The position numbers and the translations under genes are program-made. Shown here in pieces: positions 1-64,000 of a stretch of 64,000 nucleotides of DNA (positions within the stretch are counted from its first letter, which is position 1; every line of letters begins with the position of its first letter). A model generated the notes under the pieces. That model was not told the origin of the DNA. It saw nothing but the letters and a program-made list of their open reading frames with translations, and made no database searches. The stretch covers positions 18,977-82,976 of IMG/VR virus record IMGVR_UViG_3300037189_028117. One strand, given 5' to 3'. The DNA comes from a virus. Taxonomy: Duplodnaviria; Heunggongvirae; Uroviricota; Caudoviricetes.

Positions 1-819
1 TTTGAACCTATGCTTGCTCATAAATGGTCTGATTTGAAAGATTCATTTTCGTTTCCAGTTTATACTCAACCAAAACTTGATGGTATGAGATGTGTAATTT
101 CTAAAAATGGTATGTTTTCTAGAAATGGAAAACCAATTATTTCTGCCCCTCATATCTTTGAATCTGTCAAAAAACTATTTGAAGAAGAACCTAATCTTGT
201 TTTGGATGGAGAATTATATAATCATCAATTAAAACATAACTTTAATAAGATTATATCTTTGGCAAAAAAATCAAAACCAAAACCTGAAGATTTATCTGAA
301 TCAAAAAATCTTATTCAATATTTCATTTACGACTGTTTCTTAAATGAAAAATTTGAAAAAAGATTCAAAAAAATATCAGAGATTTCAAATACTTATAGTG
401 ATTTCGTTAAACTTACAGAAACACATCTTGTTAATTCCAATTCTGAATTGGACATGTTATATGAAAGATGGATGGAAGAAGGTTACGAAGGACAAATGAT
501 AAGAATAAATTCTAAATATGAAAACAAAAGATCAAAGTTTTTAATAAAAAGAAAAGAATTTATTGATGAAGAATTTGAAATAATTGATATTCTTGATGGC
601 AAAGGAAATAGAGAAGGTTTGGCTACAAAAGTTATCTTTAAAAATAAAGACGGTTCAACTTTTGATACTGGAGTTATAGGTAATGATGAATATACTTCAT
701 CTTTATTAAGTAATAAACTTAAATATATTGGTAAAAAAGCTACAGTTGTTTATCAAAACTTAACTCCTGACGGAGCACCTAGGTTTGGTAAAATGAAAAT
801 AATAAGGGACTATGAGTAA
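1..819 (+). CDS. ATP-dependent DNA ligase (5' partial; ORF open to window start)
   Basis: Adenylation motif I KxDGxR seen as 'TQPKLDGMRC'; length/architecture of phage T4/T7-type ligase; frame open from nt 1. Confidence 0.8.
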   Translation, partial: FEPMLAHKWSDLKDSFSFPVYTQPKLDGMRCVISKNGMFSRNGKPIISAPHIFESVKKLFEEEPNLVLDGELYNHQLKHNFNKIISLAKKSKPKPEDLSESKNLIQYFIYDCFLNEKFEKRFKKISEISNTYSDFVKLTETHLVNSNSELDMLYERWMEEGYEGQMIRINSKYENKRSKFLIKRKEFIDEEFEIIDILDGKGNREGLATKVIFKNKDGSTFDTGVIGNDEYTSSLLSNKLKYIGKKATVVYQNLTPDGAPRFGKMKIIRDYE

Positions 820-1282
820 ATTGGTTTCAAAAGCTGCTTGTGTTTTAATTCAAAACAATCATCTTTATCTTGGAGTTTCAAGAAAAAACAATAAAAATGA
901 TTGGGGTTTGCCTGGTGGTAAATCTGAAGGGGAAGAAACTTTAAAATCTACAGCCGTTAGAGAATTATTTGAAGAAACTGGATTGATAATATCTGAAGAT
1001 AATTTAACCGAAATATTTTCCAGACAAGATGAAGAGTTTAATGTTGTTACATATTGTTTAAATATACCTTTTTCAAATTTAAATCAAGAACCAAAACAAT
1101 GCGAAGATGGATTAGTTAATTGGGTAACACAAGAAGATTTAATAGATGGTACATTTGGAATTTATAACAAATTATTATTTGAAAAAATATATAAACAAAG
1201 ACTTCATAATATGAAATCAAAATTTGGAGAAGATTATGTTAATAAGCAAATCTCAGAATATAGAATCGTCTACGAGGATTAA
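812..1282 (+). CDS. NUDIX hydrolase
   Basis: Nudix box 'GGKSEGEETLKSTAVRELFEETGL' (GX5EX7REUXEEXGU); start overlaps ligase stop. Confidence 0.8.
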   Translation: MSKLVSKAACVLIQNNHLYLGVSRKNNKNDWGLPGGKSEGEETLKSTAVRELFEETGLIISEDNLTEIFSRQDEEFNVVTYCLNIPFSNLNQEPKQCEDGLVNWVTQEDLIDGTFGIYNKLLFEKIYKQRLHNMKSKFGEDYVNKQISEYRIVYED

Positions 1283-1526
1283 AATAATATATGAAGGTTT
1301 ATCTTTCGTTTTTAATTCTGAAGATGAGTTAAGATTATGGGAAACAAAATTAAAATCAAATGATTTCTATATTGTTATAGAGGATGATGTTTGGGTTGAC
1401 TTAGAAGATATTGTAATTGAAAACACAATACCTTATAATGACAAACCTATTTGTCCTTATTGTAAAGTTGGACCTTCTTTGGAAGATGAAATTTGCCCCG
1501 TTTGCGAATCAAAAATAAATATATGA
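1224..1526 (+). CDS. hypothetical small protein with C-terminal zinc ribbon
   Basis: 'CPYCKV...CPVCESK' CxxC-x15-CxxC; start uncertain (overlaps Nudix 3' end). Confidence 0.35.
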   Translation: MEKIMLISKSQNIESSTRIKIIYEGLSFVFNSEDELRLWETKLKSNDFYIVIEDDVWVDLEDIVIENTIPYNDKPICPYCKVGPSLEDEICPVCESKINI

Positions 1527-2332
1527 TAAGTTTACAAGAAAGACAAGAGCATTATGAAGAATCTTATGATTATAAAATCATACCAAATCTTCCTATCGTG
1601 ATAAAATCTTCAATAAGAAATTTTGATGTTGTAACTAAAAATATCAAAAATCCTTATTCAAAAGAATTATATTCAATATTACAAAATTCACTTTTATATA
1701 CTGTAAAAGAAATTGATGGTGCGGTTTTCGCTTATGCTTATAATGGAGAATTTTCCATTGTAATAACAAATGATATTAATTCTAATAAAATATTTTGTAA
1801 AAACAAAATACAAGAAATAAGCTCTACCGTAAGTAGTTTACTTACATCTGCATTTAATAAATATTATTTTGCTTCAGATAACCCACCGGATATAATTGGT
1901 GATGTTATTTTTAAAACAAAATCATTTGCTTTGCCTTCTATAAATGAAACTGTTAATTATTTAATTTTAAAGCAAGGACAATGTAATTATCATAATATTT
2001 CTTATGTTTCATATTTTGAATTAATAAAGCATTTTTCAAAAGACAGAGTTAAAGAAATATTGGAATCAAAATCAACGGATGACAAGATAGATATAATAAA
2101 AGATTATTTAGATTTAGATATTTATGATAAATATGATCAGTTTTTCTTAAATGGATGGTCATGCTATAAGGCTCCACAAATAATCTCTAGTGGAGATCAA
2201 GAAATAACCAAAAAACGTTGGTTGTGTGATCTTGATTTTAATTATTTTGTTGACAATCGAGACGGATTGAGGCATATTCTGATGACCGGACAAGACGTAT
2301 TTGTTCCCGAAAGAGATATTATAAAAAAGTAA
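1493..2332 (+). CDS. Thg1-like (tRNA-His guanylyltransferase fold) protein, probably catalytically altered
   Basis: Colinear resemblance to Thg1 N-terminal half ('IVIKSSIRNF' vs 'VVVRLDGRNF'; 'AVFAYAYNGEFSIV' vs 'VIAYGQSDEYSFV'; 'QGQCNYHNISY' vs 'QADCHINNLYN') but metal-binding Asp positions are Ser/Gly; from memory, not searched. Confidence 0.4.
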   Translation: MPRLRIKNKYMISLQERQEHYEESYDYKIIPNLPIVIKSSIRNFDVVTKNIKNPYSKELYSILQNSLLYTVKEIDGAVFAYAYNGEFSIVITNDINSNKIFCKNKIQEISSTVSSLLTSAFNKYYFASDNPPDIIGDVIFKTKSFALPSINETVNYLILKQGQCNYHNISYVSYFELIKHFSKDRVKEILESKSTDDKIDIIKDYLDLDIYDKYDQFFLNGWSCYKAPQIISSGDQEITKKRWLCDLDFNYFVDNRDGLRHILMTGQDVFVPERDIIKK

Positions 2333-2336
2333 AACT

Positions 2337-2729
2337 ATGAAAAAACACAACTTAGATGTATGTTGGATTCAATATTCAGAAAAAGAATTAGAAGAGAATG
2401 CTAAATTATTCAGCCAAGCAGAGTGGAATTGGATTTCGAGCCGTCAGATTATATCTCAAAGATTTATTGAAAAATATTCAGATAAAATAGATTGGGGTTG
2501 GATTTCTGAACGTCAGAATTTATCTGAAGAATTTATGGAAAAACACCAAAATAAAATTAGTTGGTGTTATATTTCTCGATATCAAAAATTATCAGAAAAG
2601 TTTATAATAAAACATATAGATAAAATTGAGATTGATTGTTTAATTAATAATAGTTATATTTCTAGAAAATTAAAAAAACAAATAAAAAAAGAATATGAAC
2701 AATTAAAGTTATTGAAAGAAATTATATGA
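2337..2729 (+). CDS. 23-aa-repeat family protein (3 repeats)
   Basis: N-cap 'MKKHNLDV..YSEKELEEN', repeats 'ISxRQ.LSE.FIEKYSDKIDW', C-cap '..LKLLKEII'; ATGA overlap with next gene. Confidence 0.7.
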   Translation: MKKHNLDVCWIQYSEKELEENAKLFSQAEWNWISSRQIISQRFIEKYSDKIDWGWISERQNLSEEFMEKHQNKISWCYISRYQKLSEKFIIKHIDKIEIDCLINNSYISRKLKKQIKKEYEQLKLLKEII

Positions 2730-3046
2730 ATGACACTGATATTATTAATAAATATGTAAACTGGACAAGATTATCATGCGATGATTCTTTATCGGAAGAA
2801 TTTATCGAAAAATATCAAGATAAACTTAATTGGATGAACATATCTCAATATCAAAAATTATCAGAAAAATTTATTGAAAAACATTCAGATATAATTGATT
2901 GGGAACTTATTTCTGAATTTCAAGATTTATCCGAAGAATTTATAAAAAAACACTTAGATAAAATTGATATTTATTATTTAATGGACAATAGAAATATTCC
3001 AGAATATATTAAAAAAGAAATTGAAAATTTAAAAGAAATTATATGA
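2726..3046 (+). CDS. 23-aa-repeat family protein (3 repeats, divergent N-cap)
   Basis: 'LSEEFIEKYQDKLNW / LSEKFIEKHSDIIDW / LSEEFIKKHLDKIDI', ends 'NLKEII', ATGA junction. Confidence 0.7.
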   Translation: MNDTDIINKYVNWTRLSCDDSLSEEFIEKYQDKLNWMNISQYQKLSEKFIEKHSDIIDWELISEFQDLSEEFIKKHLDKIDIYYLMDNRNIPEYIKKEIENLKEII

Positions 3047-3352
3047 AAAAACATAATTTATTTTTAATATACAAGAAATACCCTGAAGAAGAATTAGAGG
3101 GAAATATTAACTTGTTTAATGAACAGGATTGGAATTATATTTCTTATTATCAAGATTTATCTGAAGATTTTATAGAGAAGCATTTAGATGAAGTTGATTG
3201 GGATAATATTTCTTTTAACCAAAAGTTATCAGAATCATTTATAAAAAAACATATTAATAAAATTAACTTTACTTTATTAATGAGAAATAAAAAAATTCTT
3301 TAAATTTGAAAGATAAAATTAAAAAAGAAATTGAATTATTGAAAGAAATTAT
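3043..3352 (+). pseudogene. 23-aa-repeat family member interrupted by a frameshift in an A7 run (ORF as called ends 3303; family C-cap '...KIKKEIELLKEII' continues in -1 frame to 3352)
   Basis: N-cap 'MKKHNLFLIYKKYPEEELEGNINLF', 2 repeats, stop after 'MRNKKIL'; downstream frame encodes 'NSLNLKDKIKKEIELLKEII*' with ATGA into next gene. Confidence 0.5.
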
Positions 3353-3790
3353 ATGAATCATAATTTAGATTTAGTAAACAAAACATATTCTGAAAAAACA
3401 TTAGAAAAATACATAGAATACTTTAATGATGAAGATTGGGAAGATATTTCTTATTGTCAAGATTTATCGGAATCATTTATTGAAAAATATTTTGATAAAG
3501 TTGATTGGTATTATATTTCTGGATATCAAATATTATCTGAAAAATTCATAGAAAAACATTTAGATAAACTTGATTGGGAATACATTTATAGCAACCAAAG
3601 GTTATCAGAATCTTTCATAGAAAGAAATTTGTATAAAGTTAATTGGATTGAAATATCTTGCTATCAAAAATTATCCGAAAAATTTGTTAAAAAACACTTA
3701 AATAAATTAGACGTTAAACAACTAATGTATAATGATAAAATTTCTAATAAAATAAAAAAAGAAATCTCAAAATTAATTGAAATCATATAG
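3353..3790 (+). CDS. 23-aa-repeat family protein (4 repeats)
   Basis: 'MNHNLDL..YSEKTLEKYIEYF', four 'xYQxLSExFIEKxxDKxxW' units, ends 'LIEII' (TAG stop). Confidence 0.7.
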   Translation: MNHNLDLVNKTYSEKTLEKYIEYFNDEDWEDISYCQDLSESFIEKYFDKVDWYYISGYQILSEKFIEKHLDKLDWEYIYSNQRLSESFIERNLYKVNWIEISCYQKLSEKFVKKHLNKLDVKQLMYNDKISNKIKKEISKLIEII

Positions 3791-3996
3791 CTCAAACGAT
3801 TATCTTTAAACCAAGAAAAAACTCAAAAAAAGATCATTTAGAAGTTGACTTCCTCGACCAACGTGCTAAAACCAGAGGGTCGAAACGGAGACGGAACAAC
3901 ACCAACCCCGTTCAAAAAAACTTACATCAAACTTAACAACTTAACACTTATTATAATTTATAAACAAAAACACACAACAATAATGGAGAATAATTA

Positions 3997-5310
3997 ATGC
4001 TAACTGACGTACATACAATTAATCAATCTAAGTTTAAGGAACTTCTCAAGGTTCATATTCAATGTGAAGAAAATCTTCTCGTTATCGGTCCTTCTGGCGG
4101 TGGAAAAACCGTAATTGCAAAATCTGTTGCTGACCAACTTGGTTGCGACTTGGTTTATGTAAACCTTGCGGTCATGGAAAGAACTGACTTTCAGGGTTTC
4201 CCAGTATTAGCTGATGATAAGCAATCAGTTGATTATGCAACGCCAACCTTCCTTTGCTTTACGGATACCGCTGCTTCTCAAGAAATTTCAAAGCTTGAAC
4301 GTAACCGTTCTGCCCTTGATGAAAGCAAGGATAAGAAAGCAATTGCAGCTCTTGATGCTAGAATCAAGACTCTTAAGAATCAGGAAGAGGAGCAAAAGCT
4401 TATTAACCTCTACAATTCTGGAATTAGAACTCCAGACTTGGAAGCAAAGGTTAAGGCTGCTCTTGAAGAAAGAAAGAAGTCTCGTCCAATTGTTTTCCTT
4501 TTCGACGAAGTTGATAAGGCTGCAACGGAAACAAACCAGACTCTTCTTGAACTTCTTCAGTTCAAGTCTATCAACGGTCGTCCACTCAATGTAAAGGCTT
4601 GTATTCTTACAGCTAACTTACCAGATGAGCATGCTCATTCTAACCAAATCAGCCATGCAATTTCAAAGCGTTGTTCAACTTATCGTTTAGATATTGAATT
4701 TGATATTTGGCGTGACTGGGCATTTAAGAACGATGTTCACACCCATATTATTCAGTTCTTATCTTCGCATGATAAGCTTCTGTATCAGCCAGCACCAGAT
4801 GGTGACGCAACGGCTTATGCTCTTCCTTCTCCTCGTACATGGGTATCTGCAAGTGATAAACTTAAGACGCTCGATGCAATGAATGTTCCTGATAAGGATA
4901 GTCTTATGACTGCAATTATTGCTGGTAACGTTGGAGAAACAGCAGCGATTAAGTTTGCAAGTTGGTATGAACATTACCGTAAGTGGGACAGCGCAATTGA
5001 AGATCTTGTAGAAAAGGGTAAGGCCCCAGATTTATCAAAGGCTGGAGCACAAGAAGTTCTTATCGTTGCAATTGCAGCTTGTAGCAAGGTTTACACTGAG
5101 CTTAAGCCAAACAATGACGCTCGTATCAAGAAGGTTGTAAAGAATGTTTACAAGTGGCTTGGTACTCAATCAAAGGATGTTCAACACGGAGCTATCCGAA
5201 TTTCATTCGGTGGAGATTTCCATACTGCATACCAATATGGTTTCTCTAAGATTGAGGAATCAATGAATATCTTCAATGATCTAAAGAAGGATTTCGAAAA
5301 GTACAAGTAA
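3997..5310 (+). CDS. MoxR-like AAA+ ATPase
   Basis: Walker A 'VIGPSGGGKTV', Walker B 'IVFLFDEVDKA'; strong RBS; gene pair with downstream VWA protein; locally higher GC than surroundings. Confidence 0.8.
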   Translation: MLTDVHTINQSKFKELLKVHIQCEENLLVIGPSGGGKTVIAKSVADQLGCDLVYVNLAVMERTDFQGFPVLADDKQSVDYATPTFLCFTDTAASQEISKLERNRSALDESKDKKAIAALDARIKTLKNQEEEQKLINLYNSGIRTPDLEAKVKAALEERKKSRPIVFLFDEVDKAATETNQTLLELLQFKSINGRPLNVKACILTANLPDEHAHSNQISHAISKRCSTYRLDIEFDIWRDWAFKNDVHTHIIQFLSSHDKLLYQPAPDGDATAYALPSPRTWVSASDKLKTLDAMNVPDKDSLMTAIIAGNVGETAAIKFASWYEHYRKWDSAIEDLVEKGKAPDLSKAGAQEVLIVAIAACSKVYTELKPNNDARIKKVVKNVYKWLGTQSKDVQHGAIRISFGGDFHTAYQYGFSKIEESMNIFNDLKKDFEKYK

Positions 5311-5326
5311 TTTTCGAAAAAACACA

Positions 5327-5349
5327 GGGGGTAGGTTTTTCCTACCCCC
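5327..5349 (+). other. GC-rich hairpin between MoxR and VWA genes (no U-tract)
   Basis: 'gggggtagg-ttttt-cctaccccc' 9-bp stem; flanked by two copies of palindrome TTTTCGAAAA. Confidence 0.45.
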
Positions 5350-5384
5350 ATTCCCCCAATTCTATATATATTTTAAGAGGTAAA

Positions 5385-6836
5385 ATGGCAAATCTTCTCA
5401 ATGACCCAAAGAACATCGCTTCAGATGATTTCGAAGAACTTAATGAAAAACTAAAAATTGCGCAAATGTTAATTTCGCGCTCACCTGATAAGAAAGGTTT
5501 TCCTTTCGTATATTGTTTTACTGCTCAGAAAGAGCATGTTTTGGAAGAAATTAAAATTCCAATTTTTACAGACGAAAATGGTAATGAAGAATATTTTTAT
5601 ACCGCAGCTACTGACGGTAAGAAATATTATTGGTCACCTCAATTAATTCGTGAAATGACCCCGAGAGCATTAGCTATCATTATGGCTCATGAAACTTACC
5701 ATGTTGTTTTGCAACATTGTATTCCTGCAAGAACCGGAGGAAAATTAAATTCAATCTGGAATATTGCAGTAGATTACGTTGTTAACGGAATGATTGAACA
5801 TGACGTTCGTCAAAGTTGGCCAGGAATGAATACAAATGAAAATTTCCGAGGAAAGGAACATCCTCTTTGGAAAGAAAAGCTTGGAAAGCCTCTTTATTTT
5901 GATGAACTTCTTGACTCCATCAAAGAGCAAACTAAGAAAAAGAAAGCTGAAAGAGCTGCTTCTAAAAATGGAAAAGCTCAGAAGCCACCTAAAGCTCAAA
6001 AGAAAAAGACTCCACCATCAAAAGATGATTTAAGGTTTTATGCCGATTATTCTTTGTATGGTAAATCTGCCGAAGAGATTTATGACCAAATCATCAAGGC
6101 TATGGAAGATCTTACCAATGAAGAAATGCAAGAAGCTCTTGAAGGCATGGGTATATCTATGGACGAACATATGGAACATGGTTTGTCAAAGGGTCAATTG
6201 TTTAAAGAAATCCTCGATGCTGCAAGAAATGCAAAAAAGCTTGCTGGAACCGTACCTGGATCAATTGAAGATCAAATTCTAAAGCTTCAAGAACCAAAAC
6301 TATCTGCTTTTGATATTATCAGAAATGTTATTAGCAAAAGAAGAGATGAAAAAGGTAGAATCAATGATTGGTCAAGATTTAAGAGAAGAGGATTATCTCT
6401 CGGTCTTTATCAACCAAAGAAAAAGGATGATTACATTCGTTGGTGCGCATTCCTAGATACGTCTGGGTCTATGAGTCAAGATGACCTTACATATGCCGTA
6501 AGTCAGCTAAAATGTTTGGATGGTCGTTCGGAAGGGATTGTTATTCCTAATGATGCCCAACCTTACTGGGATAAAGCAACTGACATTAAAAGAGTTGGTG
6601 ACTTACAAAGAACAAAGATTGTTGGTCGTGGCGGAACGGTATTCAAGCAAATCTTTGATGAATTTCCTAAGAAAATGAAAAAGCCAATTGATGTATTAAT
6701 TATTCTAACCGACGGTGGAATTTTTGATATGCCAGAATTAAAGAGACCAAATGTTAAGGTTGTTTGGATTTTAACAAACGATATGAAGGGATTTAACCCA
6801 CCTTTCGGTGAAGTTGCTCCCCTCAGAACATACTAA
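5385..6836 (+). CDS. VWA-domain protein with N-terminal zincin-like (HEXXH) domain, MoxR partner
   Basis: 'MAHETYHVVLQH' HEXXH; MIDAS 'FLDTSGSMS'; classic AAA(MoxR)+VWA operon; RBS 'aagagg'. Confidence 0.75.
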   Translation: MANLLNDPKNIASDDFEELNEKLKIAQMLISRSPDKKGFPFVYCFTAQKEHVLEEIKIPIFTDENGNEEYFYTAATDGKKYYWSPQLIREMTPRALAIIMAHETYHVVLQHCIPARTGGKLNSIWNIAVDYVVNGMIEHDVRQSWPGMNTNENFRGKEHPLWKEKLGKPLYFDELLDSIKEQTKKKKAERAASKNGKAQKPPKAQKKKTPPSKDDLRFYADYSLYGKSAEEIYDQIIKAMEDLTNEEMQEALEGMGISMDEHMEHGLSKGQLFKEILDAARNAKKLAGTVPGSIEDQILKLQEPKLSAFDIIRNVISKRRDEKGRINDWSRFKRRGLSLGLYQPKKKDDYIRWCAFLDTSGSMSQDDLTYAVSQLKCLDGRSEGIVIPNDAQPYWDKATDIKRVGDLQRTKIVGRGGTVFKQIFDEFPKKMKKPIDVLIILTDGGIFDMPELKRPNVKVVWILTNDMKGFNPPFGEVAPLRTY

Positions 6837-6851
6837 AAAGGAAAAATAAAT

Positions 6852-7082
6852 ATGTATGCGATTGATGTGTATTTAAACAGTGGTAAAAAGGTAGAAGCTC
6901 TTCTTTGGAGTTGGAAACCAAAAGAAGGATATTTTGAAGCTTTAGTTGAATCAACTGGAGCAATAAAGAAATATCAATTAAGAGAAGTTAGAGGAGGTAA
7001 ATTCTATTCGGATAGAATCCGTGAAGTATCTACCTCGGAAGATTTCCTTGAAAAAGCAAAAAGAGATGGTTTCGAAGGTTAA
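6852..7082 (+). CDS. hypothetical protein (76 aa)
   Basis: ORF with AT-biased codon use consistent with neighbours; no recognisable motif. Confidence 0.35.
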   Translation: MYAIDVYLNSGKKVEALLWSWKPKEGYFEALVESTGAIKKYQLREVRGGKFYSDRIREVSTSEDFLEKAKRDGFEG

Positions 7083-7305
7083 GCATTTCGAAGAGTTGTG
7101 GGAAGAAGCGGAATCTTTATCCTTTATGGATGAAGATTCCGTTTTCATTTCTATAATTGATGAAATCAATAATTTAAAAAAAAATCCTCAAAATATGGGT
7201 AAAGTTTTGCTATTATTGAGCTTTATATCAAAAAAATATAATATTGATGTTTATGATTTGTTGAAAAAAGAAATTGATCAAATTAAAATTGACAATTGGG
7301 AATGA
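7021..7305 (+). CDS. hypothetical protein (94 aa)
   Basis: ORF abutting repeat-family cluster; overlaps previous ORF, start uncertain. Confidence 0.3.
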   Translation: MKYLPRKISLKKQKEMVSKVKHFEELWEEAESLSFMDEDSVFISIIDEINNLKKNPQNMGKVLLLLSFISKKYNIDVYDLLKKEIDQIKIDNWE

Positions 7306-7692
7306 ATGCTTATGGGGCATAATTTGAAGTTAAAAACACAAAAATATTCTGAAAAAGAATTGGAAAATGATATTAATTTATTTGATGAACAGGATTGGGT
7401 TTATATTTTTAAATATCAAAATCTATCTGAATGGTTTATTGAAAAACACTATGATAAAATTGATTGGAGTGAGATTTCTTGGTCCAAAAAATTATCTGAA
7501 GAATTTATTGAAAAATATTCAGATAAAGTTGATTGGTATTATATTTCTGGATATCAAAAATTATCTGAAAAATTTATAAAAAAACATATAGATAAAATTG
7601 ATATTGATTGGTTAATGGAAAATAACAAAATTTCTGAAAAATTAAAAAATAAAATTAAAAAAGAAATTAATTTATTGAAAGAAATTATATGA
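7306..7692 (+). CDS. 23-aa-repeat family protein (3 repeats)
   Basis: 'KYSEKELENDINLFDEQDW', repeats, 'INLLKEII', ATGA junction. Confidence 0.7.
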   Translation: MLMGHNLKLKTQKYSEKELENDINLFDEQDWVYIFKYQNLSEWFIEKHYDKIDWSEISWSKKLSEEFIEKYSDKVDWYYISGYQKLSEKFIKKHIDKIDIDWLMENNKISEKLKNKIKKEINLLKEII

Positions 7693-8060
7693 AAAGACAT
7701 AATTTAGATTTAGGTAGAATAAAATATTCTGAAAAAGAATTAGAAAAAAATATTAAATTATTTGATTCAATTGATTGGTATAATATTTCTAAAAATCAAA
7801 AATTATCTGAAGAATTTATAGATAAATATTCAAAGATAGTTAGCTGGAGAGATATTTCTTGTTGTCAATATTTATCAGAAGAATTTATGGAAAAACACCA
7901 AAATAAAATTAGTTGGTGTTATATTTCTTGCTGCCAAAAATTATCTGAAAAATTTATAACAAAACATATAGATAAAATTGATTTTGAAGGGTTAATGGAA
8001 AATAAATATATTTCTCATAAAATTAAAGAAGAAATTAAAATATTGAAAGAAATTATATGA
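7689..8060 (+). CDS. 23-aa-repeat family protein (3 repeats)
   Basis: 'MKRHNLDL..KYSEKELEKNIKLF', Cys-containing repeat variants 'CCQYLSEEFMEKHQNKISW', 'KILKEII'. Confidence 0.7.
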   Translation: MKRHNLDLGRIKYSEKELEKNIKLFDSIDWYNISKNQKLSEEFIDKYSKIVSWRDISCCQYLSEEFMEKHQNKISWCYISCCQKLSEKFITKHIDKIDFEGLMENKYISHKIKEEIKILKEII

Positions 8061-8356
8061 AACATAATTTAGATTTAAGTAATACAAAATATTCAGAAGA
8101 AACGTTAGAAAAATATATTAATTCATTTTCTGGATGGGATTGGTATTATATTTCTTACTGTCAAGTTTTATCTGAAAAGTTTATAGAAAAACATTCGGAT
8201 AAATTAAATTGGTATGAAATTTCTTTTTATCAAAAATTATCCGAAGAATTTATGAAAAAACATATTGATAAAATTGATATTGGTTGTTTAACGGAGAACA
8301 AAAATATTTCTGAAAAAATCAAACAAGAAATTCAAACTTTGAAAGAAATAATTTAA
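8057..8356 (+). CDS. 23-aa-repeat family protein (2 repeats)
   Basis: 'MKHNLDLSNTKYSEETLEKYINSF', 'IQTLKEII'. Confidence 0.7.
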   Translation: MKHNLDLSNTKYSEETLEKYINSFSGWDWYYISYCQVLSEKFIEKHSDKLNWYEISFYQKLSEEFMKKHIDKIDIGCLTENKNISEKIKQEIQTLKEII

Positions 8357-8880
8357 GACATAGCTTGTTTTATTAGATACACAGAGGTTTCAAAATCATT
8401 AATTTGGCTCATTAACATATCGTCCAAACCTAATGACATTTCTCCAACAGCTTTAATTCGGTTGTAAACATCCTCCGCCATAATTATTAAATCTTGTTCA
8501 ACATCCAAAGAGTTTTTGAAAAAATTCTCAAAATGATACTTGCATAAGTTATTCATTTCAGGCAATTGATCTTCAATTACCAAAGAATCATTACCATATA
8601 AACCTATTATTTTTTCCGCAACGGAATCAATTTTATCACCAGCTTTTTCATAAATCTTTTGGAACATTTTATGATTCCCATAAAAATTTGGACCTTTACA
8701 TTTCCAATGAGAATGTTGATGAACAATATAAGAAACTCTAAGTAAAGCTAAATATTTATTTAATAAGTCTGGTCCAATAGAATCTTTTTTTTCTATTTTA
8801 GAAGAATCTGATGAATCATTTGCTAATTTAATTCTTCCAGATTTAATATCATCGTATATTTCTATTGGGTTTTTAACCAT
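8353..8880 (-). CDS. dps: Dps-like ferritin (DNA protection during starvation protein)
   Basis: 'LLRVSYIVHQHSHWKCKGPNFYGNHKMFQKIYEKAGDKIDSVAEKIIGLYG' matches Dps ferroxidase-site helix pair (HW.VKG..F...H..F...Y); SD 'gagga' upstream on minus strand; only minus-strand gene. Confidence 0.8.
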   Translation of the reverse strand: MVKNPIEIYDDIKSGRIKLANDSSDSSKIEKKDSIGPDLLNKYLALLRVSYIVHQHSHWKCKGPNFYGNHKMFQKIYEKAGDKIDSVAEKIIGLYGNDSLVIEDQLPEMNNLCKYHFENFFKNSLDVEQDLIIMAEDVYNRIKAVGEMSLGLDDMLMSQINDFETSVYLIKQAMS

Positions 8881-8930
8881 AAATCCTCAAATATAATGCA
8901 ACTTTATGCATTTCACTGAAAGGCAATAAT

Positions 8931-9650
8931 ATGAATATAATAAATGTTCCAAAAGGAACTCAAATACTCTTTGTTGGAGATATACACGAACACGATGATC
9001 AATTCTTTTCTTTAATGGAAAATTGGAAACCTTCTCTTGAAAGATGGGTCGTATCCCTGGGAGACGTGTGCGACAAGGGCAAGGGAGATGGAGCTTTCGA
9101 AAAGGTGTCTCATTTTTTGCAGGACGGCCACAGGCAGGGATGGGCAAGAGCAATCAAGGGAAACCACGAGCTGAAGCGTCTAAAAAATAGAAGACACAAT
9201 CTGAAAGATTATGACTTGTGGTGGAAAGAAAGACAAATTTCACTTTCATTTCAATTTTACAATTCAAATATTATAACTTGTGTTCATGCAGGAATTCCAC
9301 CCAAACTATCAAGCGATGATTTGAAAAAAAATCTTGATGTTTGTTATGTCAGAGACGTTGACGACCAAGGAATCATTCCATTAATTTGGAAACATGATGA
9401 AATAAATCCAAAGTTGGTCAAGGCTCGCGAAGGTGGGATTTCTTGGCATGAAATTTATGATGGACGTTTTGGTTATGTTATTTCCGGACATAATGCTCAA
9501 ACAGATGGCATTCCAAAGTTTTTTAATTATTCCTGCAATATAGATACAGGAGTATATGAAACTGGAATTTTAACTGGTCAAATTATTGATGAAAATGGAA
9601 AACTAGGAGAAACCTTACAAATTAAAGGTGAAGTTTTTAGAAGTAAATAA
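8931..9650 (+). CDS. calcineurin-like metallophosphoesterase (PPP family)
   Basis: 'LFVGDIHEHDD', 'SLGDVCDKG', 'GNHE' metallophosphatase motifs; contains a GC3-rich patch 9048-9182. Confidence 0.75.
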   Translation: MNIINVPKGTQILFVGDIHEHDDQFFSLMENWKPSLERWVVSLGDVCDKGKGDGAFEKVSHFLQDGHRQGWARAIKGNHELKRLKNRRHNLKDYDLWWKERQISLSFQFYNSNIITCVHAGIPPKLSSDDLKKNLDVCYVRDVDDQGIIPLIWKHDEINPKLVKAREGGISWHEIYDGRFGYVISGHNAQTDGIPKFFNYSCNIDTGVYETGILTGQIIDENGKLGETLQIKGEVFRSK

Positions 9651-9657
9651 GTTTTAA

Positions 9658-9770
9658 AAACTAAGTAAATATTATTTACTAAGTAAATATTACCTATAAT
9701 CTTGATTATAGGTAAATTTATTTACTAAGTAATATTTACTTAGTAAATAATATATATTATTTACTAACAA
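9658..9770. promoter_or_regulatory. array of 4-5 dyad-symmetric sites (ATTTAC-TAA-GTAAAT) plus 20-bp palindrome, candidate operator/iteron region
   Basis: direct copies at 9658-9674 and 9675-9692, perfect 13+3+13 palindrome 9720-9748, partial copy 9759-9769; hairpin 'cctataatcttgattatagg' 9693-9712. Confidence 0.6.
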
Positions 9771-9777
9771 AATATTA

Positions 9778-9804
9778 CGAAGTAATATTTTACTTCGTTT
9801 TTTG
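9778..9804 (+). terminator. intrinsic terminator
   Basis: 'cgaagtaa-tatt-ttacttcg' 8-bp stem + 'ttttttg'. Confidence 0.6.
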
Positions 9805-9807
9805 ATT

Positions 9808-9835
9808 TTGCAATTATTACAATATATGTTATAAT
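9808..9835 (+). promoter_or_regulatory. sigma70-like promoter with extended -10 (TTGCAA-16-TGtTATAAT), near-leaderless for ORF at 9843
   Basis: -35 9808-9813, -10 9830-9835 preceded by TG; ATG at 9843. Confidence 0.5.
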
Positions 9836-9842
9836 ATAATAA

Positions 9843-10199
9843 ATGGAAGATAAGTTAAATTTACCAGAATTAAATCCAAATTTATTCTCTTATTTAGAAG
9901 AAATAAAATTTAACAATCCAGTTAAATTAACAAATCAAGAAGAATTGCTTTTTAAATTAAAAGCTCACATTGATTTGCCTATGAATTTAATAGTCTTCAT
10001 TATAGAAGAATTTTTAAATGAAGCAAAATCGGCACTTATAATAGGAGATTCGATTGACATGAGGCCGATAGGTATGCTATACACGGACAAAGACTCTGAG
10101 ATTTCAAGGTTGGTCAAGTTAAAAAGACATAAAAATTTAAAACGTAGAATTATATATGGAAAAAAACATAAATATGAACATTTCAGAAGTTCCAAGTGA
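9843..10199 (+). CDS. hypothetical protein (118 aa)
   Basis: first ORF after promoter/operator region. Confidence 0.45.
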   Translation: MEDKLNLPELNPNLFSYLEEIKFNNPVKLTNQEELLFKLKAHIDLPMNLIVFIIEEFLNEAKSALIIGDSIDMRPIGMLYTDKDSEISRLVKLKRHKNLKRRIIYGKKHKYEHFRSSK

Positions 10200-10572
10200 A
10201 AGTTTAATTAATTATATTTCAAATTATCAAGTTACAAAAATAAATAAAGAATTATCTAAAAATTGTATGATTGAACTCTTAAGAAGAAGATCTGAAGGAG
10301 AAGATTTGGATTTTGAAAAATTAATTTCTGATAAAGTAAATTTATTAAAGTCTGTTGGTAAAGGTTATGTGGTAAAAATTGATCCTAGATTTGATTTAAA
10401 TAAATCTGTTGAAAAGATATATAATATATCTCCATGTATGATTTTTAATAGAACAGAAAATTTAATCCATGTTGGAATTCCAATTGATGAAAAAATTAAA
10501 CAAATATGTTCTTTAGAAGAATCAATTATGTTTGAAAGCGATAAAAACTACTTACATTTAAGTTTAGAGTAA
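10156..10572 (+). CDS. hypothetical protein (138 aa)
   Basis: ORF; start uncertain (overlap with previous). Confidence 0.4.
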   Translation: MEKNINMNISEVPSESLINYISNYQVTKINKELSKNCMIELLRRRSEGEDLDFEKLISDKVNLLKSVGKGYVVKIDPRFDLNKSVEKIYNISPCMIFNRTENLIHVGIPIDEKIKQICSLEESIMFESDKNYLHLSLE

Positions 10573-10575
10573 ATT

Positions 10576-11001
10576 ATGAATCATTTAGAATATATAATAT
10601 CAAATTACGATGAAGAAATAACTAGAATGGGTAATGGTGAAGGTTTTTCTAGTGATTATAATTTGGTATTTCAAGGTTTATCTATTGAAGATTTAATATA
10701 CCTGAAAGAAAAATTAAATCCTGATCCGTCTATTTGGTCTTGGTTTATACCATATGATAAATTGGAAAAAATATTTCCCAATTGTAAAAAATGTATTATA
10801 CATTATAAAAAATTGGGTTATAGACAAAAACAAACTTGGTCAATAGAAATTTATGATTATAAAAATTTAGTTACTTTCTATGATGATCGTGAAAATTCAG
10901 ATGTGATTGATTTACAATATGCGGATATTATAAAAATATTTAATGATAATGACATAGAAAAAGATATTAAAGAATATTTCCTTTTAAAGGACATTATATG
11001 A
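10576..11001 (+). CDS. hypothetical protein ending 'LLKDII', ATGA-coupled
   Basis: shares C-terminal motif and junction with repeat family but lacks repeats. Confidence 0.45.
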   Translation: MNHLEYIISNYDEEITRMGNGEGFSSDYNLVFQGLSIEDLIYLKEKLNPDPSIWSWFIPYDKLEKIFPNCKKCIIHYKKLGYRQKQTWSIEIYDYKNLVTFYDDRENSDVIDLQYADIIKIFNDNDIEKDIKEYFLLKDII

Positions 11002-11351
11002 AATATATTGTTGTTTCAATTTTTATACCCGAATCTGGAGATAAATCTATTTATATTGCAACAAAAATTAATAGTAAAGAATTAATTGAAGAACCAATAT
11101 TTGATTGGGAAAACCTTGAATTTATAAAACAAATCTTTAATATAAAATTGATAATTAAAAATAATAAAGTAGATATAAATGAATTTATTAAAATTCATAA
11201 TTTCATCTTTTTAGAAGAAGATTTGTGCAGAATCTGTAACAAAACAAGAATATTTATTCCTTTAAAAGATTCATTTTCTTCAATTGAAGATTTTGAATCA
11301 TATGTTAAAAATGAAATTGATAAATTTGAATTATTTAAGGAAATTATATGA
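10998..11351 (+). CDS. hypothetical protein ending 'LFKEII', ATGA-coupled
   Basis: as above. Confidence 0.45.
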   Translation: MKYIVVSIFIPESGDKSIYIATKINSKELIEEPIFDWENLEFIKQIFNIKLIIKNNKVDINEFIKIHNFIFLEEDLCRICNKTRIFIPLKDSFSSIEDFESYVKNEIDKFELFKEII

Positions 11352-11938
11352 ATAAAGATAAACTATTTTTAAAAACTAAAAGGTATCCACAAAAAGAATT
11401 AGAAAAATATATTAATCTTTTTAATTCAAAAGATTGGAATAACATTTCTAAATATCAATATTTGTCAGAAAAATTTATTGAAAAACATTCAGATAAAATT
11501 AATTGGAAATTAATTTCTGCTCATCAAACTTTATCCGAAAAATTTATAGAAAAACATTACAATAAAGTTGATTGGGTTTATATTTCTCGTTGTCAAAAAT
11601 TAACAGAATTTCTTATAGAAAAACATTCAAATAAAATATCTTGGGGTTTTATTTCTTATTATCAAACTTTATCAGAATCATTTATTGAAAAATATCAGGA
11701 TAAACTTCATTGGTATTGGATTTCTTGGGCCCAAAGTTTATCTGAAGATTTTATTGAAAAACATTCAGATAAAATCTATTGGGATTGTATATCTCGATAT
11801 CAAAACTTATCTAAAGAATTTATAAAAAAACACGTTAATAAAATTAATTTTTATTATTTAAAATATAATAAAAACATTTCGAAAGAATTAAGATTAAAAA
11901 TTAAAAAAGAAATTGAATTATTGAAAGAAATTATATGA
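11348..11938 (+). CDS. 23-aa-repeat family protein (6 repeats)
   Basis: six consecutive 'SxYQxLSExFIEKHSDKIxWxxI' units; 'IELLKEII'. Confidence 0.75.
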   Translation: MNKDKLFLKTKRYPQKELEKYINLFNSKDWNNISKYQYLSEKFIEKHSDKINWKLISAHQTLSEKFIEKHYNKVDWVYISRCQKLTEFLIEKHSNKISWGFISYYQTLSESFIEKYQDKLHWYWISWAQSLSEDFIEKHSDKIYWDCISRYQNLSKEFIKKHVNKINFYYLKYNKNISKELRLKIKKEIELLKEII

Positions 11939-12144
11939 AGTCAAAATTAGTATTTTTTATAATTGCACCAGAAATTTCAATAGAATCTGCAGCTTTAGCT
12001 TTTAAAGAGAAATATTCTGAGTTCTTTAAAACTCATAATTTTTTAAAATCATTAGAGCATAACTATTTTAGTTATAACGGTGATTCTTGCGAAGAAATGA
12101 TTGAAGAATATAAGAAATATTTGTTGTTACAGGAAATAATATGA
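11935..12144 (+). CDS. hypothetical small protein ending 'LLQEII'
   Basis: ATGA-coupled small ORF. Confidence 0.4.
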   Translation: MKSKLVFFIIAPEISIESAALAFKEKYSEFFKTHNFLKSLEHNYFSYNGDSCEEMIEEYKKYLLLQEII

Positions 12145-12329
12145 CTAACATTTTAAAAATATCAAAGTTTTTAATAAAAGAAAATATAAAATTTTTCACA
12201 ATAGGATATAAAGAAAATTATTTTGTTGTTTTCTATATATTCGGAAATAGAGATGAAAACTCAATTTTTGAGTTTGAAGATATTAAGTATAAATTTAGAA
12301 AGGTTAATTACCCACATTATGAAAATTGA
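12141..12329 (+). CDS. hypothetical small protein
   Basis: ATGA overlap (ATGAAAATTGA) with RNA ligase start. Confidence 0.35.
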   Translation: MTNILKISKFLIKENIKFFTIGYKENYFVVFYIFGNRDENSIFEFEDIKYKFRKVNYPHYEN

Positions 12330-13398
12330 TATATCAAAATACAACCTTGAAGATTTCAGAATATTAGAGACTAATATTGCTGGAGAAAAGTGTTATTTAA
12401 TTAATCCAAATCATATAAACACAAAATGGACAAAAGAAAATTTAATTTTCCGTTCATCTATGTGGAATTCGAATTGGGAATCAATATCTCTTTCGTTCAA
12501 AAAGTTTTTTAATTGGGAAGAACAAACAGAGATGATACCAAAGCCTAATTCATTAAAAGAAGCGAAGTGCATTGAAAAAATTGATGGTTCTACTCTAATT
12601 ATTTCAAAATACAAGGGTGAATTAATTATTCGCACAAGAGGAACTACTTCCGCTTATAATTTAGAAAATGGTAATGAAATTGATTTTCTAAAACAAAAAT
12701 ATCCAAATTGTTTTAATTTTACAAATGAAAATCAAACTTATATTTATGAATGGGTTTCTCCTGTAAATAAAATTGTAATAAATTATGGTAATGATCCTGA
12801 TATTTATTTAACTGCCGTTATCAATCATTCGGATTATAGCATGGTTAAACAATCTGAATTAGATAAAATTGCTTTAACTTTGGGTGTTAAAAGACCAAAG
12901 GTATTTTCTTTTAAATCAATTGATGACATGGTATACTTGATTGATAACTTAAAAGGTCAAGAGGGTATCTGTGTTTATTTTAAAAACGAACAAGAAATAA
13001 AAAAAGTAAAATCTGCTTGGTATCTAACTTTGCATAGGATGAAAACTGAACTTGGTTCCTTTGAAAGGGTTGTAGATTTATATTTTGTAATAAATAAGCC
13101 GGATTATAATACATACTACCAATATGTAGTTGATAATTTTGATTATGAGCTTGCAGAATCTTGTAAATCTCATATTTCAAGAATATGTGATGGAATGAAG
13201 GAAGTTAACAAAATAGTGAAAGCGATGAAAGAAAAAGCTGATGAAGTAAGAGGCTTGACAAGAAAGGAAGCTGCCGCTATAATTCTTTCTGATTACGGAG
13301 TTACAAACCGTTCTGGAATGGTATTTTCTTTATTAGATAATAAACCTTTACAGGATAAAGATTATAAAAGATTATTATTTCAAGTAACCAAAATGTAA
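12319..13398 (+). CDS. RNA ligase, T4 Rnl1-like
   Basis: motif I 'EKIDGSTLIISKYKGELIIRTRG' (T4 Rnl1 '[23 protein letters not shown]'); 'YEWVSPVNKIVINY', 'KVKSAWYLTLH' colinear with Rnl1; start taken at 'MKIDISKY'. Confidence 0.75.
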   Translation: MKIDISKYNLEDFRILETNIAGEKCYLINPNHINTKWTKENLIFRSSMWNSNWESISLSFKKFFNWEEQTEMIPKPNSLKEAKCIEKIDGSTLIISKYKGELIIRTRGTTSAYNLENGNEIDFLKQKYPNCFNFTNENQTYIYEWVSPVNKIVINYGNDPDIYLTAVINHSDYSMVKQSELDKIALTLGVKRPKVFSFKSIDDMVYLIDNLKGQEGICVYFKNEQEIKKVKSAWYLTLHRMKTELGSFERVVDLYFVINKPDYNTYYQYVVDNFDYELAESCKSHISRICDGMKEVNKIVKAMKEKADEVRGLTRKEAAAIILSDYGVTNRSGMVFSLLDNKPLQDKDYKRLLFQVTKM

Positions 13399-13399
13399 T

Positions 13400-13669
13400 A
13401 TGGAACAATTTTTTGGATATGTTGGTGCTCTATTTTTGGCAGTCAGTGGTATTCCGCAGGCTATAAAATCAATTATAGATGGTCATTCTAGAGGAGTTTC
13501 TCATGGAACCGTTTGGTTATGGTTTTGGGGAGAAGTTTTTATGACCATATATGTTCTATCAACATATTCAAATGATTATAAGTTGTTGGTTAATTATATA
13601 TTAAATTGTATAATTATTTCTATTGTTTTGAAATATAAATACTTTGAAAGAAAAAAGAATGACAAATAA
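13400..13669 (+). CDS. PQ-loop / SemiSWEET-like 3-TM membrane protein
   Basis: 89 aa, three hydrophobic helices, 'SGIPQAIKSI' PQ motif in TM1. Confidence 0.55.
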   Translation: MEQFFGYVGALFLAVSGIPQAIKSIIDGHSRGVSHGTVWLWFWGEVFMTIYVLSTYSNDYKLLVNYILNCIIISIVLKYKYFERKKNDK

Positions 13670-14156
13670 AAGCTCGTATTCATTAACAAAACAGCAAGAA
13701 GATGCAATACTGGAAATGTATCGTGTAGGTTTACATGATATGTTAAGAGTACGCTTAGATGATAATTTATATGAACTATCTTTCTTGGAAAGGCTTGTTT
13801 CATGTGCTTCTACAGTTTTGAATTCTTATATGTGGGGATGTATTTCAAACAATGAAAATTTAAGTTTAGACTTTATAAAATCTAATATTGATAATATAGA
13901 ATTATATGATTTAACATGCTTTGCAAATTTTTCTGAAAAGGAAATAGAAGAAATTTTAGAAATTTGTTATAAAAAACGACGTGATTATTTTGTGGCTTCT
14001 AATATTTGTAATCAAGCAAAAATGTCAAAAGAATTTATAATAAAAAATTATGAAAAGCTTAATGTAAGAGAAAATTTTCATTGGATACGTTGCAATGAAA
14101 ATATACCCGAAGATGTTAGAGAAGAATTGGAATGTTTGGAGGATATAATTAAATGA
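13644..14156 (+). CDS. hypothetical protein (170 aa), possibly very divergent repeat-family relative
   Basis: ends 'ELECLEDIIK'; weak 'NENLSLDFIKSNIDNIELYDL' repeat-like segments. Confidence 0.4.
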   Translation: MKEKRMTNKSSYSLTKQQEDAILEMYRVGLHDMLRVRLDDNLYELSFLERLVSCASTVLNSYMWGCISNNENLSLDFIKSNIDNIELYDLTCFANFSEKEIEEILEICYKKRRDYFVASNICNQAKMSKEFIIKNYEKLNVRENFHWIRCNENIPEDVREELECLEDIIK

Positions 14157-14491
14157 TACTAGTTTTAGTGGTTTTTTTATATTTTATAATTACATTAATT
14201 AGGTTTAATTTTAATACAAAAGATAGATGCGAAATAGTTATGTGTGATGATGGTAGTTATGCCATAAAATGGTATAATTTTCCACATATTAAATATCAAT
14301 ATAGGCATTTTTGGAAAAAAGTTTATAATACAGAAATGGAGGCTGTAGAAGGAATGTTGTTTGAGTCTCATCTTAAAATGATGGAAAAAGAAAGAGAATT
14401 AATAAAAATGGAAAAACAAAAACAATTTAAAAATAAGACTTTTTCAAAAGAAGAAATTGAAAATTTATTAACTACAAAAGATATAATATGA
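14153..14491 (+). CDS. hypothetical protein with N-terminal TM helix, ends 'LLTTKDII'
   Basis: ATGA-coupled. Confidence 0.4.
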   Translation: MILVLVVFLYFIITLIRFNFNTKDRCEIVMCDDGSYAIKWYNFPHIKYQYRHFWKKVYNTEMEAVEGMLFESHLKMMEKERELIKMEKQKQFKNKTFSKEEIENLLTTKDII

Positions 14492-14976
14492 TTCATAAAA
14501 ATTTAAAAAAAGAATTAATAAAGACAATATTTGGAACAATGGGGATAAGTTTCCCGCCAAATTTTGGTTTATCTGGAATTTCTACAAATGATTATATAAA
14601 CGATTATATTTCAATTACATATGAAGATTCCGATTTGTATAAATATCCAATTTATTGTGGAGAGACTTATGAATCAAAGTTAAGATTAAGGTTTATGTTT
14701 ATTGATTTATTTGATGAAAAAAATAAATTTCATGAATTTTATGGAATATATGTTTTGGATGATGGTTTAAAAAATTATAAGTTAATAAAATTAACATCTG
14801 ACGAAGATTTCAATTATTTATCATTTGACTCAAATAAATGGAGAGAATTTTCTTTGTTTGAAATGTTAAATTCATGTTCTACATTTGTAAGGATGATGGA
14901 TATTGGTTATACATGGAAGCCATGTAAAGAATTTGATGATCTAAAAGATAAACTTTTAGAATTCTTGGATAATTAA
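14488..14976 (+). CDS. hypothetical protein (162 aa)
   Basis: ORF. Confidence 0.4.
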   Translation: MIHKNLKKELIKTIFGTMGISFPPNFGLSGISTNDYINDYISITYEDSDLYKYPIYCGETYESKLRLRFMFIDLFDEKNKFHEFYGIYVLDDGLKNYKLIKLTSDEDFNYLSFDSNKWREFSLFEMLNSCSTFVRMMDIGYTWKPCKEFDDLKDKLLEFLDN

Positions 14977-14989
14977 AGAAAGGGTTGAT

Positions 14990-15484
14990 ATGGAAGAAAA
15001 AATTGATTTTTGCGAAAAATTTGTTTCAGATTGTATTAAATCAGGAATAACAAAACCTAATGATATTTGTGATTTAGCTCTCAAAAAGATAGAAGAGATA
15101 GATTTAGAAATAGAAAAAGCTAAAATTCTAAGATTGGAGAGAGATAAGTATCAATCTGTTTTGAGAAACTTTAATCATAAATCTATAAAAACAAGAGGTA
15201 GAAAACAAAATCCAACAATTGTCAATTTTGATGCTGATTCTGATATGGAAGAGTATGAAACTCTCATTGTTGATATTATTACACAATTTACTGATGTTAA
15301 TAATATGACCGTGGTTGACTTGGCCGGCCGAGTGGGGTATGGTGCTGGGACTGACCCCACCCCTTTATATACGGCGTTGAAGTGGCTTCAAGCTAAAAAT
15401 ATACTCTTTAGAGAGGTGGATAGGTCACTTTCTCGTGGCAGTAATTGGGATAATAGATTTAATTTTATAAAGAAAGAAGGCTGA
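14990..15484 (+). CDS. hypothetical protein (164 aa)
   Basis: RBS 'aaagggttgat'; contains GC3-rich patch 15306-15395. Confidence 0.45.
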   Translation: MEEKIDFCEKFVSDCIKSGITKPNDICDLALKKIEEIDLEIEKAKILRLERDKYQSVLRNFNHKSIKTRGRKQNPTIVNFDADSDMEEYETLIVDIITQFTDVNNMTVVDLAGRVGYGAGTDPTPLYTALKWLQAKNILFREVDRSLSRGSNWDNRFNFIKKEG

Positions 15485-15486
15485 TT

Positions 15487-16155
15487 ATGCGTTTTAAACA
15501 AGAAGATTTTTTTAACAATTTGGATTCTTTTCTTGAAGAAGTAAAGGTTAAAGAGAGTAAGAAAAAGAAAAAAACCTACAAAGGTACAATTAATGGTTTT
15601 GTAGGTAATTACGATTTTCTTTCAAATTTATTTTGTAGACCACAAACATCAATAATTTATTTTAATACCGTAAATGAAAAAGGTCAAGAAATGTTGACTT
15701 CAGTTATGGAAACTGCACCAACTCTAGAGCATCTATTTCAGATGTCTAAAACAATCAATCGTGAACAACAATTAAAGATTAAAGAAGCTCATACACCACT
15801 TCAAGCAAGAAGGTTAGGTTCAAAAGTGGATTTAATTAGTAATTGGGATGAGAAAAGGGTTCCAGTAATGAAGTCATTATTGGAGGATAAATTTTCTCAA
15901 CACTTTGATTTGAGATTAAAGCTTCTTGTAACTAATGGTTTTAAACTTGTAAATGAATCTCCATTAAACGAACCATTTTGGGCAACAAAAAATGGAAATG
16001 GAGAAAATATGTTGGGAAAACTTTTAGAAGAAGTTAGGAGTAGAATAATTAGAGATAGTGGTTCTCCAAAAGAAATTTTGCAAGCTTATTTGTCAAGGGA
16101 TGGTCTTGGTTTTATTTGCGATTGGTTTGAGGAAAATAAAATGAAAATTGTATGA
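15487..16155 (+). CDS. NADAR (YbiA-like, DUF1768) domain protein
   Basis: 'GNYDFLSNLF', 'EHLFQ', 'ARRLGSK', 'LKLLVTNGFKLVNESPLNEPFWATKNGNGENMLGKLLEEVRSRI' match the NADAR signature (LSNF...EHYFQ...ARK.GR...L.TG...L.E.S..D..WG.G.G.N.LG..LM..R). Confidence 0.7.
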   Translation: MRFKQEDFFNNLDSFLEEVKVKESKKKKKTYKGTINGFVGNYDFLSNLFCRPQTSIIYFNTVNEKGQEMLTSVMETAPTLEHLFQMSKTINREQQLKIKEAHTPLQARRLGSKVDLISNWDEKRVPVMKSLLEDKFSQHFDLRLKLLVTNGFKLVNESPLNEPFWATKNGNGENMLGKLLEEVRSRIIRDSGSPKEILQAYLSRDGLGFICDWFEENKMKIV

Positions 16156-16598
16156 AACATAATTTACATTTACAATCTAAAAAATATTCTGAAAAAGAAT
16201 TGGAAGATAATATTGGTTTATTTGATGAATATGATTGGCATGCAATTTGTTATGCACAGATTTTATCTGAAAAATTTATAGAAAAACACTCAGATAAAAT
16301 TAACTGGAATATTATAAGTTATTGCCAATTTTTATCCGAAAGGTTTATAGAAAAACATTGGAATAAAGTTGATTGGAAAACCATTGCAATTAAACAAGAA
16401 TTATCCGAAAAATTTATTGAAAAACACATGCTTCATATGGATAAAATTACTTGGAATTTTATTTCTAGATACCAAAAGCTATCAGAAGAATTCATTAAAA
16501 AACATATAAATAAACTTGAATTAAATAATTTATTTAATAATAAAAAAGTTTCAGAAGAAACCAAAAATGAAATAAAATTATTAAAAGAAGTTATATGA
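16152..16598 (+). CDS. 23-aa-repeat family protein (4 repeats)
   Basis: 'MKHNLHLQSKKYSEKELEDNIGLFDEYDW', 'EIKLLKEVI'. Confidence 0.7.
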   Translation: MKHNLHLQSKKYSEKELEDNIGLFDEYDWHAICYAQILSEKFIEKHSDKINWNIISYCQFLSERFIEKHWNKVDWKTIAIKQELSEKFIEKHMLHMDKITWNFISRYQKLSEEFIKKHINKLELNNLFNNKKVSEETKNEIKLLKEVI

Positions 16599-16893
16599 AA
16601 AGATACAATTTAAATATAATTAAATATAGTGAAAATTATTTACAACATAATTTTCATTCATTTGATTCAGTTGATTGGAGTTTAATATCTTCTTATCAGG
16701 TTTTATCGGAAGAATTTATTGAAAAAAAATTCACATAAAGTTAGTTGGAATGATATTTCTGCTAGTCAAAAATTGTCAGAAAAATTTATCAAAAAACATT
16801 TTAAATTACTTGATATAGATAGTTTGCTTTTAAATAAAAATATAAGTAAGAAAACAAAAGGGAAAATTCTATTATTAAAAGAAATAATATAAT
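16598..16893 (+). pseudogene. 23-aa-repeat family member split by frameshift in an A8 run (~16733)
   Basis: 'MKRYNLNIIKYSENYLQHNFHSFDSVDWSLISSYQVLSEEFIEKKFT*' then other frame 'KFTHKVSWNDISASQKLSEKFIKKHFKLLDIDSLLLNKNISKKTKGKILLLKEII*'. Confidence 0.55.
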
Positions 16894-17072
16894 GTACTCT
16901 ATACTATGTGAACTACTTTCACCTAAAAGTGAAGTCTTCCTATCTTTATTGAATAAAAAATATGATTTTTTGATTCAATAATCAAGGCTTTATATTCGGG
17001 CAGTTCCTGCCCTATTAACTTTATATTTTTTGTTGCATTGATATCCTTGTCATTAAGATATAGAATATATTG

Positions 17073-17102
17073 TTGACAAAACCTCACAAAAAGTAATATA
17101 AC
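17073..17102 (+). promoter_or_regulatory. candidate promoter TTGACA-18-TATAAC in 350-bp non-coding region with several hairpins
   Basis: -35 17073-17078; region 16894-17260 lacks ATG-initiated ORFs, has inverted repeats (tattgaat..attcaata; gggcag-ttc-ctgccc; cccttgcc-taaa-ggcaaggg). Confidence 0.35.
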
Positions 17103-17425
17103 AATAGGTACGAAAAATGTAAAAGAAAATTGTAAAAATTGTCAATTCATCCCTTGCCTAAAGGCAAGGGTCTTCTTGACTTTTTATATAAAAACGTTGA
17201 TGGGAAAAGAAAATATGTATCTTATCTTAAAGATTTTGATTTGTGGCCTTCATATGTAGGTGTCATGTTTACTGAAGATATAAATGATTCATATATTTTT
17301 GAAGCAGAAATGTTAAATTTTACATATATGGTAATTGATAATTATGATGATATAATTGAAGTCAAATTTAACACAAAAAAAGAACTGGATGATTTTATAA
17401 CTTTAGAAAATATTATTTAAAAATT

Positions 17426-17749
17426 ATGAAATATATCATATTAAATGCCAATATTAAATCTGATACAGTATATTTAGAGAAATGTAACTTTTTTCCAAAA
17501 AAAGTTTTTATTTCATCATTATTCTTATCAAATAATTGCTTACTATCCAAGTTAGATGTAGAAAGTTTATATAATGCATTATATAGGGTTGCAGGCGTAC
17601 GTTCGCACATGTATTCAAAAAATGGAATTACATATGTTAATTCAATGACTAAAAAAGTAACATATTCTTTTATTGTTTTTAAAGGAAAAAATATAAAAAC
17701 AATAAAAAATAATATAAAAAATTATCTTTTATTAAAGGATATTTTATGA
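17426..17749 (+). CDS. hypothetical protein ending 'LLKDIL'
   Basis: ATGA-coupled ORF. Confidence 0.4.
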   Translation: MKYIILNANIKSDTVYLEKCNFFPKKVFISSLFLSNNCLLSKLDVESLYNALYRVAGVRSHMYSKNGITYVNSMTKKVTYSFIVFKGKNIKTIKNNIKNYLLLKDIL

Positions 17750-18159
17750 AAAAATTTGATTTTTATAACAAAAAATATAAACAGAAATATATTGAAAAAA
17801 GATTATTATATCTTTCAAAAGAGGATTTCTACCCTCTTTTCTATTATCAAGGACTTAAACCAAGTTTTTTTATAGAAAATAAAGATTACTTATTATCTGT
17901 GGTAGATAAGAATTTTTTTTATAGTGGTTTGCTTAGATCTGGTGAATCCGAATTAATACCAGAAACTTTTCTAAATGAAAATTGGAAAGATATATTAGAA
18001 TATACACCTATAGCAAGTAGGTCTCTTATTATTCTTGATGAAGATTTTTTTATGAATCATATTCATGATTTTGATATGTACAATATATTAAAGTATAATT
18101 TTTCTATTTCAGAAAAAACAAAGAATGATATAAAAGATATTATTGAAATAATATGTTAA
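17746..18159 (+). CDS. degenerate repeat-family-like protein
   Basis: 'KKYKQKYIEKRLLYLSKEDFYPLFYYQGLKPSFFIENKDY', C-term 'ISEKTKNDIKDIIEII'. Confidence 0.45.
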   Translation: MKKFDFYNKKYKQKYIEKRLLYLSKEDFYPLFYYQGLKPSFFIENKDYLLSVVDKNFFYSGLLRSGESELIPETFLNENWKDILEYTPIASRSLIILDEDFFMNHIHDFDMYNILKYNFSISEKTKNDIKDIIEIIC

Positions 18160-18476
18160 ATAGAAATAAATCTAGATTTAGAAATAATATATCTAAAAAC
18201 ATAGTTAAAAAATCTGGTAGAGTTTTAACTAAACATAAGGTAGAAGAAGTTATTGCTTTGTTTTTAGAATTTATGTTATTAGATTTAATTGATTATAAAA
18301 TTGTATCTATAGAAAATTTTGGGTCTTTTTCTAGAGGTTTTAAGAAAATTAAGGACAAATATAGTATTGACTTTAAATTTCATCCATCGTATAACTTGAT
18401 GAAGAACTCTATAAAAAGAAGAGCTATAATGAGAAAACCAAAAAAGAAAGGTAAAATATATGGAAGAAGTAATTAA
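18153..18476 (+). CDS. HU/IHF-like DNA-binding protein (tentative)
   Basis: ~100 aa, 'VEEVIALFLEFMLLDLIDYKIVSIENFGSFS' resembles HU 'VDAVFDSITEALRKGDKVQLIGFGNFE' arm region, Lys/Arg-rich C-tail. Confidence 0.5.
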   Translation: MLNRNKSRFRNNISKNIVKKSGRVLTKHKVEEVIALFLEFMLLDLIDYKIVSIENFGSFSRGFKKIKDKYSIDFKFHPSYNLMKNSIKRRAIMRKPKKKGKIYGRSN

Positions 18477-18951
18477 ACGTAAGCGTGGAAGAAAAAAGAT
18501 AAGTGAGGGTGGAAAATCTTCTCAAAGAGAAATATATTGTTCTTGCGCTGCAATTGTTAATGGAAAATTAGTTTTTGAACAAATGAAGTCTGACTTGTCA
18601 AATATTTCTTCAAATGATGAAATTGTAAAAGAGTTAACTAAAAAATTTGAATTAAAATATAATGTTACACCGCAGATATCAAACCCTTGGCTTATAAGAG
18701 TTGGTGCATTTAATAAATCTTCCTTAAGAGATAAAACTGAGGAGCCTACAGTAGATATCAATTTTGATGAAATTGAGTTTTCTACAGAGGAGCCAATTCA
18801 AGCAACTTATAAAGATTGGAAAGTTTCCGCTCAAAAAATCTTAAATGAAGAAGATTGTTACTTTATAAGCTATAAACATCACTTAACTGATCAAAATAAA
18901 ACAAAACCACAAAGTAAAATTGTTAAATTAAATAGTTTACAGTTTTCTTAA
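18460..18951 (+). CDS. hypothetical protein (163 aa)
   Basis: ORF. Confidence 0.4.
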   Translation: MEEVIKRKRGRKKISEGGKSSQREIYCSCAAIVNGKLVFEQMKSDLSNISSNDEIVKELTKKFELKYNVTPQISNPWLIRVGAFNKSSLRDKTEEPTVDINFDEIEFSTEEPIQATYKDWKVSAQKILNEEDCYFISYKHHLTDQNKTKPQSKIVKLNSLQFS

Positions 18952-18962
18952 TATTTTAACAT

Positions 18963-19313
18963 ATGAAAATGAACAAAAAACATTTAGAAAAATTCAAGAT
19001 ACATTTTAATGAATGTATATCGAAAATTGATTCTGATATCAAAAAAGAGATTGAAATCGATATTTCTGGCGATGAAGTTGATGAAGCTTCAGGGGATTCT
19101 ATTGCAAAGGTAATGAAACAGCTTTCTGAAAGAAATCTTAGAAAAAAGAAATCTATCGAGAGCGCTCTTCTAAAAATAGAAGATGGTACATTTGGGGAAT
19201 GCGAAGAATGTGGATGCCAAATTGGAGAAAAACGTTTATTAGCAATACCAGATGCAAAACATTGCATTAATTGTGCAGAAGATTTAGAACATATCGCAAA
19301 GCAATTTGCTTAA
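18963..19313 (+). CDS. DksA/TraR-family C4 zinc-finger protein
   Basis: coiled-coil N-term then 'CEECGCQIGEKRLLAIPDAKHCINCAEDLE'. Confidence 0.75.
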   Translation: MKMNKKHLEKFKIHFNECISKIDSDIKKEIEIDISGDEVDEASGDSIAKVMKQLSERNLRKKKSIESALLKIEDGTFGECEECGCQIGEKRLLAIPDAKHCINCAEDLEHIAKQFA

Positions 19314-19327
19314 GAAAGGAATAAAAT

Positions 19328-19948
19328 ATGTCTCCATATATATATGAAAAAACAAAAGACGGAGAAATGATGTATGATGTTTTTTCAAGGTTGGTGAAGG
19401 ATAGAATAGTTTTCTTGTCCGGGGAAGTTAATACAGATATAGCTACAACAATATCCGCAACTCTTCTTTGGCTAGATAATCAAGACCATGATAAAGAAAT
19501 ATCTCTTTATTTAAATTCTCCTGGAGGTCTAGTACATTCTGGTTTATTTACTATAATTGATACTATGAATTATATTAAAGCTCCAGTTAAAACTGTATGT
19601 ATAGGTGAAGCTTATAGTGCAGCCGCTTTAATTCTTTCAAATGGAACAAAGGGTAGAAGGTTAGCTTTTGAAAATTCTAATATAATGATCCATGATATAC
19701 AAGCCGGAACAATAGGTTCTTTTACAAACATGGAAAAAGATATTAAAAGATTTAAGCATACAAATGATCGCTTGATGAATATTTTATCAAAAAATACAGG
19801 AAAAACAATATCCGAAATAAAAGAACAATCGAAAGAAGATTCTTATTTTACAGCAAAAGAAGCTTTGAAATTTGGTTTAATAGATAAAATTGTAAAATCA
19901 AATTCTTCTTTTAATCCAAAAGAAATAGATGATGAATTTAATATTTAA
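19328..19948 (+). CDS. clpP: ATP-dependent Clp protease proteolytic subunit ClpP
   Basis: 'LYLNSPGGLVHSG', 'CIGEAYSAAALIL' (Ser), 'IMIHD' (His), 'NDRLMNIL' (Asp); RBS 'aaggaataaaatATG'. Confidence 0.85.
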   Translation: MSPYIYEKTKDGEMMYDVFSRLVKDRIVFLSGEVNTDIATTISATLLWLDNQDHDKEISLYLNSPGGLVHSGLFTIIDTMNYIKAPVKTVCIGEAYSAAALILSNGTKGRRLAFENSNIMIHDIQAGTIGSFTNMEKDIKRFKHTNDRLMNILSKNTGKTISEIKEQSKEDSYFTAKEALKFGLIDKIVKSNSSFNPKEIDDEFNI

Positions 19949-19954
19949 TAGATT

Positions 19955-19980
19955 AAAGGGGGTTATGCCCCTTTTTCTAT
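19955..19980 (+). terminator. intrinsic terminator after clpP
   Basis: 'aaagggg-gttatg-ccccttt' + T-run. Confidence 0.6.
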
Positions 19981-19994
19981 TTTAGGGAGGAAAA

Positions 19995-20318
19995 TTGAGT
20001 TATTTAGATTCAAAATTAATTTTAAGAGAAAATTCAAAAAAATGCTCTTTGTGCAAAGTTGGTAATTTAAAATGTATAAAGAAAAACTTTGCATTCAGTT
20101 CAGTTAAATCAAAATTAATTATCGGTGGAAAAGTTTGGTCACGTCCATTAATTAAAAAATATAAATACATTGATGATTATTCAACCAGAAGCGCTCATGG
20201 TGTGAGAAGACCACATACGAATGTTCCTGTGTATTCTATGTATTTTTACTGCTCTTCTTGTGGAAATGTTCAAAGTTATGAAACTTTAGCTTCAGATCTA
20301 AGAGTAATCGACTCATAG
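19995..20318 (+). CDS. hypothetical Cys-rich protein, TTG start with strong SD 'agggagg'
   Basis: 'CSLCKVGNLKC...YCSSCGNV' possible zinc ribbon. Confidence 0.45.
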   Translation: MSYLDSKLILRENSKKCSLCKVGNLKCIKKNFAFSSVKSKLIIGGKVWSRPLIKKYKYIDDYSTRSAHGVRRPHTNVPVYSMYFYCSSCGNVQSYETLASDLRVIDS

Positions 20319-20320
20319 TT

Positions 20321-21694
20321 TTGCATATATTCATGGATAAAAAAGCTGATTCTAAAGATCCTTTGCAACAAAACCTTAGAAATTCTAAGAAAGAATGGAA
20401 TAAAGAGATGAGTGTATTGATCGCTCAGCTTATAGCTATGAAACAAGCCATAAACGGAAGGGGTAATGCAAAAGCTGGATTACCACCTTCTGATATAAAA
20501 AATCCATTTCCAAATGAGGTAGAATCTTATTTAGATAATATCATTAGTAATTTTAATTCAGTTTATTCTGATGCAAAATCCATAATTGATCAACAAGCTC
20601 ATTATTCAGAGAATAGAAGAAAACCAATACAAGCTTTTTATAATTATAAAATAAAAAAGACCGCAAGTAATCCTTTTACCAGAATGATTTCATATCTTTG
20701 GAAATCTCCATTTTCTGATGACGTCTTTAAACAAAAAACAAGATTATTAAGTTTAACAGCCGATTTTGAAAAGACAGTTAATGAAATTGAAGTTATTTTG
20801 ACTTCCGGTAGATCTGATGCAATAGCTCAATCTTTCTATAATTATATGGGTTTTGTTAAAGGAATGAAAACAATTTTTCATCCAAGGTTAAATGACTTAA
20901 TTTCAAAACAACTTAAATTATCCGTTTTAACTAAAAATATAAAAGAAAAAGATGATGAAGATGAACCAATTACTAATTTTGAGCAAGAAGCTATAAATGA
21001 TGAAAATATAAAATATTATATTTCGGATATAAATGATTATATTGATGAAATACATTATATTATATTTGTGGCTAAAAAGTATTTAGAAGAAGGTAAAATA
21101 AATACAACAAAAGAATATTTAAATGATCTAAAATATAAAGCTACAAATTTATTAAATGAAACAAACGAATATGATTTGAATGAAAAACTTATAGAAATTG
21201 TAGAAGAATTATCCAAAGTTTTTAATTTAGAAGCTGATAAATTATCAGAATTATACTACTCTGTATCAAAATTAAATAAACAAGCTTCTTTAAAATTTGC
21301 CAGAAAGAATATCCATAGAGCTTTAAATAGGTTAAAATTAAATATTTTACCAAATGAAGAAGAAAGATCTAGATTAGATACAGCCAATTCTTTAAATAAA
21401 CTATATGGGTTATTACAAGAACTTATGGATTTATTACAATCCAAAGAATCTTCTTTACAAGATATTTTAATAAAAGTTTCAGAAATATATCTAAACATAT
21501 CAAAAACATCCACTCTTTTTAGTTATTTAGGTGATTTATTTAATTTTTCAATTAAAAAAGAAAAACTTCAACATAACAAAGTAAAACATCCAATAATTTC
21601 AGAGACTTATATTAATTTCTTAAAAAATACAGCAACAAAAGAATTTGATGGTTTAGCAGCAAATATGGTTGAAAAAATTCAGGAGTTATCGTGA
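20321..21694 (+). CDS. hypothetical protein (457 aa), coiled-coil rich
   Basis: long ORF, no recognisable catalytic motif. Confidence 0.5.
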   Translation: MHIFMDKKADSKDPLQQNLRNSKKEWNKEMSVLIAQLIAMKQAINGRGNAKAGLPPSDIKNPFPNEVESYLDNIISNFNSVYSDAKSIIDQQAHYSENRRKPIQAFYNYKIKKTASNPFTRMISYLWKSPFSDDVFKQKTRLLSLTADFEKTVNEIEVILTSGRSDAIAQSFYNYMGFVKGMKTIFHPRLNDLISKQLKLSVLTKNIKEKDDEDEPITNFEQEAINDENIKYYISDINDYIDEIHYIIFVAKKYLEEGKINTTKEYLNDLKYKATNLLNETNEYDLNEKLIEIVEELSKVFNLEADKLSELYYSVSKLNKQASLKFARKNIHRALNRLKLNILPNEEERSRLDTANSLNKLYGLLQELMDLLQSKESSLQDILIKVSEIYLNISKTSTLFSYLGDLFNFSIKKEKLQHNKVKHPIISETYINFLKNTATKEFDGLAANMVEKIQELS

Positions 21695-22080
21695 ATTATG
21701 TAATCTTAAAAGATAAAATAATAAATACGGTACCAGCAATTACTGAAGATGAGCATATGACTGGATTGATGTTTAAAGATTCTGTTCCTGATTCAATGTC
21801 ATTTTTATTTACAAAAGCTTCAATAAATAAATTTTGGATGCACAATACAAAAATACCATTAGATATATTATTTTGCAATAATAACAAAATAATCGATATA
21901 TGTAGTGGAGTTCCTTACTCCAAAGAATATATTGGTCCAAATTTATATTCAAATTTGGTGGTGGAATTGCCTAAAGGATATTGTGAAAAAAACCAAATTA
22001 GAATTGGAGATAATGTTCGGGTCAAGTTGTCAATAAGCAAGCTTGCCGATTTTTTTGAAATTAAGTTGAAGAGGGCTTGA
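21691..22080 (+). CDS. DUF192 family protein
   Basis: 'TGLMFKDS...SMSFLF...FWMHNTKIPLDILF...VVELPKGY..IRIGDNV' fits the DUF192/COG1430 pattern. Confidence 0.6.
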   Translation: MNYVILKDKIINTVPAITEDEHMTGLMFKDSVPDSMSFLFTKASINKFWMHNTKIPLDILFCNNNKIIDICSGVPYSKEYIGPNLYSNLVVELPKGYCEKNQIRIGDNVRVKLSISKLADFFEIKLKRA

Positions 22081-22152
22081 CGCACCCGAAACATTATGTT
22101 ACAGTGAAGGCATTACACCGGACGGTCGGCCAGTCTGGAGAAAGCTTATTTA

Positions 22153-23157
22153 ATGGAAGACATTTTAAAATATAAAATGAATAAAGTTTTAACAAGTTTA
22201 AAACTGAATGCAAAATGTGTTCACGCAGAACAAAATAGACACTTAGCTTTTTTTGATCTTCAATTGGATAACTCAACAAGAGTTAGAAAGATTGAAATGT
22301 TCAATAGAGAGATTAGTCTTGGTTTAAAATCAAAAACTCAACCTATTATTCAAACCCTTTCAGATAAGGGAGTGGTGAGGGTTAAAGTTGCCATGGGTGA
22401 CTCCAAGGTTCTCCCCCTAGACCACCTACTCTCCAAAAATGTGATGCCTTCTGGCATTCTACCAACCCTCCTCGGAGAGACGGACACAGGAACACCATTA
22501 TGGATGGATATGTCAAAAAATCCACATTTATTAATTGCTGGAACTACTGGGTCTGGTAAATCAACCTTACTTCATGTAATTATAGAAAATCTTATAAATA
22601 GAGATGATACATTTCTTTATTTAATTGATCCAAAACAAGGAGTTGAGTTTGGTTTATATGAAAAATATAAAAATACAAAAGTTATATGCGAGTACAATGA
22701 TGTTCTTAAAAACTTGCAAGATTTAAAGAATTTGATGGAAAAAAGATTTTTAAAACTAAAACAATTAGGATTAAAATCAATTGAAGAAAACCCTTTTGTA
22801 TTCAATAAGTACATTGTAATAATTGATGAGGTTTCGGATATTATGTTAAATGATTCTTCTAGAAAGAATCCTAACAAAAATATGTTTGAAACATTACTTG
22901 TTGCTTTGGCTCAAAAAGCAAGAGCTGCTGGTATTTACTTAGTCTGTGCAACGCAAAGACCATCAGTTGATGTATTAACTGGTTTAATCAAGGCAAACTT
23001 CCCAGCAAGAATATCATGTAAGGTTAATTCTGCTGTAGATTCAAAGGTTATTTTAGATTCTGTTGGAGCAGAATCTCTATTAGGTAGAGGTGATGCAATC
23101 TTAAGTAATGTTACAAATGGTAACATTAGATTTCAATCAGCTTTTGTTAAAAGATAA
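22153..23157 (+). CDS. FtsK/SpoIIIE-family DNA-translocase-like ATPase
   Basis: Walker A 'LLIAGTTGSGKSTLL', Walker B 'YIVIIDEVSD', signature 'LVCATQRPSVDV'. Confidence 0.75.
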   Translation: MEDILKYKMNKVLTSLKLNAKCVHAEQNRHLAFFDLQLDNSTRVRKIEMFNREISLGLKSKTQPIIQTLSDKGVVRVKVAMGDSKVLPLDHLLSKNVMPSGILPTLLGETDTGTPLWMDMSKNPHLLIAGTTGSGKSTLLHVIIENLINRDDTFLYLIDPKQGVEFGLYEKYKNTKVICEYNDVLKNLQDLKNLMEKRFLKLKQLGLKSIEENPFVFNKYIVIIDEVSDIMLNDSSRKNPNKNMFETLLVALAQKARAAGIYLVCATQRPSVDVLTGLIKANFPARISCKVNSAVDSKVILDSVGAESLLGRGDAILSNVTNGNIRFQSAFVKR

Positions 23158-23165
23158 GAGGTTAA

Positions 23166-24581
23166 ATGGATATAGATAAAATAATTAAAGATAATATAGA
23201 TAAAATAGATGAGGACTTTATAAAGTCCAATTTAATAGATTTTTTTATAGAATCAGAAATTAAATATATAAGAAAAGAAGCCAGAAATTGCTATGGTGAT
23301 AATGATGTTGGATTACAATCATTTATAGAATCATTAAAAAATGAAATATTTACATCCTGTAAAAGTTTTATATTGACAAACGAATTTTGGAAAACAAGAA
23401 GCATAATACCTTTTATAAAGAAAGTTATTTCAAGACATTCACAGAATATTTCTAAAAGAGGAGTGGCGCATAAGGTGTATCTTATTTGCCCAGCTTGTAG
23501 ATTTTATGGGAAAAAAGGAGATGATTCATTTTTAAAATCTAAAAATGGAACTTGTTATTGTGAAAAATGCAAAGAGGAAATTTCAAAAATAGAAGATGAA
23601 ATTAAATTAAATAATAACTTTAAATTAAATATAAATAAAAAATTAAGATCTGTATTTGTTGAGCATTCAAGAAAAGGATATCAATGTCCAGATTGCAAAA
23701 GTTTTATTCCAGCTTCTTCAAAACATGAAGATAATTTAGTTTGTCCTTACCCAAATTGTTTCTTTGTTGGCAAAGAAAATGATTTAAAAATAATGAATCA
23801 TCCTTTGATTAGCTTGAAAGTCTCTAATATTTCTCTTGACCAAGATGTTAGCAAAGATGGTTTTAGAAAAATAACATTAGAAAATTTTATTTCTTCTCAA
23901 GAAACGGAAGGTTTTATTCTTGATGAAATAATAGATGATAAAATTAATTTATTAAATGAAATAATAGACGCACAAATATCTTTTATCAAAAGAACAGAGG
24001 ATAAATCAACAACATTAATTAAAATTATGATGTTTGATGCCTTTAAGAAAATATTGGAAAAAGATCCGCAAGATATGATTTCTTATTTATTTTTTGGAAA
24101 AAAACAAATAGGAAACCCAATTCAAGCAAGAATATTCCAAGAATTTTCAAGAAACATTGAATCCATGTTACCTTTTGAAATAACAAAAGCTGGTAAAAAG
24201 ATTCAAATAAATGATTTGTTAGATGAAAACATTTCTTTATTTGATGGTTTAAGCGAGTTTTCGGCAGAAGTTAAAGAGAATGGTATTATACCAAATAAAA
24301 CAAAAGAAATATATATTGGAGGTAATAATTTTAAAAATTACGGGCCTTGTTTTATTGGTTATTTAAAAGATGTAATAGATGAAGAAACTGGAAATTCTCT
24401 AATGAATTTAGTGACGGATTATAGTTTTTCTAAAATAAAATCAAAAATAGCATCTGGGAAAAAAGTAAAGGTAATTCATTATAGAATACCTTCCCATTAT
24501 GAAATGGGAACTCTTGTAACATTACAAAAAACAAGAAAAAAGATTACAGAAAACATAAACAAAAAAGAGAAAAATATATGA
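23166..24581 (+). CDS. hypothetical multi-zinc-ribbon protein (471 aa)
   Basis: 'CPACRFYG...CYCEKCKEE', 'CPDCKSF...CPYPNCFF'. Confidence 0.5.
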   Translation: MDIDKIIKDNIDKIDEDFIKSNLIDFFIESEIKYIRKEARNCYGDNDVGLQSFIESLKNEIFTSCKSFILTNEFWKTRSIIPFIKKVISRHSQNISKRGVAHKVYLICPACRFYGKKGDDSFLKSKNGTCYCEKCKEEISKIEDEIKLNNNFKLNINKKLRSVFVEHSRKGYQCPDCKSFIPASSKHEDNLVCPYPNCFFVGKENDLKIMNHPLISLKVSNISLDQDVSKDGFRKITLENFISSQETEGFILDEIIDDKINLLNEIIDAQISFIKRTEDKSTTLIKIMMFDAFKKILEKDPQDMISYLFFGKKQIGNPIQARIFQEFSRNIESMLPFEITKAGKKIQINDLLDENISLFDGLSEFSAEVKENGIIPNKTKEIYIGGNNFKNYGPCFIGYLKDVIDEETGNSLMNLVTDYSFSKIKSKIASGKKVKVIHYRIPSHYEMGTLVTLQKTRKKITENINKKEKNI

Positions 24582-25378
24582 GATTATTTTTAATTAGACA
24601 CGCAGAAAGTACAGCCAACACATTAAATGATGGCCAAAAAAGAGATTTGCCAGATCATTTAGTTCCTCTAACTGATAGAGGTATAGAACAAGCAAGGGAA
24701 TGTGGTAAATTTCTAAACTCCTATTTAGAGAAAAACAAACCTAATATTAATTTAAGTTTTACTGGAAATCCACAAGTAAGCAAAGCCGTTGAAGGTGTAC
24801 TTGGTCAGATTGGTGGAATTTTAAATGATAAAAATTTAGGAAAAGGTTTTAATGAAAATTTACAATCATTAAATAAAATGAAAATTTGGACTTCCCCATA
24901 TGTTAGAGCAAGAGATACTGCTTCAATTATAAGAACAAATTGTTTTGATAAAATAAAAGAAGTGGAGGAAAATCTTTTGCTTACCGAGCAACAATTTGGT
25001 TTATTTGATAACTTATCAAATAAGCAAAGAAAAGAAATGTACCCAAATGAATGGGAACAATATAATAATATTAAGAAGTTTAATGGGGAATTTTGGGCAA
25101 GATATCCTTATGGGGAATCCATGTATGATGTGTCGATAAGGGTTGAGAAGTTTTTTTCAATCTTAAAAAGTGAGAGCTTGACATCTTACAGTGGAGATGT
25201 TATAGTGGTTTGTCATGGAAACGTTATAAAAGCGTTTGCCAATCTTTGGGCAAAAAAGAAATTCGAATATATTGATGAAGAAAAGACAACGGGAAATTGT
25301 TCTATTCGTTTATTTGAAGATAATATTGACAAAGGTTTGATTTTTGGTGGTTTTAAGTATGGAGAAAAAGTTATATAG
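24578..25378 (+). CDS. histidine phosphatase (phosphoglycerate mutase-like) family protein
   Basis: 'LIRHAESTAN' RHG-type catalytic motif, later 'VCHGNVIKAF'. Confidence 0.7.
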   Translation: MRLFLIRHAESTANTLNDGQKRDLPDHLVPLTDRGIEQARECGKFLNSYLEKNKPNINLSFTGNPQVSKAVEGVLGQIGGILNDKNLGKGFNENLQSLNKMKIWTSPYVRARDTASIIRTNCFDKIKEVEENLLLTEQQFGLFDNLSNKQRKEMYPNEWEQYNNIKKFNGEFWARYPYGESMYDVSIRVEKFFSILKSESLTSYSGDVIVVCHGNVIKAFANLWAKKKFEYIDEEKTTGNCSIRLFEDNIDKGLIFGGFKYGEKVI

Positions 25379-25679
25379 CTAACAAAACAATACCAATAAT
25401 ACCTAATATGAGCGAATATGATATCTTAAAAAGACTTAATCTTAATTTGCTTGCAATTAAAGCAAGGCCAAAAATGTATGGAATAAACACATGTTCATAA
25501 GTTCAATTGTTTATTTCTGCATTTTTAGCAGGAGCCCAATATTATTCGCCAAATGAATTTGGCCATTACTTAGCAAAAGTAACTAAAAATGGAAATACTG
25601 CAGTTGATGATTTATCATTGGATAAAACAATTGATTATGCTTTGTTTTGTATTAATAATATTACTGTAGGAGACTTAAA

Positions 25680-26069
25680 GTGAAAGAACCGCAAAAACCA
25701 ATTGAACCAAGAAAACCACAAGAGTTTTTTGAAAAAACAGAAACAGTACATACATTATATTCTAGTGATTCTTTATCAAAAGAAGATATTTTAAATATTA
25801 ATTTCACATATCTTTATTCAGAATATAATGGTTATGAAGGCTCTTACGATGTAAAATTTATAAAAGTTATCAAAGTCAAAAATAAAAATTATAAAAAAGA
25901 ATATGAAAAATATATAAAAGAAAAAAATAAATTTGATTTATTAATGATTAAATATGAAAAAGAAATGATCGAATACAACAAATATCTTGAGCAAGAAAAA
26001 GATAAATTAAACGAAGAAAAAGAAAGAAAACTTTTTCTTAAACTAAAAAAGAAATTTGAAGGAAAATAA
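25680..26069 (+). CDS. hypothetical Lys/Glu-rich protein (GTG start)
   Basis: ORF. Confidence 0.35.
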   Translation: MKEPQKPIEPRKPQEFFEKTETVHTLYSSDSLSKEDILNINFTYLYSEYNGYEGSYDVKFIKVIKVKNKNYKKEYEKYIKEKNKFDLLMIKYEKEMIEYNKYLEQEKDKLNEEKERKLFLKLKKKFEGK

Positions 26070-26081
26070 AAAGTAAAAACA

Positions 26082-26465
26082 ATGAAAAAGACTCAATTAA
26101 ATTTTATTAAAATGGCTATAACAAAATTTGCCAACGAAGTTTACGGTAACACTTTATCTGATGGCGATACAGATTTAGATATCGCTGATGAAATAGTTTC
26201 AAGATTATCCAAATATTTTGATAAATCAAAAGTACCAGAATTATCAGATTCTGATTATCAAATATATTTACAGACGAGAACTTGTGATATGGAGGATTCC
26301 TATTTCTTAGGAATAGAAGAAAACAATAATTATTCTGAAAAAGAAAGAAAATTAAAAGAGAAAGAATTAAAAAGCTTAAATACATTTATAAATAAATTTT
26401 TCCCTAAAAAGCCTGAAAGGAAAATACTTTCCGCACCAAAAGCAAAGAAAGTTTTGAAAAAATGA
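26082..26465 (+). CDS. hypothetical protein (127 aa)
   Basis: ORF, ATGA to next. Confidence 0.4.
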   Translation: MKKTQLNFIKMAITKFANEVYGNTLSDGDTDLDIADEIVSRLSKYFDKSKVPELSDSDYQIYLQTRTCDMEDSYFLGIEENNNYSEKERKLKEKELKSLNTFINKFFPKKPERKILSAPKAKKVLKK

Positions 26466-26728
26466 AATTTTCAGATTTTGTTGAAGATGGCAAAGAACAT
26501 TTTATTTTATATAAATTTGATGGAATTGGATATGATTTTTTACACTCCTATTATAAATTAAGTAATATAATCATTAAGACCGGTTCTTACATGAATATTG
26601 AAGAGGCTTATATAGATTTGCCATATAATGATGGGGAATTGAAAGATTATAAAAAAATATTCTTTAAATCAAAGAAAGAACTAATTGACGAGTTTAATAA
26701 TTTAAAAATATTAAAAGAAATTATATGA
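26462..26728 (+). CDS. hypothetical protein ending 'LKILKEII'
   Basis: shared junction/C-tail, no repeats. Confidence 0.4.
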   Translation: MKFSDFVEDGKEHFILYKFDGIGYDFLHSYYKLSNIIIKTGSYMNIEEAYIDLPYNDGELKDYKKIFFKSKKELIDEFNNLKILKEII

Positions 26729-27258
26729 AAAAGCAAAAAGTTAAAAAAATTTTATCAAAAGAGCAAGAAGAGAATATATTAAATATTCTCTCAAATAATT
26801 TTTCAAATGGAGATCATTTTGATTTCTCTTTTAATTTTAAAAATTACAATTATTCAGAAGAGTTTATAGAAAAAGCTATTCCTTATTTAGACTCGAAAAC
26901 ACTAGGAAGTATTATTACTAATGATAATTGCAAGTATATATTTTTGTTATCTGAAAATTCTATTAAAAAAATTTTAAAATACAAATATGTTTGTTTACAG
27001 TTTTCATACTATGCAAATAGAATATTTAAAAAAAGACTCTTCTCTGAAGATTTTTTGCAAAGTTATATAAACAAATTTACTCGTAAGAATAGTTATTATT
27101 TTTCAAATAATATTTCTTTAATTTCTATATATCAAAATATGTCTGAAGATTTTATTATTAAAAATATAAAAATTTTAAATGTTGAATTCTTGATAAGAAA
27201 CAAAAATATAACAAAAGATGTAAAAAATAAAATTATTTCATTAAGAGAAATTATATGA
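26725..27258 (+). CDS. degenerate repeat-family-like protein (177 aa)
   Basis: 'NMSEDFIIKNIKILNVEFLIRNKNITKDVKNKIISLREII'. Confidence 0.5.
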   Translation: MKKQKVKKILSKEQEENILNILSNNFSNGDHFDFSFNFKNYNYSEEFIEKAIPYLDSKTLGSIITNDNCKYIFLLSENSIKKILKYKYVCLQFSYYANRIFKKRLFSEDFLQSYINKFTRKNSYYFSNNISLISIYQNMSEDFIIKNIKILNVEFLIRNKNITKDVKNKIISLREII

Positions 27259-27776
27259 AAAAACATAATTTGGATTTAAAATATAATAGATATTCAGAGC
27301 AAGAATTAAAAGATAAAATTCACTTATTTGATTTAAATGATTGGGATAATGTTTCTGAGCATCAAAATCTATCTAAAATTTTTATCAGAAAACATTCAGA
27401 CAAACTTTGTTGGGGTTGCATTTCTTACTTTCAAGAATTATCAGAAAAACTTATAGAAAAATATTCGGAAAAAGTTAATTGGCATTCGATTTCTTCTGAA
27501 CAAAAATTATCAGAAGAATTTATTGAAAAATACTCAGATAAAGTTGATTGGATTAATATTTCTTATTGTCAAAAATTATCTGAAAAATTTATAGATAAAT
27601 ACTCAAATAAACTTGATTGGTATTCTATTTCTGCTAGTCAAAAATTATCAGAAGAGTTTATAAAAAAATATATAAATAAAATTAATATTGGTTTTTTAAT
27701 GGAAAACCCAAACATTTCTGAAAAATTAAAAAAGAAAATAAAAAAAGAAATTAAATTATTAAAAGAAATCATATGA
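27255..27776 (+). CDS. 23-aa-repeat family protein (5 repeats)
   Basis: canonical caps and repeats. Confidence 0.75.
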   Translation: MKKHNLDLKYNRYSEQELKDKIHLFDLNDWDNVSEHQNLSKIFIRKHSDKLCWGCISYFQELSEKLIEKYSEKVNWHSISSEQKLSEEFIEKYSDKVDWINISYCQKLSEKFIDKYSNKLDWYSISASQKLSEEFIKKYINKINIGFLMENPNISEKLKKKIKKEIKLLKEII

Positions 27777-28156
27777 AAAAACATAATTTAGATTTATTAA
27801 GTAAAATATATTCCGAAGAAGAATTGGAAGAAAACATTATGTTATTTAAAAAACTTGATTGGCATACAATTTGTTATGCGCAGGTTTTGTCTGAAAATTT
27901 TATTGAAAAATACTCTGATAAAATTTATTGGGAATTGATTTCTGAATGTCAAAATTTATCCGAAGAATTTATTGAAAAACATTCAGATAAAGTTGACTGG
28001 GATTATATTGCTATAGAGCAAGTTTTATCAGAAAAATTTATAAGAAAACATATAGATAAAATTGATATTAATTATTTAATGGAAAACTATCATATAGATG
28101 AGAATGTAAAATCTAAAATTAAATTAGAAGTCGATTTATTAAAAGAAATTATATAA
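27773..28156 (+). CDS. 23-aa-repeat family protein (3 repeats)
   Basis: canonical caps, 'VDLLKEII'. Confidence 0.7.
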   Translation: MKKHNLDLLSKIYSEEELEENIMLFKKLDWHTICYAQVLSENFIEKYSDKIYWELISECQNLSEEFIEKHSDKVDWDYIAIEQVLSEKFIRKHIDKIDINYLMENYHIDENVKSKIKLEVDLLKEII

Positions 28157-28418
28157 ATAAAAACAATTATAAAAAGATTAAAATTAATAACGGTAAAGAA
28201 TATTATATTCTTTTTTCTAAAAGAAAAAAAGATCCAATTTTAAGCGTGCGGCCAATAATAAAATATTTCCCAGAAATAGAGTTTGAATATGAATGTGATA
28301 TAAAAACTCTTATGAGTGAAATTTTCGATTTTGATTATTCTTATTATTTGGAAGATATTTCAAATGAAGAATATGAATTAATATTGTTAAAAAAATTATA
28401 AATTAAGAAAGACAAAAA

Positions 28419-29312
28419 ATGGCATCAGTAATAGATAGGGTTTTTAGATTTAATTTAGCTTCTCCTCCACCTTGGTTGAGAACAAATGTTCATTACGAAG
28501 TTGTTATGGGATCTACCGCTTATGGTGTATCTTCTGATAATTCTGATATGGACATTTATGGATTTTGTATTCCTCCTAAAGAATATATATTCCCTCATTT
28601 ATCCGGTTACATCAATGGTTTTGGTAAAAAACCTCCAAATTTTGAAGTTTGGACAGAACATCATATAAAAGACAAAGATAAAAACAAAGAATACGATTTT
28701 TCTATTTATGGAATTGTTAAATTTTTTCAATTGTGTATGGACAATAACCCAAACATGATTGATTCTCTTTTTGTTCCACAAAACTGCGTTCTTCATCAAA
28801 CCAGAGTCGCTACAATGATTAGAGATAATAGAAAAATATTTCTTCATAAGGGATGCTATCATAAATTTAAAGGTTACTCATTTAGTCAATTACATAAAGC
28901 TGAAATTAAAAATCCACAAGAAGGTTCAAAAAGATATGAAGATATAAAAAATCATGGTTATGATTCAAAATTCTTGTACCACGTTGTTAGACTTTTAGAT
29001 GAATGTGAGCAAATTCTTACATTAGGTGACCTTGATTTACAGAGGTCGAAAGAGTATCTTAAGGCCATCCGTAGAGGAGAAGTTTCCGAAGAAGATGTAA
29101 AATCTTATTTTAACGAAAAAGAAAAATATTTAAACAAATGTTACGAAGAATCAAAGCTTCCTTATTCTCCAGATGAGGATAAAATAAAAACTCTTCTTTT
29201 GAATTGCTTGGAGGACCATTATGGTTCTTTGGAAAAAGCTTATTTTGATCCTGGCAAAGCTGAAAAGGCTTTGATGGAAATAAAGCAAATAATTGAAAGA
29301 AATGTAAAATGA
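28419..29312 (+). CDS. Pol-beta-superfamily nucleotidyltransferase-fold protein
   Basis: 'GSTAYGVSSDNSDMDIYGF' = GS-x9-DxD NTase motif. Confidence 0.55.
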   Translation: MASVIDRVFRFNLASPPPWLRTNVHYEVVMGSTAYGVSSDNSDMDIYGFCIPPKEYIFPHLSGYINGFGKKPPNFEVWTEHHIKDKDKNKEYDFSIYGIVKFFQLCMDNNPNMIDSLFVPQNCVLHQTRVATMIRDNRKIFLHKGCYHKFKGYSFSQLHKAEIKNPQEGSKRYEDIKNHGYDSKFLYHVVRLLDECEQILTLGDLDLQRSKEYLKAIRRGEVSEEDVKSYFNEKEKYLNKCYEESKLPYSPDEDKIKTLLLNCLEDHYGSLEKAYFDPGKAEKALMEIKQIIERNVK

Positions 29313-29677
29313 ATTTAATGAACAAAAAATATTCTGAAAAAGAATTGGAAGTGAATATTGATTCATTTAATGATATTGATTGGATGAACGTTTGTGAATT
29401 TCAGAATTTATCTGAAGAATTTATGGAAAAATATTATAATAAGTTGAATTGGCTTTATGTTTCTAAATGTCAAAAATTATCTGAAAATTTTATAGAAAAA
29501 TATTCAGATGAATTATATTGGGATTTGATTTCTCAATATCAAAAATTATCAGAGTTTTTTATTAAAAAACATATAAATAAAATTAGTTTTTATGATCTTA
29601 TGTTAAATAAAAACATTTCAAAACATTTGAAAGAAGAAATAAAAGAAGAATTAGAGTTGTTGAAAGAAGTTATATGA
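29309..29677 (+). CDS. 23-aa-repeat family protein (3 repeats)
   Basis: 'KKYSEKELEVNIDSFNDIDW', 'LELLKEVI'. Confidence 0.7.
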   Translation: MNLMNKKYSEKELEVNIDSFNDIDWMNVCEFQNLSEEFMEKYYNKLNWLYVSKCQKLSENFIEKYSDELYWDLISQYQKLSEFFIKKHINKISFYDLMLNKNISKHLKEEIKEELELLKEVI

Positions 29678-29973
29678 AACATAATTTAGATTTAGTGTAT
29701 AAAAAATATACCGAAGAAGAATTAGAAAATAACATTCATTTATTTGAATTCAATGATTTTCGTAGAATTTATACATATCAAAAATTATCAGAAAAGTTTA
29801 TAGAAAAACATTCAACTAATGTTGATTGGGGATATATTTCTCATTATCAATATTTATCTGAAGAATTTATAAAAAAACATATAAATAAAATTAGTATTTA
29901 TTATTTAATGATGAACAAAAAAATCTCTAAGAACATCAAACAAGAAATAAAAACATTAAAGTATATAATATGA
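29674..29973 (+). CDS. 23-aa-repeat family protein (2 repeats)
   Basis: 'MKHNLDLVYKKYTEEELENNIHLF', 'IKTLKYII'. Confidence 0.7.
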   Translation: MKHNLDLVYKKYTEEELENNIHLFEFNDFRRIYTYQKLSEKFIEKHSTNVDWGYISHYQYLSEEFIKKHINKISIYYLMMNKKISKNIKQEIKTLKYII

Positions 29974-30269
29974 AAAAACATAATTTAGATTTATTTAAGA
30001 AATGTTCTGAAAAAGAATTAGAAAAAAACATTGATTTATTTAATCAAATTGAGTGGAATATTATTTCTTATTCTCAAAAATTATCAGAGTCATTTATAGA
30101 AAAATATTCACATAAACTTGATTGGGGATGGATTTCAATTTATCAAGAATTATCTGAAAAATTTATAATGAAACATCTTGATAAGATTAGTGTTTTTTGG
30201 TTAATGGAAAATAAAAAAATCTCTAATAATATTAAAAAAGAAATAAAAACATTAAAAGATATAATATAA
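29970..30269 (+). CDS. 23-aa-repeat family protein (2 repeats)
   Basis: 'MKKHNLDLFKKCSEKELEKNIDLF', 'IKTLKDII'. Confidence 0.7.
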   Translation: MKKHNLDLFKKCSEKELEKNIDLFNQIEWNIISYSQKLSESFIEKYSHKLDWGWISIYQELSEKFIMKHLDKISVFWLMENKKISNNIKKEIKTLKDII

Positions 30270-30373
30270 TGACAAAGCAAGAAAAGATATATAAACTATG
30301 TTTAAAGTTCATAAAAGAAAATAAAATTGGTTGCTCGGAAACTATTTTTCAAACCGACATGGTTTCTGAATAG
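30269..30373 (+). CDS. possible 34-aa micro-ORF (TAATG overlap)
   Basis: 'MTKQEKIYKLCLKFIKENKIGCSETIFQTDMVSE*'. Confidence 0.25.
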   Translation: MTKQEKIYKLCLKFIKENKIGCSETIFQTDMVSE

Positions 30374-30433
30374 GCATTACCTTTTATTGAAGAAATTTGT
30401 CAAATTGTTGGTTACGATAGGAGCGAAAGTTAA

Positions 30434-30997
30434 ATGGAAAGTTTTTTTCAATGGTATAATTTAATTTACTATGCAAGTTTGTTTGTTGGCATAATTCTTT
30501 CTTCATTGTCAGCTTTGGATGTTGACTTGGATATGGATGATGTTCCAAGCTCATTTTTCCAAGCGTTTGGAATTGGGAAAATACCAATAATGATAACAAT
30601 TGTCATCATTTGTTTGGTTTTTGGCTTTTTCGGAAATGTTTTTAATTATGTTTTTAGTATAAACTCTTTATCAACTTCATTTGATTATATTAAAGTTTTT
30701 TTATTATCTTTTATAACTTCAATAATTTTTCATTCTTTTACTGCTTATTTGTTTAATAATATTTTCAAAGACAAGCCAAATAAAGAAAATAAAATAATTG
30801 GTTCAAATGGAGTATTGAGAACGAAAGTTTCAAAAGAAAATAAAAAAGGATTGGCTAATTTTTACGTCAATGGAGATGTTTTTCAACATCATGTATATTT
30901 TGAAGATCTTGATGTGGATTTAATTCCATTGACAGATATAACCGCGGTTGGTTACAATGAAGAAACCAAAGAATATTTGGTAGAAAGAAAGGTATAA
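30434..30997 (+). CDS. NfeD-like membrane protein (flotillin partner)
   Basis: N-terminal TM helices, soluble C-terminal beta domain, SD 'aggag', immediately upstream of SPFH gene. Confidence 0.55.
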   Translation: MESFFQWYNLIYYASLFVGIILSSLSALDVDLDMDDVPSSFFQAFGIGKIPIMITIVIICLVFGFFGNVFNYVFSINSLSTSFDYIKVFLLSFITSIIFHSFTAYLFNNIFKDKPNKENKIIGSNGVLRTKVSKENKKGLANFYVNGDVFQHHVYFEDLDVDLIPLTDITAVGYNEETKEYLVERKV

Positions 30998-31090
30998 TGT
31001 TATTTTTAAATTATTTAGTTTTGGGTGTATTTTCATCCATATTGTTTGTGTATTTTGTTAATAAGTTTTTAAAGAAAGGTAAAATGTAAT

Positions 31091-32932
31091 ATGAATATTT
31101 TTTTAGTAGTTTTAAGTTTAATTATGTTATTTTCACAAGTTCTTCTTGGTCTTGTTGGGATAACTTTAAGTCCAGTATCTAATATGATAATTTCTGGATT
31201 AGCCATTTTAGTTTTAATGGCAGTAACTTCAATTTTGGTAGTTACTAAACTATACGTAAGAGCAAAGCCGAATGCTGCCTTTGTAAGAACCGGTATGGGT
31301 GGCCTTAAGGTTGTAAAAGATGGTGGTGCATTAGTAATTCCAATTCTTCATCAAATTGTTTGGGTTAACCTAGAAACAATTAGACTAGAAGTCAACCGCT
31401 CAGGTAAAGATGCACTTATAGTAAAGGACATGCGCGCAGACATACAGGCAGAATTCTTCGTAAGAGTTCAACCAGACGAATCCTCTATTCAATCCGCAGC
31501 AAGATCTCTTGGAGATAAGAAAGATGCCACAAATTCAATTGCAGCTCTTTTGATTGATAAGCTTGTCTCTGCCTTACGTACGGCAGCAGCAGTTAAAACA
31601 TTGGCTCAACTAAACTCAGAAAGAGAAGAATTCGTAAAAGAAGTTACAAATCAAATTAAAGAAGATTTGGCTCATAACGGGTTTACGTTAGAAACGGTTA
31701 CAATTTCGGCACTTGACCAAACTGATGTTATTCATTTTAAAGCAACAAATACTTTTGATGCTCAAGGCTTGGCAAATATTGCCCAAATTACAGAATCAAA
31801 TTTAACCAAAAAGAATGAAGCGGAGAATCTAAATAAGAAAGCTCGTAAGGAACAGGATGTAAAAACTGCTCTTTCTGTTTTTGATTTAGAGAAAACTCAA
31901 GCTGAAGCTGCGGCAAAACAAAAAACTGAAATTGCAATTGTTACAGCTGAACAAGAAAAGCAAGCAAAAGAAAAAGTAATTGAAGCTGAAAGATCTGTAG
32001 ATTTAGCTAACGTTGAAAGAATGAAAACAATTGAAATTGCAAAACGTGAACAAGAAAAGGCTGCAGAAATCGCAGCTAAAGAAAAAGAACGTTCGATTGT
32101 TGATGCTGAAAAGTTGGTTGAAGTCGCTAAACGTTTGCAACAAGAAGCAATTGCTCAAGCTGAAGCTAAGAAAGCATTAGAAGAAGCAAAACAAGCTCAA
32201 GCGGAAGCTTCTAGAGCTGAAGAAAGACAAAAAATTCTAACAGTAGAAGAAGTTGCAAAGGCAAATCGTGATAAGACCGTAAATGTTACAAAAGCAGAAG
32301 CGGAAGCTCAACAAAACCTTGTTACAGCACAAAAACAAGCAGACGCAGATGCTTATAAAATTACAGCTCAAGCTGAGGCAAGAAAAGCATCAGCCGATGC
32401 TGACGCAGAAGCAATTAAAAAGAAGGCAGAAGCAGAAGCCGAAGCCGTAAAAAGAAAAGCTGAAGCAGACGCTTTCGCAAAGACAAATATGGCACAAGCA
32501 GAACGTTCTCAGTTGTTAGCTCTTGCAGAAGGTACAAAAGCTCAACAAATGGTTCCAGTGGAAGTTGCAGAAAAGCAAGTTGCCGTTGATAAATCAAGAG
32601 TTGAAGATGTTCTTAAACCAGAACTTGAGGCTCGTGAAAAGAGCGGTAAGGTTGCTCAAGAATTTGAGATTGAACAAATGAAAATAAAATATAATGCAGA
32701 AATAAGCGTTGCTTATGCTCAAGCATTAGGTTCAATGGCTGGTAAGTTTGAAGCAACACTATATGGAACTCCCGAGCAAGCTGCTGATATGTTTAGCAAG
32801 TTTGGTAAAGGGTTTGGTTTAGCTCAAACTTTAGAGGGTATGATTGATGGTTCTGGAGAAGGAACCAGAAATCTAATTCAAAAAGCTGGTGAGGCTGTTG
32901 AATCATTGCTACCTAAAAAAGAAGAAAAATAA
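31091..32932 (+). CDS. SPFH/band-7 flotillin-like protein (YqiK/FloA type)
   Basis: N-terminal TM, SPFH domain, long Ala/Glu-rich 'AEAEA' coiled coil. Confidence 0.8.
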   Translation: MNIFLVVLSLIMLFSQVLLGLVGITLSPVSNMIISGLAILVLMAVTSILVVTKLYVRAKPNAAFVRTGMGGLKVVKDGGALVIPILHQIVWVNLETIRLEVNRSGKDALIVKDMRADIQAEFFVRVQPDESSIQSAARSLGDKKDATNSIAALLIDKLVSALRTAAAVKTLAQLNSEREEFVKEVTNQIKEDLAHNGFTLETVTISALDQTDVIHFKATNTFDAQGLANIAQITESNLTKKNEAENLNKKARKEQDVKTALSVFDLEKTQAEAAAKQKTEIAIVTAEQEKQAKEKVIEAERSVDLANVERMKTIEIAKREQEKAAEIAAKEKERSIVDAEKLVEVAKRLQQEAIAQAEAKKALEEAKQAQAEASRAEERQKILTVEEVAKANRDKTVNVTKAEAEAQQNLVTAQKQADADAYKITAQAEARKASADADAEAIKKKAEAEAEAVKRKAEADAFAKTNMAQAERSQLLALAEGTKAQQMVPVEVAEKQVAVDKSRVEDVLKPELEAREKSGKVAQEFEIEQMKIKYNAEISVAYAQALGSMAGKFEATLYGTPEQAADMFSKFGKGFGLAQTLEGMIDGSGEGTRNLIQKAGEAVESLLPKKEEK

Positions 32933-32960
32933 GATTGACTAAACGGTCATCCTCATGGTA

Positions 32961-32998
32961 AAAGGAGGAGAGGTTAATTCCTCTCCTCCTTTTTATTT
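32961..32998 (+). terminator. strong intrinsic terminator after flotillin gene
   Basis: 'aaaggaggagagg-ttaatt-cctctcctccttt' + 'ttttatttg'. Confidence 0.8.
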
Positions 32999-33001
32999 GA
33001 T

Positions 33002-33382
33002 ATGAAACATAATTTAGATTTAATAAATAATAATTCTTCCGAAGAAGAATTAGAAAAATATATACACTTATTTGAATCGCTTGATTGGATATATATTTCT
33101 GCGTATCAAAAATTATCTGAAGAATTTATAGAAAATCATTCAGATGATGTTCGTTGGGATAAAATTTCTAAATACCAAATTTTATCAGAAAATTTTATTG
33201 AAAAATATTCAGATAAGCTTAGGTGGGATTATATTTCTTATTATCAAAAATTATCCGAAGAATTTATAAAAAAACATATCAATAAAATTGATGTTGAAGA
33301 GTTAATAGAAAACAATAAAATTTCTAAAAAGTTAAAAGAAAAAATTGAAAAAGAAATTAATTTATTGAAAGAAATTATATGA
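33002..33382 (+). CDS. 23-aa-repeat family protein (3 repeats)
   Basis: canonical caps. Confidence 0.7.
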   Translation: MKHNLDLINNNSSEEELEKYIHLFESLDWIYISAYQKLSEEFIENHSDDVRWDKISKYQILSENFIEKYSDKLRWDYISYYQKLSEEFIKKHINKIDVEELIENNKISKKLKEKIEKEINLLKEII

Positions 33383-33815
33383 AACATAATTTAAGTCTAA
33401 GTGATAAAAAATATTCGGAAAAAATTTTAGAAAAAAATATTAAATTATTTACGGAATGGGATTGGTTTTTCATTTCAAGATATCAAAATTTATCAGAACA
33501 ATTTACAGAAAAAAATGTAGATAAACTTCATTGGGGTTGCATTTCTTGCTTTAAAAAATTATCTGAATGTTTTTTATAAAATATTCAGATAAATTAAATT
33601 GGAACTTGATTTCTAGATATCAAAAGTTATCAGAAAATTTTATAAAAAAACATTCAGATAAAGTTAATTGGTATGAAATTTCTTATTATCAAAAATTATC
33701 CGGTAAATTTATAAAAAGAAATGTTAATAAAATTAATTTTACTTTGCTTATGATGAATAAAAACATTTCAGATGGAATAAAAAATGAAATACTGACTTTG
33801 AAAGAAATTATATGA
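33379..33815 (+). pseudogene. 23-aa-repeat family member split by frameshift in a T6 run (~33573); called as two ORFs 33379-33579 and 33567-33815
   Basis: '...CFKKLSECFL*' then other frame 'FIKYSDKLNWNLISRYQKLSE...'; one extra T would restore 'LSECFFIKYSDKLNW'. Confidence 0.55.
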
Positions 33816-34057
33816 AAAAACATAATTTAAATTTGGCCAGGAATAAATATTCAGAAAAAGAATTAGAAGATAATATTAACTTTTTTGATCTAATAGATTG
33901 GGGAGATATTGCTTATCATCAAGAATTATCCGAAGAATTTATAAAAAAACATATTAATAAAATTAGTATTTTTTTATTAATGAGAAACAAGAAAATTTCT
34001 AAAAAATTAAAAGAAAAAATTGAAAAAGAAATTAATTTATTGAAAGAAATTATATAA
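33812..34057 (+). CDS. 23-aa-repeat family protein (1 repeat)
   Basis: caps with single repeat. Confidence 0.65.
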   Translation: MKKHNLNLARNKYSEKELEDNINFFDLIDWGDIAYHQELSEEFIKKHINKISIFLLMRNKKISKKLKEKIEKEINLLKEII

Positions 34058-34350
34058 TGCTAAATGAATATATTTTAATTTACATACCAAATAAAAACAA
34101 TGAATTTTTTGATTTTTTTATTTCTTATGATAAAAATTATCAAAATAATGATGATCTTGGAAAATATTTCAAAAAATTTGAACCAAATACAATAGATATT
34201 GAATTGTTTTTAACAGAAATTGATAATGATTATTTATTTAAATTAAATAATAAAGTTAAAGAAGATGGTTTTTATTGTTATTTGAAATATAAGAAAAAAA
34301 CAATAAAACAAGATATAAAAAATTTGTTAACGATTAAGGATATTATATAA
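34057..34350 (+). CDS. hypothetical protein ending 'LLTIKDII'
   Basis: shared C-tail only. Confidence 0.4.
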   Translation: MLNEYILIYIPNKNNEFFDFFISYDKNYQNNDDLGKYFKKFEPNTIDIELFLTEIDNDYLFKLNNKVKEDGFYCYLKYKKKTIKQDIKNLLTIKDII

Positions 34351-34361
34351 AGGAAAATCGA

Positions 34362-35411
34362 ATGATAAAAAACACAATAGGAATACCAAAAGAAATAAAA
34401 AAATTTGAATTTAGAGTTGGAGCAACTCCAACTTGTGTAAAAGCTTACAAGAAAATTTGCGAATATGTTTTCGTTGAAGCTGGAGCTGGTATAGGTTCCG
34501 GCTTTTCTGACGATGAATATGCTGAAGCTGGAGCAACAATTGTATCCACAGCAAAAGAAGCTTGGAATGCTGAAATGGTTATAAAAGTAAAAGAACCTCA
34601 ACCTTCTGAATTTCAATATTTTGAAAAAGGTAAATTTCTTTATACTTACCTTCATTTAGCAGCTTTCCCAGATTTAACAGAAGCTTTGGTTCGCTCTGAG
34701 ATGAATTGCGTTGGATATGAAACAATCTCAGAAAACAATTCTTTAGTTTGTCTAGAACCAATGTCCATCATTGCTGGCAAGCTGGCTGCTCAGAAGGGGT
34801 CCGAGTACCTCCTAGCGCCACACGGTAGGGGCATTTTAATGGGGGGTCTTCCTGGAATTCCTCCAGCCAATGTAACCATTGTTGGTGGTGGTTCAGTCGG
34901 AACGGCCGCTGCAAGAGTATCTATTGGCATGGGAGCAAACGTTACCATACTTGATATTTCTCAAAAAAGATTATATGAATTAGAAAATATATTTGGAAAT
35001 TCAGTTAATTTATTATTATCAAATGATAAAAATATAAAATCAACATTAGTAAATACTGATCTTTTAATTGGTGCAGTTCTTATTCCTGGTAAAAAAGCTC
35101 CAAAATTATTTAATTCAATTTTACTTAATTTAATGAAAAGAAATTCTGTATTTGTTGATGTTGCCATAGATCAAGGTGGTTGTTCAGATACATCTGTGCC
35201 TACTACACATGATAATCCTATATATTATAAAGATAATATTTTGCATTATTGTGTAGCAAATATGCCTTCTGTATCAGCTAGAACATCAACTTTAGCCTTA
35301 ACTAATTCAACTTTAAAATATGGTTTAGATTTATTTTTAAATAAAGATAGAAAATGCGAAATAGATAAAGGTTGGCAAATTAATAAAAACGGAATGATAA
35401 TATCAATGTGA
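34362..35411 (+). CDS. ald: L-alanine dehydrogenase
   Basis: near-colinear with bacterial Ald: 'IGIPKEIKKFEFRV', 'AGAGIGSGF', 'AEMVIKVKEP', 'YTYLHLAA', 'VTIVGGGSVGTAAAR', 'VDVAIDQGG', 'HYCVANMP'; SD 'aaaggaaaatcg'. Confidence 0.85.
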   Translation: MIKNTIGIPKEIKKFEFRVGATPTCVKAYKKICEYVFVEAGAGIGSGFSDDEYAEAGATIVSTAKEAWNAEMVIKVKEPQPSEFQYFEKGKFLYTYLHLAAFPDLTEALVRSEMNCVGYETISENNSLVCLEPMSIIAGKLAAQKGSEYLLAPHGRGILMGGLPGIPPANVTIVGGGSVGTAAARVSIGMGANVTILDISQKRLYELENIFGNSVNLLLSNDKNIKSTLVNTDLLIGAVLIPGKKAPKLFNSILLNLMKRNSVFVDVAIDQGGCSDTSVPTTHDNPIYYKDNILHYCVANMPSVSARTSTLALTNSTLKYGLDLFLNKDRKCEIDKGWQINKNGMIISM

Positions 35412-35442
35412 AATTTTCACATCACTTGATATATATAAAAGT

Positions 35443-36273
35443 ATGTCTAAATGGCGACCAGCATCAGAATGTACATATGTAATTGGTGATATTCATGGTT
35501 ATAATGAACCTTTGAATTTAATATTAAAAAGAATATTGCCTTTAAGAAAAAATGATAAAATAATATTCTTAGGAGATTATGTTGATAGGGGGCCAGATTC
35601 CGCTGGAGTAATTGATACAATAATTTCTTTAAAAGAAGAATATGGAGATCAAATTATAGCTTTAATGGGTAATCATGAGTGGTTGTTTATGGCTTCCATG
35701 GGTAAGTTAAATAATAAAGTATACTATGATGACCCTTTACAAATTTGGTTTTCAAATGGAGCATATAATACTTTGTGGTCTTATGTAAGATCAAAGGGTG
35801 TATCAGAAAATGATATGCGACAAATGCCATTAGATAGATTTAATAATATAATTCCACAAAAACATTTTGATTTTTTAACTAATTTACCATATTTTTATGA
35901 AACAAATGATTATATATTTGTTCATGCAGGTTGTGATCCATATGAAAATATAAGTCTTCAAAATGAAAATGATTTAATTTGGGACAGATCCTTATTTAAT
36001 AAGGTGCTTTCATTAATAGCAAATGACAAAGAGGTTGATTTTCCAAAAACAATTGTAACTGGACATAATAGTCGAGGACCAGTTATTACAAGTAAGTTCA
36101 TGATGATAGATTGTAGCTCTTCAAAGAGAATAATGTGTCTAGAATTGAATTCTATGGAAGCATTTTTTGCTGAACCAGGAAATAAAAGACTAGTAAAATG
36201 TGATGTGCAGGAATCAAATAAAAAAGATTTAGGCATAAATAATATAAAACAAGCTGTATTTAAAAGATGTTAA
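35443..36273 (+). CDS. PPP-family Ser/Thr phosphatase / ApaH-like metallophosphoesterase
   Basis: 'VIGDIHGY', 'LGDYVDRGPDS', 'GNHE'. Confidence 0.75.
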   Translation: MSKWRPASECTYVIGDIHGYNEPLNLILKRILPLRKNDKIIFLGDYVDRGPDSAGVIDTIISLKEEYGDQIIALMGNHEWLFMASMGKLNNKVYYDDPLQIWFSNGAYNTLWSYVRSKGVSENDMRQMPLDRFNNIIPQKHFDFLTNLPYFYETNDYIFVHAGCDPYENISLQNENDLIWDRSLFNKVLSLIANDKEVDFPKTIVTGHNSRGPVITSKFMMIDCSSSKRIMCLELNSMEAFFAEPGNKRLVKCDVQESNKKDLGINNIKQAVFKRC

Positions 36274-38189
36274 AAAAAGAAAAAACTCTTATCATTGTAG
36301 AATCTCCAGGTAAAGTTAAAAAAATCCAAGAGTATCTTGGAAATAACTATCTTGTTACAGCATCTTATGGACATATAAGAGATTTGGATCATAGCGGACC
36401 CATGAATATGGGTGTAAATTTGCAAACATTTACTCCAACATATAAAATCATAGAAAATAAACGTGATAAAGTTTCTGCGATAATACATTTAGCTTCTTCT
36501 GTAAAAGAAATTTATTTAGCAACCGACCCTGATAGAGAAGGTGAAGCTATTGCTTGGCATTTGTATTTTTGTTTAGAGTCGGTTGGTTGCCCAATAAAAA
36601 GAGTAAAGTTTAACGAAATTACAAAAAAAGCTATACAGAAAGCTGTAAAGAATGCTCACGACTTAGATTATAAATTATTCGAATCACAACAATCAAGAAG
36701 AGTAATTGATAGAGTTGTTGGCTTTATGTCATCAGATTACTTAAGAAAGTATTATAATAAGAATTATTCTGCTGGAAGAGTGCAATCTGTTGCTGCTAAA
36801 TTAATTGTCGATCGAGAATCAGAAATTTCAAATTTTATTCCGGAAGAATATTGGAATGTTTCTGTTATTTTGCAAAAAAATAAAAAACAATTTGAGGCAA
36901 AATTAAATCAAAAACCAAAGAATAAAAAAGATGCAGTTGCAATCCAAACAAAATTAAATGGGGCAACTTTATCTGTTAAAAATATAAAATCCGAAAAGAA
37001 TTTTAGACAACCAAATCCACCATTTATTACTTCTTCATTACAACAATATTGCTCTCAAAAACTTAATGTAAAAGTTGGAGAAATAATGAAGCAAGCTCAA
37101 TCTTTATATGAAGCAGGTTTAATTACTTATATGAGAACTGATTCTACAAGATGTTCTGATGAATCAATAATATCGGCTAGAGAAGAAATAAAAAATTTAG
37201 GATTTAATGTACCAGTTAAATCAAATAATTTTTCAAAAGGAAAAGCTTCCCAAGACGCTCACGAAGCAATTCGTCCAACAAACCCTAATGTTAAACCAAA
37301 TGATGCATTTATAAGTGATGATATAAAAGACTTATATAATTTAATTTGGGAAAGATTCATTGCTTCTCAAATGGAACCGGCAGAGATAGATTCTACAATT
37401 ATAAATTTTAACTATAATGGAATAGAATTGAAGTCCATAGGTAAAACCATAAAAAACAAAGGTTGGTTAGGGTTTATAAAAGAAAATGAAGAATTAGAAG
37501 AACTTCCAAATATATCTGAAAAAGATTCTTTTGTTGTTTTAGATGTTAAATTGGAACAGAAATTTACACAACCACCAAGTAGATATACAGAAGCTTCTCT
37601 TGTAAAAGAACTAGAAAAACGTGGCATTGGAAGACCTTCCACATATGCATCAATTACAGAAACAGTTAAAGATAGAGGTTATGTTGGATTGGATGGAAAA
37701 AGCTATAAGCCAACCAGTGTAGGAATTGATATTATAAATAATTTATATAATAAATTTTCTTTTATGAAATATGATTATACTTCTAAGATAGAAGAAAAAC
37801 TTGATGATATTTCCGAAGGAAAATATAATTATAATGATATGATGGAAGAATTCTTTAAAGAATTTAGAGTAGAATATCGAGAAGCTACAAAAGATCCAGA
37901 CACTCATACTGAATATGAGTGTTACTTATGCGAATCACCTATGGTTTTGAAAAAAGGTAAATTTGGAGATTTCTTAGCTTGTAGCGATATGCCTTTTTGC
38001 AAAGCAACAATTGGTGTAAATATAGTTCATGGAATACCTATTCCAAATAATATAGTTGATAAAAACCCTTATATGGATTATAAATGTAAAAAATGCAATG
38101 ATTTTATGTATTTAGTTTATTTTGGAAAAATTAAAAGAGTCCATTGTATGGATGAAAGTTGTGGCGGATCATATATAATAGAAAGGTAA
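36267..38189 (+). CDS. topA: DNA topoisomerase I (type IA)
   Basis: TOPRIM 'LIIVESPGKVKKI', 'DPDREGEAI', catalytic Tyr context 'GLITYMRTDS', C-terminal Cys4 zinc ribbons. Confidence 0.9.
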   Translation: MLKKEKTLIIVESPGKVKKIQEYLGNNYLVTASYGHIRDLDHSGPMNMGVNLQTFTPTYKIIENKRDKVSAIIHLASSVKEIYLATDPDREGEAIAWHLYFCLESVGCPIKRVKFNEITKKAIQKAVKNAHDLDYKLFESQQSRRVIDRVVGFMSSDYLRKYYNKNYSAGRVQSVAAKLIVDRESEISNFIPEEYWNVSVILQKNKKQFEAKLNQKPKNKKDAVAIQTKLNGATLSVKNIKSEKNFRQPNPPFITSSLQQYCSQKLNVKVGEIMKQAQSLYEAGLITYMRTDSTRCSDESIISAREEIKNLGFNVPVKSNNFSKGKASQDAHEAIRPTNPNVKPNDAFISDDIKDLYNLIWERFIASQMEPAEIDSTIINFNYNGIELKSIGKTIKNKGWLGFIKENEELEELPNISEKDSFVVLDVKLEQKFTQPPSRYTEASLVKELEKRGIGRPSTYASITETVKDRGYVGLDGKSYKPTSVGIDIINNLYNKFSFMKYDYTSKIEEKLDDISEGKYNYNDMMEEFFKEFRVEYREATKDPDTHTEYECYLCESPMVLKKGKFGDFLACSDMPFCKATIGVNIVHGIPIPNNIVDKNPYMDYKCKKCNDFMYLVYFGKIKRVHCMDESCGGSYIIER

Positions 38190-38199
38190 AATATAAATA

Positions 38200-39501
38200 A
38201 TGACAACATTAACAGAACTAGACATTGAGAAACAAGAAGATTTATCTAAAAAAAGACTTAAGTCATTTACCCCGAAATATTCAAACTTAAATGATAGACC
38301 TGAATCAAATTTAATAGATTTAATGAATTGGGTTCAAAATACATTTAAAACTGAATTGAAAGATTCAAAACATTTAAGTAATGTCATTCACAATAAAATT
38401 GTAATTGATGGACCATTCGTTCAATTTTGCGAAGAAAATGAAATAAAAATAGAATGTTTATATAAAGATTCTTTTGCTTCTTGGAAGTCCGAAAATAACT
38501 TTGAAAGTTTCACATTTCAAGGTGTTTTTAAAATTTCAAAAGGAAATCTTGAATTTATACAATCTTCCTTATTTCATAAGGGCAATCAAAACGAAGATGA
38601 AGTTTCATATTTTATAGTTGTAAGCGATGATAAATTTCATCAATATACAAAATTAAGAAATGATTATGATAGTTGGTTAATTGCAAGAGACCGTGAAAAT
38701 CTTGAAATCCAAGTCATTGGAGGAGAGCCAATTCCATATGAAAGGAACCTTTCTTGGGATGATCTTTTCATGGAAGAATCTTTGAAAAAAGAAATAAAAG
38801 GTACGGTTGAAGGTTTTCTTAATGCAGAATCTCTTTATAAAGAACGTGGTATTCCATGGAAAAGAGGTGTTTTGTTTTTCGGGGAGCCAGGAAATGGAAA
38901 AACATCTGCAATAAGAACGATTATATCAGAATATAATTTTAAGCCAGTTACAGTTCAAAATAGCGCATCCACTAATGATGATACCATTACTGAAGCTTTT
39001 GTTTATGCAGAACAACAGGGGCCTTCATTATTATATTTTGAAGATCTAGATAGTTTGTTGCAACAAAATATTAGCTTAAGTCATTTTTTGAATTTAATGG
39101 ACGGCGTTGCATCTAAACAAGGAATTTTCATAATTGCTACAGCTAATGAACCAGGAATATTAAAGCAATCTATAACAGACAGACCTTCTAGATTTGATCG
39201 TAAATGGGAATTTAAATTACCAGATGAAAAGAGTTCTTTAGATTATTTAAAGAAGTGGTTTGGAACACAAATTAAAGAAGAATCTTTGAAAAAAGTTGCC
39301 GAAAAAACTGTAAAATATAAATTTTCTTTTTCATATTTGAAAGAATTATATATAACTGCGGCATATTCTGCAATTTCAAATAATAGAAAAACACCAAATA
39401 ATAAAGATTTATCAATTGCCTTGAAGCAATTGGTAGGAGATAAAACAAGAGCGCAAGATGGGTTTTATACAAATACAAGTGAGGAAATAGGAATAAGATG
39501 A
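38200..39501 (+). CDS. AAA family ATPase
   Basis: Walker A 'GEPGNGKTS', Walker B 'LLYFEDLD', sensor 'ATANEP'. Confidence 0.75.
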   Translation: MTTLTELDIEKQEDLSKKRLKSFTPKYSNLNDRPESNLIDLMNWVQNTFKTELKDSKHLSNVIHNKIVIDGPFVQFCEENEIKIECLYKDSFASWKSENNFESFTFQGVFKISKGNLEFIQSSLFHKGNQNEDEVSYFIVVSDDKFHQYTKLRNDYDSWLIARDRENLEIQVIGGEPIPYERNLSWDDLFMEESLKKEIKGTVEGFLNAESLYKERGIPWKRGVLFFGEPGNGKTSAIRTIISEYNFKPVTVQNSASTNDDTITEAFVYAEQQGPSLLYFEDLDSLLQQNISLSHFLNLMDGVASKQGIFIIATANEPGILKQSITDRPSRFDRKWEFKLPDEKSSLDYLKKWFGTQIKEESLKKVAEKTVKYKFSFSYLKELYITAAYSAISNNRKTPNNKDLSIALKQLVGDKTRAQDGFYTNTSEEIGIR

Positions 39502-39755
39502 GTAAAGCAACCAAAATACCAGCAACATTAGATCAAATGAGAAAGTTTTCGGCAATTGAAGCAAAACCAGCTTCTGATTCAAGAGAAGATTTTGAATATG
39601 CTTTGAGAATTTTTAAATCAATAGTTCAAAAGGAAAGAATTTTATCTCTTTATAAAGAAAAACAAAGATATGAAAAACCTTCCGTTAAAAAAAGAAGAAA
39701 GAAAATCGAAGCTTTGCAAAGAGCTAAAGAAGAAAAGGTAAAAGATGGAGAGTGA
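39498..39755 (+). CDS. rpsU: ribosomal protein bS21 homolog (with ~30-aa N-terminal extension)
   Basis: 'EDFEYALRIFKSIVQKERILSLYKEKQRYEKPSVKKRRKK' vs E. coli S21 '[40 protein letters not shown]'. Confidence 0.7.
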   Translation: MSKATKIPATLDQMRKFSAIEAKPASDSREDFEYALRIFKSIVQKERILSLYKEKQRYEKPSVKKRRKKIEALQRAKEEKVKDGE

Positions 39756-40137
39756 TAAAAAGGATTTGGTGGATCAAAAAAGGTCAAACCAAATCCCTTT
39801 TTCTGGATATAATACGGAAGTTTTATTTTCAGAAAGAGAGATTGACCCTAATGAAGAATCTTTTGAGGTAGATCAAATAACTGAACCACCTCCTCCAATA
39901 CCAGATTTTGTTGAGGAATTAACGGAAGAATCTAGCGAAGAAGATGATTTTTTATCTTTAAAATCTTTAAGTGATGGAATGTACTGTTTATTTTACGAAG
40001 ATCAACTGGTATTAAATGGAACAAAAGATAAGATAAAAAATTACTTATCAGAAGTAATATTAAATGATGTTCCCGTTGAATCATTTTCCGTTTTGAAAAA
40101 GGTAACTTTGAAAGTTGGTATTTCATTGGATGAATAA
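39745..40137 (+). CDS. hypothetical acidic protein
   Basis: ORF. Confidence 0.4.
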   Translation: MESDKKDLVDQKRSNQIPFSGYNTEVLFSEREIDPNEESFEVDQITEPPPPIPDFVEELTEESSEEDDFLSLKSLSDGMYCLFYEDQLVLNGTKDKIKNYLSEVILNDVPVESFSVLKKVTLKVGISLDE

Positions 40138-40793
40138 TGTCAAAAAAAATATCTGAAATAATAATTGAGTTGAATGATAAAACTGATAAAATTTTACAAA
40201 ATCTTGTAAATCAAGATTTATTGTTAAAAACAATCGTTAAAAGGTTGAATTCAATTTCATTATTATTAAACAATGACAAAATATCAAATAATATTTCAAA
40301 CGAAATATCTCAATTAACAGAAGAAATAAAATCAATACCATCAATTTTAACTACATCCACACACACGTACGTGGATGAAAAATCAAATGAAATTGAAGTA
40401 AAAGAAACAATACAAACCGACCCTAACCTTATTAGGGTTCCAGGAATGAAAGAAGGTATATTTCTTCATAAAGATACTGGAATTGTTCATAAAAAAACAA
40501 TTAGGGGTCAGCAATATGCTGTTCCCGTTCAACAAAAACTTTTGTATTCAGATGGAACTCCAATAACGATGGCAAATGTAGAATTATTGTCAGAAGAAAC
40601 TGGATCTTTAGTTTCTGTAAAAAAATTAAAAACAAATGCGACTGGAAAATGGACAACAAATATTCAACCAGGATCTTATGTTGTCAAAGTTTTTAAAAAC
40701 AAAAATCATAATAGAGAAGAAGTTAGGCATTTAGCGGATATAGTTGTTCCCGAAGATAAGTCAGGAACCCAATTACAGGATTTAATAATATGA
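40137..40793 (+). CDS. hypothetical coiled-coil protein
   Basis: ORF. Confidence 0.4.
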   Translation: MSKKISEIIIELNDKTDKILQNLVNQDLLLKTIVKRLNSISLLLNNDKISNNISNEISQLTEEIKSIPSILTTSTHTYVDEKSNEIEVKETIQTDPNLIRVPGMKEGIFLHKDTGIVHKKTIRGQQYAVPVQQKLLYSDGTPITMANVELLSEETGSLVSVKKLKTNATGKWTTNIQPGSYVVKVFKNKNHNREEVRHLADIVVPEDKSGTQLQDLII

Positions 40794-41185
40794 AAATATA
40801 TTTAGCTTCATATAAGGAAACTAATAATCATGGCTTTGGTAGGAAAATTTCTGTTGCTGAATCTAAACCTCCAGAATTAGATATAAAATTTATATATAAA
40901 GATTTTGTACCATCAAATGAAATAATAAATAATTATTATTTAAACAAAAATAAAAACCAAGATTTGGCAGCAAAAGCTTTTGAATTAGAGTTTTCTAAAC
41001 AATTAGATGAATTTAAAGGAAAATTATTAAAATTTTGCGAAAATAATAACAAAGAACCGAAAGAAGTTCTTCCTTTTAAAGATGGAGATACTTTATTGTC
41101 TTGGGAAAGGTTTGGTTATTCTAATTATAGAAAACCTATATCTAACCTTTTAGAATCTTTGGGTTATGAGGTGATTTTAAAATGA
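40790..41185 (+). CDS. hypothetical protein
   Basis: ORF. Confidence 0.4.
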   Translation: MKIYLASYKETNNHGFGRKISVAESKPPELDIKFIYKDFVPSNEIINNYYLNKNKNQDLAAKAFELEFSKQLDEFKGKLLKFCENNNKEPKEVLPFKDGDTLLSWERFGYSNYRKPISNLLESLGYEVILK

Positions 41186-41616
41186 GAAAAAACCCATGGA
41201 TAAAAAGAAAAGCAAAAATATTATATGGTGATTTGAATAAAAAAATAGAATCTGATGAAGAATATAGTAAACACTCTGATATTTTAAATAAAAAATCATT
41301 GGAGGCTGATGAGCTTGTTAATGATATTAATTTAATTAATGAAAAATTTATAAAAATTTCAGAAAAATTAAAAACAAAATCACCAGATCTTTTAATAGAA
41401 GCTTTGCCAATAGAAAATACAAAAGATTTTTATGATATAGAATATCATGGTAAATTAACAAAACCAACATATTCTGATTTTTCAGAATTAATAAAAACAG
41501 CCAAGGTTTTAGATAAAATATCGGTTCAAGTTGAAAAAACAGAGGAAGAAGAAAGAATCCTTAAAATTGAGCAATTAATATTAAAAATAAACAAAATATT
41601 AGAAATTAATAATTAA
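41182..41616 (+). CDS. hypothetical protein
   Basis: ORF. Confidence 0.4.
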   Translation: MRKNPWIKRKAKILYGDLNKKIESDEEYSKHSDILNKKSLEADELVNDINLINEKFIKISEKLKTKSPDLLIEALPIENTKDFYDIEYHGKLTKPTYSDFSELIKTAKVLDKISVQVEKTEEEERILKIEQLILKINKILEINN

Positions 41617-41629
41617 TTAGCATAAGTAT

Positions 41630-42067
41630 GTGATTAAAGAAGCTGAAAAACACTTTATAGATGCTTTGTTTATATTAGCTTCTGCTGGACCAAATGTTAT
41701 AATTGAGCCAGTAGAACCTATGGTACAAAAAGCTGTAGACATTTTAAAAAGAATGAATTCAAATTATTTTGATGGCATTAGTAAAATTAAAGCTAATTAT
41801 GGATCAAATGCATTTGGTTTTGTTGAATCTGGTAAAGATAAAGATCCAACAATACTGAATATTAATTTAAATAAATTAAAAGGTTTAACTGACCCTATTG
41901 AGATTTTATATCAAACAATAGTTACAATTGCTCATGAAGCAGCTCACGCCAAATCTTTTGATGAAAAATCTGGATTTGTTGGCGGAGAGTCGGTCGCAGA
42001 AGCTGAAGAAAGAAAAGTTGAACAATGGTTAAAAGCAAATATAAAACTTTTGCAGGATAATGTTTAA
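41630..42067 (+). CDS. small HEXXH (zincin-like) protein
   Basis: 'TIAHEAAHAKSF'. Confidence 0.4.
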   Translation: MIKEAEKHFIDALFILASAGPNVIIEPVEPMVQKAVDILKRMNSNYFDGISKIKANYGSNAFGFVESGKDKDPTILNINLNKLKGLTDPIEILYQTIVTIAHEAAHAKSFDEKSGFVGGESVAEAEERKVEQWLKANIKLLQDNV

Positions 42068-42433
42068 ATGTTTGAAAATATAGAACAATTATCAAAAATC
42101 TTTTATAAAGAAGCTCAAATTAAATCCATATTAATGGATAAAGATTTATTTGTTTTATTAAATGATATGATTTTTGGAACAAAACATAAATCAGAAATGA
42201 TATCAATTTTAATAAAAAATGATATTTTTCCAAAAAAAGTAAATGATAATATATATTTACTGTTTAAAACAAATGGTGTTATTTATAGAAATGTAATTTT
42301 AGACTCTTATGGTGGATATTTTATTAGATATAAAGATCCAATAGAAGTAAAAAAGCTTTATGATTCTTTGGAATTCAAAAATTTTGTTAACAACCAGGAA
42401 GCTTATGCATTATGGTCAGATAGAGTGGAATAA
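42068..42433 (+). CDS. hypothetical protein
   Basis: ORF. Confidence 0.4.
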   Translation: MFENIEQLSKIFYKEAQIKSILMDKDLFVLLNDMIFGTKHKSEMISILIKNDIFPKKVNDNIYLLFKTNGVIYRNVILDSYGGYFIRYKDPIEVKKLYDSLEFKNFVNNQEAYALWSDRVE

Positions 42434-42767
42434 CAGGGAAGATGACCCTCAGTTTAAAGAATGGTCTTTGGAAGTTAAAAAAAGAGATAATTTTACTTGT
42501 CAAATTTGTGGGATTAGAGGTGTTTACCTTGAGAGTCATCATTTAAATTCGTGGGATTGGTGCATAAAAGAAAGGTATGACATTGACAATGGCGTTAGTC
42601 TGTGCAAAGCTTGTCATCATGACAGATTTCATAAACAATATGGCTATGGCAAAAATACAAAATTTCAATATTTTGAATTCAAAAAATTAGTTGCCCTGTT
42701 CAAAACAGTAATAAAAAAAGAGATAGAGAGTTACGGCTTGAAAGTGAACAATAATAGTGATGACTGA
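42405..42767 (+). CDS. HNH endonuclease
   Basis: 'CQICG...ESHHLNSWDWC...CKACHHDRFH'. Confidence 0.7.
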   Translation: MHYGQIEWNNREDDPQFKEWSLEVKKRDNFTCQICGIRGVYLESHHLNSWDWCIKERYDIDNGVSLCKACHHDRFHKQYGYGKNTKFQYFEFKKLVALFKTVIKKEIESYGLKVNNNSDD

Positions 42768-43548
42768 TATACAAGAAATATTTAACACAATCAAAGAGCA
42801 AGAAAATTCAAAAAAGAAAATTATTGCATCAACTTCAAATAAAGTTGAAAATTTTACTTCAATTGAAGAAAAAGAAGAGAATATAAAAGTTTTCATGAAA
42901 AACATGAAAAATGATTTATTTAAAATCTTTGATGGATCAAATGGTGAAATTCAAATAGATCCATTTGATAATATTTCTTTTGTTATGGAAATTCAAGAAG
43001 ATTCAGTTCTTTCAAAAGAACACATGGAAATCACAAGATTAAGAGGTCATAAATATACAAACCTTGATGCAATTGATGGGGAAGCTGCTTTTGTATATTT
43101 AATGAACCCAATTCTTGAACACCTAAAGTTTAGTACCAGATTTTTATTGGATGGAAGATCATATAAAAATATGGGTGATAATGGAGATTTTAAATTTGGA
43201 TCTAAAAGATTAGACATAAAAACAAGACAAGTTAGATCTTCTAATTTTAGATCTAAAACAAATTTACTTATAAACGAAAGTACAATAAGTAAAAAGTTTA
43301 ATTATTATGGTCTAGTTCATAGAGAAGGAGATTCCTCTTTAGAAGGAAAACAAAGACGTTGTACATTTGTCGGAACTGCCACGCATGAAAAAGTTGTAGA
43401 AAATCCACCATTTATTATAGGTAATGGTGATGGAAGGAAAGATTTGGGTAAGAAATATGAAGTAAAAATAGATGAGTTAGATTCTCTATCTATTTTAATA
43501 GCTGATGTTTGTTTAGAATTATTCTACCGTGGGGGTAATAATCCATGA
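42757..43548 (+). CDS. hypothetical protein (263 aa)
   Basis: ORF. Confidence 0.45.
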   Translation: MMTDIQEIFNTIKEQENSKKKIIASTSNKVENFTSIEEKEENIKVFMKNMKNDLFKIFDGSNGEIQIDPFDNISFVMEIQEDSVLSKEHMEITRLRGHKYTNLDAIDGEAAFVYLMNPILEHLKFSTRFLLDGRSYKNMGDNGDFKFGSKRLDIKTRQVRSSNFRSKTNLLINESTISKKFNYYGLVHREGDSSLEGKQRRCTFVGTATHEKVVENPPFIIGNGDGRKDLGKKYEVKIDELDSLSILIADVCLELFYRGGNNP

Positions 43549-43823
43549 ATGAATATGATTTCGTAAATTTTTTAAATAATTTATTATTAATTGATGAAAA
43601 AGCTATTAGTAATTTGTTCTTACATAAAACAATAACTAATAATCAATTTGCTGATTTCGAAAATGTTTTTGTATTAGAAGATGAAAATAAAGATTGTCAT
43701 TGTTCAATTTTAGGAATTATAAATGGTTATTTAAAAAAGAATGGTTCAAAATCTATGATTACAGCTGTTTCTGCGGATGATTTGGTTATATATTTTGAAT
43801 TATCAAGTATAGATGAATTATAA
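43545..43823 (+). CDS. hypothetical protein
   Basis: ORF. Confidence 0.4.
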   Translation: MNEYDFVNFLNNLLLIDEKAISNLFLHKTITNNQFADFENVFVLEDENKDCHCSILGIINGYLKKNGSKSMITAVSADDLVIYFELSSIDEL

Positions 43824-43834
43824 GATATATTAAT

Positions 43835-44800
43835 ATGGATTGGAAAGCAAAAATTTTAATTATATTAGGTGTAGTTTTAGTTATAGCATCTTTAGGATTT
43901 ATAATAAAATACCAAAGAGATATTATAAATAAGCAATCAATTATTGAAAGTTCTTTAGTTGAGCAAAAGGAACTTGCAAATGGAATTTTGAGATCTCAAG
44001 GGTCTTATATTCTAAAAAAAGATTTAGATAATTATGCCAAATCACAAAATGTAGATTTAAAACCAATTAAAGAAGATTTAGAAAAAATAAAATCAGAAAT
44101 AAAAGGCATAAATACAATTAGGGTTATAACAAATGGTGTTAAATCAGATAATTTACCATCTGATTCTGTGATAAAAATACCGAATAATGTAAACATTACA
44201 GAAGATAAATTTAATTATTTAAAGACAACTCAAATAAAAGATATAAATGAAATATCTTCTGAACAAAAAATACCATTTGGTAAAGTTGGATTCTCTGCTT
44301 GGAAAGAAAAGCCTTGGTCAGAAGAATTGTATAAAAGAGAGTATTTTGTAACAAACACAATTTCTATAGATGAAGATGGAAGAAGTAATGTTTATAATAA
44401 GTTTTCTGTGAAGGTTGATGATAAATTTTATGATTTAAAAATAAATAAAGCTGATTATGTTGACGTTTTCCCGGAAGCAAAATTTCGCTTTTCTCCAAGG
44501 TTATATGCTGGTTTCAATGGCGGTGCTTATTTAAATCAAATTGCAGGTGAAGCTTCACCAAATTTAAAACTTTACCTATTTTCTTCAGGAAAAACAAAAG
44601 TAGATCCTAATTGGATATTTTTAGGTTTAGGTGGTGGGTATGGTGTTGTTGGGCAAAGTTTCTTGTTTAACATATCTCCTGTTGGTTATAATGTAGGGCA
44701 CCATTTACCTTTTGTAAACAACATTTTTGTTGAACCATCATTTGCTATTGATATAAATGGTAATTATGCCGTATTGGCTGGATTAGCATTTGGTTTATAA
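43835..44800 (+). CDS. membrane-anchored hypothetical protein, Gly/aromatic-rich C-terminal beta-like region
   Basis: N-terminal TM 'ILIILGVVLVIASLGFII'. Confidence 0.45.
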   Translation: MDWKAKILIILGVVLVIASLGFIIKYQRDIINKQSIIESSLVEQKELANGILRSQGSYILKKDLDNYAKSQNVDLKPIKEDLEKIKSEIKGINTIRVITNGVKSDNLPSDSVIKIPNNVNITEDKFNYLKTTQIKDINEISSEQKIPFGKVGFSAWKEKPWSEELYKREYFVTNTISIDEDGRSNVYNKFSVKVDDKFYDLKINKADYVDVFPEAKFRFSPRLYAGFNGGAYLNQIAGEASPNLKLYLFSSGKTKVDPNWIFLGLGGGYGVVGQSFLFNISPVGYNVGHHLPFVNNIFVEPSFAIDINGNYAVLAGLAFGL

Positions 44801-44817
44801 ATTATATAATTTTTTAA

Positions 44818-44846
44818 TTGAAAATGATATATAAGATAGAGATAAT
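44818..44846 (+). promoter_or_regulatory. promoter for infC (TTGAAA-17-GATAAT)
   Basis: -35 44818-44823, -10 44841-44846, SD 'taggag' 44855-44860. Confidence 0.5.
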
Positions 44847-44870
44847 TAATTAAATAGGAGAATAATAAGA

Positions 44871-45413
44871 TTGCAAAACTTTAAGAATAAAAGACCAAAT
44901 AAAATATATATACCTTATAATGATAGAATTAAAGCAACTCACGTTAGATGCATAGATTCTTCAAATGAAAATATAGGTGTCTTACCTATAATGGAAGCTA
45001 TAGATAAAGCTTTCTCTGAAGATTTAGATTTAGTTCAAATTTCTGAAGGAAAGGATGGTATACCAGTTTGTAAAATAACTGATTTTGGAAAGTTTAAATT
45101 TGAATTTCAAAAGAAACAAAAAGAGACTGCTAAGAAACAAAGAGAAGCAATTATCAAAGTAAAAGAAATAAAATTAAGACCTTCTACAGAAGATAATGAT
45201 TTAAAAATAAAAGCAGAAAAAGCTAATGAATTTATAAATGATGGTGATAAAGTAAAAATATTTATAGTATTTAGAGGAAGAGAAATGGCTCATAAAGAGT
45301 TGGGTTACGAAACTTTAAATAAATTTTTAAGTTTTATACCGGAGAAAAATGTTTATAATCAATCTTTTCAAGGGAAAATTCTATCAACAATGATAGAGAA
45401 GAAAGCAAAATGA
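44871..45413 (+). CDS. infC: translation initiation factor IF-3 (TTG start)
   Basis: 'IPVCKITDFGKFKFEFQKK..KKQ...IKVKEIKLRPSTEDNDLKIK...DGDKVKIFIVFRGREMAH' colinear with bacterial IF-3. Confidence 0.85.
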   Translation: MQNFKNKRPNKIYIPYNDRIKATHVRCIDSSNENIGVLPIMEAIDKAFSEDLDLVQISEGKDGIPVCKITDFGKFKFEFQKKQKETAKKQREAIIKVKEIKLRPSTEDNDLKIKAEKANEFINDGDKVKIFIVFRGREMAHKELGYETLNKFLSFIPEKNVYNQSFQGKILSTMIEKKAK

Positions 45414-45922
45414 TAATTACAGATATAGATAAGCTTTCGGTTTTATCAGAAGATGTAAGTCCGGAAGAAGCTCTTACTATAATTGACTTATTAGAAAAAG
45501 AATTAGAAAATTCTGCAAAGCAAGGTAGTCCAGGCATTGGATTAGCTGCGCCACAAATAGGTATAAATAAAAAGGTAGCTATAGTTAGAGTTGGTGACAA
45601 TAAAATAAATCTTGTTAATTCTAAAATAGTAGAAAAAATAATACCTTTCGAATTTGATGGTGAAGGATGTCTTTCATTCCCTGGAATGATTAAAAAAACT
45701 AAAAGGTACAAAGAAATAGTTGTAGAGAACGAAATTTATCCACACAAGTTTATTGCAACTGATTTGTTGGCAGTTGTAATTCAACACGAAATTGGTCATT
45801 GGAATAACGAACTTTTGCCTTATATAGAAGATCTTAATCCAAAAGTAAAACAGAAATTACGACCGAATGATCTATGTAATTGTGGTAGTGGTAAAAAATA
45901 TAAAAAATGTTGTGGAGCATAA
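45410..45922 (+). CDS. def: peptide deformylase with C-terminal SEC-C zinc motif
   Basis: PDF motifs 'GIGLAAPQIG', 'EGCLSFPG', 'QHEIGH'; C-terminus 'CNCGSGKKYKKCCG' = SecA-type SEC-C. Confidence 0.8.
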   Translation: MIITDIDKLSVLSEDVSPEEALTIIDLLEKELENSAKQGSPGIGLAAPQIGINKKVAIVRVGDNKINLVNSKIVEKIIPFEFDGEGCLSFPGMIKKTKRYKEIVVENEIYPHKFIATDLLAVVIQHEIGHWNNELLPYIEDLNPKVKQKLRPNDLCNCGSGKKYKKCCGA

Positions 45923-45924
45923 AT

Positions 45925-46128
45925 ATGAATGAAGAAGATGACAAAAAACTTAATAAAGACCAGATGTTAATGGTTGCTTTGATTAAAATTTCAGTGCTTG
46001 AAAAACTATTAATAGAATCTAATATAATTAGTGAAGAGGCTTATTCTAAGGCAATTAATGAATTTAGTGAAAAATTCAAATTGATTTTAGAAAGTTCGAT
46101 TCGAGAAAAGGTTTCTTCAAAACAATGA
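45925..46128 (+). CDS. hypothetical small protein
   Basis: ORF starting 'MNEEDD'. Confidence 0.35.
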   Translation: MNEEDDKKLNKDQMLMVALIKISVLEKLLIESNIISEEAYSKAINEFSEKFKLILESSIREKVSSKQ

Positions 46129-46134
46129 GGATAT

Positions 46135-46437
46135 ATGGAAAATTACAAAACAGATATTAATTTGAGTGAGGGAAAATTGGTTTTAAAATTTAATGCCGTA
46201 TGGTGCGGTGTTTGTAAATCTATGGAACCATTTATGGATAAAATGAATCAGGAATTTCCTGATATAAAAATTTACAATGTAGATATAGATGATTATCCAG
46301 AATTAACTCAAAAATTTTCTGTAAAAATGTTACCAACTCTTGTTTATTTGGAAAATGGTAATGAAACAAATAGAACAAATGGTAAAATTTTAATTAGTGC
46401 TTTGAGAAAAGCATTTAGAGATTTGCAAGAAAAATAA
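46135..46437 (+). CDS. thioredoxin
   Basis: 'VLKFNAVWCGVCK', 'MLPTLVYLENG'. Confidence 0.75.
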   Translation: MENYKTDINLSEGKLVLKFNAVWCGVCKSMEPFMDKMNQEFPDIKIYNVDIDDYPELTQKFSVKMLPTLVYLENGNETNRTNGKILISALRKAFRDLQEK

Positions 46438-46448
46438 AAGGATAAAGT

Positions 46449-46751
46449 ATGAGTCAGAAAGAAACAGACAAGCCAGTTCAAGAAAAAAGAAAATCAAAAG
46501 CAGAAATGATATGGGATAAAGTAAGCACAGTTTCGTTGGAATTGTTTTCTTTACCAAACCAATTAGTTAGTAAACATTTTGAAGTGGTATCTACTTCTGG
46601 AGATACAGTTTACTTAAAAAGTAAGACTTCAGCAGCATTTCCAGCTTTAGATGAAGCTTTAAATAGAACTTTTCCAAATAAATTTGAAGTTACTTTAAAT
46701 GGAGAAGGTTATATTTCTGTAAAAGAAAAAGAAACTGATTTTACATTGTAA
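46449..46751 (+). CDS. hypothetical protein
   Basis: ORF. Confidence 0.4.
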   Translation: MSQKETDKPVQEKRKSKAEMIWDKVSTVSLELFSLPNQLVSKHFEVVSTSGDTVYLKSKTSAAFPALDEALNRTFPNKFEVTLNGEGYISVKEKETDFTL

Positions 46752-47192
46752 GTGGAAAATAAAGAAAGCCCAGAATTATTATTAGTTTTAGGATGCTTTG
46801 GTTTAATAGAAGAGGGTTTTACACATTGTTCTTCATGTGAAAACAAAATTCTAAAAATAAACCAAAGTATCCAAAATTATTCTAATTTAATAGAATACTT
46901 AGATTCTTGTAGATTGTTTGATAAACCATTATATGATATGAATGGAGTTAAAAACGTCATTCAAAATATACATGTTAAATTTAATTTAAATAACTTCAAA
47001 AAACTTTGGCATCAAAAAGAAATAGATAATTATGAAAAATTCATTTCTTCTCATAAAAGATGCGGTCTTTATTTAAAATTAATTCTAGAAGAAACTCAAA
47101 TAAAACAAGAAACAACTGAAGTTCTTGAAAATATTCAAAATAATGAAGAAAATGTAATATTTATACCAAATAATAAAAGGAAAAAATGGTAA
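46752..47192 (+). CDS. hypothetical protein
   Basis: ORF. Confidence 0.4.
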   Translation: MENKESPELLLVLGCFGLIEEGFTHCSSCENKILKINQSIQNYSNLIEYLDSCRLFDKPLYDMNGVKNVIQNIHVKFNLNNFKKLWHQKEIDNYEKFISSHKRCGLYLKLILEETQIKQETTEVLENIQNNEENVIFIPNNKRKKW

Positions 47193-47602
47193 CGGTTAAA
47201 AGATTATCTGACGGAGAAATCGTTAATAAAAACAACGATTTAGACATTAAAAATTTTTTAGATGAAGATTCATTTAAGATTTTGTCAAAAGATTTGAATA
47301 AAAACATAAATTCTTTCTTAGTAAAGAATTTTCCTGGTTTCGATAATATGTATTATAAAACGGTTTCAAGCGAAATTTTGTCAATTTTTCAACTAGAATT
47401 TGATGATAAAATACAAAATTTATTAAATTTAATAAATGAAAATAAAAAATTACAAGATAACATGAAAACATTTAAGGAAGAGGCAGCGGTTTTAAACCCT
47501 GAAGACTCTTGTTTTGAAATACAAACGGTGTCTATTAATTCAGTTGATTATCTTGGAAATCCCGTTGATATCAACGATAGGTTTAAGCTTGGCAAAATTT
47601 AG
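47186..47602 (+). CDS. hypothetical protein
   Basis: ORF. Confidence 0.4.
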   Translation: MVTVKRLSDGEIVNKNNDLDIKNFLDEDSFKILSKDLNKNINSFLVKNFPGFDNMYYKTVSSEILSIFQLEFDDKIQNLLNLINENKKLQDNMKTFKEEAAVLNPEDSCFEIQTVSINSVDYLGNPVDINDRFKLGKI

Positions 47603-47780
47603 CGCATAATTTTGTATTTTTACATGGATCTTTCCAAAAGAAAAAGAATTTTAAGATATATTTTGTTAAATAAATTATTAAATAAAAAAACAAATATATC
47701 AAATAATTCTGCGAGGCCAGAATATATGAGTCCAGCAGATAGAAGTTCTTATAATTATGGTTATATGACATCTGCAGAAA

Positions 47781-48200
47781 TTGGTGCTGGAGAACCTAAC
47801 ATTTGGTGAAAATATGAGAACAATTAGCAAAAATCAATATGAGAGAATGATAGTTCAAGCTGAAGAAGCTGATTCTTTAGGTTTAACTAAAATTTCAGAA
47901 AATTTAACTAAACAAATAGAAAAAAACTCTATAAGAGAAGATGTAGAATCGTATACTTATGCATCTGAAGATTACATGAAAGACGTTGAAGAAAATTTAT
48001 GGAATATAATTGTTAGAACAGCTGATTTTCATGGTGTTTCAATAAATGCAGAAAATTCACAAAAGCTTGTTGAATATTTTTCTGAAAAAATATCAGAATC
48101 AATAAGAAAAGAATTAAAAGTAAAAACATCAATTGGTTCTTATGAACCAAAATTACCTGGCGAAGATGGTAATTTTACTTTGTTAGAAATAGAGGGTTAA
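47781..48200 (+). CDS. hypothetical protein
   Basis: ORF. Confidence 0.4.
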   Translation: MVLENLTFGENMRTISKNQYERMIVQAEEADSLGLTKISENLTKQIEKNSIREDVESYTYASEDYMKDVEENLWNIIVRTADFHGVSINAENSQKLVEYFSEKISESIRKELKVKTSIGSYEPKLPGEDGNFTLLEIEG

Positions 48201-48201
48201 T

Positions 48202-48651
48202 ATGGAAACCGAGAAAGTTAATTATAATGCATTTTTGGAAGAAACTGCAGAAGTTTCGAAAGTCAATCCCAATTTAAAAATTGGAAATCAAAAAAGTATG
48301 TTTAATAAAGAAAAAGAACCAACTCAGAATGATTTTGAGTCGGCAGTTTCTGATTATAAACATAATCATTTAAATATAATGAATAAAGTTAGTGAGCTTG
48401 GTGTTAAGTTTAAAAACTTCATTAATGATAAAACTTTAAAACAAAACAAAAGTCAAGCAAAAATTAACGAAGAAAAGTTAGTAATAAAAGAATTATCTGA
48501 TATTGCTGTATTATTAAATTCAGATCAAAATCAACCAGAAGGTATAGGTTCTGTTGGAATTTCTGTTTTGTTAATGCAATTAATTTTATTACAAAGAGAT
48601 AAAATTAATGAGCTTGAACATATTATAGAAAATAATTTGAAAGGAAGTTGA
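48202..48651 (+). CDS. hypothetical protein
   Basis: ORF. Confidence 0.4.
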   Translation: METEKVNYNAFLEETAEVSKVNPNLKIGNQKSMFNKEKEPTQNDFESAVSDYKHNHLNIMNKVSELGVKFKNFINDKTLKQNKSQAKINEEKLVIKELSDIAVLLNSDQNQPEGIGSVGISVLLMQLILLQRDKINELEHIIENNLKGS

Positions 48652-48848
48652 TGCTCAAAAATAGGACTCATTTTTCAGAAGAAGATATTTTAAAGCTCTT
48701 AACTGACGAGAAAGAGGATTATAATGAGTACATTAGGCTATGTACCAAGTACAAGATACAACCAGATCCAGTAGCGACAGCGAATTTTCTTTCGAAACAA
48801 GAAGTTCTGATGAAGATTTTGGATGGGAAATTGAACCAGATACAGTAA
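48648..48848 (+). CDS. hypothetical small protein (may be N-terminal part of primase-like gene via frameshift)
   Basis: two frames co-open over ~100 nt with next ORF. Confidence 0.3.
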   Translation: MMLKNRTHFSEEDILKLLTDEKEDYNEYIRLCTKYKIQPDPVATANFLSKQEVLMKILDGKLNQIQ

Positions 48849-49414
48849 AAATTACTAACAAAGAAGTTAGTGCTTTAAATCAATCTATTTCAATTTTAGA
48901 TTTTTTAAATTCATTTGGTGTAAAATGTGAAGAATTTTATTCTCCAAGCGGTTGGAGTCATAAAGCTTTATGTCCATTCCCAGATCACAAAGAAAGAACA
49001 CCTTCTTTTCATATAAATCCAGAAGAGAATAGATTTTGGTGTTTTGGTTGCCATAGAGGTGGTGGACCAGTTAATTTCCTTGCGTTTTACAAAAACATAA
49101 ACATTTATGAAGCAGCAGATGAGCTTTTGAAAAATTCAAATTTTGATTTTTCTGACATTATAGTAAATAAATCAATCTCAGAAGAGGTATTATATAACGA
49201 AATACTTCCTTTTTCTGAAAAGATAAATTATATGTTCAAAATATTTAAAGATGAAAAATCTTTTAAATTTATAAATAATATTTGTTATAGTTTGGATATC
49301 TTTCTTGAAAAGAATATATCTAAAAAATCTCTTAATTTAGATGATATAAAAGCTAGAGTTAGCATCTTAATAGAAAAGTTAAATAAATATGAGCAAGACA
49401 TTAATAATAGGTGA
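48740..49414 (+). CDS. DnaG-type primase zinc-binding (CHC2) domain protein
   Basis: 'CPFPDHKERTPSFHINPEENRFWCFGCHRGG'. Confidence 0.6.
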   Translation: MYQVQDTTRSSSDSEFSFETRSSDEDFGWEIEPDTVKITNKEVSALNQSISILDFLNSFGVKCEEFYSPSGWSHKALCPFPDHKERTPSFHINPEENRFWCFGCHRGGGPVNFLAFYKNINIYEAADELLKNSNFDFSDIIVNKSISEEVLYNEILPFSEKINYMFKIFKDEKSFKFINNICYSLDIFLEKNISKKSLNLDDIKARVSILIEKLNKYEQDINNR

Positions 49415-50564
49415 TTTACACTTAGGAAAAGGTATATCTATTGGAAAATCTGGTTCTGGATTAAACTCTAGAATTATAGATCAATTAAATATACTAAATT
49501 GGATTTTAGAAACAGCTATAGAAAAAAATGTTTCCAGATTTATATTTACTGGAGATTTTTTTGAAGAATTAAAACCAGATCATAATTTAGTTGTTCAATT
49601 TATAAATTGGCTCAGATCATGCTCTGATTATAATATAGAAATGCATTTAATTGCCGGAAATCATGATCTAAAAAGAGTTGGCACAAGATATAGCTCATCT
49701 CTTGATATGATAGAATCATCAAATATTCACAATTGTTTTGTTCATAATAATATTTATACAATAAATTGTAATAAAGCTTCTTTCACATTAATTCCATTTA
49801 GAGATAAAAGAAGCTTATTATGTTCTTCTATTGAAGAAGCAATAGATAAGCTAAAGGGTTTGATTTCATATGAAAATTTATTTTCTGAAAAGAAAATAAT
49901 TGTTGGACATTTAGCTATAGAAAAATCCTTTTATACAGATGAAGTAGATGATGTTTCTAATGAATTAATGTTACCCGTTAGCTTTTTTGATGGATGGGAT
50001 TATGTTTGGATGGGTCATGTTCATAGTCCACAAATAATGAATAAATCAAATCCACTAGTAGAACATGTCGGAAGTATGGATTTATCTGATTTTGGAGAGA
50101 CTAAACATAAAAAAATATTAATATTATACGATTCAGAAGTTGATTCGATTGAAAGAATTAATATACCAACAAGACCATTGGTTAGATTAAAATTTGAAAT
50201 AGATAAGGATTTTGATCCAACAGAATTTCTTCTAAATGAAATTGATGCTGCTCAATATGATGGAGGTTTAAAAAACTCTATAGTGAAACTGGAAGTTAAA
50301 ATACTTAATCCTGATGCAAAATCAATAAATAGAGATTTAATTTTAAATAAATTAAAAGAATTTGGAGTATTTCATGTTTCTTCTTTTTCTGAATCAAAAG
50401 CAATAACTGTTGTTCCTACAAACAAACTTCTAGTAACTGATAATGCGATTAACTCTAGAGATGCTGTAAAGCTCATTTCAGAGGTTTTAGAGCATGAGTC
50501 AGAGGAGGACAAGTTAGATTTTATAAACGCTTGTAATTCAATAATTGAAGAGGAAAAAATATGA
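49389..50564 (+). CDS. sbcD: SbcD/Mre11-like nuclease
   Basis: 'LIIGDLHLG', 'TGDFFE', 'IAGNHD', 'GHVH'. Confidence 0.8.
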   Translation: MSKTLIIGDLHLGKGISIGKSGSGLNSRIIDQLNILNWILETAIEKNVSRFIFTGDFFEELKPDHNLVVQFINWLRSCSDYNIEMHLIAGNHDLKRVGTRYSSSLDMIESSNIHNCFVHNNIYTINCNKASFTLIPFRDKRSLLCSSIEEAIDKLKGLISYENLFSEKKIIVGHLAIEKSFYTDEVDDVSNELMLPVSFFDGWDYVWMGHVHSPQIMNKSNPLVEHVGSMDLSDFGETKHKKILILYDSEVDSIERINIPTRPLVRLKFEIDKDFDPTEFLLNEIDAAQYDGGLKNSIVKLEVKILNPDAKSINRDLILNKLKEFGVFHVSSFSESKAITVVPTNKLLVTDNAINSRDAVKLISEVLEHESEEDKLDFINACNSIIEEEKI

Positions 50565-52723
50565 AGTTTGAACCGCTATATTTAGAAATAGAAAATTTTA
50601 TGAATCATTCTTTTAGCAAGATAGATTTTAATGATTTTAATTCTTGTTTAATTGTTGGAAAAGATAATGACAATTCCAGAAAATCAAACGGTGTAGGAAA
50701 ATCTACTATATATCACGCAATAGTGTTTGTTTTATTTAATGAAGTTCCAACAAAAACAATTGATAAAATAGTTAGAGAAGGGCAGAGTAAATGCCGTGTT
50801 TCTTTTGAGTTTTTGGTTGATGACCAGAAATACAAAATAACAAGAAAAAGAAGTAATGCTTCTAATAAAATGGAAGTTTTACTTGATAAATGGAATGGCT
50901 CATGGGTACAAGAAGATAATAGAACCAAATCTGATACAGAAAAAGATATTAAATCATTATTAAAAATAAATTATGAATCTTTTAAAAATTCAGTTTTATT
51001 TTCTCAAGGTGGATTTTCAGATTTATCTGAAGGAACAAATGCTCAAAAAATAAAAGTTTTAAAAGAACCATTAGATCTTTCAATTTATTCTAAATATGAA
51101 AAAAATGCAAAGAAAAAACTCTCATCAATAGAGATGGAGTATAATACAAATAATGAATTAATTAAATCTTTAGGTGATCCTTTAAAAGATATTGAATATT
51201 GCAATGTTTCTTTAAAAGAACTTTCGGATAAATTAAAGATATATAATGAAAATTTTATTCTTTTGAAAGAAAAAATAAATCTAAAAAGAGAAAAAATAAA
51301 CGAATTAAATAAATTATTAAATTCCGATGATGCCAAAAATTCCGAACAAATAATTCAAATATCAAATAATATTAATTCTTTATTAAAAGATTCAAATGAT
51401 TTAAATGATAAAATATCAAAGTTTAATATTAAAATTAAAGATTTAAAAGAAAAAGAAAATACATTTAATTTAAATTTAAAAAACGAAAAAGATAATCTTA
51501 AAAAATTAGAATCAGAAAAATTCCCAACAGAAAATGAATTGAATGAAAAAATAAAAGAATTATCAGAATCAGAAGTTCGTGGACACAAATATATTGCATC
51601 TTTGGAATCTAAAATAGAACATTATAGCAAACCTTTGCCAAAAGGATCTAGTTGTGAACATTGTTTTAATGAGTTGGATGATAATTATAGAGAAAAGATA
51701 TCAAAGACTCATCAAGAAAAACTAGCAGATGTAAAAATAGAACTTCAAAAATCAAAAATTAAGTTAGAAAACTTAATTGAAAAAAAGGAATTTTATTTAA
51801 ATAAAATAAAAGAATTGGCAAAAAATCAATTTGCAATTAAAACGAGCAAATCTTCAATTGCAAATATTGAATTGAATATAAAAAATAATAACGATCTAAT
51901 TATAGATATAGAAAAATCTATAAAAGAATCAAATGATAATAATTTAATAATTTTAAAGAAAGTTGATGATCTTAAGGAAAAAGAATCTTTCTTAAAAGAA
52001 AAAATATCGTCATTTGATTCAAAATCAATTAATGATGATATTATTCTCTTAAATAAAGAAATCGAAAAATCGACACAAGAAGAATCTTCTTTATTTAAAG
52101 AAATAAATTTAACAAATTCTCTTATAGGTCAAAACCAATCTAAATTAGATATGAGGTCTAAAGACTTAGAGAAACTTAATGAAATTTTAAATAAAAATGA
52201 ATCTGTAAGAAGAAATCTTAATATTTACAATAAGGTTGTAAAAGCATTCTCTTCTTCAGGAATACCTACATTGATAATTCATACCATTTTAGATGATCTT
52301 CAATTTGAGGCAAATAATATTCTTCAAGAAATTAGACCAGAGTTAGAAATACAATTTCTAATTCAAAAAGATGACAAAGAAATTCTTGATATTGTTTATA
52401 AGCTTAACGGGAAAGAAAGAGACTATAAACAATTATCTGGAGGACAAAGGACTTATATATCTTTCGCTTTAAAATTGGGATTATCCGTTATAATACAAAA
52501 GAGAATGGGAATAAATTATAAATTTCTTGCCTTAGATGAAGTTGATCAAGCTTTGGATGAAGATGGAAAAGATTCTTACGTTGAAATAATTAAGAAATTT
52601 CAAGATAAATATAAAATATTGGTAATTACACATGACGCAAGATTGCAAAGTAAGTTTCCATATATATTAAGTGTAGATAACGATAAGGATAATGGAGCAA
52701 CAATAAACGTAATAAAGGATTAA
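50561..52723 (+). CDS. sbcC: SbcC/Rad50-like ATPase
   Basis: Walker A 'NGVGKSTI', long coiled coil with central 'CEHC' zinc hook, signature 'LSGGQRTYISFAL', Walker B 'LALDEVDQALD'. Confidence 0.85.
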   Translation: MKFEPLYLEIENFMNHSFSKIDFNDFNSCLIVGKDNDNSRKSNGVGKSTIYHAIVFVLFNEVPTKTIDKIVREGQSKCRVSFEFLVDDQKYKITRKRSNASNKMEVLLDKWNGSWVQEDNRTKSDTEKDIKSLLKINYESFKNSVLFSQGGFSDLSEGTNAQKIKVLKEPLDLSIYSKYEKNAKKKLSSIEMEYNTNNELIKSLGDPLKDIEYCNVSLKELSDKLKIYNENFILLKEKINLKREKINELNKLLNSDDAKNSEQIIQISNNINSLLKDSNDLNDKISKFNIKIKDLKEKENTFNLNLKNEKDNLKKLESEKFPTENELNEKIKELSESEVRGHKYIASLESKIEHYSKPLPKGSSCEHCFNELDDNYREKISKTHQEKLADVKIELQKSKIKLENLIEKKEFYLNKIKELAKNQFAIKTSKSSIANIELNIKNNNDLIIDIEKSIKESNDNNLIILKKVDDLKEKESFLKEKISSFDSKSINDDIILLNKEIEKSTQEESSLFKEINLTNSLIGQNQSKLDMRSKDLEKLNEILNKNESVRRNLNIYNKVVKAFSSSGIPTLIIHTILDDLQFEANNILQEIRPELEIQFLIQKDDKEILDIVYKLNGKERDYKQLSGGQRTYISFALKLGLSVIIQKRMGINYKFLALDEVDQALDEDGKDSYVEIIKKFQDKYKILVITHDARLQSKFPYILSVDNDKDNGATINVIKD

Positions 52724-52724
52724 A

Positions 52725-53234
52725 ATGACAAAAGAACAAAATACAAATAATCAAATTTACAATAGTCCTACTGGTGATAGTTGGGATAAGGCAGCAGAAG
52801 ATTATTGGAATCTTATAAGCACTACCTCTACTGTTATAAATACTACCTCTACTTTATCAAACACAAATTCTACTGCGCCAATATGGGTCTATCCACCACA
52901 AACTCCAACCTATGTACCTATGAGTATAGGTACATCAGCAACTTCTGCTTATGTTCACCAAGCTCAATCTAAAATAAATTTAAATAATTGCTTCTTATTA
53001 AGAAAAGTTGGTGCTGGAAAATGGAAATGTTTTCAAGCTATACATTATACTGGTTATGATGTTCATTTTTTAGATGATGGAAAGATTAGCGTTTCTGGTC
53101 TTAATAAAAAAAATATAGTAGTCAATAAAGAAACAATTAATAAAGCAAAAGAAAAAGGAATAGAAATAATAGATTCTTGGCCTGAAGAATTATTGACTGA
53201 GGATGAAGAAAATATTAAGGATATTATAGAATAA
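52725..53234 (+). CDS. hypothetical Thr/Ser-rich protein
   Basis: ORF. Confidence 0.4.
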   Translation: MTKEQNTNNQIYNSPTGDSWDKAAEDYWNLISTTSTVINTTSTLSNTNSTAPIWVYPPQTPTYVPMSIGTSATSAYVHQAQSKINLNNCFLLRKVGAGKWKCFQAIHYTGYDVHFLDDGKISVSGLNKKNIVVNKETINKAKEKGIEIIDSWPEELLTEDEENIKDIIE

Positions 53235-53254
53235 TAATAATTTCGTATATTTGC

Positions 53255-53551
53255 ATGGTATCTAAGGACATAATTGATAGTTATGTAAAAAATTTTAAAA
53301 AAAAAGGAGAGTTTCTTTTTTTTGAATATATTTTTAAATTAGGTATATCAAATATACAGAAAATACCAAATATTGATACAGAATTCTTAGATATTGCAGA
53401 ATATTTTTTTTCTCTTTACAGAACTACTGGAAATAATAACTATTTTTTAATAGGTAGATGCTTTAGAAGGGCAGCTCATAGATTAAATAGATTTCTAATA
53501 AAAAACCATAAAAAAGAAAAAAATCTGCGCTTTTTAAGGCTTATTAAGTGA
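53255..53551 (+). CDS. hypothetical protein
   Basis: ORF. Confidence 0.35.
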   Translation: MVSKDIIDSYVKNFKKKGEFLFFEYIFKLGISNIQKIPNIDTEFLDIAEYFFSLYRTTGNNNYFLIGRCFRRAAHRLNRFLIKNHKKEKNLRFLRLIK

Positions 53552-53552
53552 C

Positions 53553-54527
53553 ATGCCTGTTTTAACAATTACTATTTCGGAAGATCCAATTCAAATCATA
53601 TCAGGAATACCAAGAAGTATATCTGTTGAAACAAATTTACCTTCAACCGTTTTCTACACTTTAGATGGTTCAGATCCAACTGTTGATTCAGATATATTAA
53701 TTGGATCATTAACTTTACCAACAAATTATCCATCAATTTTATTAAAATTGTTTGCTACAAATGGCGTTGATGATTCTGGAATAATTGAAATAGAATATAA
53801 AACCTCTTGGATAGGTGATAAAAGGCCAAGAGATAAAGTTATATCTGATGATAGCGGTTGTTCCAGTGGTTGCGTTGAACCATTCACTTCCTCCTACACA
53901 GGTCCAACAGCACAATATGGAAACATGGCCGGTGTTGTTGTGGACTCGGCCGGAACCGAAGGTATACCTAACGGTTACAGGGATGGATATGTAGTATCGG
54001 AAACTGATAAGCCATATCATAGATGGAATTATGATATAGTTTATGATACAACAAACTCTATAGGTTTAAGCGGTCCTTTTATTGGTAACTTGCCAGCGAA
54101 AGTTACTTATTATAAACCTCCAACTTATAATAAATCAAATAAAGTTAATAGTTTATTATTTAATCCAAAAGCAATGGTTATCGTGCAAGATGGTAGACAA
54201 GAAAATGAAGATCCAAATGTAACTTTTTTAAATAGAAATTATTTCTCACTAAAGCCTTCGAGAGATGATTTTAGTGACTATACAACACCAGCGAACGACG
54301 GAAATCCATTAAAGGGTTCTTTTATTAAATCTTTTTATAATCAAAAAGAAAACACTTATACATTTTATTATAGAGATTTTGCAACGGATAGATGGATAAT
54401 ATCAATTGAACCTGCCTCAAAAATAAAAACAAATCCAAAACCTGTTTTGAAAGATTTTATTGCCCCAGTTTCTTTTGCTAATAAAAAAGTTTTCCAATGG
54501 GTTCCATTTCATAGAAGATACATTTAA
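53553..54527 (+). CDS. hypothetical beta-rich protein (324 aa)
   Basis: ORF; contains GC3-rich patch 53853-53985. Confidence 0.45.
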   Translation: MPVLTITISEDPIQIISGIPRSISVETNLPSTVFYTLDGSDPTVDSDILIGSLTLPTNYPSILLKLFATNGVDDSGIIEIEYKTSWIGDKRPRDKVISDDSGCSSGCVEPFTSSYTGPTAQYGNMAGVVVDSAGTEGIPNGYRDGYVVSETDKPYHRWNYDIVYDTTNSIGLSGPFIGNLPAKVTYYKPPTYNKSNKVNSLLFNPKAMVIVQDGRQENEDPNVTFLNRNYFSLKPSRDDFSDYTTPANDGNPLKGSFIKSFYNQKENTYTFYYRDFATDRWIISIEPASKIKTNPKPVLKDFIAPVSFANKKVFQWVPFHRRYI

Positions 54528-54566
54528 TTCTCTATTTAGAATAGAGTTGTTATAGAGAAAGATATA

Positions 54567-55472
54567 ATGTCAGTTTTAAAAGGAAAGTTTTTGAAAGTTT
54601 TGCCAGAGAATTATTCTCAACATTTTAAACTTTCTGTATCTAAAATTAAAACATTTGAGTCATGTAAGGCTAAGTTTTATTTTTCATATATAAAATATAT
54701 TCAAAAGAAAGAATGGGAATTCCAAATATTTGGATCATTTTTACATGAAGTTTTAGAAAGATTTGAGGAGTTCATAAAAAACGGTGATTCTTCTGAAGAA
54801 AATGTAATTATGAAAAAAGCTTTCAATAATGCTTGGAAAGCTGTACCGTTTAAAAACGGTGAAAAGTTTACAAAATGGTCAGAAAAAGTTTCCGTAGAAC
54901 AGAAGAAAGAATGTTTAACTATATTAAACAGCTACCTATCTTTAAGAAAATCTTTGAAAGAAAATGGTAATGTATCTAAAACACTGGATACAGAAAAGAA
55001 GTTTAATATTTTATTGCAAGAAAATTTATTAATAAATGGTTTTATAGATTTGTTACAAGAAGATAGTGATGGTATTTTACATGTAATTGATTATAAATCA
55101 AGTTCACATACAAAATATTTAAAGAAAGATAAGTTTCAATTACAAACATATGCTTATGCTCTTTTTCTTGAAAACCCAGAATTACAAAAAATAAGAGGTT
55201 CTTATGTTATGTTAAAACATAATTTTGAAAAAATAACATTTGAATTTACAAGAGATCAAATTATGAAATGTGAGAAAGAATTCATAAAATATTATGAACA
55301 AATGCAAGAAGAAAAGCTTTATAGACCTGAACCTGGACCCCTTTGCAAATATTGTGACGCTTTAGATTTATGTGAAGAAGGGCAAAAAAGAGTTGAGGAA
55401 GACAAGCAACGAGAAGAGAAAAAAAAGGATTACTCAATACAAAACATTGTAGTTGGTGAAAGGGAATGGTAA
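54567..55472 (+). CDS. PD-(D/E)XK nuclease with 4-Cys cluster (Cas4/AddB-like)
   Basis: 'GFIDLL', 'ILHVIDYKSS' (D...E/D-x-K), Cys at 'ESCKAKFYF' and 'CKYCDALDLCEE'. Confidence 0.65.
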   Translation: MSVLKGKFLKVLPENYSQHFKLSVSKIKTFESCKAKFYFSYIKYIQKKEWEFQIFGSFLHEVLERFEEFIKNGDSSEENVIMKKAFNNAWKAVPFKNGEKFTKWSEKVSVEQKKECLTILNSYLSLRKSLKENGNVSKTLDTEKKFNILLQENLLINGFIDLLQEDSDGILHVIDYKSSSHTKYLKKDKFQLQTYAYALFLENPELQKIRGSYVMLKHNFEKITFEFTRDQIMKCEKEFIKYYEQMQEEKLYRPEPGPLCKYCDALDLCEEGQKRVEEDKQREEKKKDYSIQNIVVGEREW

Positions 55473-55473
55473 A

Positions 55474-56670
55474 ATGATTTCAGTACAAGATATAGAATAT
55501 TGCAAAGTTAAAGTTAATTACAAGGCTGATTTAGAAAAGATCAATTCAGTAAAAAATGATATTATTAAAAATTTTAGAAACATGAAAGTGCCAGGATTTA
55601 GAACTGGCAAAGCATCTGATCAAGCGGTTTTTTATCATTACAAATCGGAAATAAATAACGCTGTCAAAAATGAATTGATAAGTCAATCAAATGACGATAT
55701 TTTATTTGAAACTAAAATAAGACCAATAGGGCAACCACAAATCAAAAGTGTATTTTTTGATGGTAAAATATTCGAGTGTGAAATTGTCTATTCAAAAAAA
55801 CCAGATTTTGAATTAAAACAATATAAAGAACTTGAGGTTGTAGATCCACATATGGATTCTTCTGTAGAAGAAATTACAGAAAGCACAATTCAAGAATTAA
55901 GAAACCAATTTTCAGAAGTTAGAGCTTATGCCGATGAAGACTTTATACAAGATGGAGATAAAGTGACCTTATCATATAAGTTTGAGGATGGTACAGAAGA
56001 AGAAGGTACTTTATATACTGTTGGATCAAACGGGTTTCCTGGTTTCGACCAAAATATATATGGCATGTCTCCCGGAGACGAAAGAGATTTTCAAATTGAA
56101 TTAAATGGTAAAGTCCAAAAATGCCATGTTCAATTTCATATGGGTATGAAAAAATCTCCAGCTGAGCTAAATGATTCTTTGGCAATAAAAGTTGGTCTAC
56201 AAAATATAGATGAACTTTATGTTAATGTAAAGGCAATGTCTGAGCAACAATTTAAAGCACAAAAAGATGCAAAGATTGCAGATCAAATTATTAAAATCTT
56301 ATGTGATTCACATGAAATTGTATCTCCAGAATGGATTGTTGAGCTAGAAGCGCAACAATTAACATTAAAAGAAGGTCAAAAGTTTAGCGAACTTGATGAT
56401 AATGTAAAAAAACATTATTTAGAAAAAGCTGAAAAAAATGTTAAATTGGCATTTATTTTAGATTCTATTCAAATGGAAGAACCAGAATCTAAAATTTCAG
56501 AAAACGAAGCTCTTCAATTAATTCACCAAAACCTAACCCAAAGAGGTATTAAAGCGCAAGAATGGATGGAGAACGCTGCAAAAAATGGAATGTTGCAAGG
56601 TGTTCTAACAAAATTCAGAAATGATTTTACCATTCAATGGTTGGTGGATAATTGTAAAAAGATTTCCTAA
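55474..56670 (+). CDS. tig: trigger factor-like chaperone
   Basis: N-domain 'MKVPGFRTGKASDQAV' (TF 'GFRKGKVP'), PPIase-like 'FPGFDQNIYGMSPGDERDF' (TF 'IPGFEDGIKGHKAGEEF'); start taken at 'MISVQD'. Confidence 0.7.
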   Translation: MISVQDIEYCKVKVNYKADLEKINSVKNDIIKNFRNMKVPGFRTGKASDQAVFYHYKSEINNAVKNELISQSNDDILFETKIRPIGQPQIKSVFFDGKIFECEIVYSKKPDFELKQYKELEVVDPHMDSSVEEITESTIQELRNQFSEVRAYADEDFIQDGDKVTLSYKFEDGTEEEGTLYTVGSNGFPGFDQNIYGMSPGDERDFQIELNGKVQKCHVQFHMGMKKSPAELNDSLAIKVGLQNIDELYVNVKAMSEQQFKAQKDAKIADQIIKILCDSHEIVSPEWIVELEAQQLTLKEGQKFSELDDNVKKHYLEKAEKNVKLAFILDSIQMEEPESKISENEALQLIHQNLTQRGIKAQEWMENAAKNGMLQGVLTKFRNDFTIQWLVDNCKKIS

Positions 56671-56692
56671 TGGAAAAGAAAGGTAATTAGAA

Positions 56693-56998
56693 ATGAGAAA
56701 GCAAAAAAATGATAGTGGTGACTCTAAATTAGATGGCATCCCTAAGAAAATACAAAAAATTCTAGCAGATGATTTAGAATGGCTAGAAAAAGCACAACAG
56801 TTTAGCAAACAAGATATTGATAAAGAAATTGTAATTTGTAACGAAGTTATAGTTGATTTAGCAAAGGATATGGATGCTGATCAACATTTAAATGAAATAA
56901 AAGAACAAAAGAAAGAAGCCGAAGCTGTTTATAAGTCTGGTTTAAAGATTAATAACGCTAGAGTTGCTTACTTAGTTGCTCTAAAAAGATCAATGTAA
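56693..56998 (+). CDS. hypothetical protein
   Basis: ORF. Confidence 0.4.
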   Translation: MRKQKNDSGDSKLDGIPKKIQKILADDLEWLEKAQQFSKQDIDKEIVICNEVIVDLAKDMDADQHLNEIKEQKKEAEAVYKSGLKINNARVAYLVALKRSM

Positions 56999-57002
56999 AT
57001 TA

Positions 57003-57030
57003 ATGGCGGGAGGAAACTCCCGCCATTTTT
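57003..57030 (+). terminator. intrinsic terminator with GAAA tetraloop
   Basis: 'atggcgggag-gaaa-ctcccgccat' + 'ttttt'. Confidence 0.75.
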
Positions 57031-57040
57031 AAATAAACGC

Positions 57041-57385
57041 ATGAAAAACATACCATGTAGAATAAAAACACATTCATCAAATAAGAGTGAAAACTTCTTT
57101 GATTTTTATTCTTTTGTTTATGATATTTCTTTTGTCAGAGAAAACATTGATAAAATGAAACCTTATGATTGGTATATGATAAGTCACACTCACGAGTTAG
57201 ATATGGATTTCATTCAAACTTATGAAGACAAACTAGTTCTTGATGCTTTGTGTAGATTTCAAAATTTAAGCGAAGAATTTATAAGAAAAAATATATCATT
57301 AATAAATATTAATGATCTTAAAGTAAATAAGAATATTGATGAAAAAATAATTGAAGAAATTAAATTATTAAAAGATATTATATAG
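57041..57385 (+). CDS. 23-aa-repeat family protein (1 repeat, divergent N-term)
   Basis: 'CRFQNLSEEFIRKNISLININDLKVNKNIDEKIIEEIKLLKDII'. Confidence 0.6.
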   Translation: MKNIPCRIKTHSSNKSENFFDFYSFVYDISFVRENIDKMKPYDWYMISHTHELDMDFIQTYEDKLVLDALCRFQNLSEEFIRKNISLININDLKVNKNIDEKIIEEIKLLKDII

Positions 57386-57408
57386 CATTAATTATAAGAT
57401 ATTAAAAT

Positions 57409-57690
57409 ATGGTACAAAGAAAAACTGTAAAATCTTGCTGTGGTAAAGCTTCCGTCACTTTAGTTCTAACTAAACCTGCTAGAATAAGTCATGTTGAGTT
57501 ATTTAAACAAAATGGATTTCAAATTCCAGATGTTTATGTTAAAGCGGGAATTCTTTATGCAAAAAAAAATGGCTTGATTGCAACAGCCACTTTTGGTATA
57601 TGTACCGTCAACGTCCGCTGCTCAGGACCCAACTGTGATTCTTTAATTAATGAATTAGAAAAAGTATTTTCAATTATAGAAAACGAATAA
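57409..57690 (+). CDS. hypothetical protein
   Basis: ORF with GC-rich patch 57578-57645. Confidence 0.4.
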   Translation: MVQRKTVKSCCGKASVTLVLTKPARISHVELFKQNGFQIPDVYVKAGILYAKKNGLIATATFGICTVNVRCSGPNCDSLINELEKVFSIIENE

Positions 57691-57706
57691 TTTTAGAAAG
57701 AAAAAT

Positions 57707-60700
57707 ATGTCAGAAAGTTACCAAAAAATAGGTTATGTTTCACTACATAACCATACAACATTTTCTATATCCGATAGTTTAATATCTCCAAAAGATTTAA
57801 TTAAAAGAACTGCTGAATTAGGCCAAAAGGCAGTTGCTGTCACGGATCACGGATCTTTGGCTGGTCTTTGGGATGCTTTTCAAGAAGCAAAGAAAACCAA
57901 AGTAAAACTAATTCCAGGAATAGAAATGTATTTCATGGATGATCTCAACTCTGATACGGAGAGAATGAGGCATTTAATTTTGCTTTCTAAAAATGAAGTT
58001 GGTTACCGTAATTTGCTTTTATTAACTGCAGAATCTTTTGATAATAAAAAAATCGTTCATAAAAAAGTCGTACCAAGAGCTACATGGGAAACTTTAGAAA
58101 AATATAAAGAAGGTTTGATTTGTTCAACAGCTTGCGCAAATGGCATTCTTGGTTCATTAATTAATGAAAAGAAATATGACGAAGCTTTCAAAACAGCTGA
58201 AAGATTAAAAAGTATATTTGGTGATGATTTTGCGATTGAATTGCAAGCTCATGCTTTAAAAAGAAAAGCTACATCTTACTCTGGAGAAATTGATCAAGTT
58301 TCCACAAATAAAAGATTAAGAGAAATTGCCGAAAAACTTGATGTAAAATGTATTGTTACAACAAACGCACATTATGTTCACCCCGAACAACATGAAGCTC
58401 ATGATGTTTTGTTAGCTATAGCTTCTGGTCAACCAATTAATTCAGGCCAAAGGCTTAAATATGAAAATGTACCTCTACACATAAGAGATGAAGAAGATAT
58501 TTTCACAAAACTTTCAAGAATAACTTATGACAAAGAGTTTTCAAAAAAATGCATTGAAAACTCAAAATACTTTGCTGATAAATGTGAATTTCCAGAATGG
58601 ATTGATCCTAAATATTCAAATCCATCCGGAAAAGAACTTCCACACTTTCCAGTTAAAGACCAGGAAGATTATTCTGAATTTTTAGAATGGAATAAAGAAA
58701 ATCAAATAGAAGGAAAACAAGAAGATCACATGTATCTTAGATATAGATGTGAAATTGGTCTTAAAAAGAAAGTTCCTGAAGAAAAACACCAAATATACAA
58801 AGAAAGATTAGAATCTGAACTTTACGTATTAGAACATCACGATTTCTCATCATACATGTTAATCGTTATGGATTTTCTTGAATATGCAAGAAAAAATAAT
58901 ATGTCTGTTGGCGTTGGTCGTGGATCTGCTGGCGGAGTTTTAACTTGTTATTTGGTAGACATTCATATTTCAGACCCAATCAAATATGGTTTAATATTTG
59001 AAAGATTTCATAACATAGAAAAAGCTTCATTTCCCGATTTAGATTGTGACGTAGCTTCAGAATCTAAAGAGGCTGTTGAAAACTATTTAATTAAAAAATA
59101 TGGCAAAGATAACGTAGCAAATGTTTCCAATATTTCATCTTTAACTCCAAAAGTTTACATGAGATCAATTGCTAGAACATTTGTTTATGGAGGAGATAGA
59201 AAAACTGCAGTTTCAATAGGTACAAATCTTGCTGATGCTGTTCCGGCAGATCTTAAAGAAGCTCCAATAGATGATATTATCTCTTTGCCATTAATTTCGG
59301 AATATGTAAAGCCAAAAGAAGAAGGTGGGGCTGGGTATACTGAAGTAAGTAAATACGCTAAAGATTTAAGCAAGCAATATGCAGCTTGGTCAACTCATGC
59401 TGCTGGTTTGGTTATAGGTAAAAGGCCATTAAAAGGACTTGTTCCTTTAAGGAAGGATAAAGATAATAATATAGCTTTAGAATTTGAAAAAGAAAGAGCT
59501 GAAGCAAATGGTCTTGTAAAAATGGATATTCTTGGGTTATCAACTCTTGATGTTATTGACGAAACAAGAAGATTAATTAAATCTTTAGGAAAAGAAGTTC
59601 CAAAACCAATTTCTGAATTTGACTATGATGTTTATGATAAAAAAACATACGATTTGATTTCTGAAGGAAGAACTCTTTGCGTTTTTCAATTGGGAACCTC
59701 AGCTGGAACAATAGAGTTATGTAAAAGAATTAAACCAAAATCTATAGAAGATATTGCTGTAATAAATAGTTTGGCTAGACCTTCAGCTAGAGATTTTAGA
59801 GATACATTTATAAAAACAAGAGATGGTGAGTTGGAGATAAAGTTGCTACATCCTCTATTGGCAAATGCTTTGAATCCAACTTATGGTTTTCCTATTTATG
59901 AAGAAAGCTTGATGTTTATTACAAAAGACGTTGCAAATTTCAGTCTTCTTGATTCTGATAGATGTAGAAAAATAACAAAAGCAAAGGGTAAGGATAAGTC
60001 AAAATTAGAGGCTTTGAAAAAAGATTTTATTGACGGTGCGGCTAAAAATGGTGTTTCCGAAGAAAAAGCAAAAGAAATATTTGCTTTCATTGAGGGTTAT
60101 AGCGCATATGGATTTAATAAATCTCACGCAATTTTCTATTCTTACCTTGGGTTTTATACAGCTTATTTAAAAGCAAATTATCCTTTAGAATATTTAGTTT
60201 CGTGTTTAAAACACGAAGTCAATTCTAATGCAAAAATTGCAGAAGATAATATTGCAAAAATAAAAGAAGAAATTAGAGCAATGAAGGTTAAAATTGTTCC
60301 ACCTGATATTAATACATCAGATACTTCTTATAAAATAATTGACAGCAATACATTGATGACAGGTTTAGATGCAATAAAATTTATGGGCAAAGATGCAATG
60401 CCAGAGATTTTATCAAAAAGACCATTTTCTTCATTTGAAGATTTCTTAACTAGAATTGATGGGTCAAAGGTTCGTGCTCCAGCCATTCAAGCCCTTGCTG
60501 CTGCTGGATGTTTAGATTCCTTAGGAGTTTCGAGGAAAATGATTTTCTTGTATGCCTCTGATTATAAGAAAAAACTGGGAGCATTCCTTAAAAAGAAAGA
60601 AAAGTCTCCAAATAAATATACAGAATTTAATTATCCATGGCCTGAAGAGCCAGATTGGACAATTCCAGAAAAATGCGCTTTGGAAACTTTTTATATCGGA

Positions 60701-61306
60701 GAATATTTAGCTGGTGATAGAATTGCTGCGTATAATGGTTTCTTTATGAGGGGTTCTATGGCATTTTCTCATTTAGAGAAATTATTACCAAGACCACCAG
60801 AGAGTTTCTCGGAATCCGATTTAAAAAAGTATAATAAAAAAGTAAATCTATTACAAGGTGAAGTTAAGTCAATTTTTGAATTTAAAGTAAAGAAAGAAGA
60901 TTCAAAAATGAGAGGTCAATTAATGGCCAAGATAGCCATAGAAGATATTTATGGTTCTCAAATTGTTTTGACTTGTTTTCCGGATGGATGGGAAAATTTA
61001 AAAAAGAAATGTCTTAAAATGTCCGGTGGAAAGCAAAAATTTGATGTAGGTTGCGGTATTTACTTTAATGGCAATCTTAGTTGGTATAATGGGGAATTGG
61101 GTATAACTTATGAGGATGTGGTAAAACTTTGTTCTCCACCTCAATTGCCTGCGGATTTAAAGGCAAAGAAAATAAATATGAGAGATAAATCTTTAAAAGA
61201 AGAAACGGTTGTTTTTGATGAAGATGATCGAAATATTCTTCTGGAAGATATTGAACAAGAATTAATTGAAATGGGAAACTCTGGGTTTGAAGATGAAGAT
61301 CTTTAA
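57707..61306 (+). CDS. dnaE: DNA polymerase III alpha subunit (DnaE-type, PHP domain)
   Basis: PHP 'YVSLHNHTTFSISDS', 'AVTDHGSL', polymerase core colinear with DnaE, 1199 aa. Confidence 0.9.
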   Translation: MSESYQKIGYVSLHNHTTFSISDSLISPKDLIKRTAELGQKAVAVTDHGSLAGLWDAFQEAKKTKVKLIPGIEMYFMDDLNSDTERMRHLILLSKNEVGYRNLLLLTAESFDNKKIVHKKVVPRATWETLEKYKEGLICSTACANGILGSLINEKKYDEAFKTAERLKSIFGDDFAIELQAHALKRKATSYSGEIDQVSTNKRLREIAEKLDVKCIVTTNAHYVHPEQHEAHDVLLAIASGQPINSGQRLKYENVPLHIRDEEDIFTKLSRITYDKEFSKKCIENSKYFADKCEFPEWIDPKYSNPSGKELPHFPVKDQEDYSEFLEWNKENQIEGKQEDHMYLRYRCEIGLKKKVPEEKHQIYKERLESELYVLEHHDFSSYMLIVMDFLEYARKNNMSVGVGRGSAGGVLTCYLVDIHISDPIKYGLIFERFHNIEKASFPDLDCDVASESKEAVENYLIKKYGKDNVANVSNISSLTPKVYMRSIARTFVYGGDRKTAVSIGTNLADAVPADLKEAPIDDIISLPLISEYVKPKEEGGAGYTEVSKYAKDLSKQYAAWSTHAAGLVIGKRPLKGLVPLRKDKDNNIALEFEKERAEANGLVKMDILGLSTLDVIDETRRLIKSLGKEVPKPISEFDYDVYDKKTYDLISEGRTLCVFQLGTSAGTIELCKRIKPKSIEDIAVINSLARPSARDFRDTFIKTRDGELEIKLLHPLLANALNPTYGFPIYEESLMFITKDVANFSLLDSDRCRKITKAKGKDKSKLEALKKDFIDGAAKNGVSEEKAKEIFAFIEGYSAYGFNKSHAIFYSYLGFYTAYLKANYPLEYLVSCLKHEVNSNAKIAEDNIAKIKEEIRAMKVKIVPPDINTSDTSYKIIDSNTLMTGLDAIKFMGKDAMPEILSKRPFSSFEDFLTRIDGSKVRAPAIQALAAAGCLDSLGVSRKMIFLYASDYKKKLGAFLKKKEKSPNKYTEFNYPWPEEPDWTIPEKCALETFYIGEYLAGDRIAAYNGFFMRGSMAFSHLEKLLPRPPESFSESDLKKYNKKVNLLQGEVKSIFEFKVKKEDSKMRGQLMAKIAIEDIYGSQIVLTCFPDGWENLKKKCLKMSGGKQKFDVGCGIYFNGNLSWYNGELGITYEDVVKLCSPPQLPADLKAKKINMRDKSLKEETVVFDEDDRNILLEDIEQELIEMGNSGFEDEDL

Positions 61307-61763
61307 AAAACTTATAAAATATATACGTAAATCTAAATTAGATTTAATTGATAAAAAATACTCCGAAGAAGAGTTAGAAAAACATGCTGATTCATTTAAT
61401 GAATTGGATTGGTATTATATTTCTAAATATCAAAGTTTATCAGAATCATTTATAAAAAAATATTCACATAAATTTTGGTGGGGTGATATTTCTGCTTATC
61501 AAAGTTTATCCGAAAAATTTATTGAAAAATACTCAGATAAAGTTAATTGGACTTACATATCTAGATATCAAGAGTTATCTGAAACATTTGTAGAAAAATA
61601 TTTAGATAAAGTTAATTGGATTCACATTTCTTATTCTCAAAAATTATCCGAGCCATTTATAAAAAAATATTTTAATAAAATTGATGTTGATTGTTTAATG
61701 AATAATAAATATATCTCAAAAGAATTCAAAAATGAAATAAAAACATTAAAAGAAATAATATGA
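61293..61763 (+). CDS. 23-aa-repeat family protein (4 repeats)
   Basis: start overlaps dnaE 3' end; caps and repeats canonical. Confidence 0.7.
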   Translation: MKIFKKLIKYIRKSKLDLIDKKYSEEELEKHADSFNELDWYYISKYQSLSESFIKKYSHKFWWGDISAYQSLSEKFIEKYSDKVNWTYISRYQELSETFVEKYLDKVNWIHISYSQKLSEPFIKKYFNKIDVDCLMNNKYISKEFKNEIKTLKEII

Positions 61764-62062
61764 AAAAACATAATTTGCATTTGATGTATAAAAAGTATTC
61801 AGAAAAAGATTTGGAATATAATTGTCATTTATTTAATAATGATGATTGGTATCGTATTTCTTATTATCAAAATTTATCTGAAAAATTCATAGAAAAATAT
61901 TTAGATAAATTAGATTGGAAATGGATATCTAGATTTCAAAAACTATCAGAAGAATTTATCAAAAAACACGTAAATAAAATTGATATTGATTTTTTAATGA
62001 AAAACAATGATATTTCAGAAAAAACAAAAAAAGAAATAGAAACATTAAAAGAGATTATATGA
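61760..62062 (+). CDS. 23-aa-repeat family protein (2 repeats)
   Basis: canonical. Confidence 0.7.
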   Translation: MKKHNLHLMYKKYSEKDLEYNCHLFNNDDWYRISYYQNLSEKFIEKYLDKLDWKWISRFQKLSEEFIKKHVNKIDIDFLMKNNDISEKTKKEIETLKEII

Positions 62063-62499
62063 ATGAACAGAATGTAGACTTACATAATAAAAGATATTCT
62101 GAAGAAGAATTAGAAAATAATATTAATTTATTTGATCTTGATCATTGGTATATTTTATGTTATAGACAAAAACTATCCGAAAACTTTATAGAAAAATATT
62201 CAGATAAAATTCATTGGGAGGAAATTTCTTGGGCCCAAGATTTGTCAGAGTCATTTATTGAAAAATATTCAAATAAAGTTAAATGGTTTGAAATTAGCAT
62301 ATATCAGGAATTATCAGAACAATTTATAGAAAAACATTCAGATAAAGTTAATTGGAATGAAATTTCAAGATGCCAAAAGCTATCTGAAGGATTTATTAAA
62401 AAACATATAAATAAAATAAAAATATCTTCTTTAATAGATAATGAAAATATTTCAGAAAAAACTAAAGAAGAAATAAAAACATTGAAAGAAATTATATGA
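62059..62499 (+). CDS. 23-aa-repeat family protein (4 repeats)
   Basis: canonical. Confidence 0.7.
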   Translation: MNEQNVDLHNKRYSEEELENNINLFDLDHWYILCYRQKLSENFIEKYSDKIHWEEISWAQDLSESFIEKYSNKVKWFEISIYQELSEQFIEKHSDKVNWNEISRCQKLSEGFIKKHINKIKISSLIDNENISEKTKEEIKTLKEII

Positions 62500-62789
62500 A
62501 ATATTTTGTAATCATATTATTTAATGAGACTTGGGATTATGATATATCACTGGCAACAAAAAATCATAGCGACATAAATTGCGATTTTGTGTCAGAAGAA
62601 AACGTAGATGCTTTAACGTTTGAATATTTCGAAGCAAAAAATTTATATCATTATTGGAAGGATTGTGATGTAGAAAAAATCGTTCTTGATGTTTATTTGG
62701 TTGAAGCAAATAAAGATAATAAAGTAAAACAAATATTAAAAATAAAAGAAGAAATTGAAGAAATAAAAACGTTGAAAGAAATTATATGA
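62496..62789 (+). CDS. hypothetical protein ending 'IKTLKEII' (non-repeat cassette inside family cluster)
   Basis: junction and tail shared, body unrelated. Confidence 0.45.
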   Translation: MKYFVIILFNETWDYDISLATKNHSDINCDFVSEENVDALTFEYFEAKNLYHYWKDCDVEKIVLDVYLVEANKDNKVKQILKIKEEIEEIKTLKEII

Positions 62790-63100
62790 AAAAACATAAT
62801 TTAGATTTAATACGAAAAAAATATTCGGAAAAAGAATTGGAAGAATATATTAAATTCTTTAGTGATTATGATTTGGAGGTAATTTCTTATACTCAAAATT
62901 TATCCGAAGAATTCATTGAGAAATATTCAGATAAAGTTGATTGGTATTATATTTCTTCTCGACAAAATTTATCTGAAGAATTTATAAGAAAACATATAAA
63001 TAAAATTCATATTAGTTGGTTGATGAATAATAATTTTATTTCTAGAAAATTAAAAAATAAAATTAAAAAAGAAATAAAAACATTGAAAGAAATTATATGA
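62786..63100 (+). CDS. 23-aa-repeat family protein (2 repeats)
   Basis: canonical. Confidence 0.7.
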   Translation: MKKHNLDLIRKKYSEKELEEYIKFFSDYDLEVISYTQNLSEEFIEKYSDKVDWYYISSRQNLSEEFIRKHINKIHISWLMNNNFISRKLKNKIKKEIKTLKEII

Positions 63101-63465
63101 AACATAACTTAGATTTAAAATTTGAAATATATTCTGAAAAAGAATTAGAAAATAATATGCATTTATTTGATTTATATGATTGGGACTGCATTTGTAGGTA
63201 TCAGATGTTATCTGAAAGATTTATAGAAAAATATTCAGATGAAGTTAGTTGGGGTTTAATTTGTTTTTATCAAAATTTATCTGAAAAATTTATAGAAAAA
63301 TATTCAGATAAAGTTGATTGGTATTATATTTCTTATTCTCAAAAGTTATCTGAAAATTTTATAGAGAAACACATAAATGAAATTAATATTAATAAGTTAA
63401 TGCAAAACAAAAATATTTCAAAACAAATAATAGAAGAACTAAAAACTTTAAAAGATATAATATAG
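63097..63465 (+). CDS. 23-aa-repeat family protein (3 repeats)
   Basis: canonical, 'LKTLKDII' TAG stop. Confidence 0.7.
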   Translation: MKHNLDLKFEIYSEKELENNMHLFDLYDWDCICRYQMLSERFIEKYSDEVSWGLICFYQNLSEKFIEKYSDKVDWYYISYSQKLSENFIEKHINEININKLMQNKNISKQIIEELKTLKDII

Positions 63466-63467
63466 AA

Positions 63468-63905
63468 ATGATTTATACTAATGAAAATATTTTATATTCA
63501 AATTACCAATATATAGCCCATCAATGCAACTGCGTTTCGAAAAACTCTGCAGGTTTGGCCAAATCGATATTTGAAAAATATACTTACTCAAATATTTACC
63601 AAAATAGAGAAAAGAACGATTCTCCCGGAAATATAATAATTTCAGGAAATGGCGATGATCAAAGATATATAATTAATATGCTTTCTCAATTTTATCCAGG
63701 AACGCCAAAGTATGAAACATATGAACAAAGATTAGGTTGGTTTAAATCCTGTATACTTAAAATATCCGAAAGTAAAAATATTAACCAAATAGCTTTTCCG
63801 TTTAATATTGGTTGCGGTTTGGCCGGAGGAAAATGGGAAGATTATGAAAATTTAATATCTTTTCTTGATAATTATTGCGAAGTTTTCATATGCAAAATTC
63901 AATGA
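63468..63905 (+). CDS. TARG1/OARD1-like macro domain protein
   Basis: 'IAHQCNCVSKNSAGLAKSIFEKY' vs TARG1 '[23 protein letters not shown]'; 'FPFNIGCGLAGGKWEDYENL' vs 'MPRIGCGLDRLQWENV'. Confidence 0.6.
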   Translation: MIYTNENILYSNYQYIAHQCNCVSKNSAGLAKSIFEKYTYSNIYQNREKNDSPGNIIISGNGDDQRYIINMLSQFYPGTPKYETYEQRLGWFKSCILKISESKNINQIAFPFNIGCGLAGGKWEDYENLISFLDNYCEVFICKIQ

Positions 63906-63918
63906 TATATATCCGTTT

Positions 63919-64000
63919 ATGAAGTGTAGCAACTGCGGAGTTATAATTCCACCAGAATGGAAAAAAGTTATAGAAAAAAACACATGCCCAAATTGTGACA
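63919..64000 (+). CDS. zinc-ribbon protein, 3' partial at window end
   Basis: 'MKCSNCGVIIPPEWKKVIEKNTCPNCD'. Confidence 0.3.
   Translation, partial: MKCSNCGVIIPPEWKKVIEKNTCPNCD

Follow-up and report, generated by a model that had tools for sequence, protein, structure and literature searches.

Genes for bS21, IF3, a SEC-C-tailed peptide deformylase and trigger factor are co-inherited in one syntenic viral block and are not organised as a single operon

The window, i.e. the whole 64-kb stretch of DNA that was analysed, has a GC content of 27%, carries its genes on one strand and is 96% coding. Five ORFs had been assigned in an initial annotation to bS21, IF3, peptide deformylase (PDF), thioredoxin (Trx) and trigger factor (TF), and all five were found at the coordinates named, among the following features:

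36267..38189, plus strand: topoisomerase IA (Topoisom_bac, 385 bits)
38200..39501, plus strand: YjoB/Cdc48-D2-like AAA+ ATPase (AAA, 65 bits; best PDB match YjoB 7w42, E 2e-38)
39498..39755, plus strand: bS21 homologue, 85 aa (PF01165, 54.3 bits; TIGR00030, 42.1 bits)
44871..45413, plus strand: full-length IF3, 180 aa (IF3_N, 79.2 bits; IF3_C, 84.9 bits; TIGR00168, 158.5)
45410..45922, plus strand: peptide deformylase with SEC-C (PF01327, 80.0 bits; PF02810, 32.9 bits)
45907..46128, plus strand: small ORF between PDF and Trx, 73 aa (no significant family match)
46135..46437, plus strand: thioredoxin-fold protein, 100 aa (PF00085, 76.6 bits)
48740..49414, plus strand: primase zinc ribbon (Pfam match)
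49389..50564, plus strand: SbcD (Pfam match)
50561..52723, plus strand: SbcC (Pfam match)
53553..54527, plus strand: CHB_HEX_C-domain protein (Pfam match)
54567..55472, plus strand: PD-(D/E)XK/Cas4-like nuclease (Pfam match)
55474..56670, plus strand: trigger-factor homologue, 398 aa (Trigger_N, 73.2 bits; Trigger_C, 27.7 bits; both above cut-off)
57707..61306, plus strand: DnaE-type DNA polymerase III alpha (PHP, DNA_pol3_alpha, finger and HHH_6 domains)

The family assignments of the five ORFs were borne out by profile searches, in which S21, IF3_N and IF3_C, Pep_deformylase and SEC-C, Thioredoxin, and Trigger_N and Trigger_C all exceeded the Pfam curated cut-offs (27 for PF01165, 22.8 for PF01327 and 20.4 for SEC-C). 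The cut-offs of TIGR00030 (28.95) and TIGR00168 (60) were also exceeded by bS21 and IF3. The scores of PDF (83.1 versus 103.95), Trx (70.1 versus 96.8 for TIGR01068) and TF (169.7 versus 180.2 for TIGR00115, the match spanning positions 2-410 of 410) fall under the stricter NCBIfam equivalog cut-offs, so altered functions are possible for these three, which are divergent family members. Because orthologues of 30-60% identity retain the catalytic or signature residues in dozens of viral contigs, the five genes are, on sequence grounds, not chance ORFs.

The order topoisomerase IA, AAA+, S21, (IF3), PDF-SEC-C, Trx, primase, SbcD, SbcC, Cas4-like nuclease, TF, DnaE is common to ~69 IMG/VR viral contigs with lengths up to 481 kb, and the 'Judaphage' genomes (Al-Shayeb et al. 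2020) have a matching gene order; trigger factor, PDF, S21 and IF-3 are already annotated in the Judaphage GenBank files. Synteny was counted over 48 TF-centred and 29 PDF-centred viral loci, in which the primase-to-nuclease order (48740..55472) is kept. DnaE lies three small ORFs downstream of TF and the TF-DnaE order is kept in all syntenic loci, while topoisomerase IA and AAA+, directly upstream of S21, are seen again in that order in relatives. An uncommon co-location had been claimed for the set; since the ~69 contigs and several published genomes share the order, the arrangement is the usual one across a large phage lineage, which makes the set a hallmark of that lineage. Neither is it a discrete module, as had also been proposed: ~10 ORFs lie between S21 and IF3 and ~13 between Trx and TF, the latter including primase, SbcCD and the Cas4-like nuclease. 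Only IF3-PDF-orf-Trx are contiguous, and S21 and TF each adjoin a replication or AAA+ gene. The genes are co-inherited in one syntenic block and are not organised as a single operon.

The bS21 gene and the AAA+ gene ahead of it share 4 nt, the start of the former overlapping the stop of the latter. The protein has an N-terminal extension of ~20 aa and carries the RYEKPSVKKRRK motif, and its alignment with bacterial bS21 begins at query residue 29 and chain residue 9; S21 was detected in 24 of the 29 syntenic viral loci. IF3 matches phrog_9787 with an E-value of 9e-50, and its closest named homologues are proteobacterial (45-51% identity); an identical IF3 is encoded on a contig of 171,650 bp. 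Its start codon is a TTG located 10 nt past an AGGAG, no in-frame ATG being present ahead of the N domain, and a Shine-Dalgarno core precedes only 26% of the genes in the window. The end of IF3 overlaps the start of PDF by 4 nt. A fixed place for IF3 is not supported, since it adjoins PDF in only 5/29 syntenic loci, those of the nearest relatives, and lies 58 kb from PDF in GD_PHAGE_CIR_35_878.

In the PDF, a core spanning aa 1-135 is joined by a short linker to a SEC-C zinc knuckle at the C-terminus, C156-x-C158-x8-C167-C168. The three catalytic motifs are all present (GIGLAAPQ, EGCLS and HEIGH) and, as G-x-G-x-A-A-x-Q, EGCLS and HExxH, are invariant across PDF orthologues together with the CXCX8CC tail. 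In the AF2 model (pLDDT 91.7), the linker is disordered at 144-147, the knuckle has a pLDDT of ~87 and no long helix is predicted beyond the HExxH helix. Bacterial and cyanophage PDFs were retrieved by Foldseek (E ~1e-11), and none of the matched solved PDFs aligns past the PDF core (query position ~157). The 80 best matches from 185,579 cellular species genomes include no close PDF-SEC-C fusion. A viral PDF in which the C-terminal helix is absent and a SecA-type CXCX8CC zinc knuckle is in place appears not to have been discussed before.

The position of Trx after PDF is kept in 26/29 syntenic loci, while few relatives (L022, L065, L068, L070 and L087) were found to have the 73-aa ORF between them. 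The active site of the window copy is WCGVCK, with both cysteines kept. Both are gone in 23 of 32 distinct Trx-fold orthologues, where WCxPCK has become WM-PYHK while position and fold-level similarity are retained. The translation role initially given to this protein finds no link to translation and, the fold being redox-dead in these orthologues, the gene is a neighbour and not a demonstrable translation component.

The TF gene starts 2 nt past the Cas4-like nuclease gene and its product is made up of N, reduced PPIase-like and C domains, the score for FKBP_C (15.3) being under the cut-off (21.1). Against E. coli TF (1w26), the family profile gives an E-value of 4e-38, the match covering all domains. 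In the family, G41, F42 and R43 are invariant, and G45 and K46 nearly so. The AF2 model has a pLDDT of 87.9 and its best Foldseek matches are 3gty, 2vrh and 1w26 (E ~1e-20). No TF of the phage type was found in the 185,579 cellular species genomes. The phage family retains the GFRxGK ribosome-binding signature, which appears not to have been discussed before. The invariance of the PDF motifs, the CXCX8CC tail and the G-F-R signature of TF points to purifying selection.

It is unlikely, in our estimation, that the five genes form one integrated, co-regulated module building phage-specialised ribosomes, with phage bS21 and IF3 earmarking 30S subunits for phage mRNAs and the tethered PDF and phage TF commandeering the exit tunnel on those ribosomes. 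The location of all five on one strand, a block order conserved over deep divergence, the overlap of IF3 and PDF, the presence of TF and PDF on the same ribosome in bacterial complexes (PDB 7d80 and 6j45) and ribosome binding by the SecA-type knuckle are compatible with such a module. However, ~23 unrelated ORFs are interspersed, including primase, SbcCD, nucleases and an HNH endonuclease, and adjacency carries little functional information because the entire 25-kb block is syntenic. Furthermore, IF3 is absent from the window's position in 24/29 relatives and distant in the published one, Trx is redox-dead in most relatives, and the coupling partners of S21 and of TF are not translation genes. 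For the Trx-fold protein itself, a role outside translation is a serious if tentative possibility: it would serve nucleotide/DNA metabolism, either as ribonucleotide reductase reductant or as a redox-independent structural subunit. Host thioredoxin is the processivity factor of T7 DNA polymerase, which offers a parallel for the latter. The gene is flanked by PDF on one side and the primase-SbcCD-DnaE genes on the other, its PHROGs category is DNA, RNA and nucleotide metabolism, and a structural role is suggested because the cysteine-less orthologues keep position and fold-level similarity; on the other hand, the window copy retains both cysteines, ribonucleotide reductase was not found in the window and the steady place after PDF could reflect co-translation with PDF.

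A non-viral source, i.e. a reduced cellular genome (symbiont or CPR) or a megaplasmid with its own translation genes, is very improbable. The window yielded no capsid, portal, tail or terminase gene, so that its viral status rests on synteny with relatives; one related contig is assigned to a Chitinophagales bin, and some large plasmid-like elements have translation genes (Al-Shayeb et al., PMC7162821). Against this, the block is present on the ~69 IMG/VR viral contigs and on published circular phage genomes in which terminase and the major capsid protein are encoded 25-50 genes past DnaE, in agreement with the viral origin given for the window. In GD_PHAGE_CIR_35_878, classed as Judaphage, the Cas4-like nuclease, TF, DnaE, terminase and MCP are genes 542, 543, 547, 572 and 593. 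In addition, neither rRNA, tRNA nor further ribosomal proteins were found in the window, about half of its ORFs have no family match, it has tRNA-repair and anti-restriction-type genes of the sort that large phages typically carry, and its TF type was not found in the 185,579 cellular species genomes. That the genes are recent passenger acquisitions from the host, devoid of selected function in the phage, is scarcely credible: each has clear cellular homologues, as illustrated by IF3, but the divergent orthologues retain catalytic motifs, TF signature and zinc ligands and keep their places in the genome in samples from a wide range of environments, and every cellular sequence retrieved falls outside the phage TF and PDF-SEC-C families.

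We therefore favour, as the likely reading, host-derived genes dispersed in a Judaphage-related replication block, the products of which would act singly on the host ribosome. The window is a stretch of a huge-phage genome with an early/replication gene block and is kin to the 'Judaphage' clade. The data show what the genes encode, which motifs they keep, the predicted folds, the synteny and the viral lineage; ribosome binding, its timing and its benefit to the phage are what we infer here; action on host ribosomes is a reasonable proposal, already published for S21, IF3 and PDF, which are discussed as redirecting host translation (Al-Shayeb et al. 2020, Nature 578:425; PMC7162821). The bS21 variant would occupy the 30S platform, and IF3, beside PDF only in the window's sub-lineage, would supplement initiation or bias it. 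In SecA, the metal-binding domain, which has CXCX8C(H/C), is a ligand of SecB and sediments together with 70S ribosomes (PMC6620043). By analogy with this precedent, and with no C-terminal helix in the PDF model, SEC-C is probably a ribosome tether, holding near the ribosome (or SecB) a PDF that its motifs indicate to be catalytically intact and that has lost the usual C-terminal helix; the knuckle could also bind SecB or another partner instead of the ribosome. The conserved GFRxGK loop probably anchors TF to uL23 at the exit tunnel, where TF probably shields phage nascent chains. With the wider proteostasis set of the genome (ClpP, MoxR/VWA, SPFH, the YjoB-like AAA+ protein and DnaJ), of which ClpP, AAA+ proteins and DnaJ would contribute, translation and folding would be sustained through a long infection, the proposed benefit being their upkeep for a very large phage proteome.

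The PDFs of cyanophage S-SSM7 (PDB 3uwa) and Vibrio phage Vp16 (5mtc) share with the window PDF the compact core, the three catalytic motifs and the absence of the long C-terminal helix, whereas the window PDF and its relatives add the linker and the CXCX8CC SEC-C knuckle. The latter resembles the SecA metal-binding domain (PF02810) in its CXCX8C(H/C) motif and flanking basic residues (KKYKK), but is fused to PDF and not to a translocation ATPase. The phage TF aligns across residues 26-418 of E. coli Tig (1w26, 2vrh), with three domains, an agreeing predicted fold and a conserved GFRxGK ribosome-binding loop. It differs by an identity of only ~20%, under the tig equivalog cut-off, by a shortened PPIase domain under the FKBP_C cut-off, by a signature ending in A-S and not V-P as in bacterial TF, and by a gene adjoining nuclease and DnaE instead of clpP-clpX.

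Bacterial bS21 and IF3 work at the 30S platform during initiation. For bS21, this role has been described (PMC7797042, PMC9976891). Both phage proteins pass the equivalog-level models, but the N-terminal extension of the phage bS21, absent from its bacterial counterpart, is ~20 aa here and 40-55 aa and strongly basic in relatives. The start codon of infC is typically AUU, whereas the phage IF3 starts at a TTG after a strong Shine-Dalgarno sequence.

The Judaphage genomes compared (GD_PHAGE_CIR_35_878, GD_PHAGE_CIR_35_52, SR-VP_PHAGE_40_16 and SR-VP_PHAGE_32_29) are distant from the window, with 35-40% GC versus 27% and a TF identity of 32% with GD_PHAGE_CIR_35_878, and the window differs by IF3 directly upstream of PDF. 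Their published files show the TF annotation and the SEC-C tail of PDF, neither of which is discussed in the main text of PMC7162821. As in the window, Cas4-like nuclease, TF, small ORFs and DnaE follow in that order, PDF lies ~9 kb from TF, S21 is found ~3 kb past PDF and S21 bears an N-terminal extension.

All five genes named in the initial annotation were found at the places claimed for them, on the plus strand, and each was matched to its family by profile. The ORFs were scored with the Pfam curated cut-offs and with the stricter NCBIfam equivalog cut-offs. As listed below, Ribosomal_S21, IF3_N/IF3_C, Pep_deformylase and Trigger_N/Trigger_C all scored above the Pfam cut-offs.

39498-39755, plus strand: bS21 (S21); Ribosomal_S21 (PF01165), 54.3 bits against a cut-off of 27
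44871-45413, plus strand: initiation factor 3 (IF3); IF3_N 79.2 and IF3_C 84.9 bits, both above cut-off
45410-45922, plus strand: peptide deformylase (PDF) with a SEC-C tail; Pep_deformylase (PF01327) 80.0 against 22.8 and SEC-C (PF02810) 32.9 against 20.4
46135-46437, plus strand: thioredoxin-fold protein (Trx); Thioredoxin (PF00085) 76.6 against 23.5
55453/55474-56670, plus strand: trigger factor (TF); Trigger_N (PF05697) 73.2 against 22.2 and Trigger_C (PF05698) 27.7 against 22.7

The equivalog thresholds were passed by S21 (TIGR00030, 42.1 against 28.95) and IF3 (TIGR00168, 158.5 against 60), whereas PDF (TIGR00079, 83.1, below 103.95), Trx (TIGR01068, 70.1, below 96.8) and TF (TIGR00115, 169.7, below 180.2, with an alignment spanning model positions 2-410 of 410) failed. 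On these scores S21 and IF3 are of equivalog grade, and the other three proteins are divergent representatives of their families. Families for S21, IF3 and PDF exist already in PHROGs. No further translation gene was detected among the unassigned ORFs of the 39.7-57.7 kb region; these ORFs yielded new matches only to an HNH endonuclease, a primase zinc ribbon and, weakly, CarboxypepD_reg. The genes surrounding the five ORFs encode topoisomerase IA, a YjoB/Cdc48-like AAA+ ATPase, the primase zinc ribbon, SbcD and SbcC, with a PD-(D/E)XK/Cas4-like nuclease and DnaE also nearby.

The proteins of the window were then mapped by local phmmer onto IMG/VR loci, 52 of which were collected with the TF-family alignment and 80 more with the PDF alignment; single-protein scans with TF or IF3 gave nothing or one locus, and alignment-based scans were needed. 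The mapping revealed one conserved order: topoisomerase IA, AAA+, S21, the ORF o40137, then, after intervening genes, IF3 (in some loci), PDF, an ORF (in some loci), Trx, o46449, o48202, primase, SbcD, SbcC, o53255, a CHB-domain protein, the Cas4-like nuclease, TF, small ORFs and DnaE. This order was seen in 48 TF-centred and 29 PDF-centred loci, eight contigs being common to both sets, which corresponds to about 69 distinct viral contigs of 17-481 kb. Detection in the PDF-centred set was 24 of 29 loci for S21, 26 for the Trx-fold gene and 22 for TF, and the other seven loci end short of the TF position. IF3 lay directly upstream of PDF in only five of the 29 and is a movable addition.

The claim that these genes form a single translation and nascent-chain module was borne out only in part. 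IF3, PDF, a 73-aa ORF and Trx follow one another without a break, with a 4-nt overlap between IF3 and PDF, but this IF3 is not a fixed element, and S21 and TF stand apart from the group. The AAA+ gene and S21 overlap at the stop of the former, and about ten ORFs, with the HNH endonuclease ORF (42360-42767) among them, separate S21 from IF3; TF starts 2 nt past the Cas4-like nuclease, and some 13 ORFs, primase and SbcCD among them, lie between Trx and TF. The HNH ORF is possibly a mobile insertion, which would partly account for an S21-PDF spacing longer than in most relatives. Synteny extends over the entire block of about 25 kb, so that co-location is little evidence of functional coupling.

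The S21 of the window is a short form of 85 aa with an N-terminal extension of about 20 aa. In related viral loci (L059-L087), S21 is extended at the C-terminus and also, by a strongly basic stretch of 40-55 aa (for example MKDQNRRSKRNYKKAPKGGE...), at the N-terminus. The IF3 protein, of about 180 aa, contains both domains (IF3_N at residues 17-85, IF3_C at residues 95-173), and its best named relatives are proteobacterial IF3s at 45-51% identity. In the window copy and in those of three related loci (L057, L058 and L074), no in-frame ATG precedes the N domain, and the start codon is TTG, or possibly ATT in L057, placed 8-10 nt past AGGAG or TAAGGAG. More distant copies (loci L061, L083 and L071) start with ATG.

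The window has a GC content of 27%, a GC skew that is positive throughout and 104 non-overlapping plus-strand genes. An alternative genetic code was ruled out, since code 11 gives a coding density of 96% and TAG is a rare stop (6/104). A Shine-Dalgarno core (GGAG, GAGG or AGGA) was present 5-20 nt upstream of 27 of the 104 genes (26%), versus 7% at random positions. So low a usage fits a Bacteroidia host with Shine-Dalgarno-blind ribosomes and an rpsU-like autoregulation of the phage S21, but this reading was disfavoured by the many genes of the clade that do have a Shine-Dalgarno sequence and by the proteobacterial affinity of the nearest named IF3s. The autoregulation itself was set aside, the S21 start sites of the relatives not being reliably placeable. 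No tRNA, tmRNA or Rfam element was detected in the 64-kb window. A set of genes of tRNA/RNA-repair style is located upstream (1493-2332, 12223-13398, 28419-29312, 35443-36273, 8931-9650 and 10-819), comprising a Thg1-like tRNA-His guanylyltransferase, an Rnl1-like RNA ligase, a nucleotidyltransferase, two metallophosphatase/PNK-like proteins and, at the window edge, a fragment of an ATP-dependent DNA ligase. The Dps/ferritin-like gene at 8353-8880 is the sole convincing minus-strand gene of the window. Other genes (22153-23157, 34362-35411 and 812-1282) encode an FtsK/SpoIIIE-like ATPase, an alanine dehydrogenase/PNT-domain protein (phrog_25893) and a NUDIX hydrolase.

The Trx-fold gene keeps its position after PDF throughout the lineage. 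The active site of the window copy reads WCGVCK, a WCGPC-type site in which both cysteines are kept and Pro is replaced by Val. This CxxC site survives only in the window and its nearer relatives among the orthologues of loci L017-L087: 23 of 32 distinct copies are devoid of both active-site cysteines, WCxPCK having become WM-PYHK. Disulfide reduction thus cannot be what this gene is conserved for across the lineage, and the sequences suggest that in most of the clade it acts independently of redox chemistry.

The deformylase possesses all the catalytic motifs of its family, GxGxAAxQ, EGCLS and HExxH being present as GIGLAAPQ, EGCLS and HEIGH, and these are invariant across the 11 and 30 orthologues of two alignments. 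The E. coli enzyme is reportedly anchored to the ribosome by a C-terminal alpha-helix found in type 1B enzymes (Bingel-Erlenmeyer, 2008). In the AF2 model of the phage protein (pLDDT 91.7), the PDF core is standard and this type 1B helix was not found, no helix being present past residues 118-129; the HExxH helix is followed by a low-confidence or disordered linker and then by a confidently predicted zinc knuckle. The knuckle, C156-N-C158-GSGKKYKK-C167-C168, corresponds to the CXCX8C(H/C) metal-ligand motif. The definition of this motif is taken from work on the metal-binding domain of SecA, a domain that interacts with SecB and sediments together with 70S ribosomes (PMC6620043).

The tail was found in at least 51 of the 92 viral PDF ORFs examined, including lineages devoid of the window's synteny, and almost all of the 120 top-ranking metagenomic PDF homologues carry it. 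No close cellular counterpart of the fusion was detected among the best 80 matches in 185,579 cellular species (one genome each); these matches did not exceed 39% identity and the tail was absent from them. Queried alone against the same genomes, the tail matched unrelated cellular proteins. PDF-SEC-C fusions also occur in other viral lineages of IMG/VR (loci L088-L105 and L130), with tails reading ...GRN[DE]PCxCGSGKKYK[KR]CC. A close homologue (P0098) comes from a 383-kb contig that was assigned to a Chitinophagales MAG, probably by mis-binning of a phage.

The trigger factor belongs to a metagenome-only family of 23 members with 29-98% identity, from which cellular trigger factors are clearly apart (at most 27%). 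When the family profile was compared with E. coli TF, the N, PPIase and C domains were all aligned (E 4e-38). The AF2 model (pLDDT 87.9) had trigger factor structures as its sole strong Foldseek matches, full-length, with E values of about 1e-20, in keeping with the overall three-domain fold and, with the Trigger_C score, with a C-terminal chaperone domain. In the ribosome-binding signature GFRxGxxP, the window loop reads PGFRTGKAS, the final Pro being replaced; G41, F42 and R43 are invariant and G45 and K46 nearly invariant among the 23 members. The PPIase segment scored 15.3 bits with FKBP_C against a cut-off of 21.1 and aligns, in shortened form, to the E. coli PPIase domain; PF00254 scored in some members of the family. 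The protein matches phrog_26774 (E 9.5e-22), labelled 'unknown function', which looks like an annotation gap in PHROGs. In a search of 8 million full texts, no discussion of a phage trigger factor or of the PDF-SEC-C fusion was found.

These results confirm that proteins for the two ends of the ribosome are passed on stably within one huge-phage lineage, the predicted sites being the decoding/initiation side for S21 and IF3 and the exit tunnel for PDF and TF. The initial interpretation was partly supported, by the identities of the genes and not by their arrangement as one module. Most probably, the infecting phage would supply a platform protein of its own, joined in this sub-lineage by an IF3; the deformylase would be kept near emerging chains by its zinc knuckle, and the trigger factor would dock on uL23. 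ClpP, the AAA+ proteins and DnaJ would serve as back-up to these translation and folding factors, and the set as a whole would keep several hundred phage proteins being made and folded after the host supply fails. A wider proteostasis complement was observed at 3997-6836, 19328-19948, 30434-32932 and 38200-39501, and at 6974-7942 of L218, from the same genome; it includes a MoxR-type AAA+ protein with a DUF2201 metallopeptidase/VWA protein, ClpP (195.6 bits), a YqiJ/NfeD-like and SPFH pair and the YjoB/Cdc48-like AAA+ protein, with a full-length DnaJ about 7 kb past the window end. The identical genome recurs in two public samples; the contigs include one of 171,650 bp that encodes an identical IF3 (P0161) and a 51-kb JGI contig, and the source samples are ERR2848576 and JGI 3300032307. 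The next 10 kb of this genome encode, besides this DnaJ, RecA, RuvC, a Toprim primase and a sigma-70 region-4 protein.

A stronger reading, in which a deformylase re-anchored to the ribosome by its SecA-type zinc knuckle and the phage-specific trigger factor act as a dedicated kit of the lineage that displaces or replaces the host nascent-chain factors at the exit tunnel, possibly on ribosomes already marked by the phage bS21 (and, in this sub-lineage, IF3), is regarded as improbable. Should it be true, the ribosome would be a specialised one built by a virus, and the PDF-SEC-C fusion would be a virus-enriched invention, given that the best 80 matches in the 185,579 genomes held nothing close to it. 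The trigger-factor family and the apparently virus-enriched fusion are the parts that deserve experiments: it is now testable whether a SecA-type zinc knuckle tethers a viral deformylase to the ribosome, and whether a viral trigger factor binds uL23 and chaperones phage proteins.

Huge phages were described as carrying IF1, IF3, N-terminally extended S21 and PDF by Al-Shayeb et al. 2020, who proposed that they intercept host translation and whose supplementary GenBank files annotate a 'Trigger factor' in several genomes (PMC7162821). Since these translation factors were published in 2020, the present result refines a known picture and opens no new one. Megablast of 39000-57000 against 50,697 GenBank phage records gave no nucleotide match, and the tblastn matches of TF and DnaE, most of them in unannotated faecal contigs or likely host contamination, all stayed under 33% identity. 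Three published genomes share the layout of the window.

SR-VP_PHAGE_40_16: TF 300196-301455, PDF 309179-309703, S21 312007-312414
GD_PHAGE_CIR_35_878 (437,772 bp, circular): TF 361499-362746, PDF 352160-352687, IF-3 293741-294271; by gene number, Cas4-like nuclease 542, TF 543, DnaE 547, terminase 572, major capsid protein 593
BM_PHAGE_CIR_35_55: TF 315915-317162

These genomes are assigned in Table S2 to the clade 'Judaphage' (PMC7162821), which rules out the Mahaphage membership suggested by tree neighbours. Terminase and capsid genes are present in genomes of the Judaphage lineage, and neither was found inside the 64-kb window. In GD_PHAGE_CIR_35_878 and SR-VP_PHAGE_40_16, the order of Cas4-like nuclease, TF, small ORFs and DnaE and the PDF/S21 spacing are as in the window, and the window TF shares 32% identity over 332 residues with that of GD_PHAGE_CIR_35_878. 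With this common layout, the Judaphage assignment and this level of TF identity, the window most likely represents a new and distant relative within a phage lineage that is already described.
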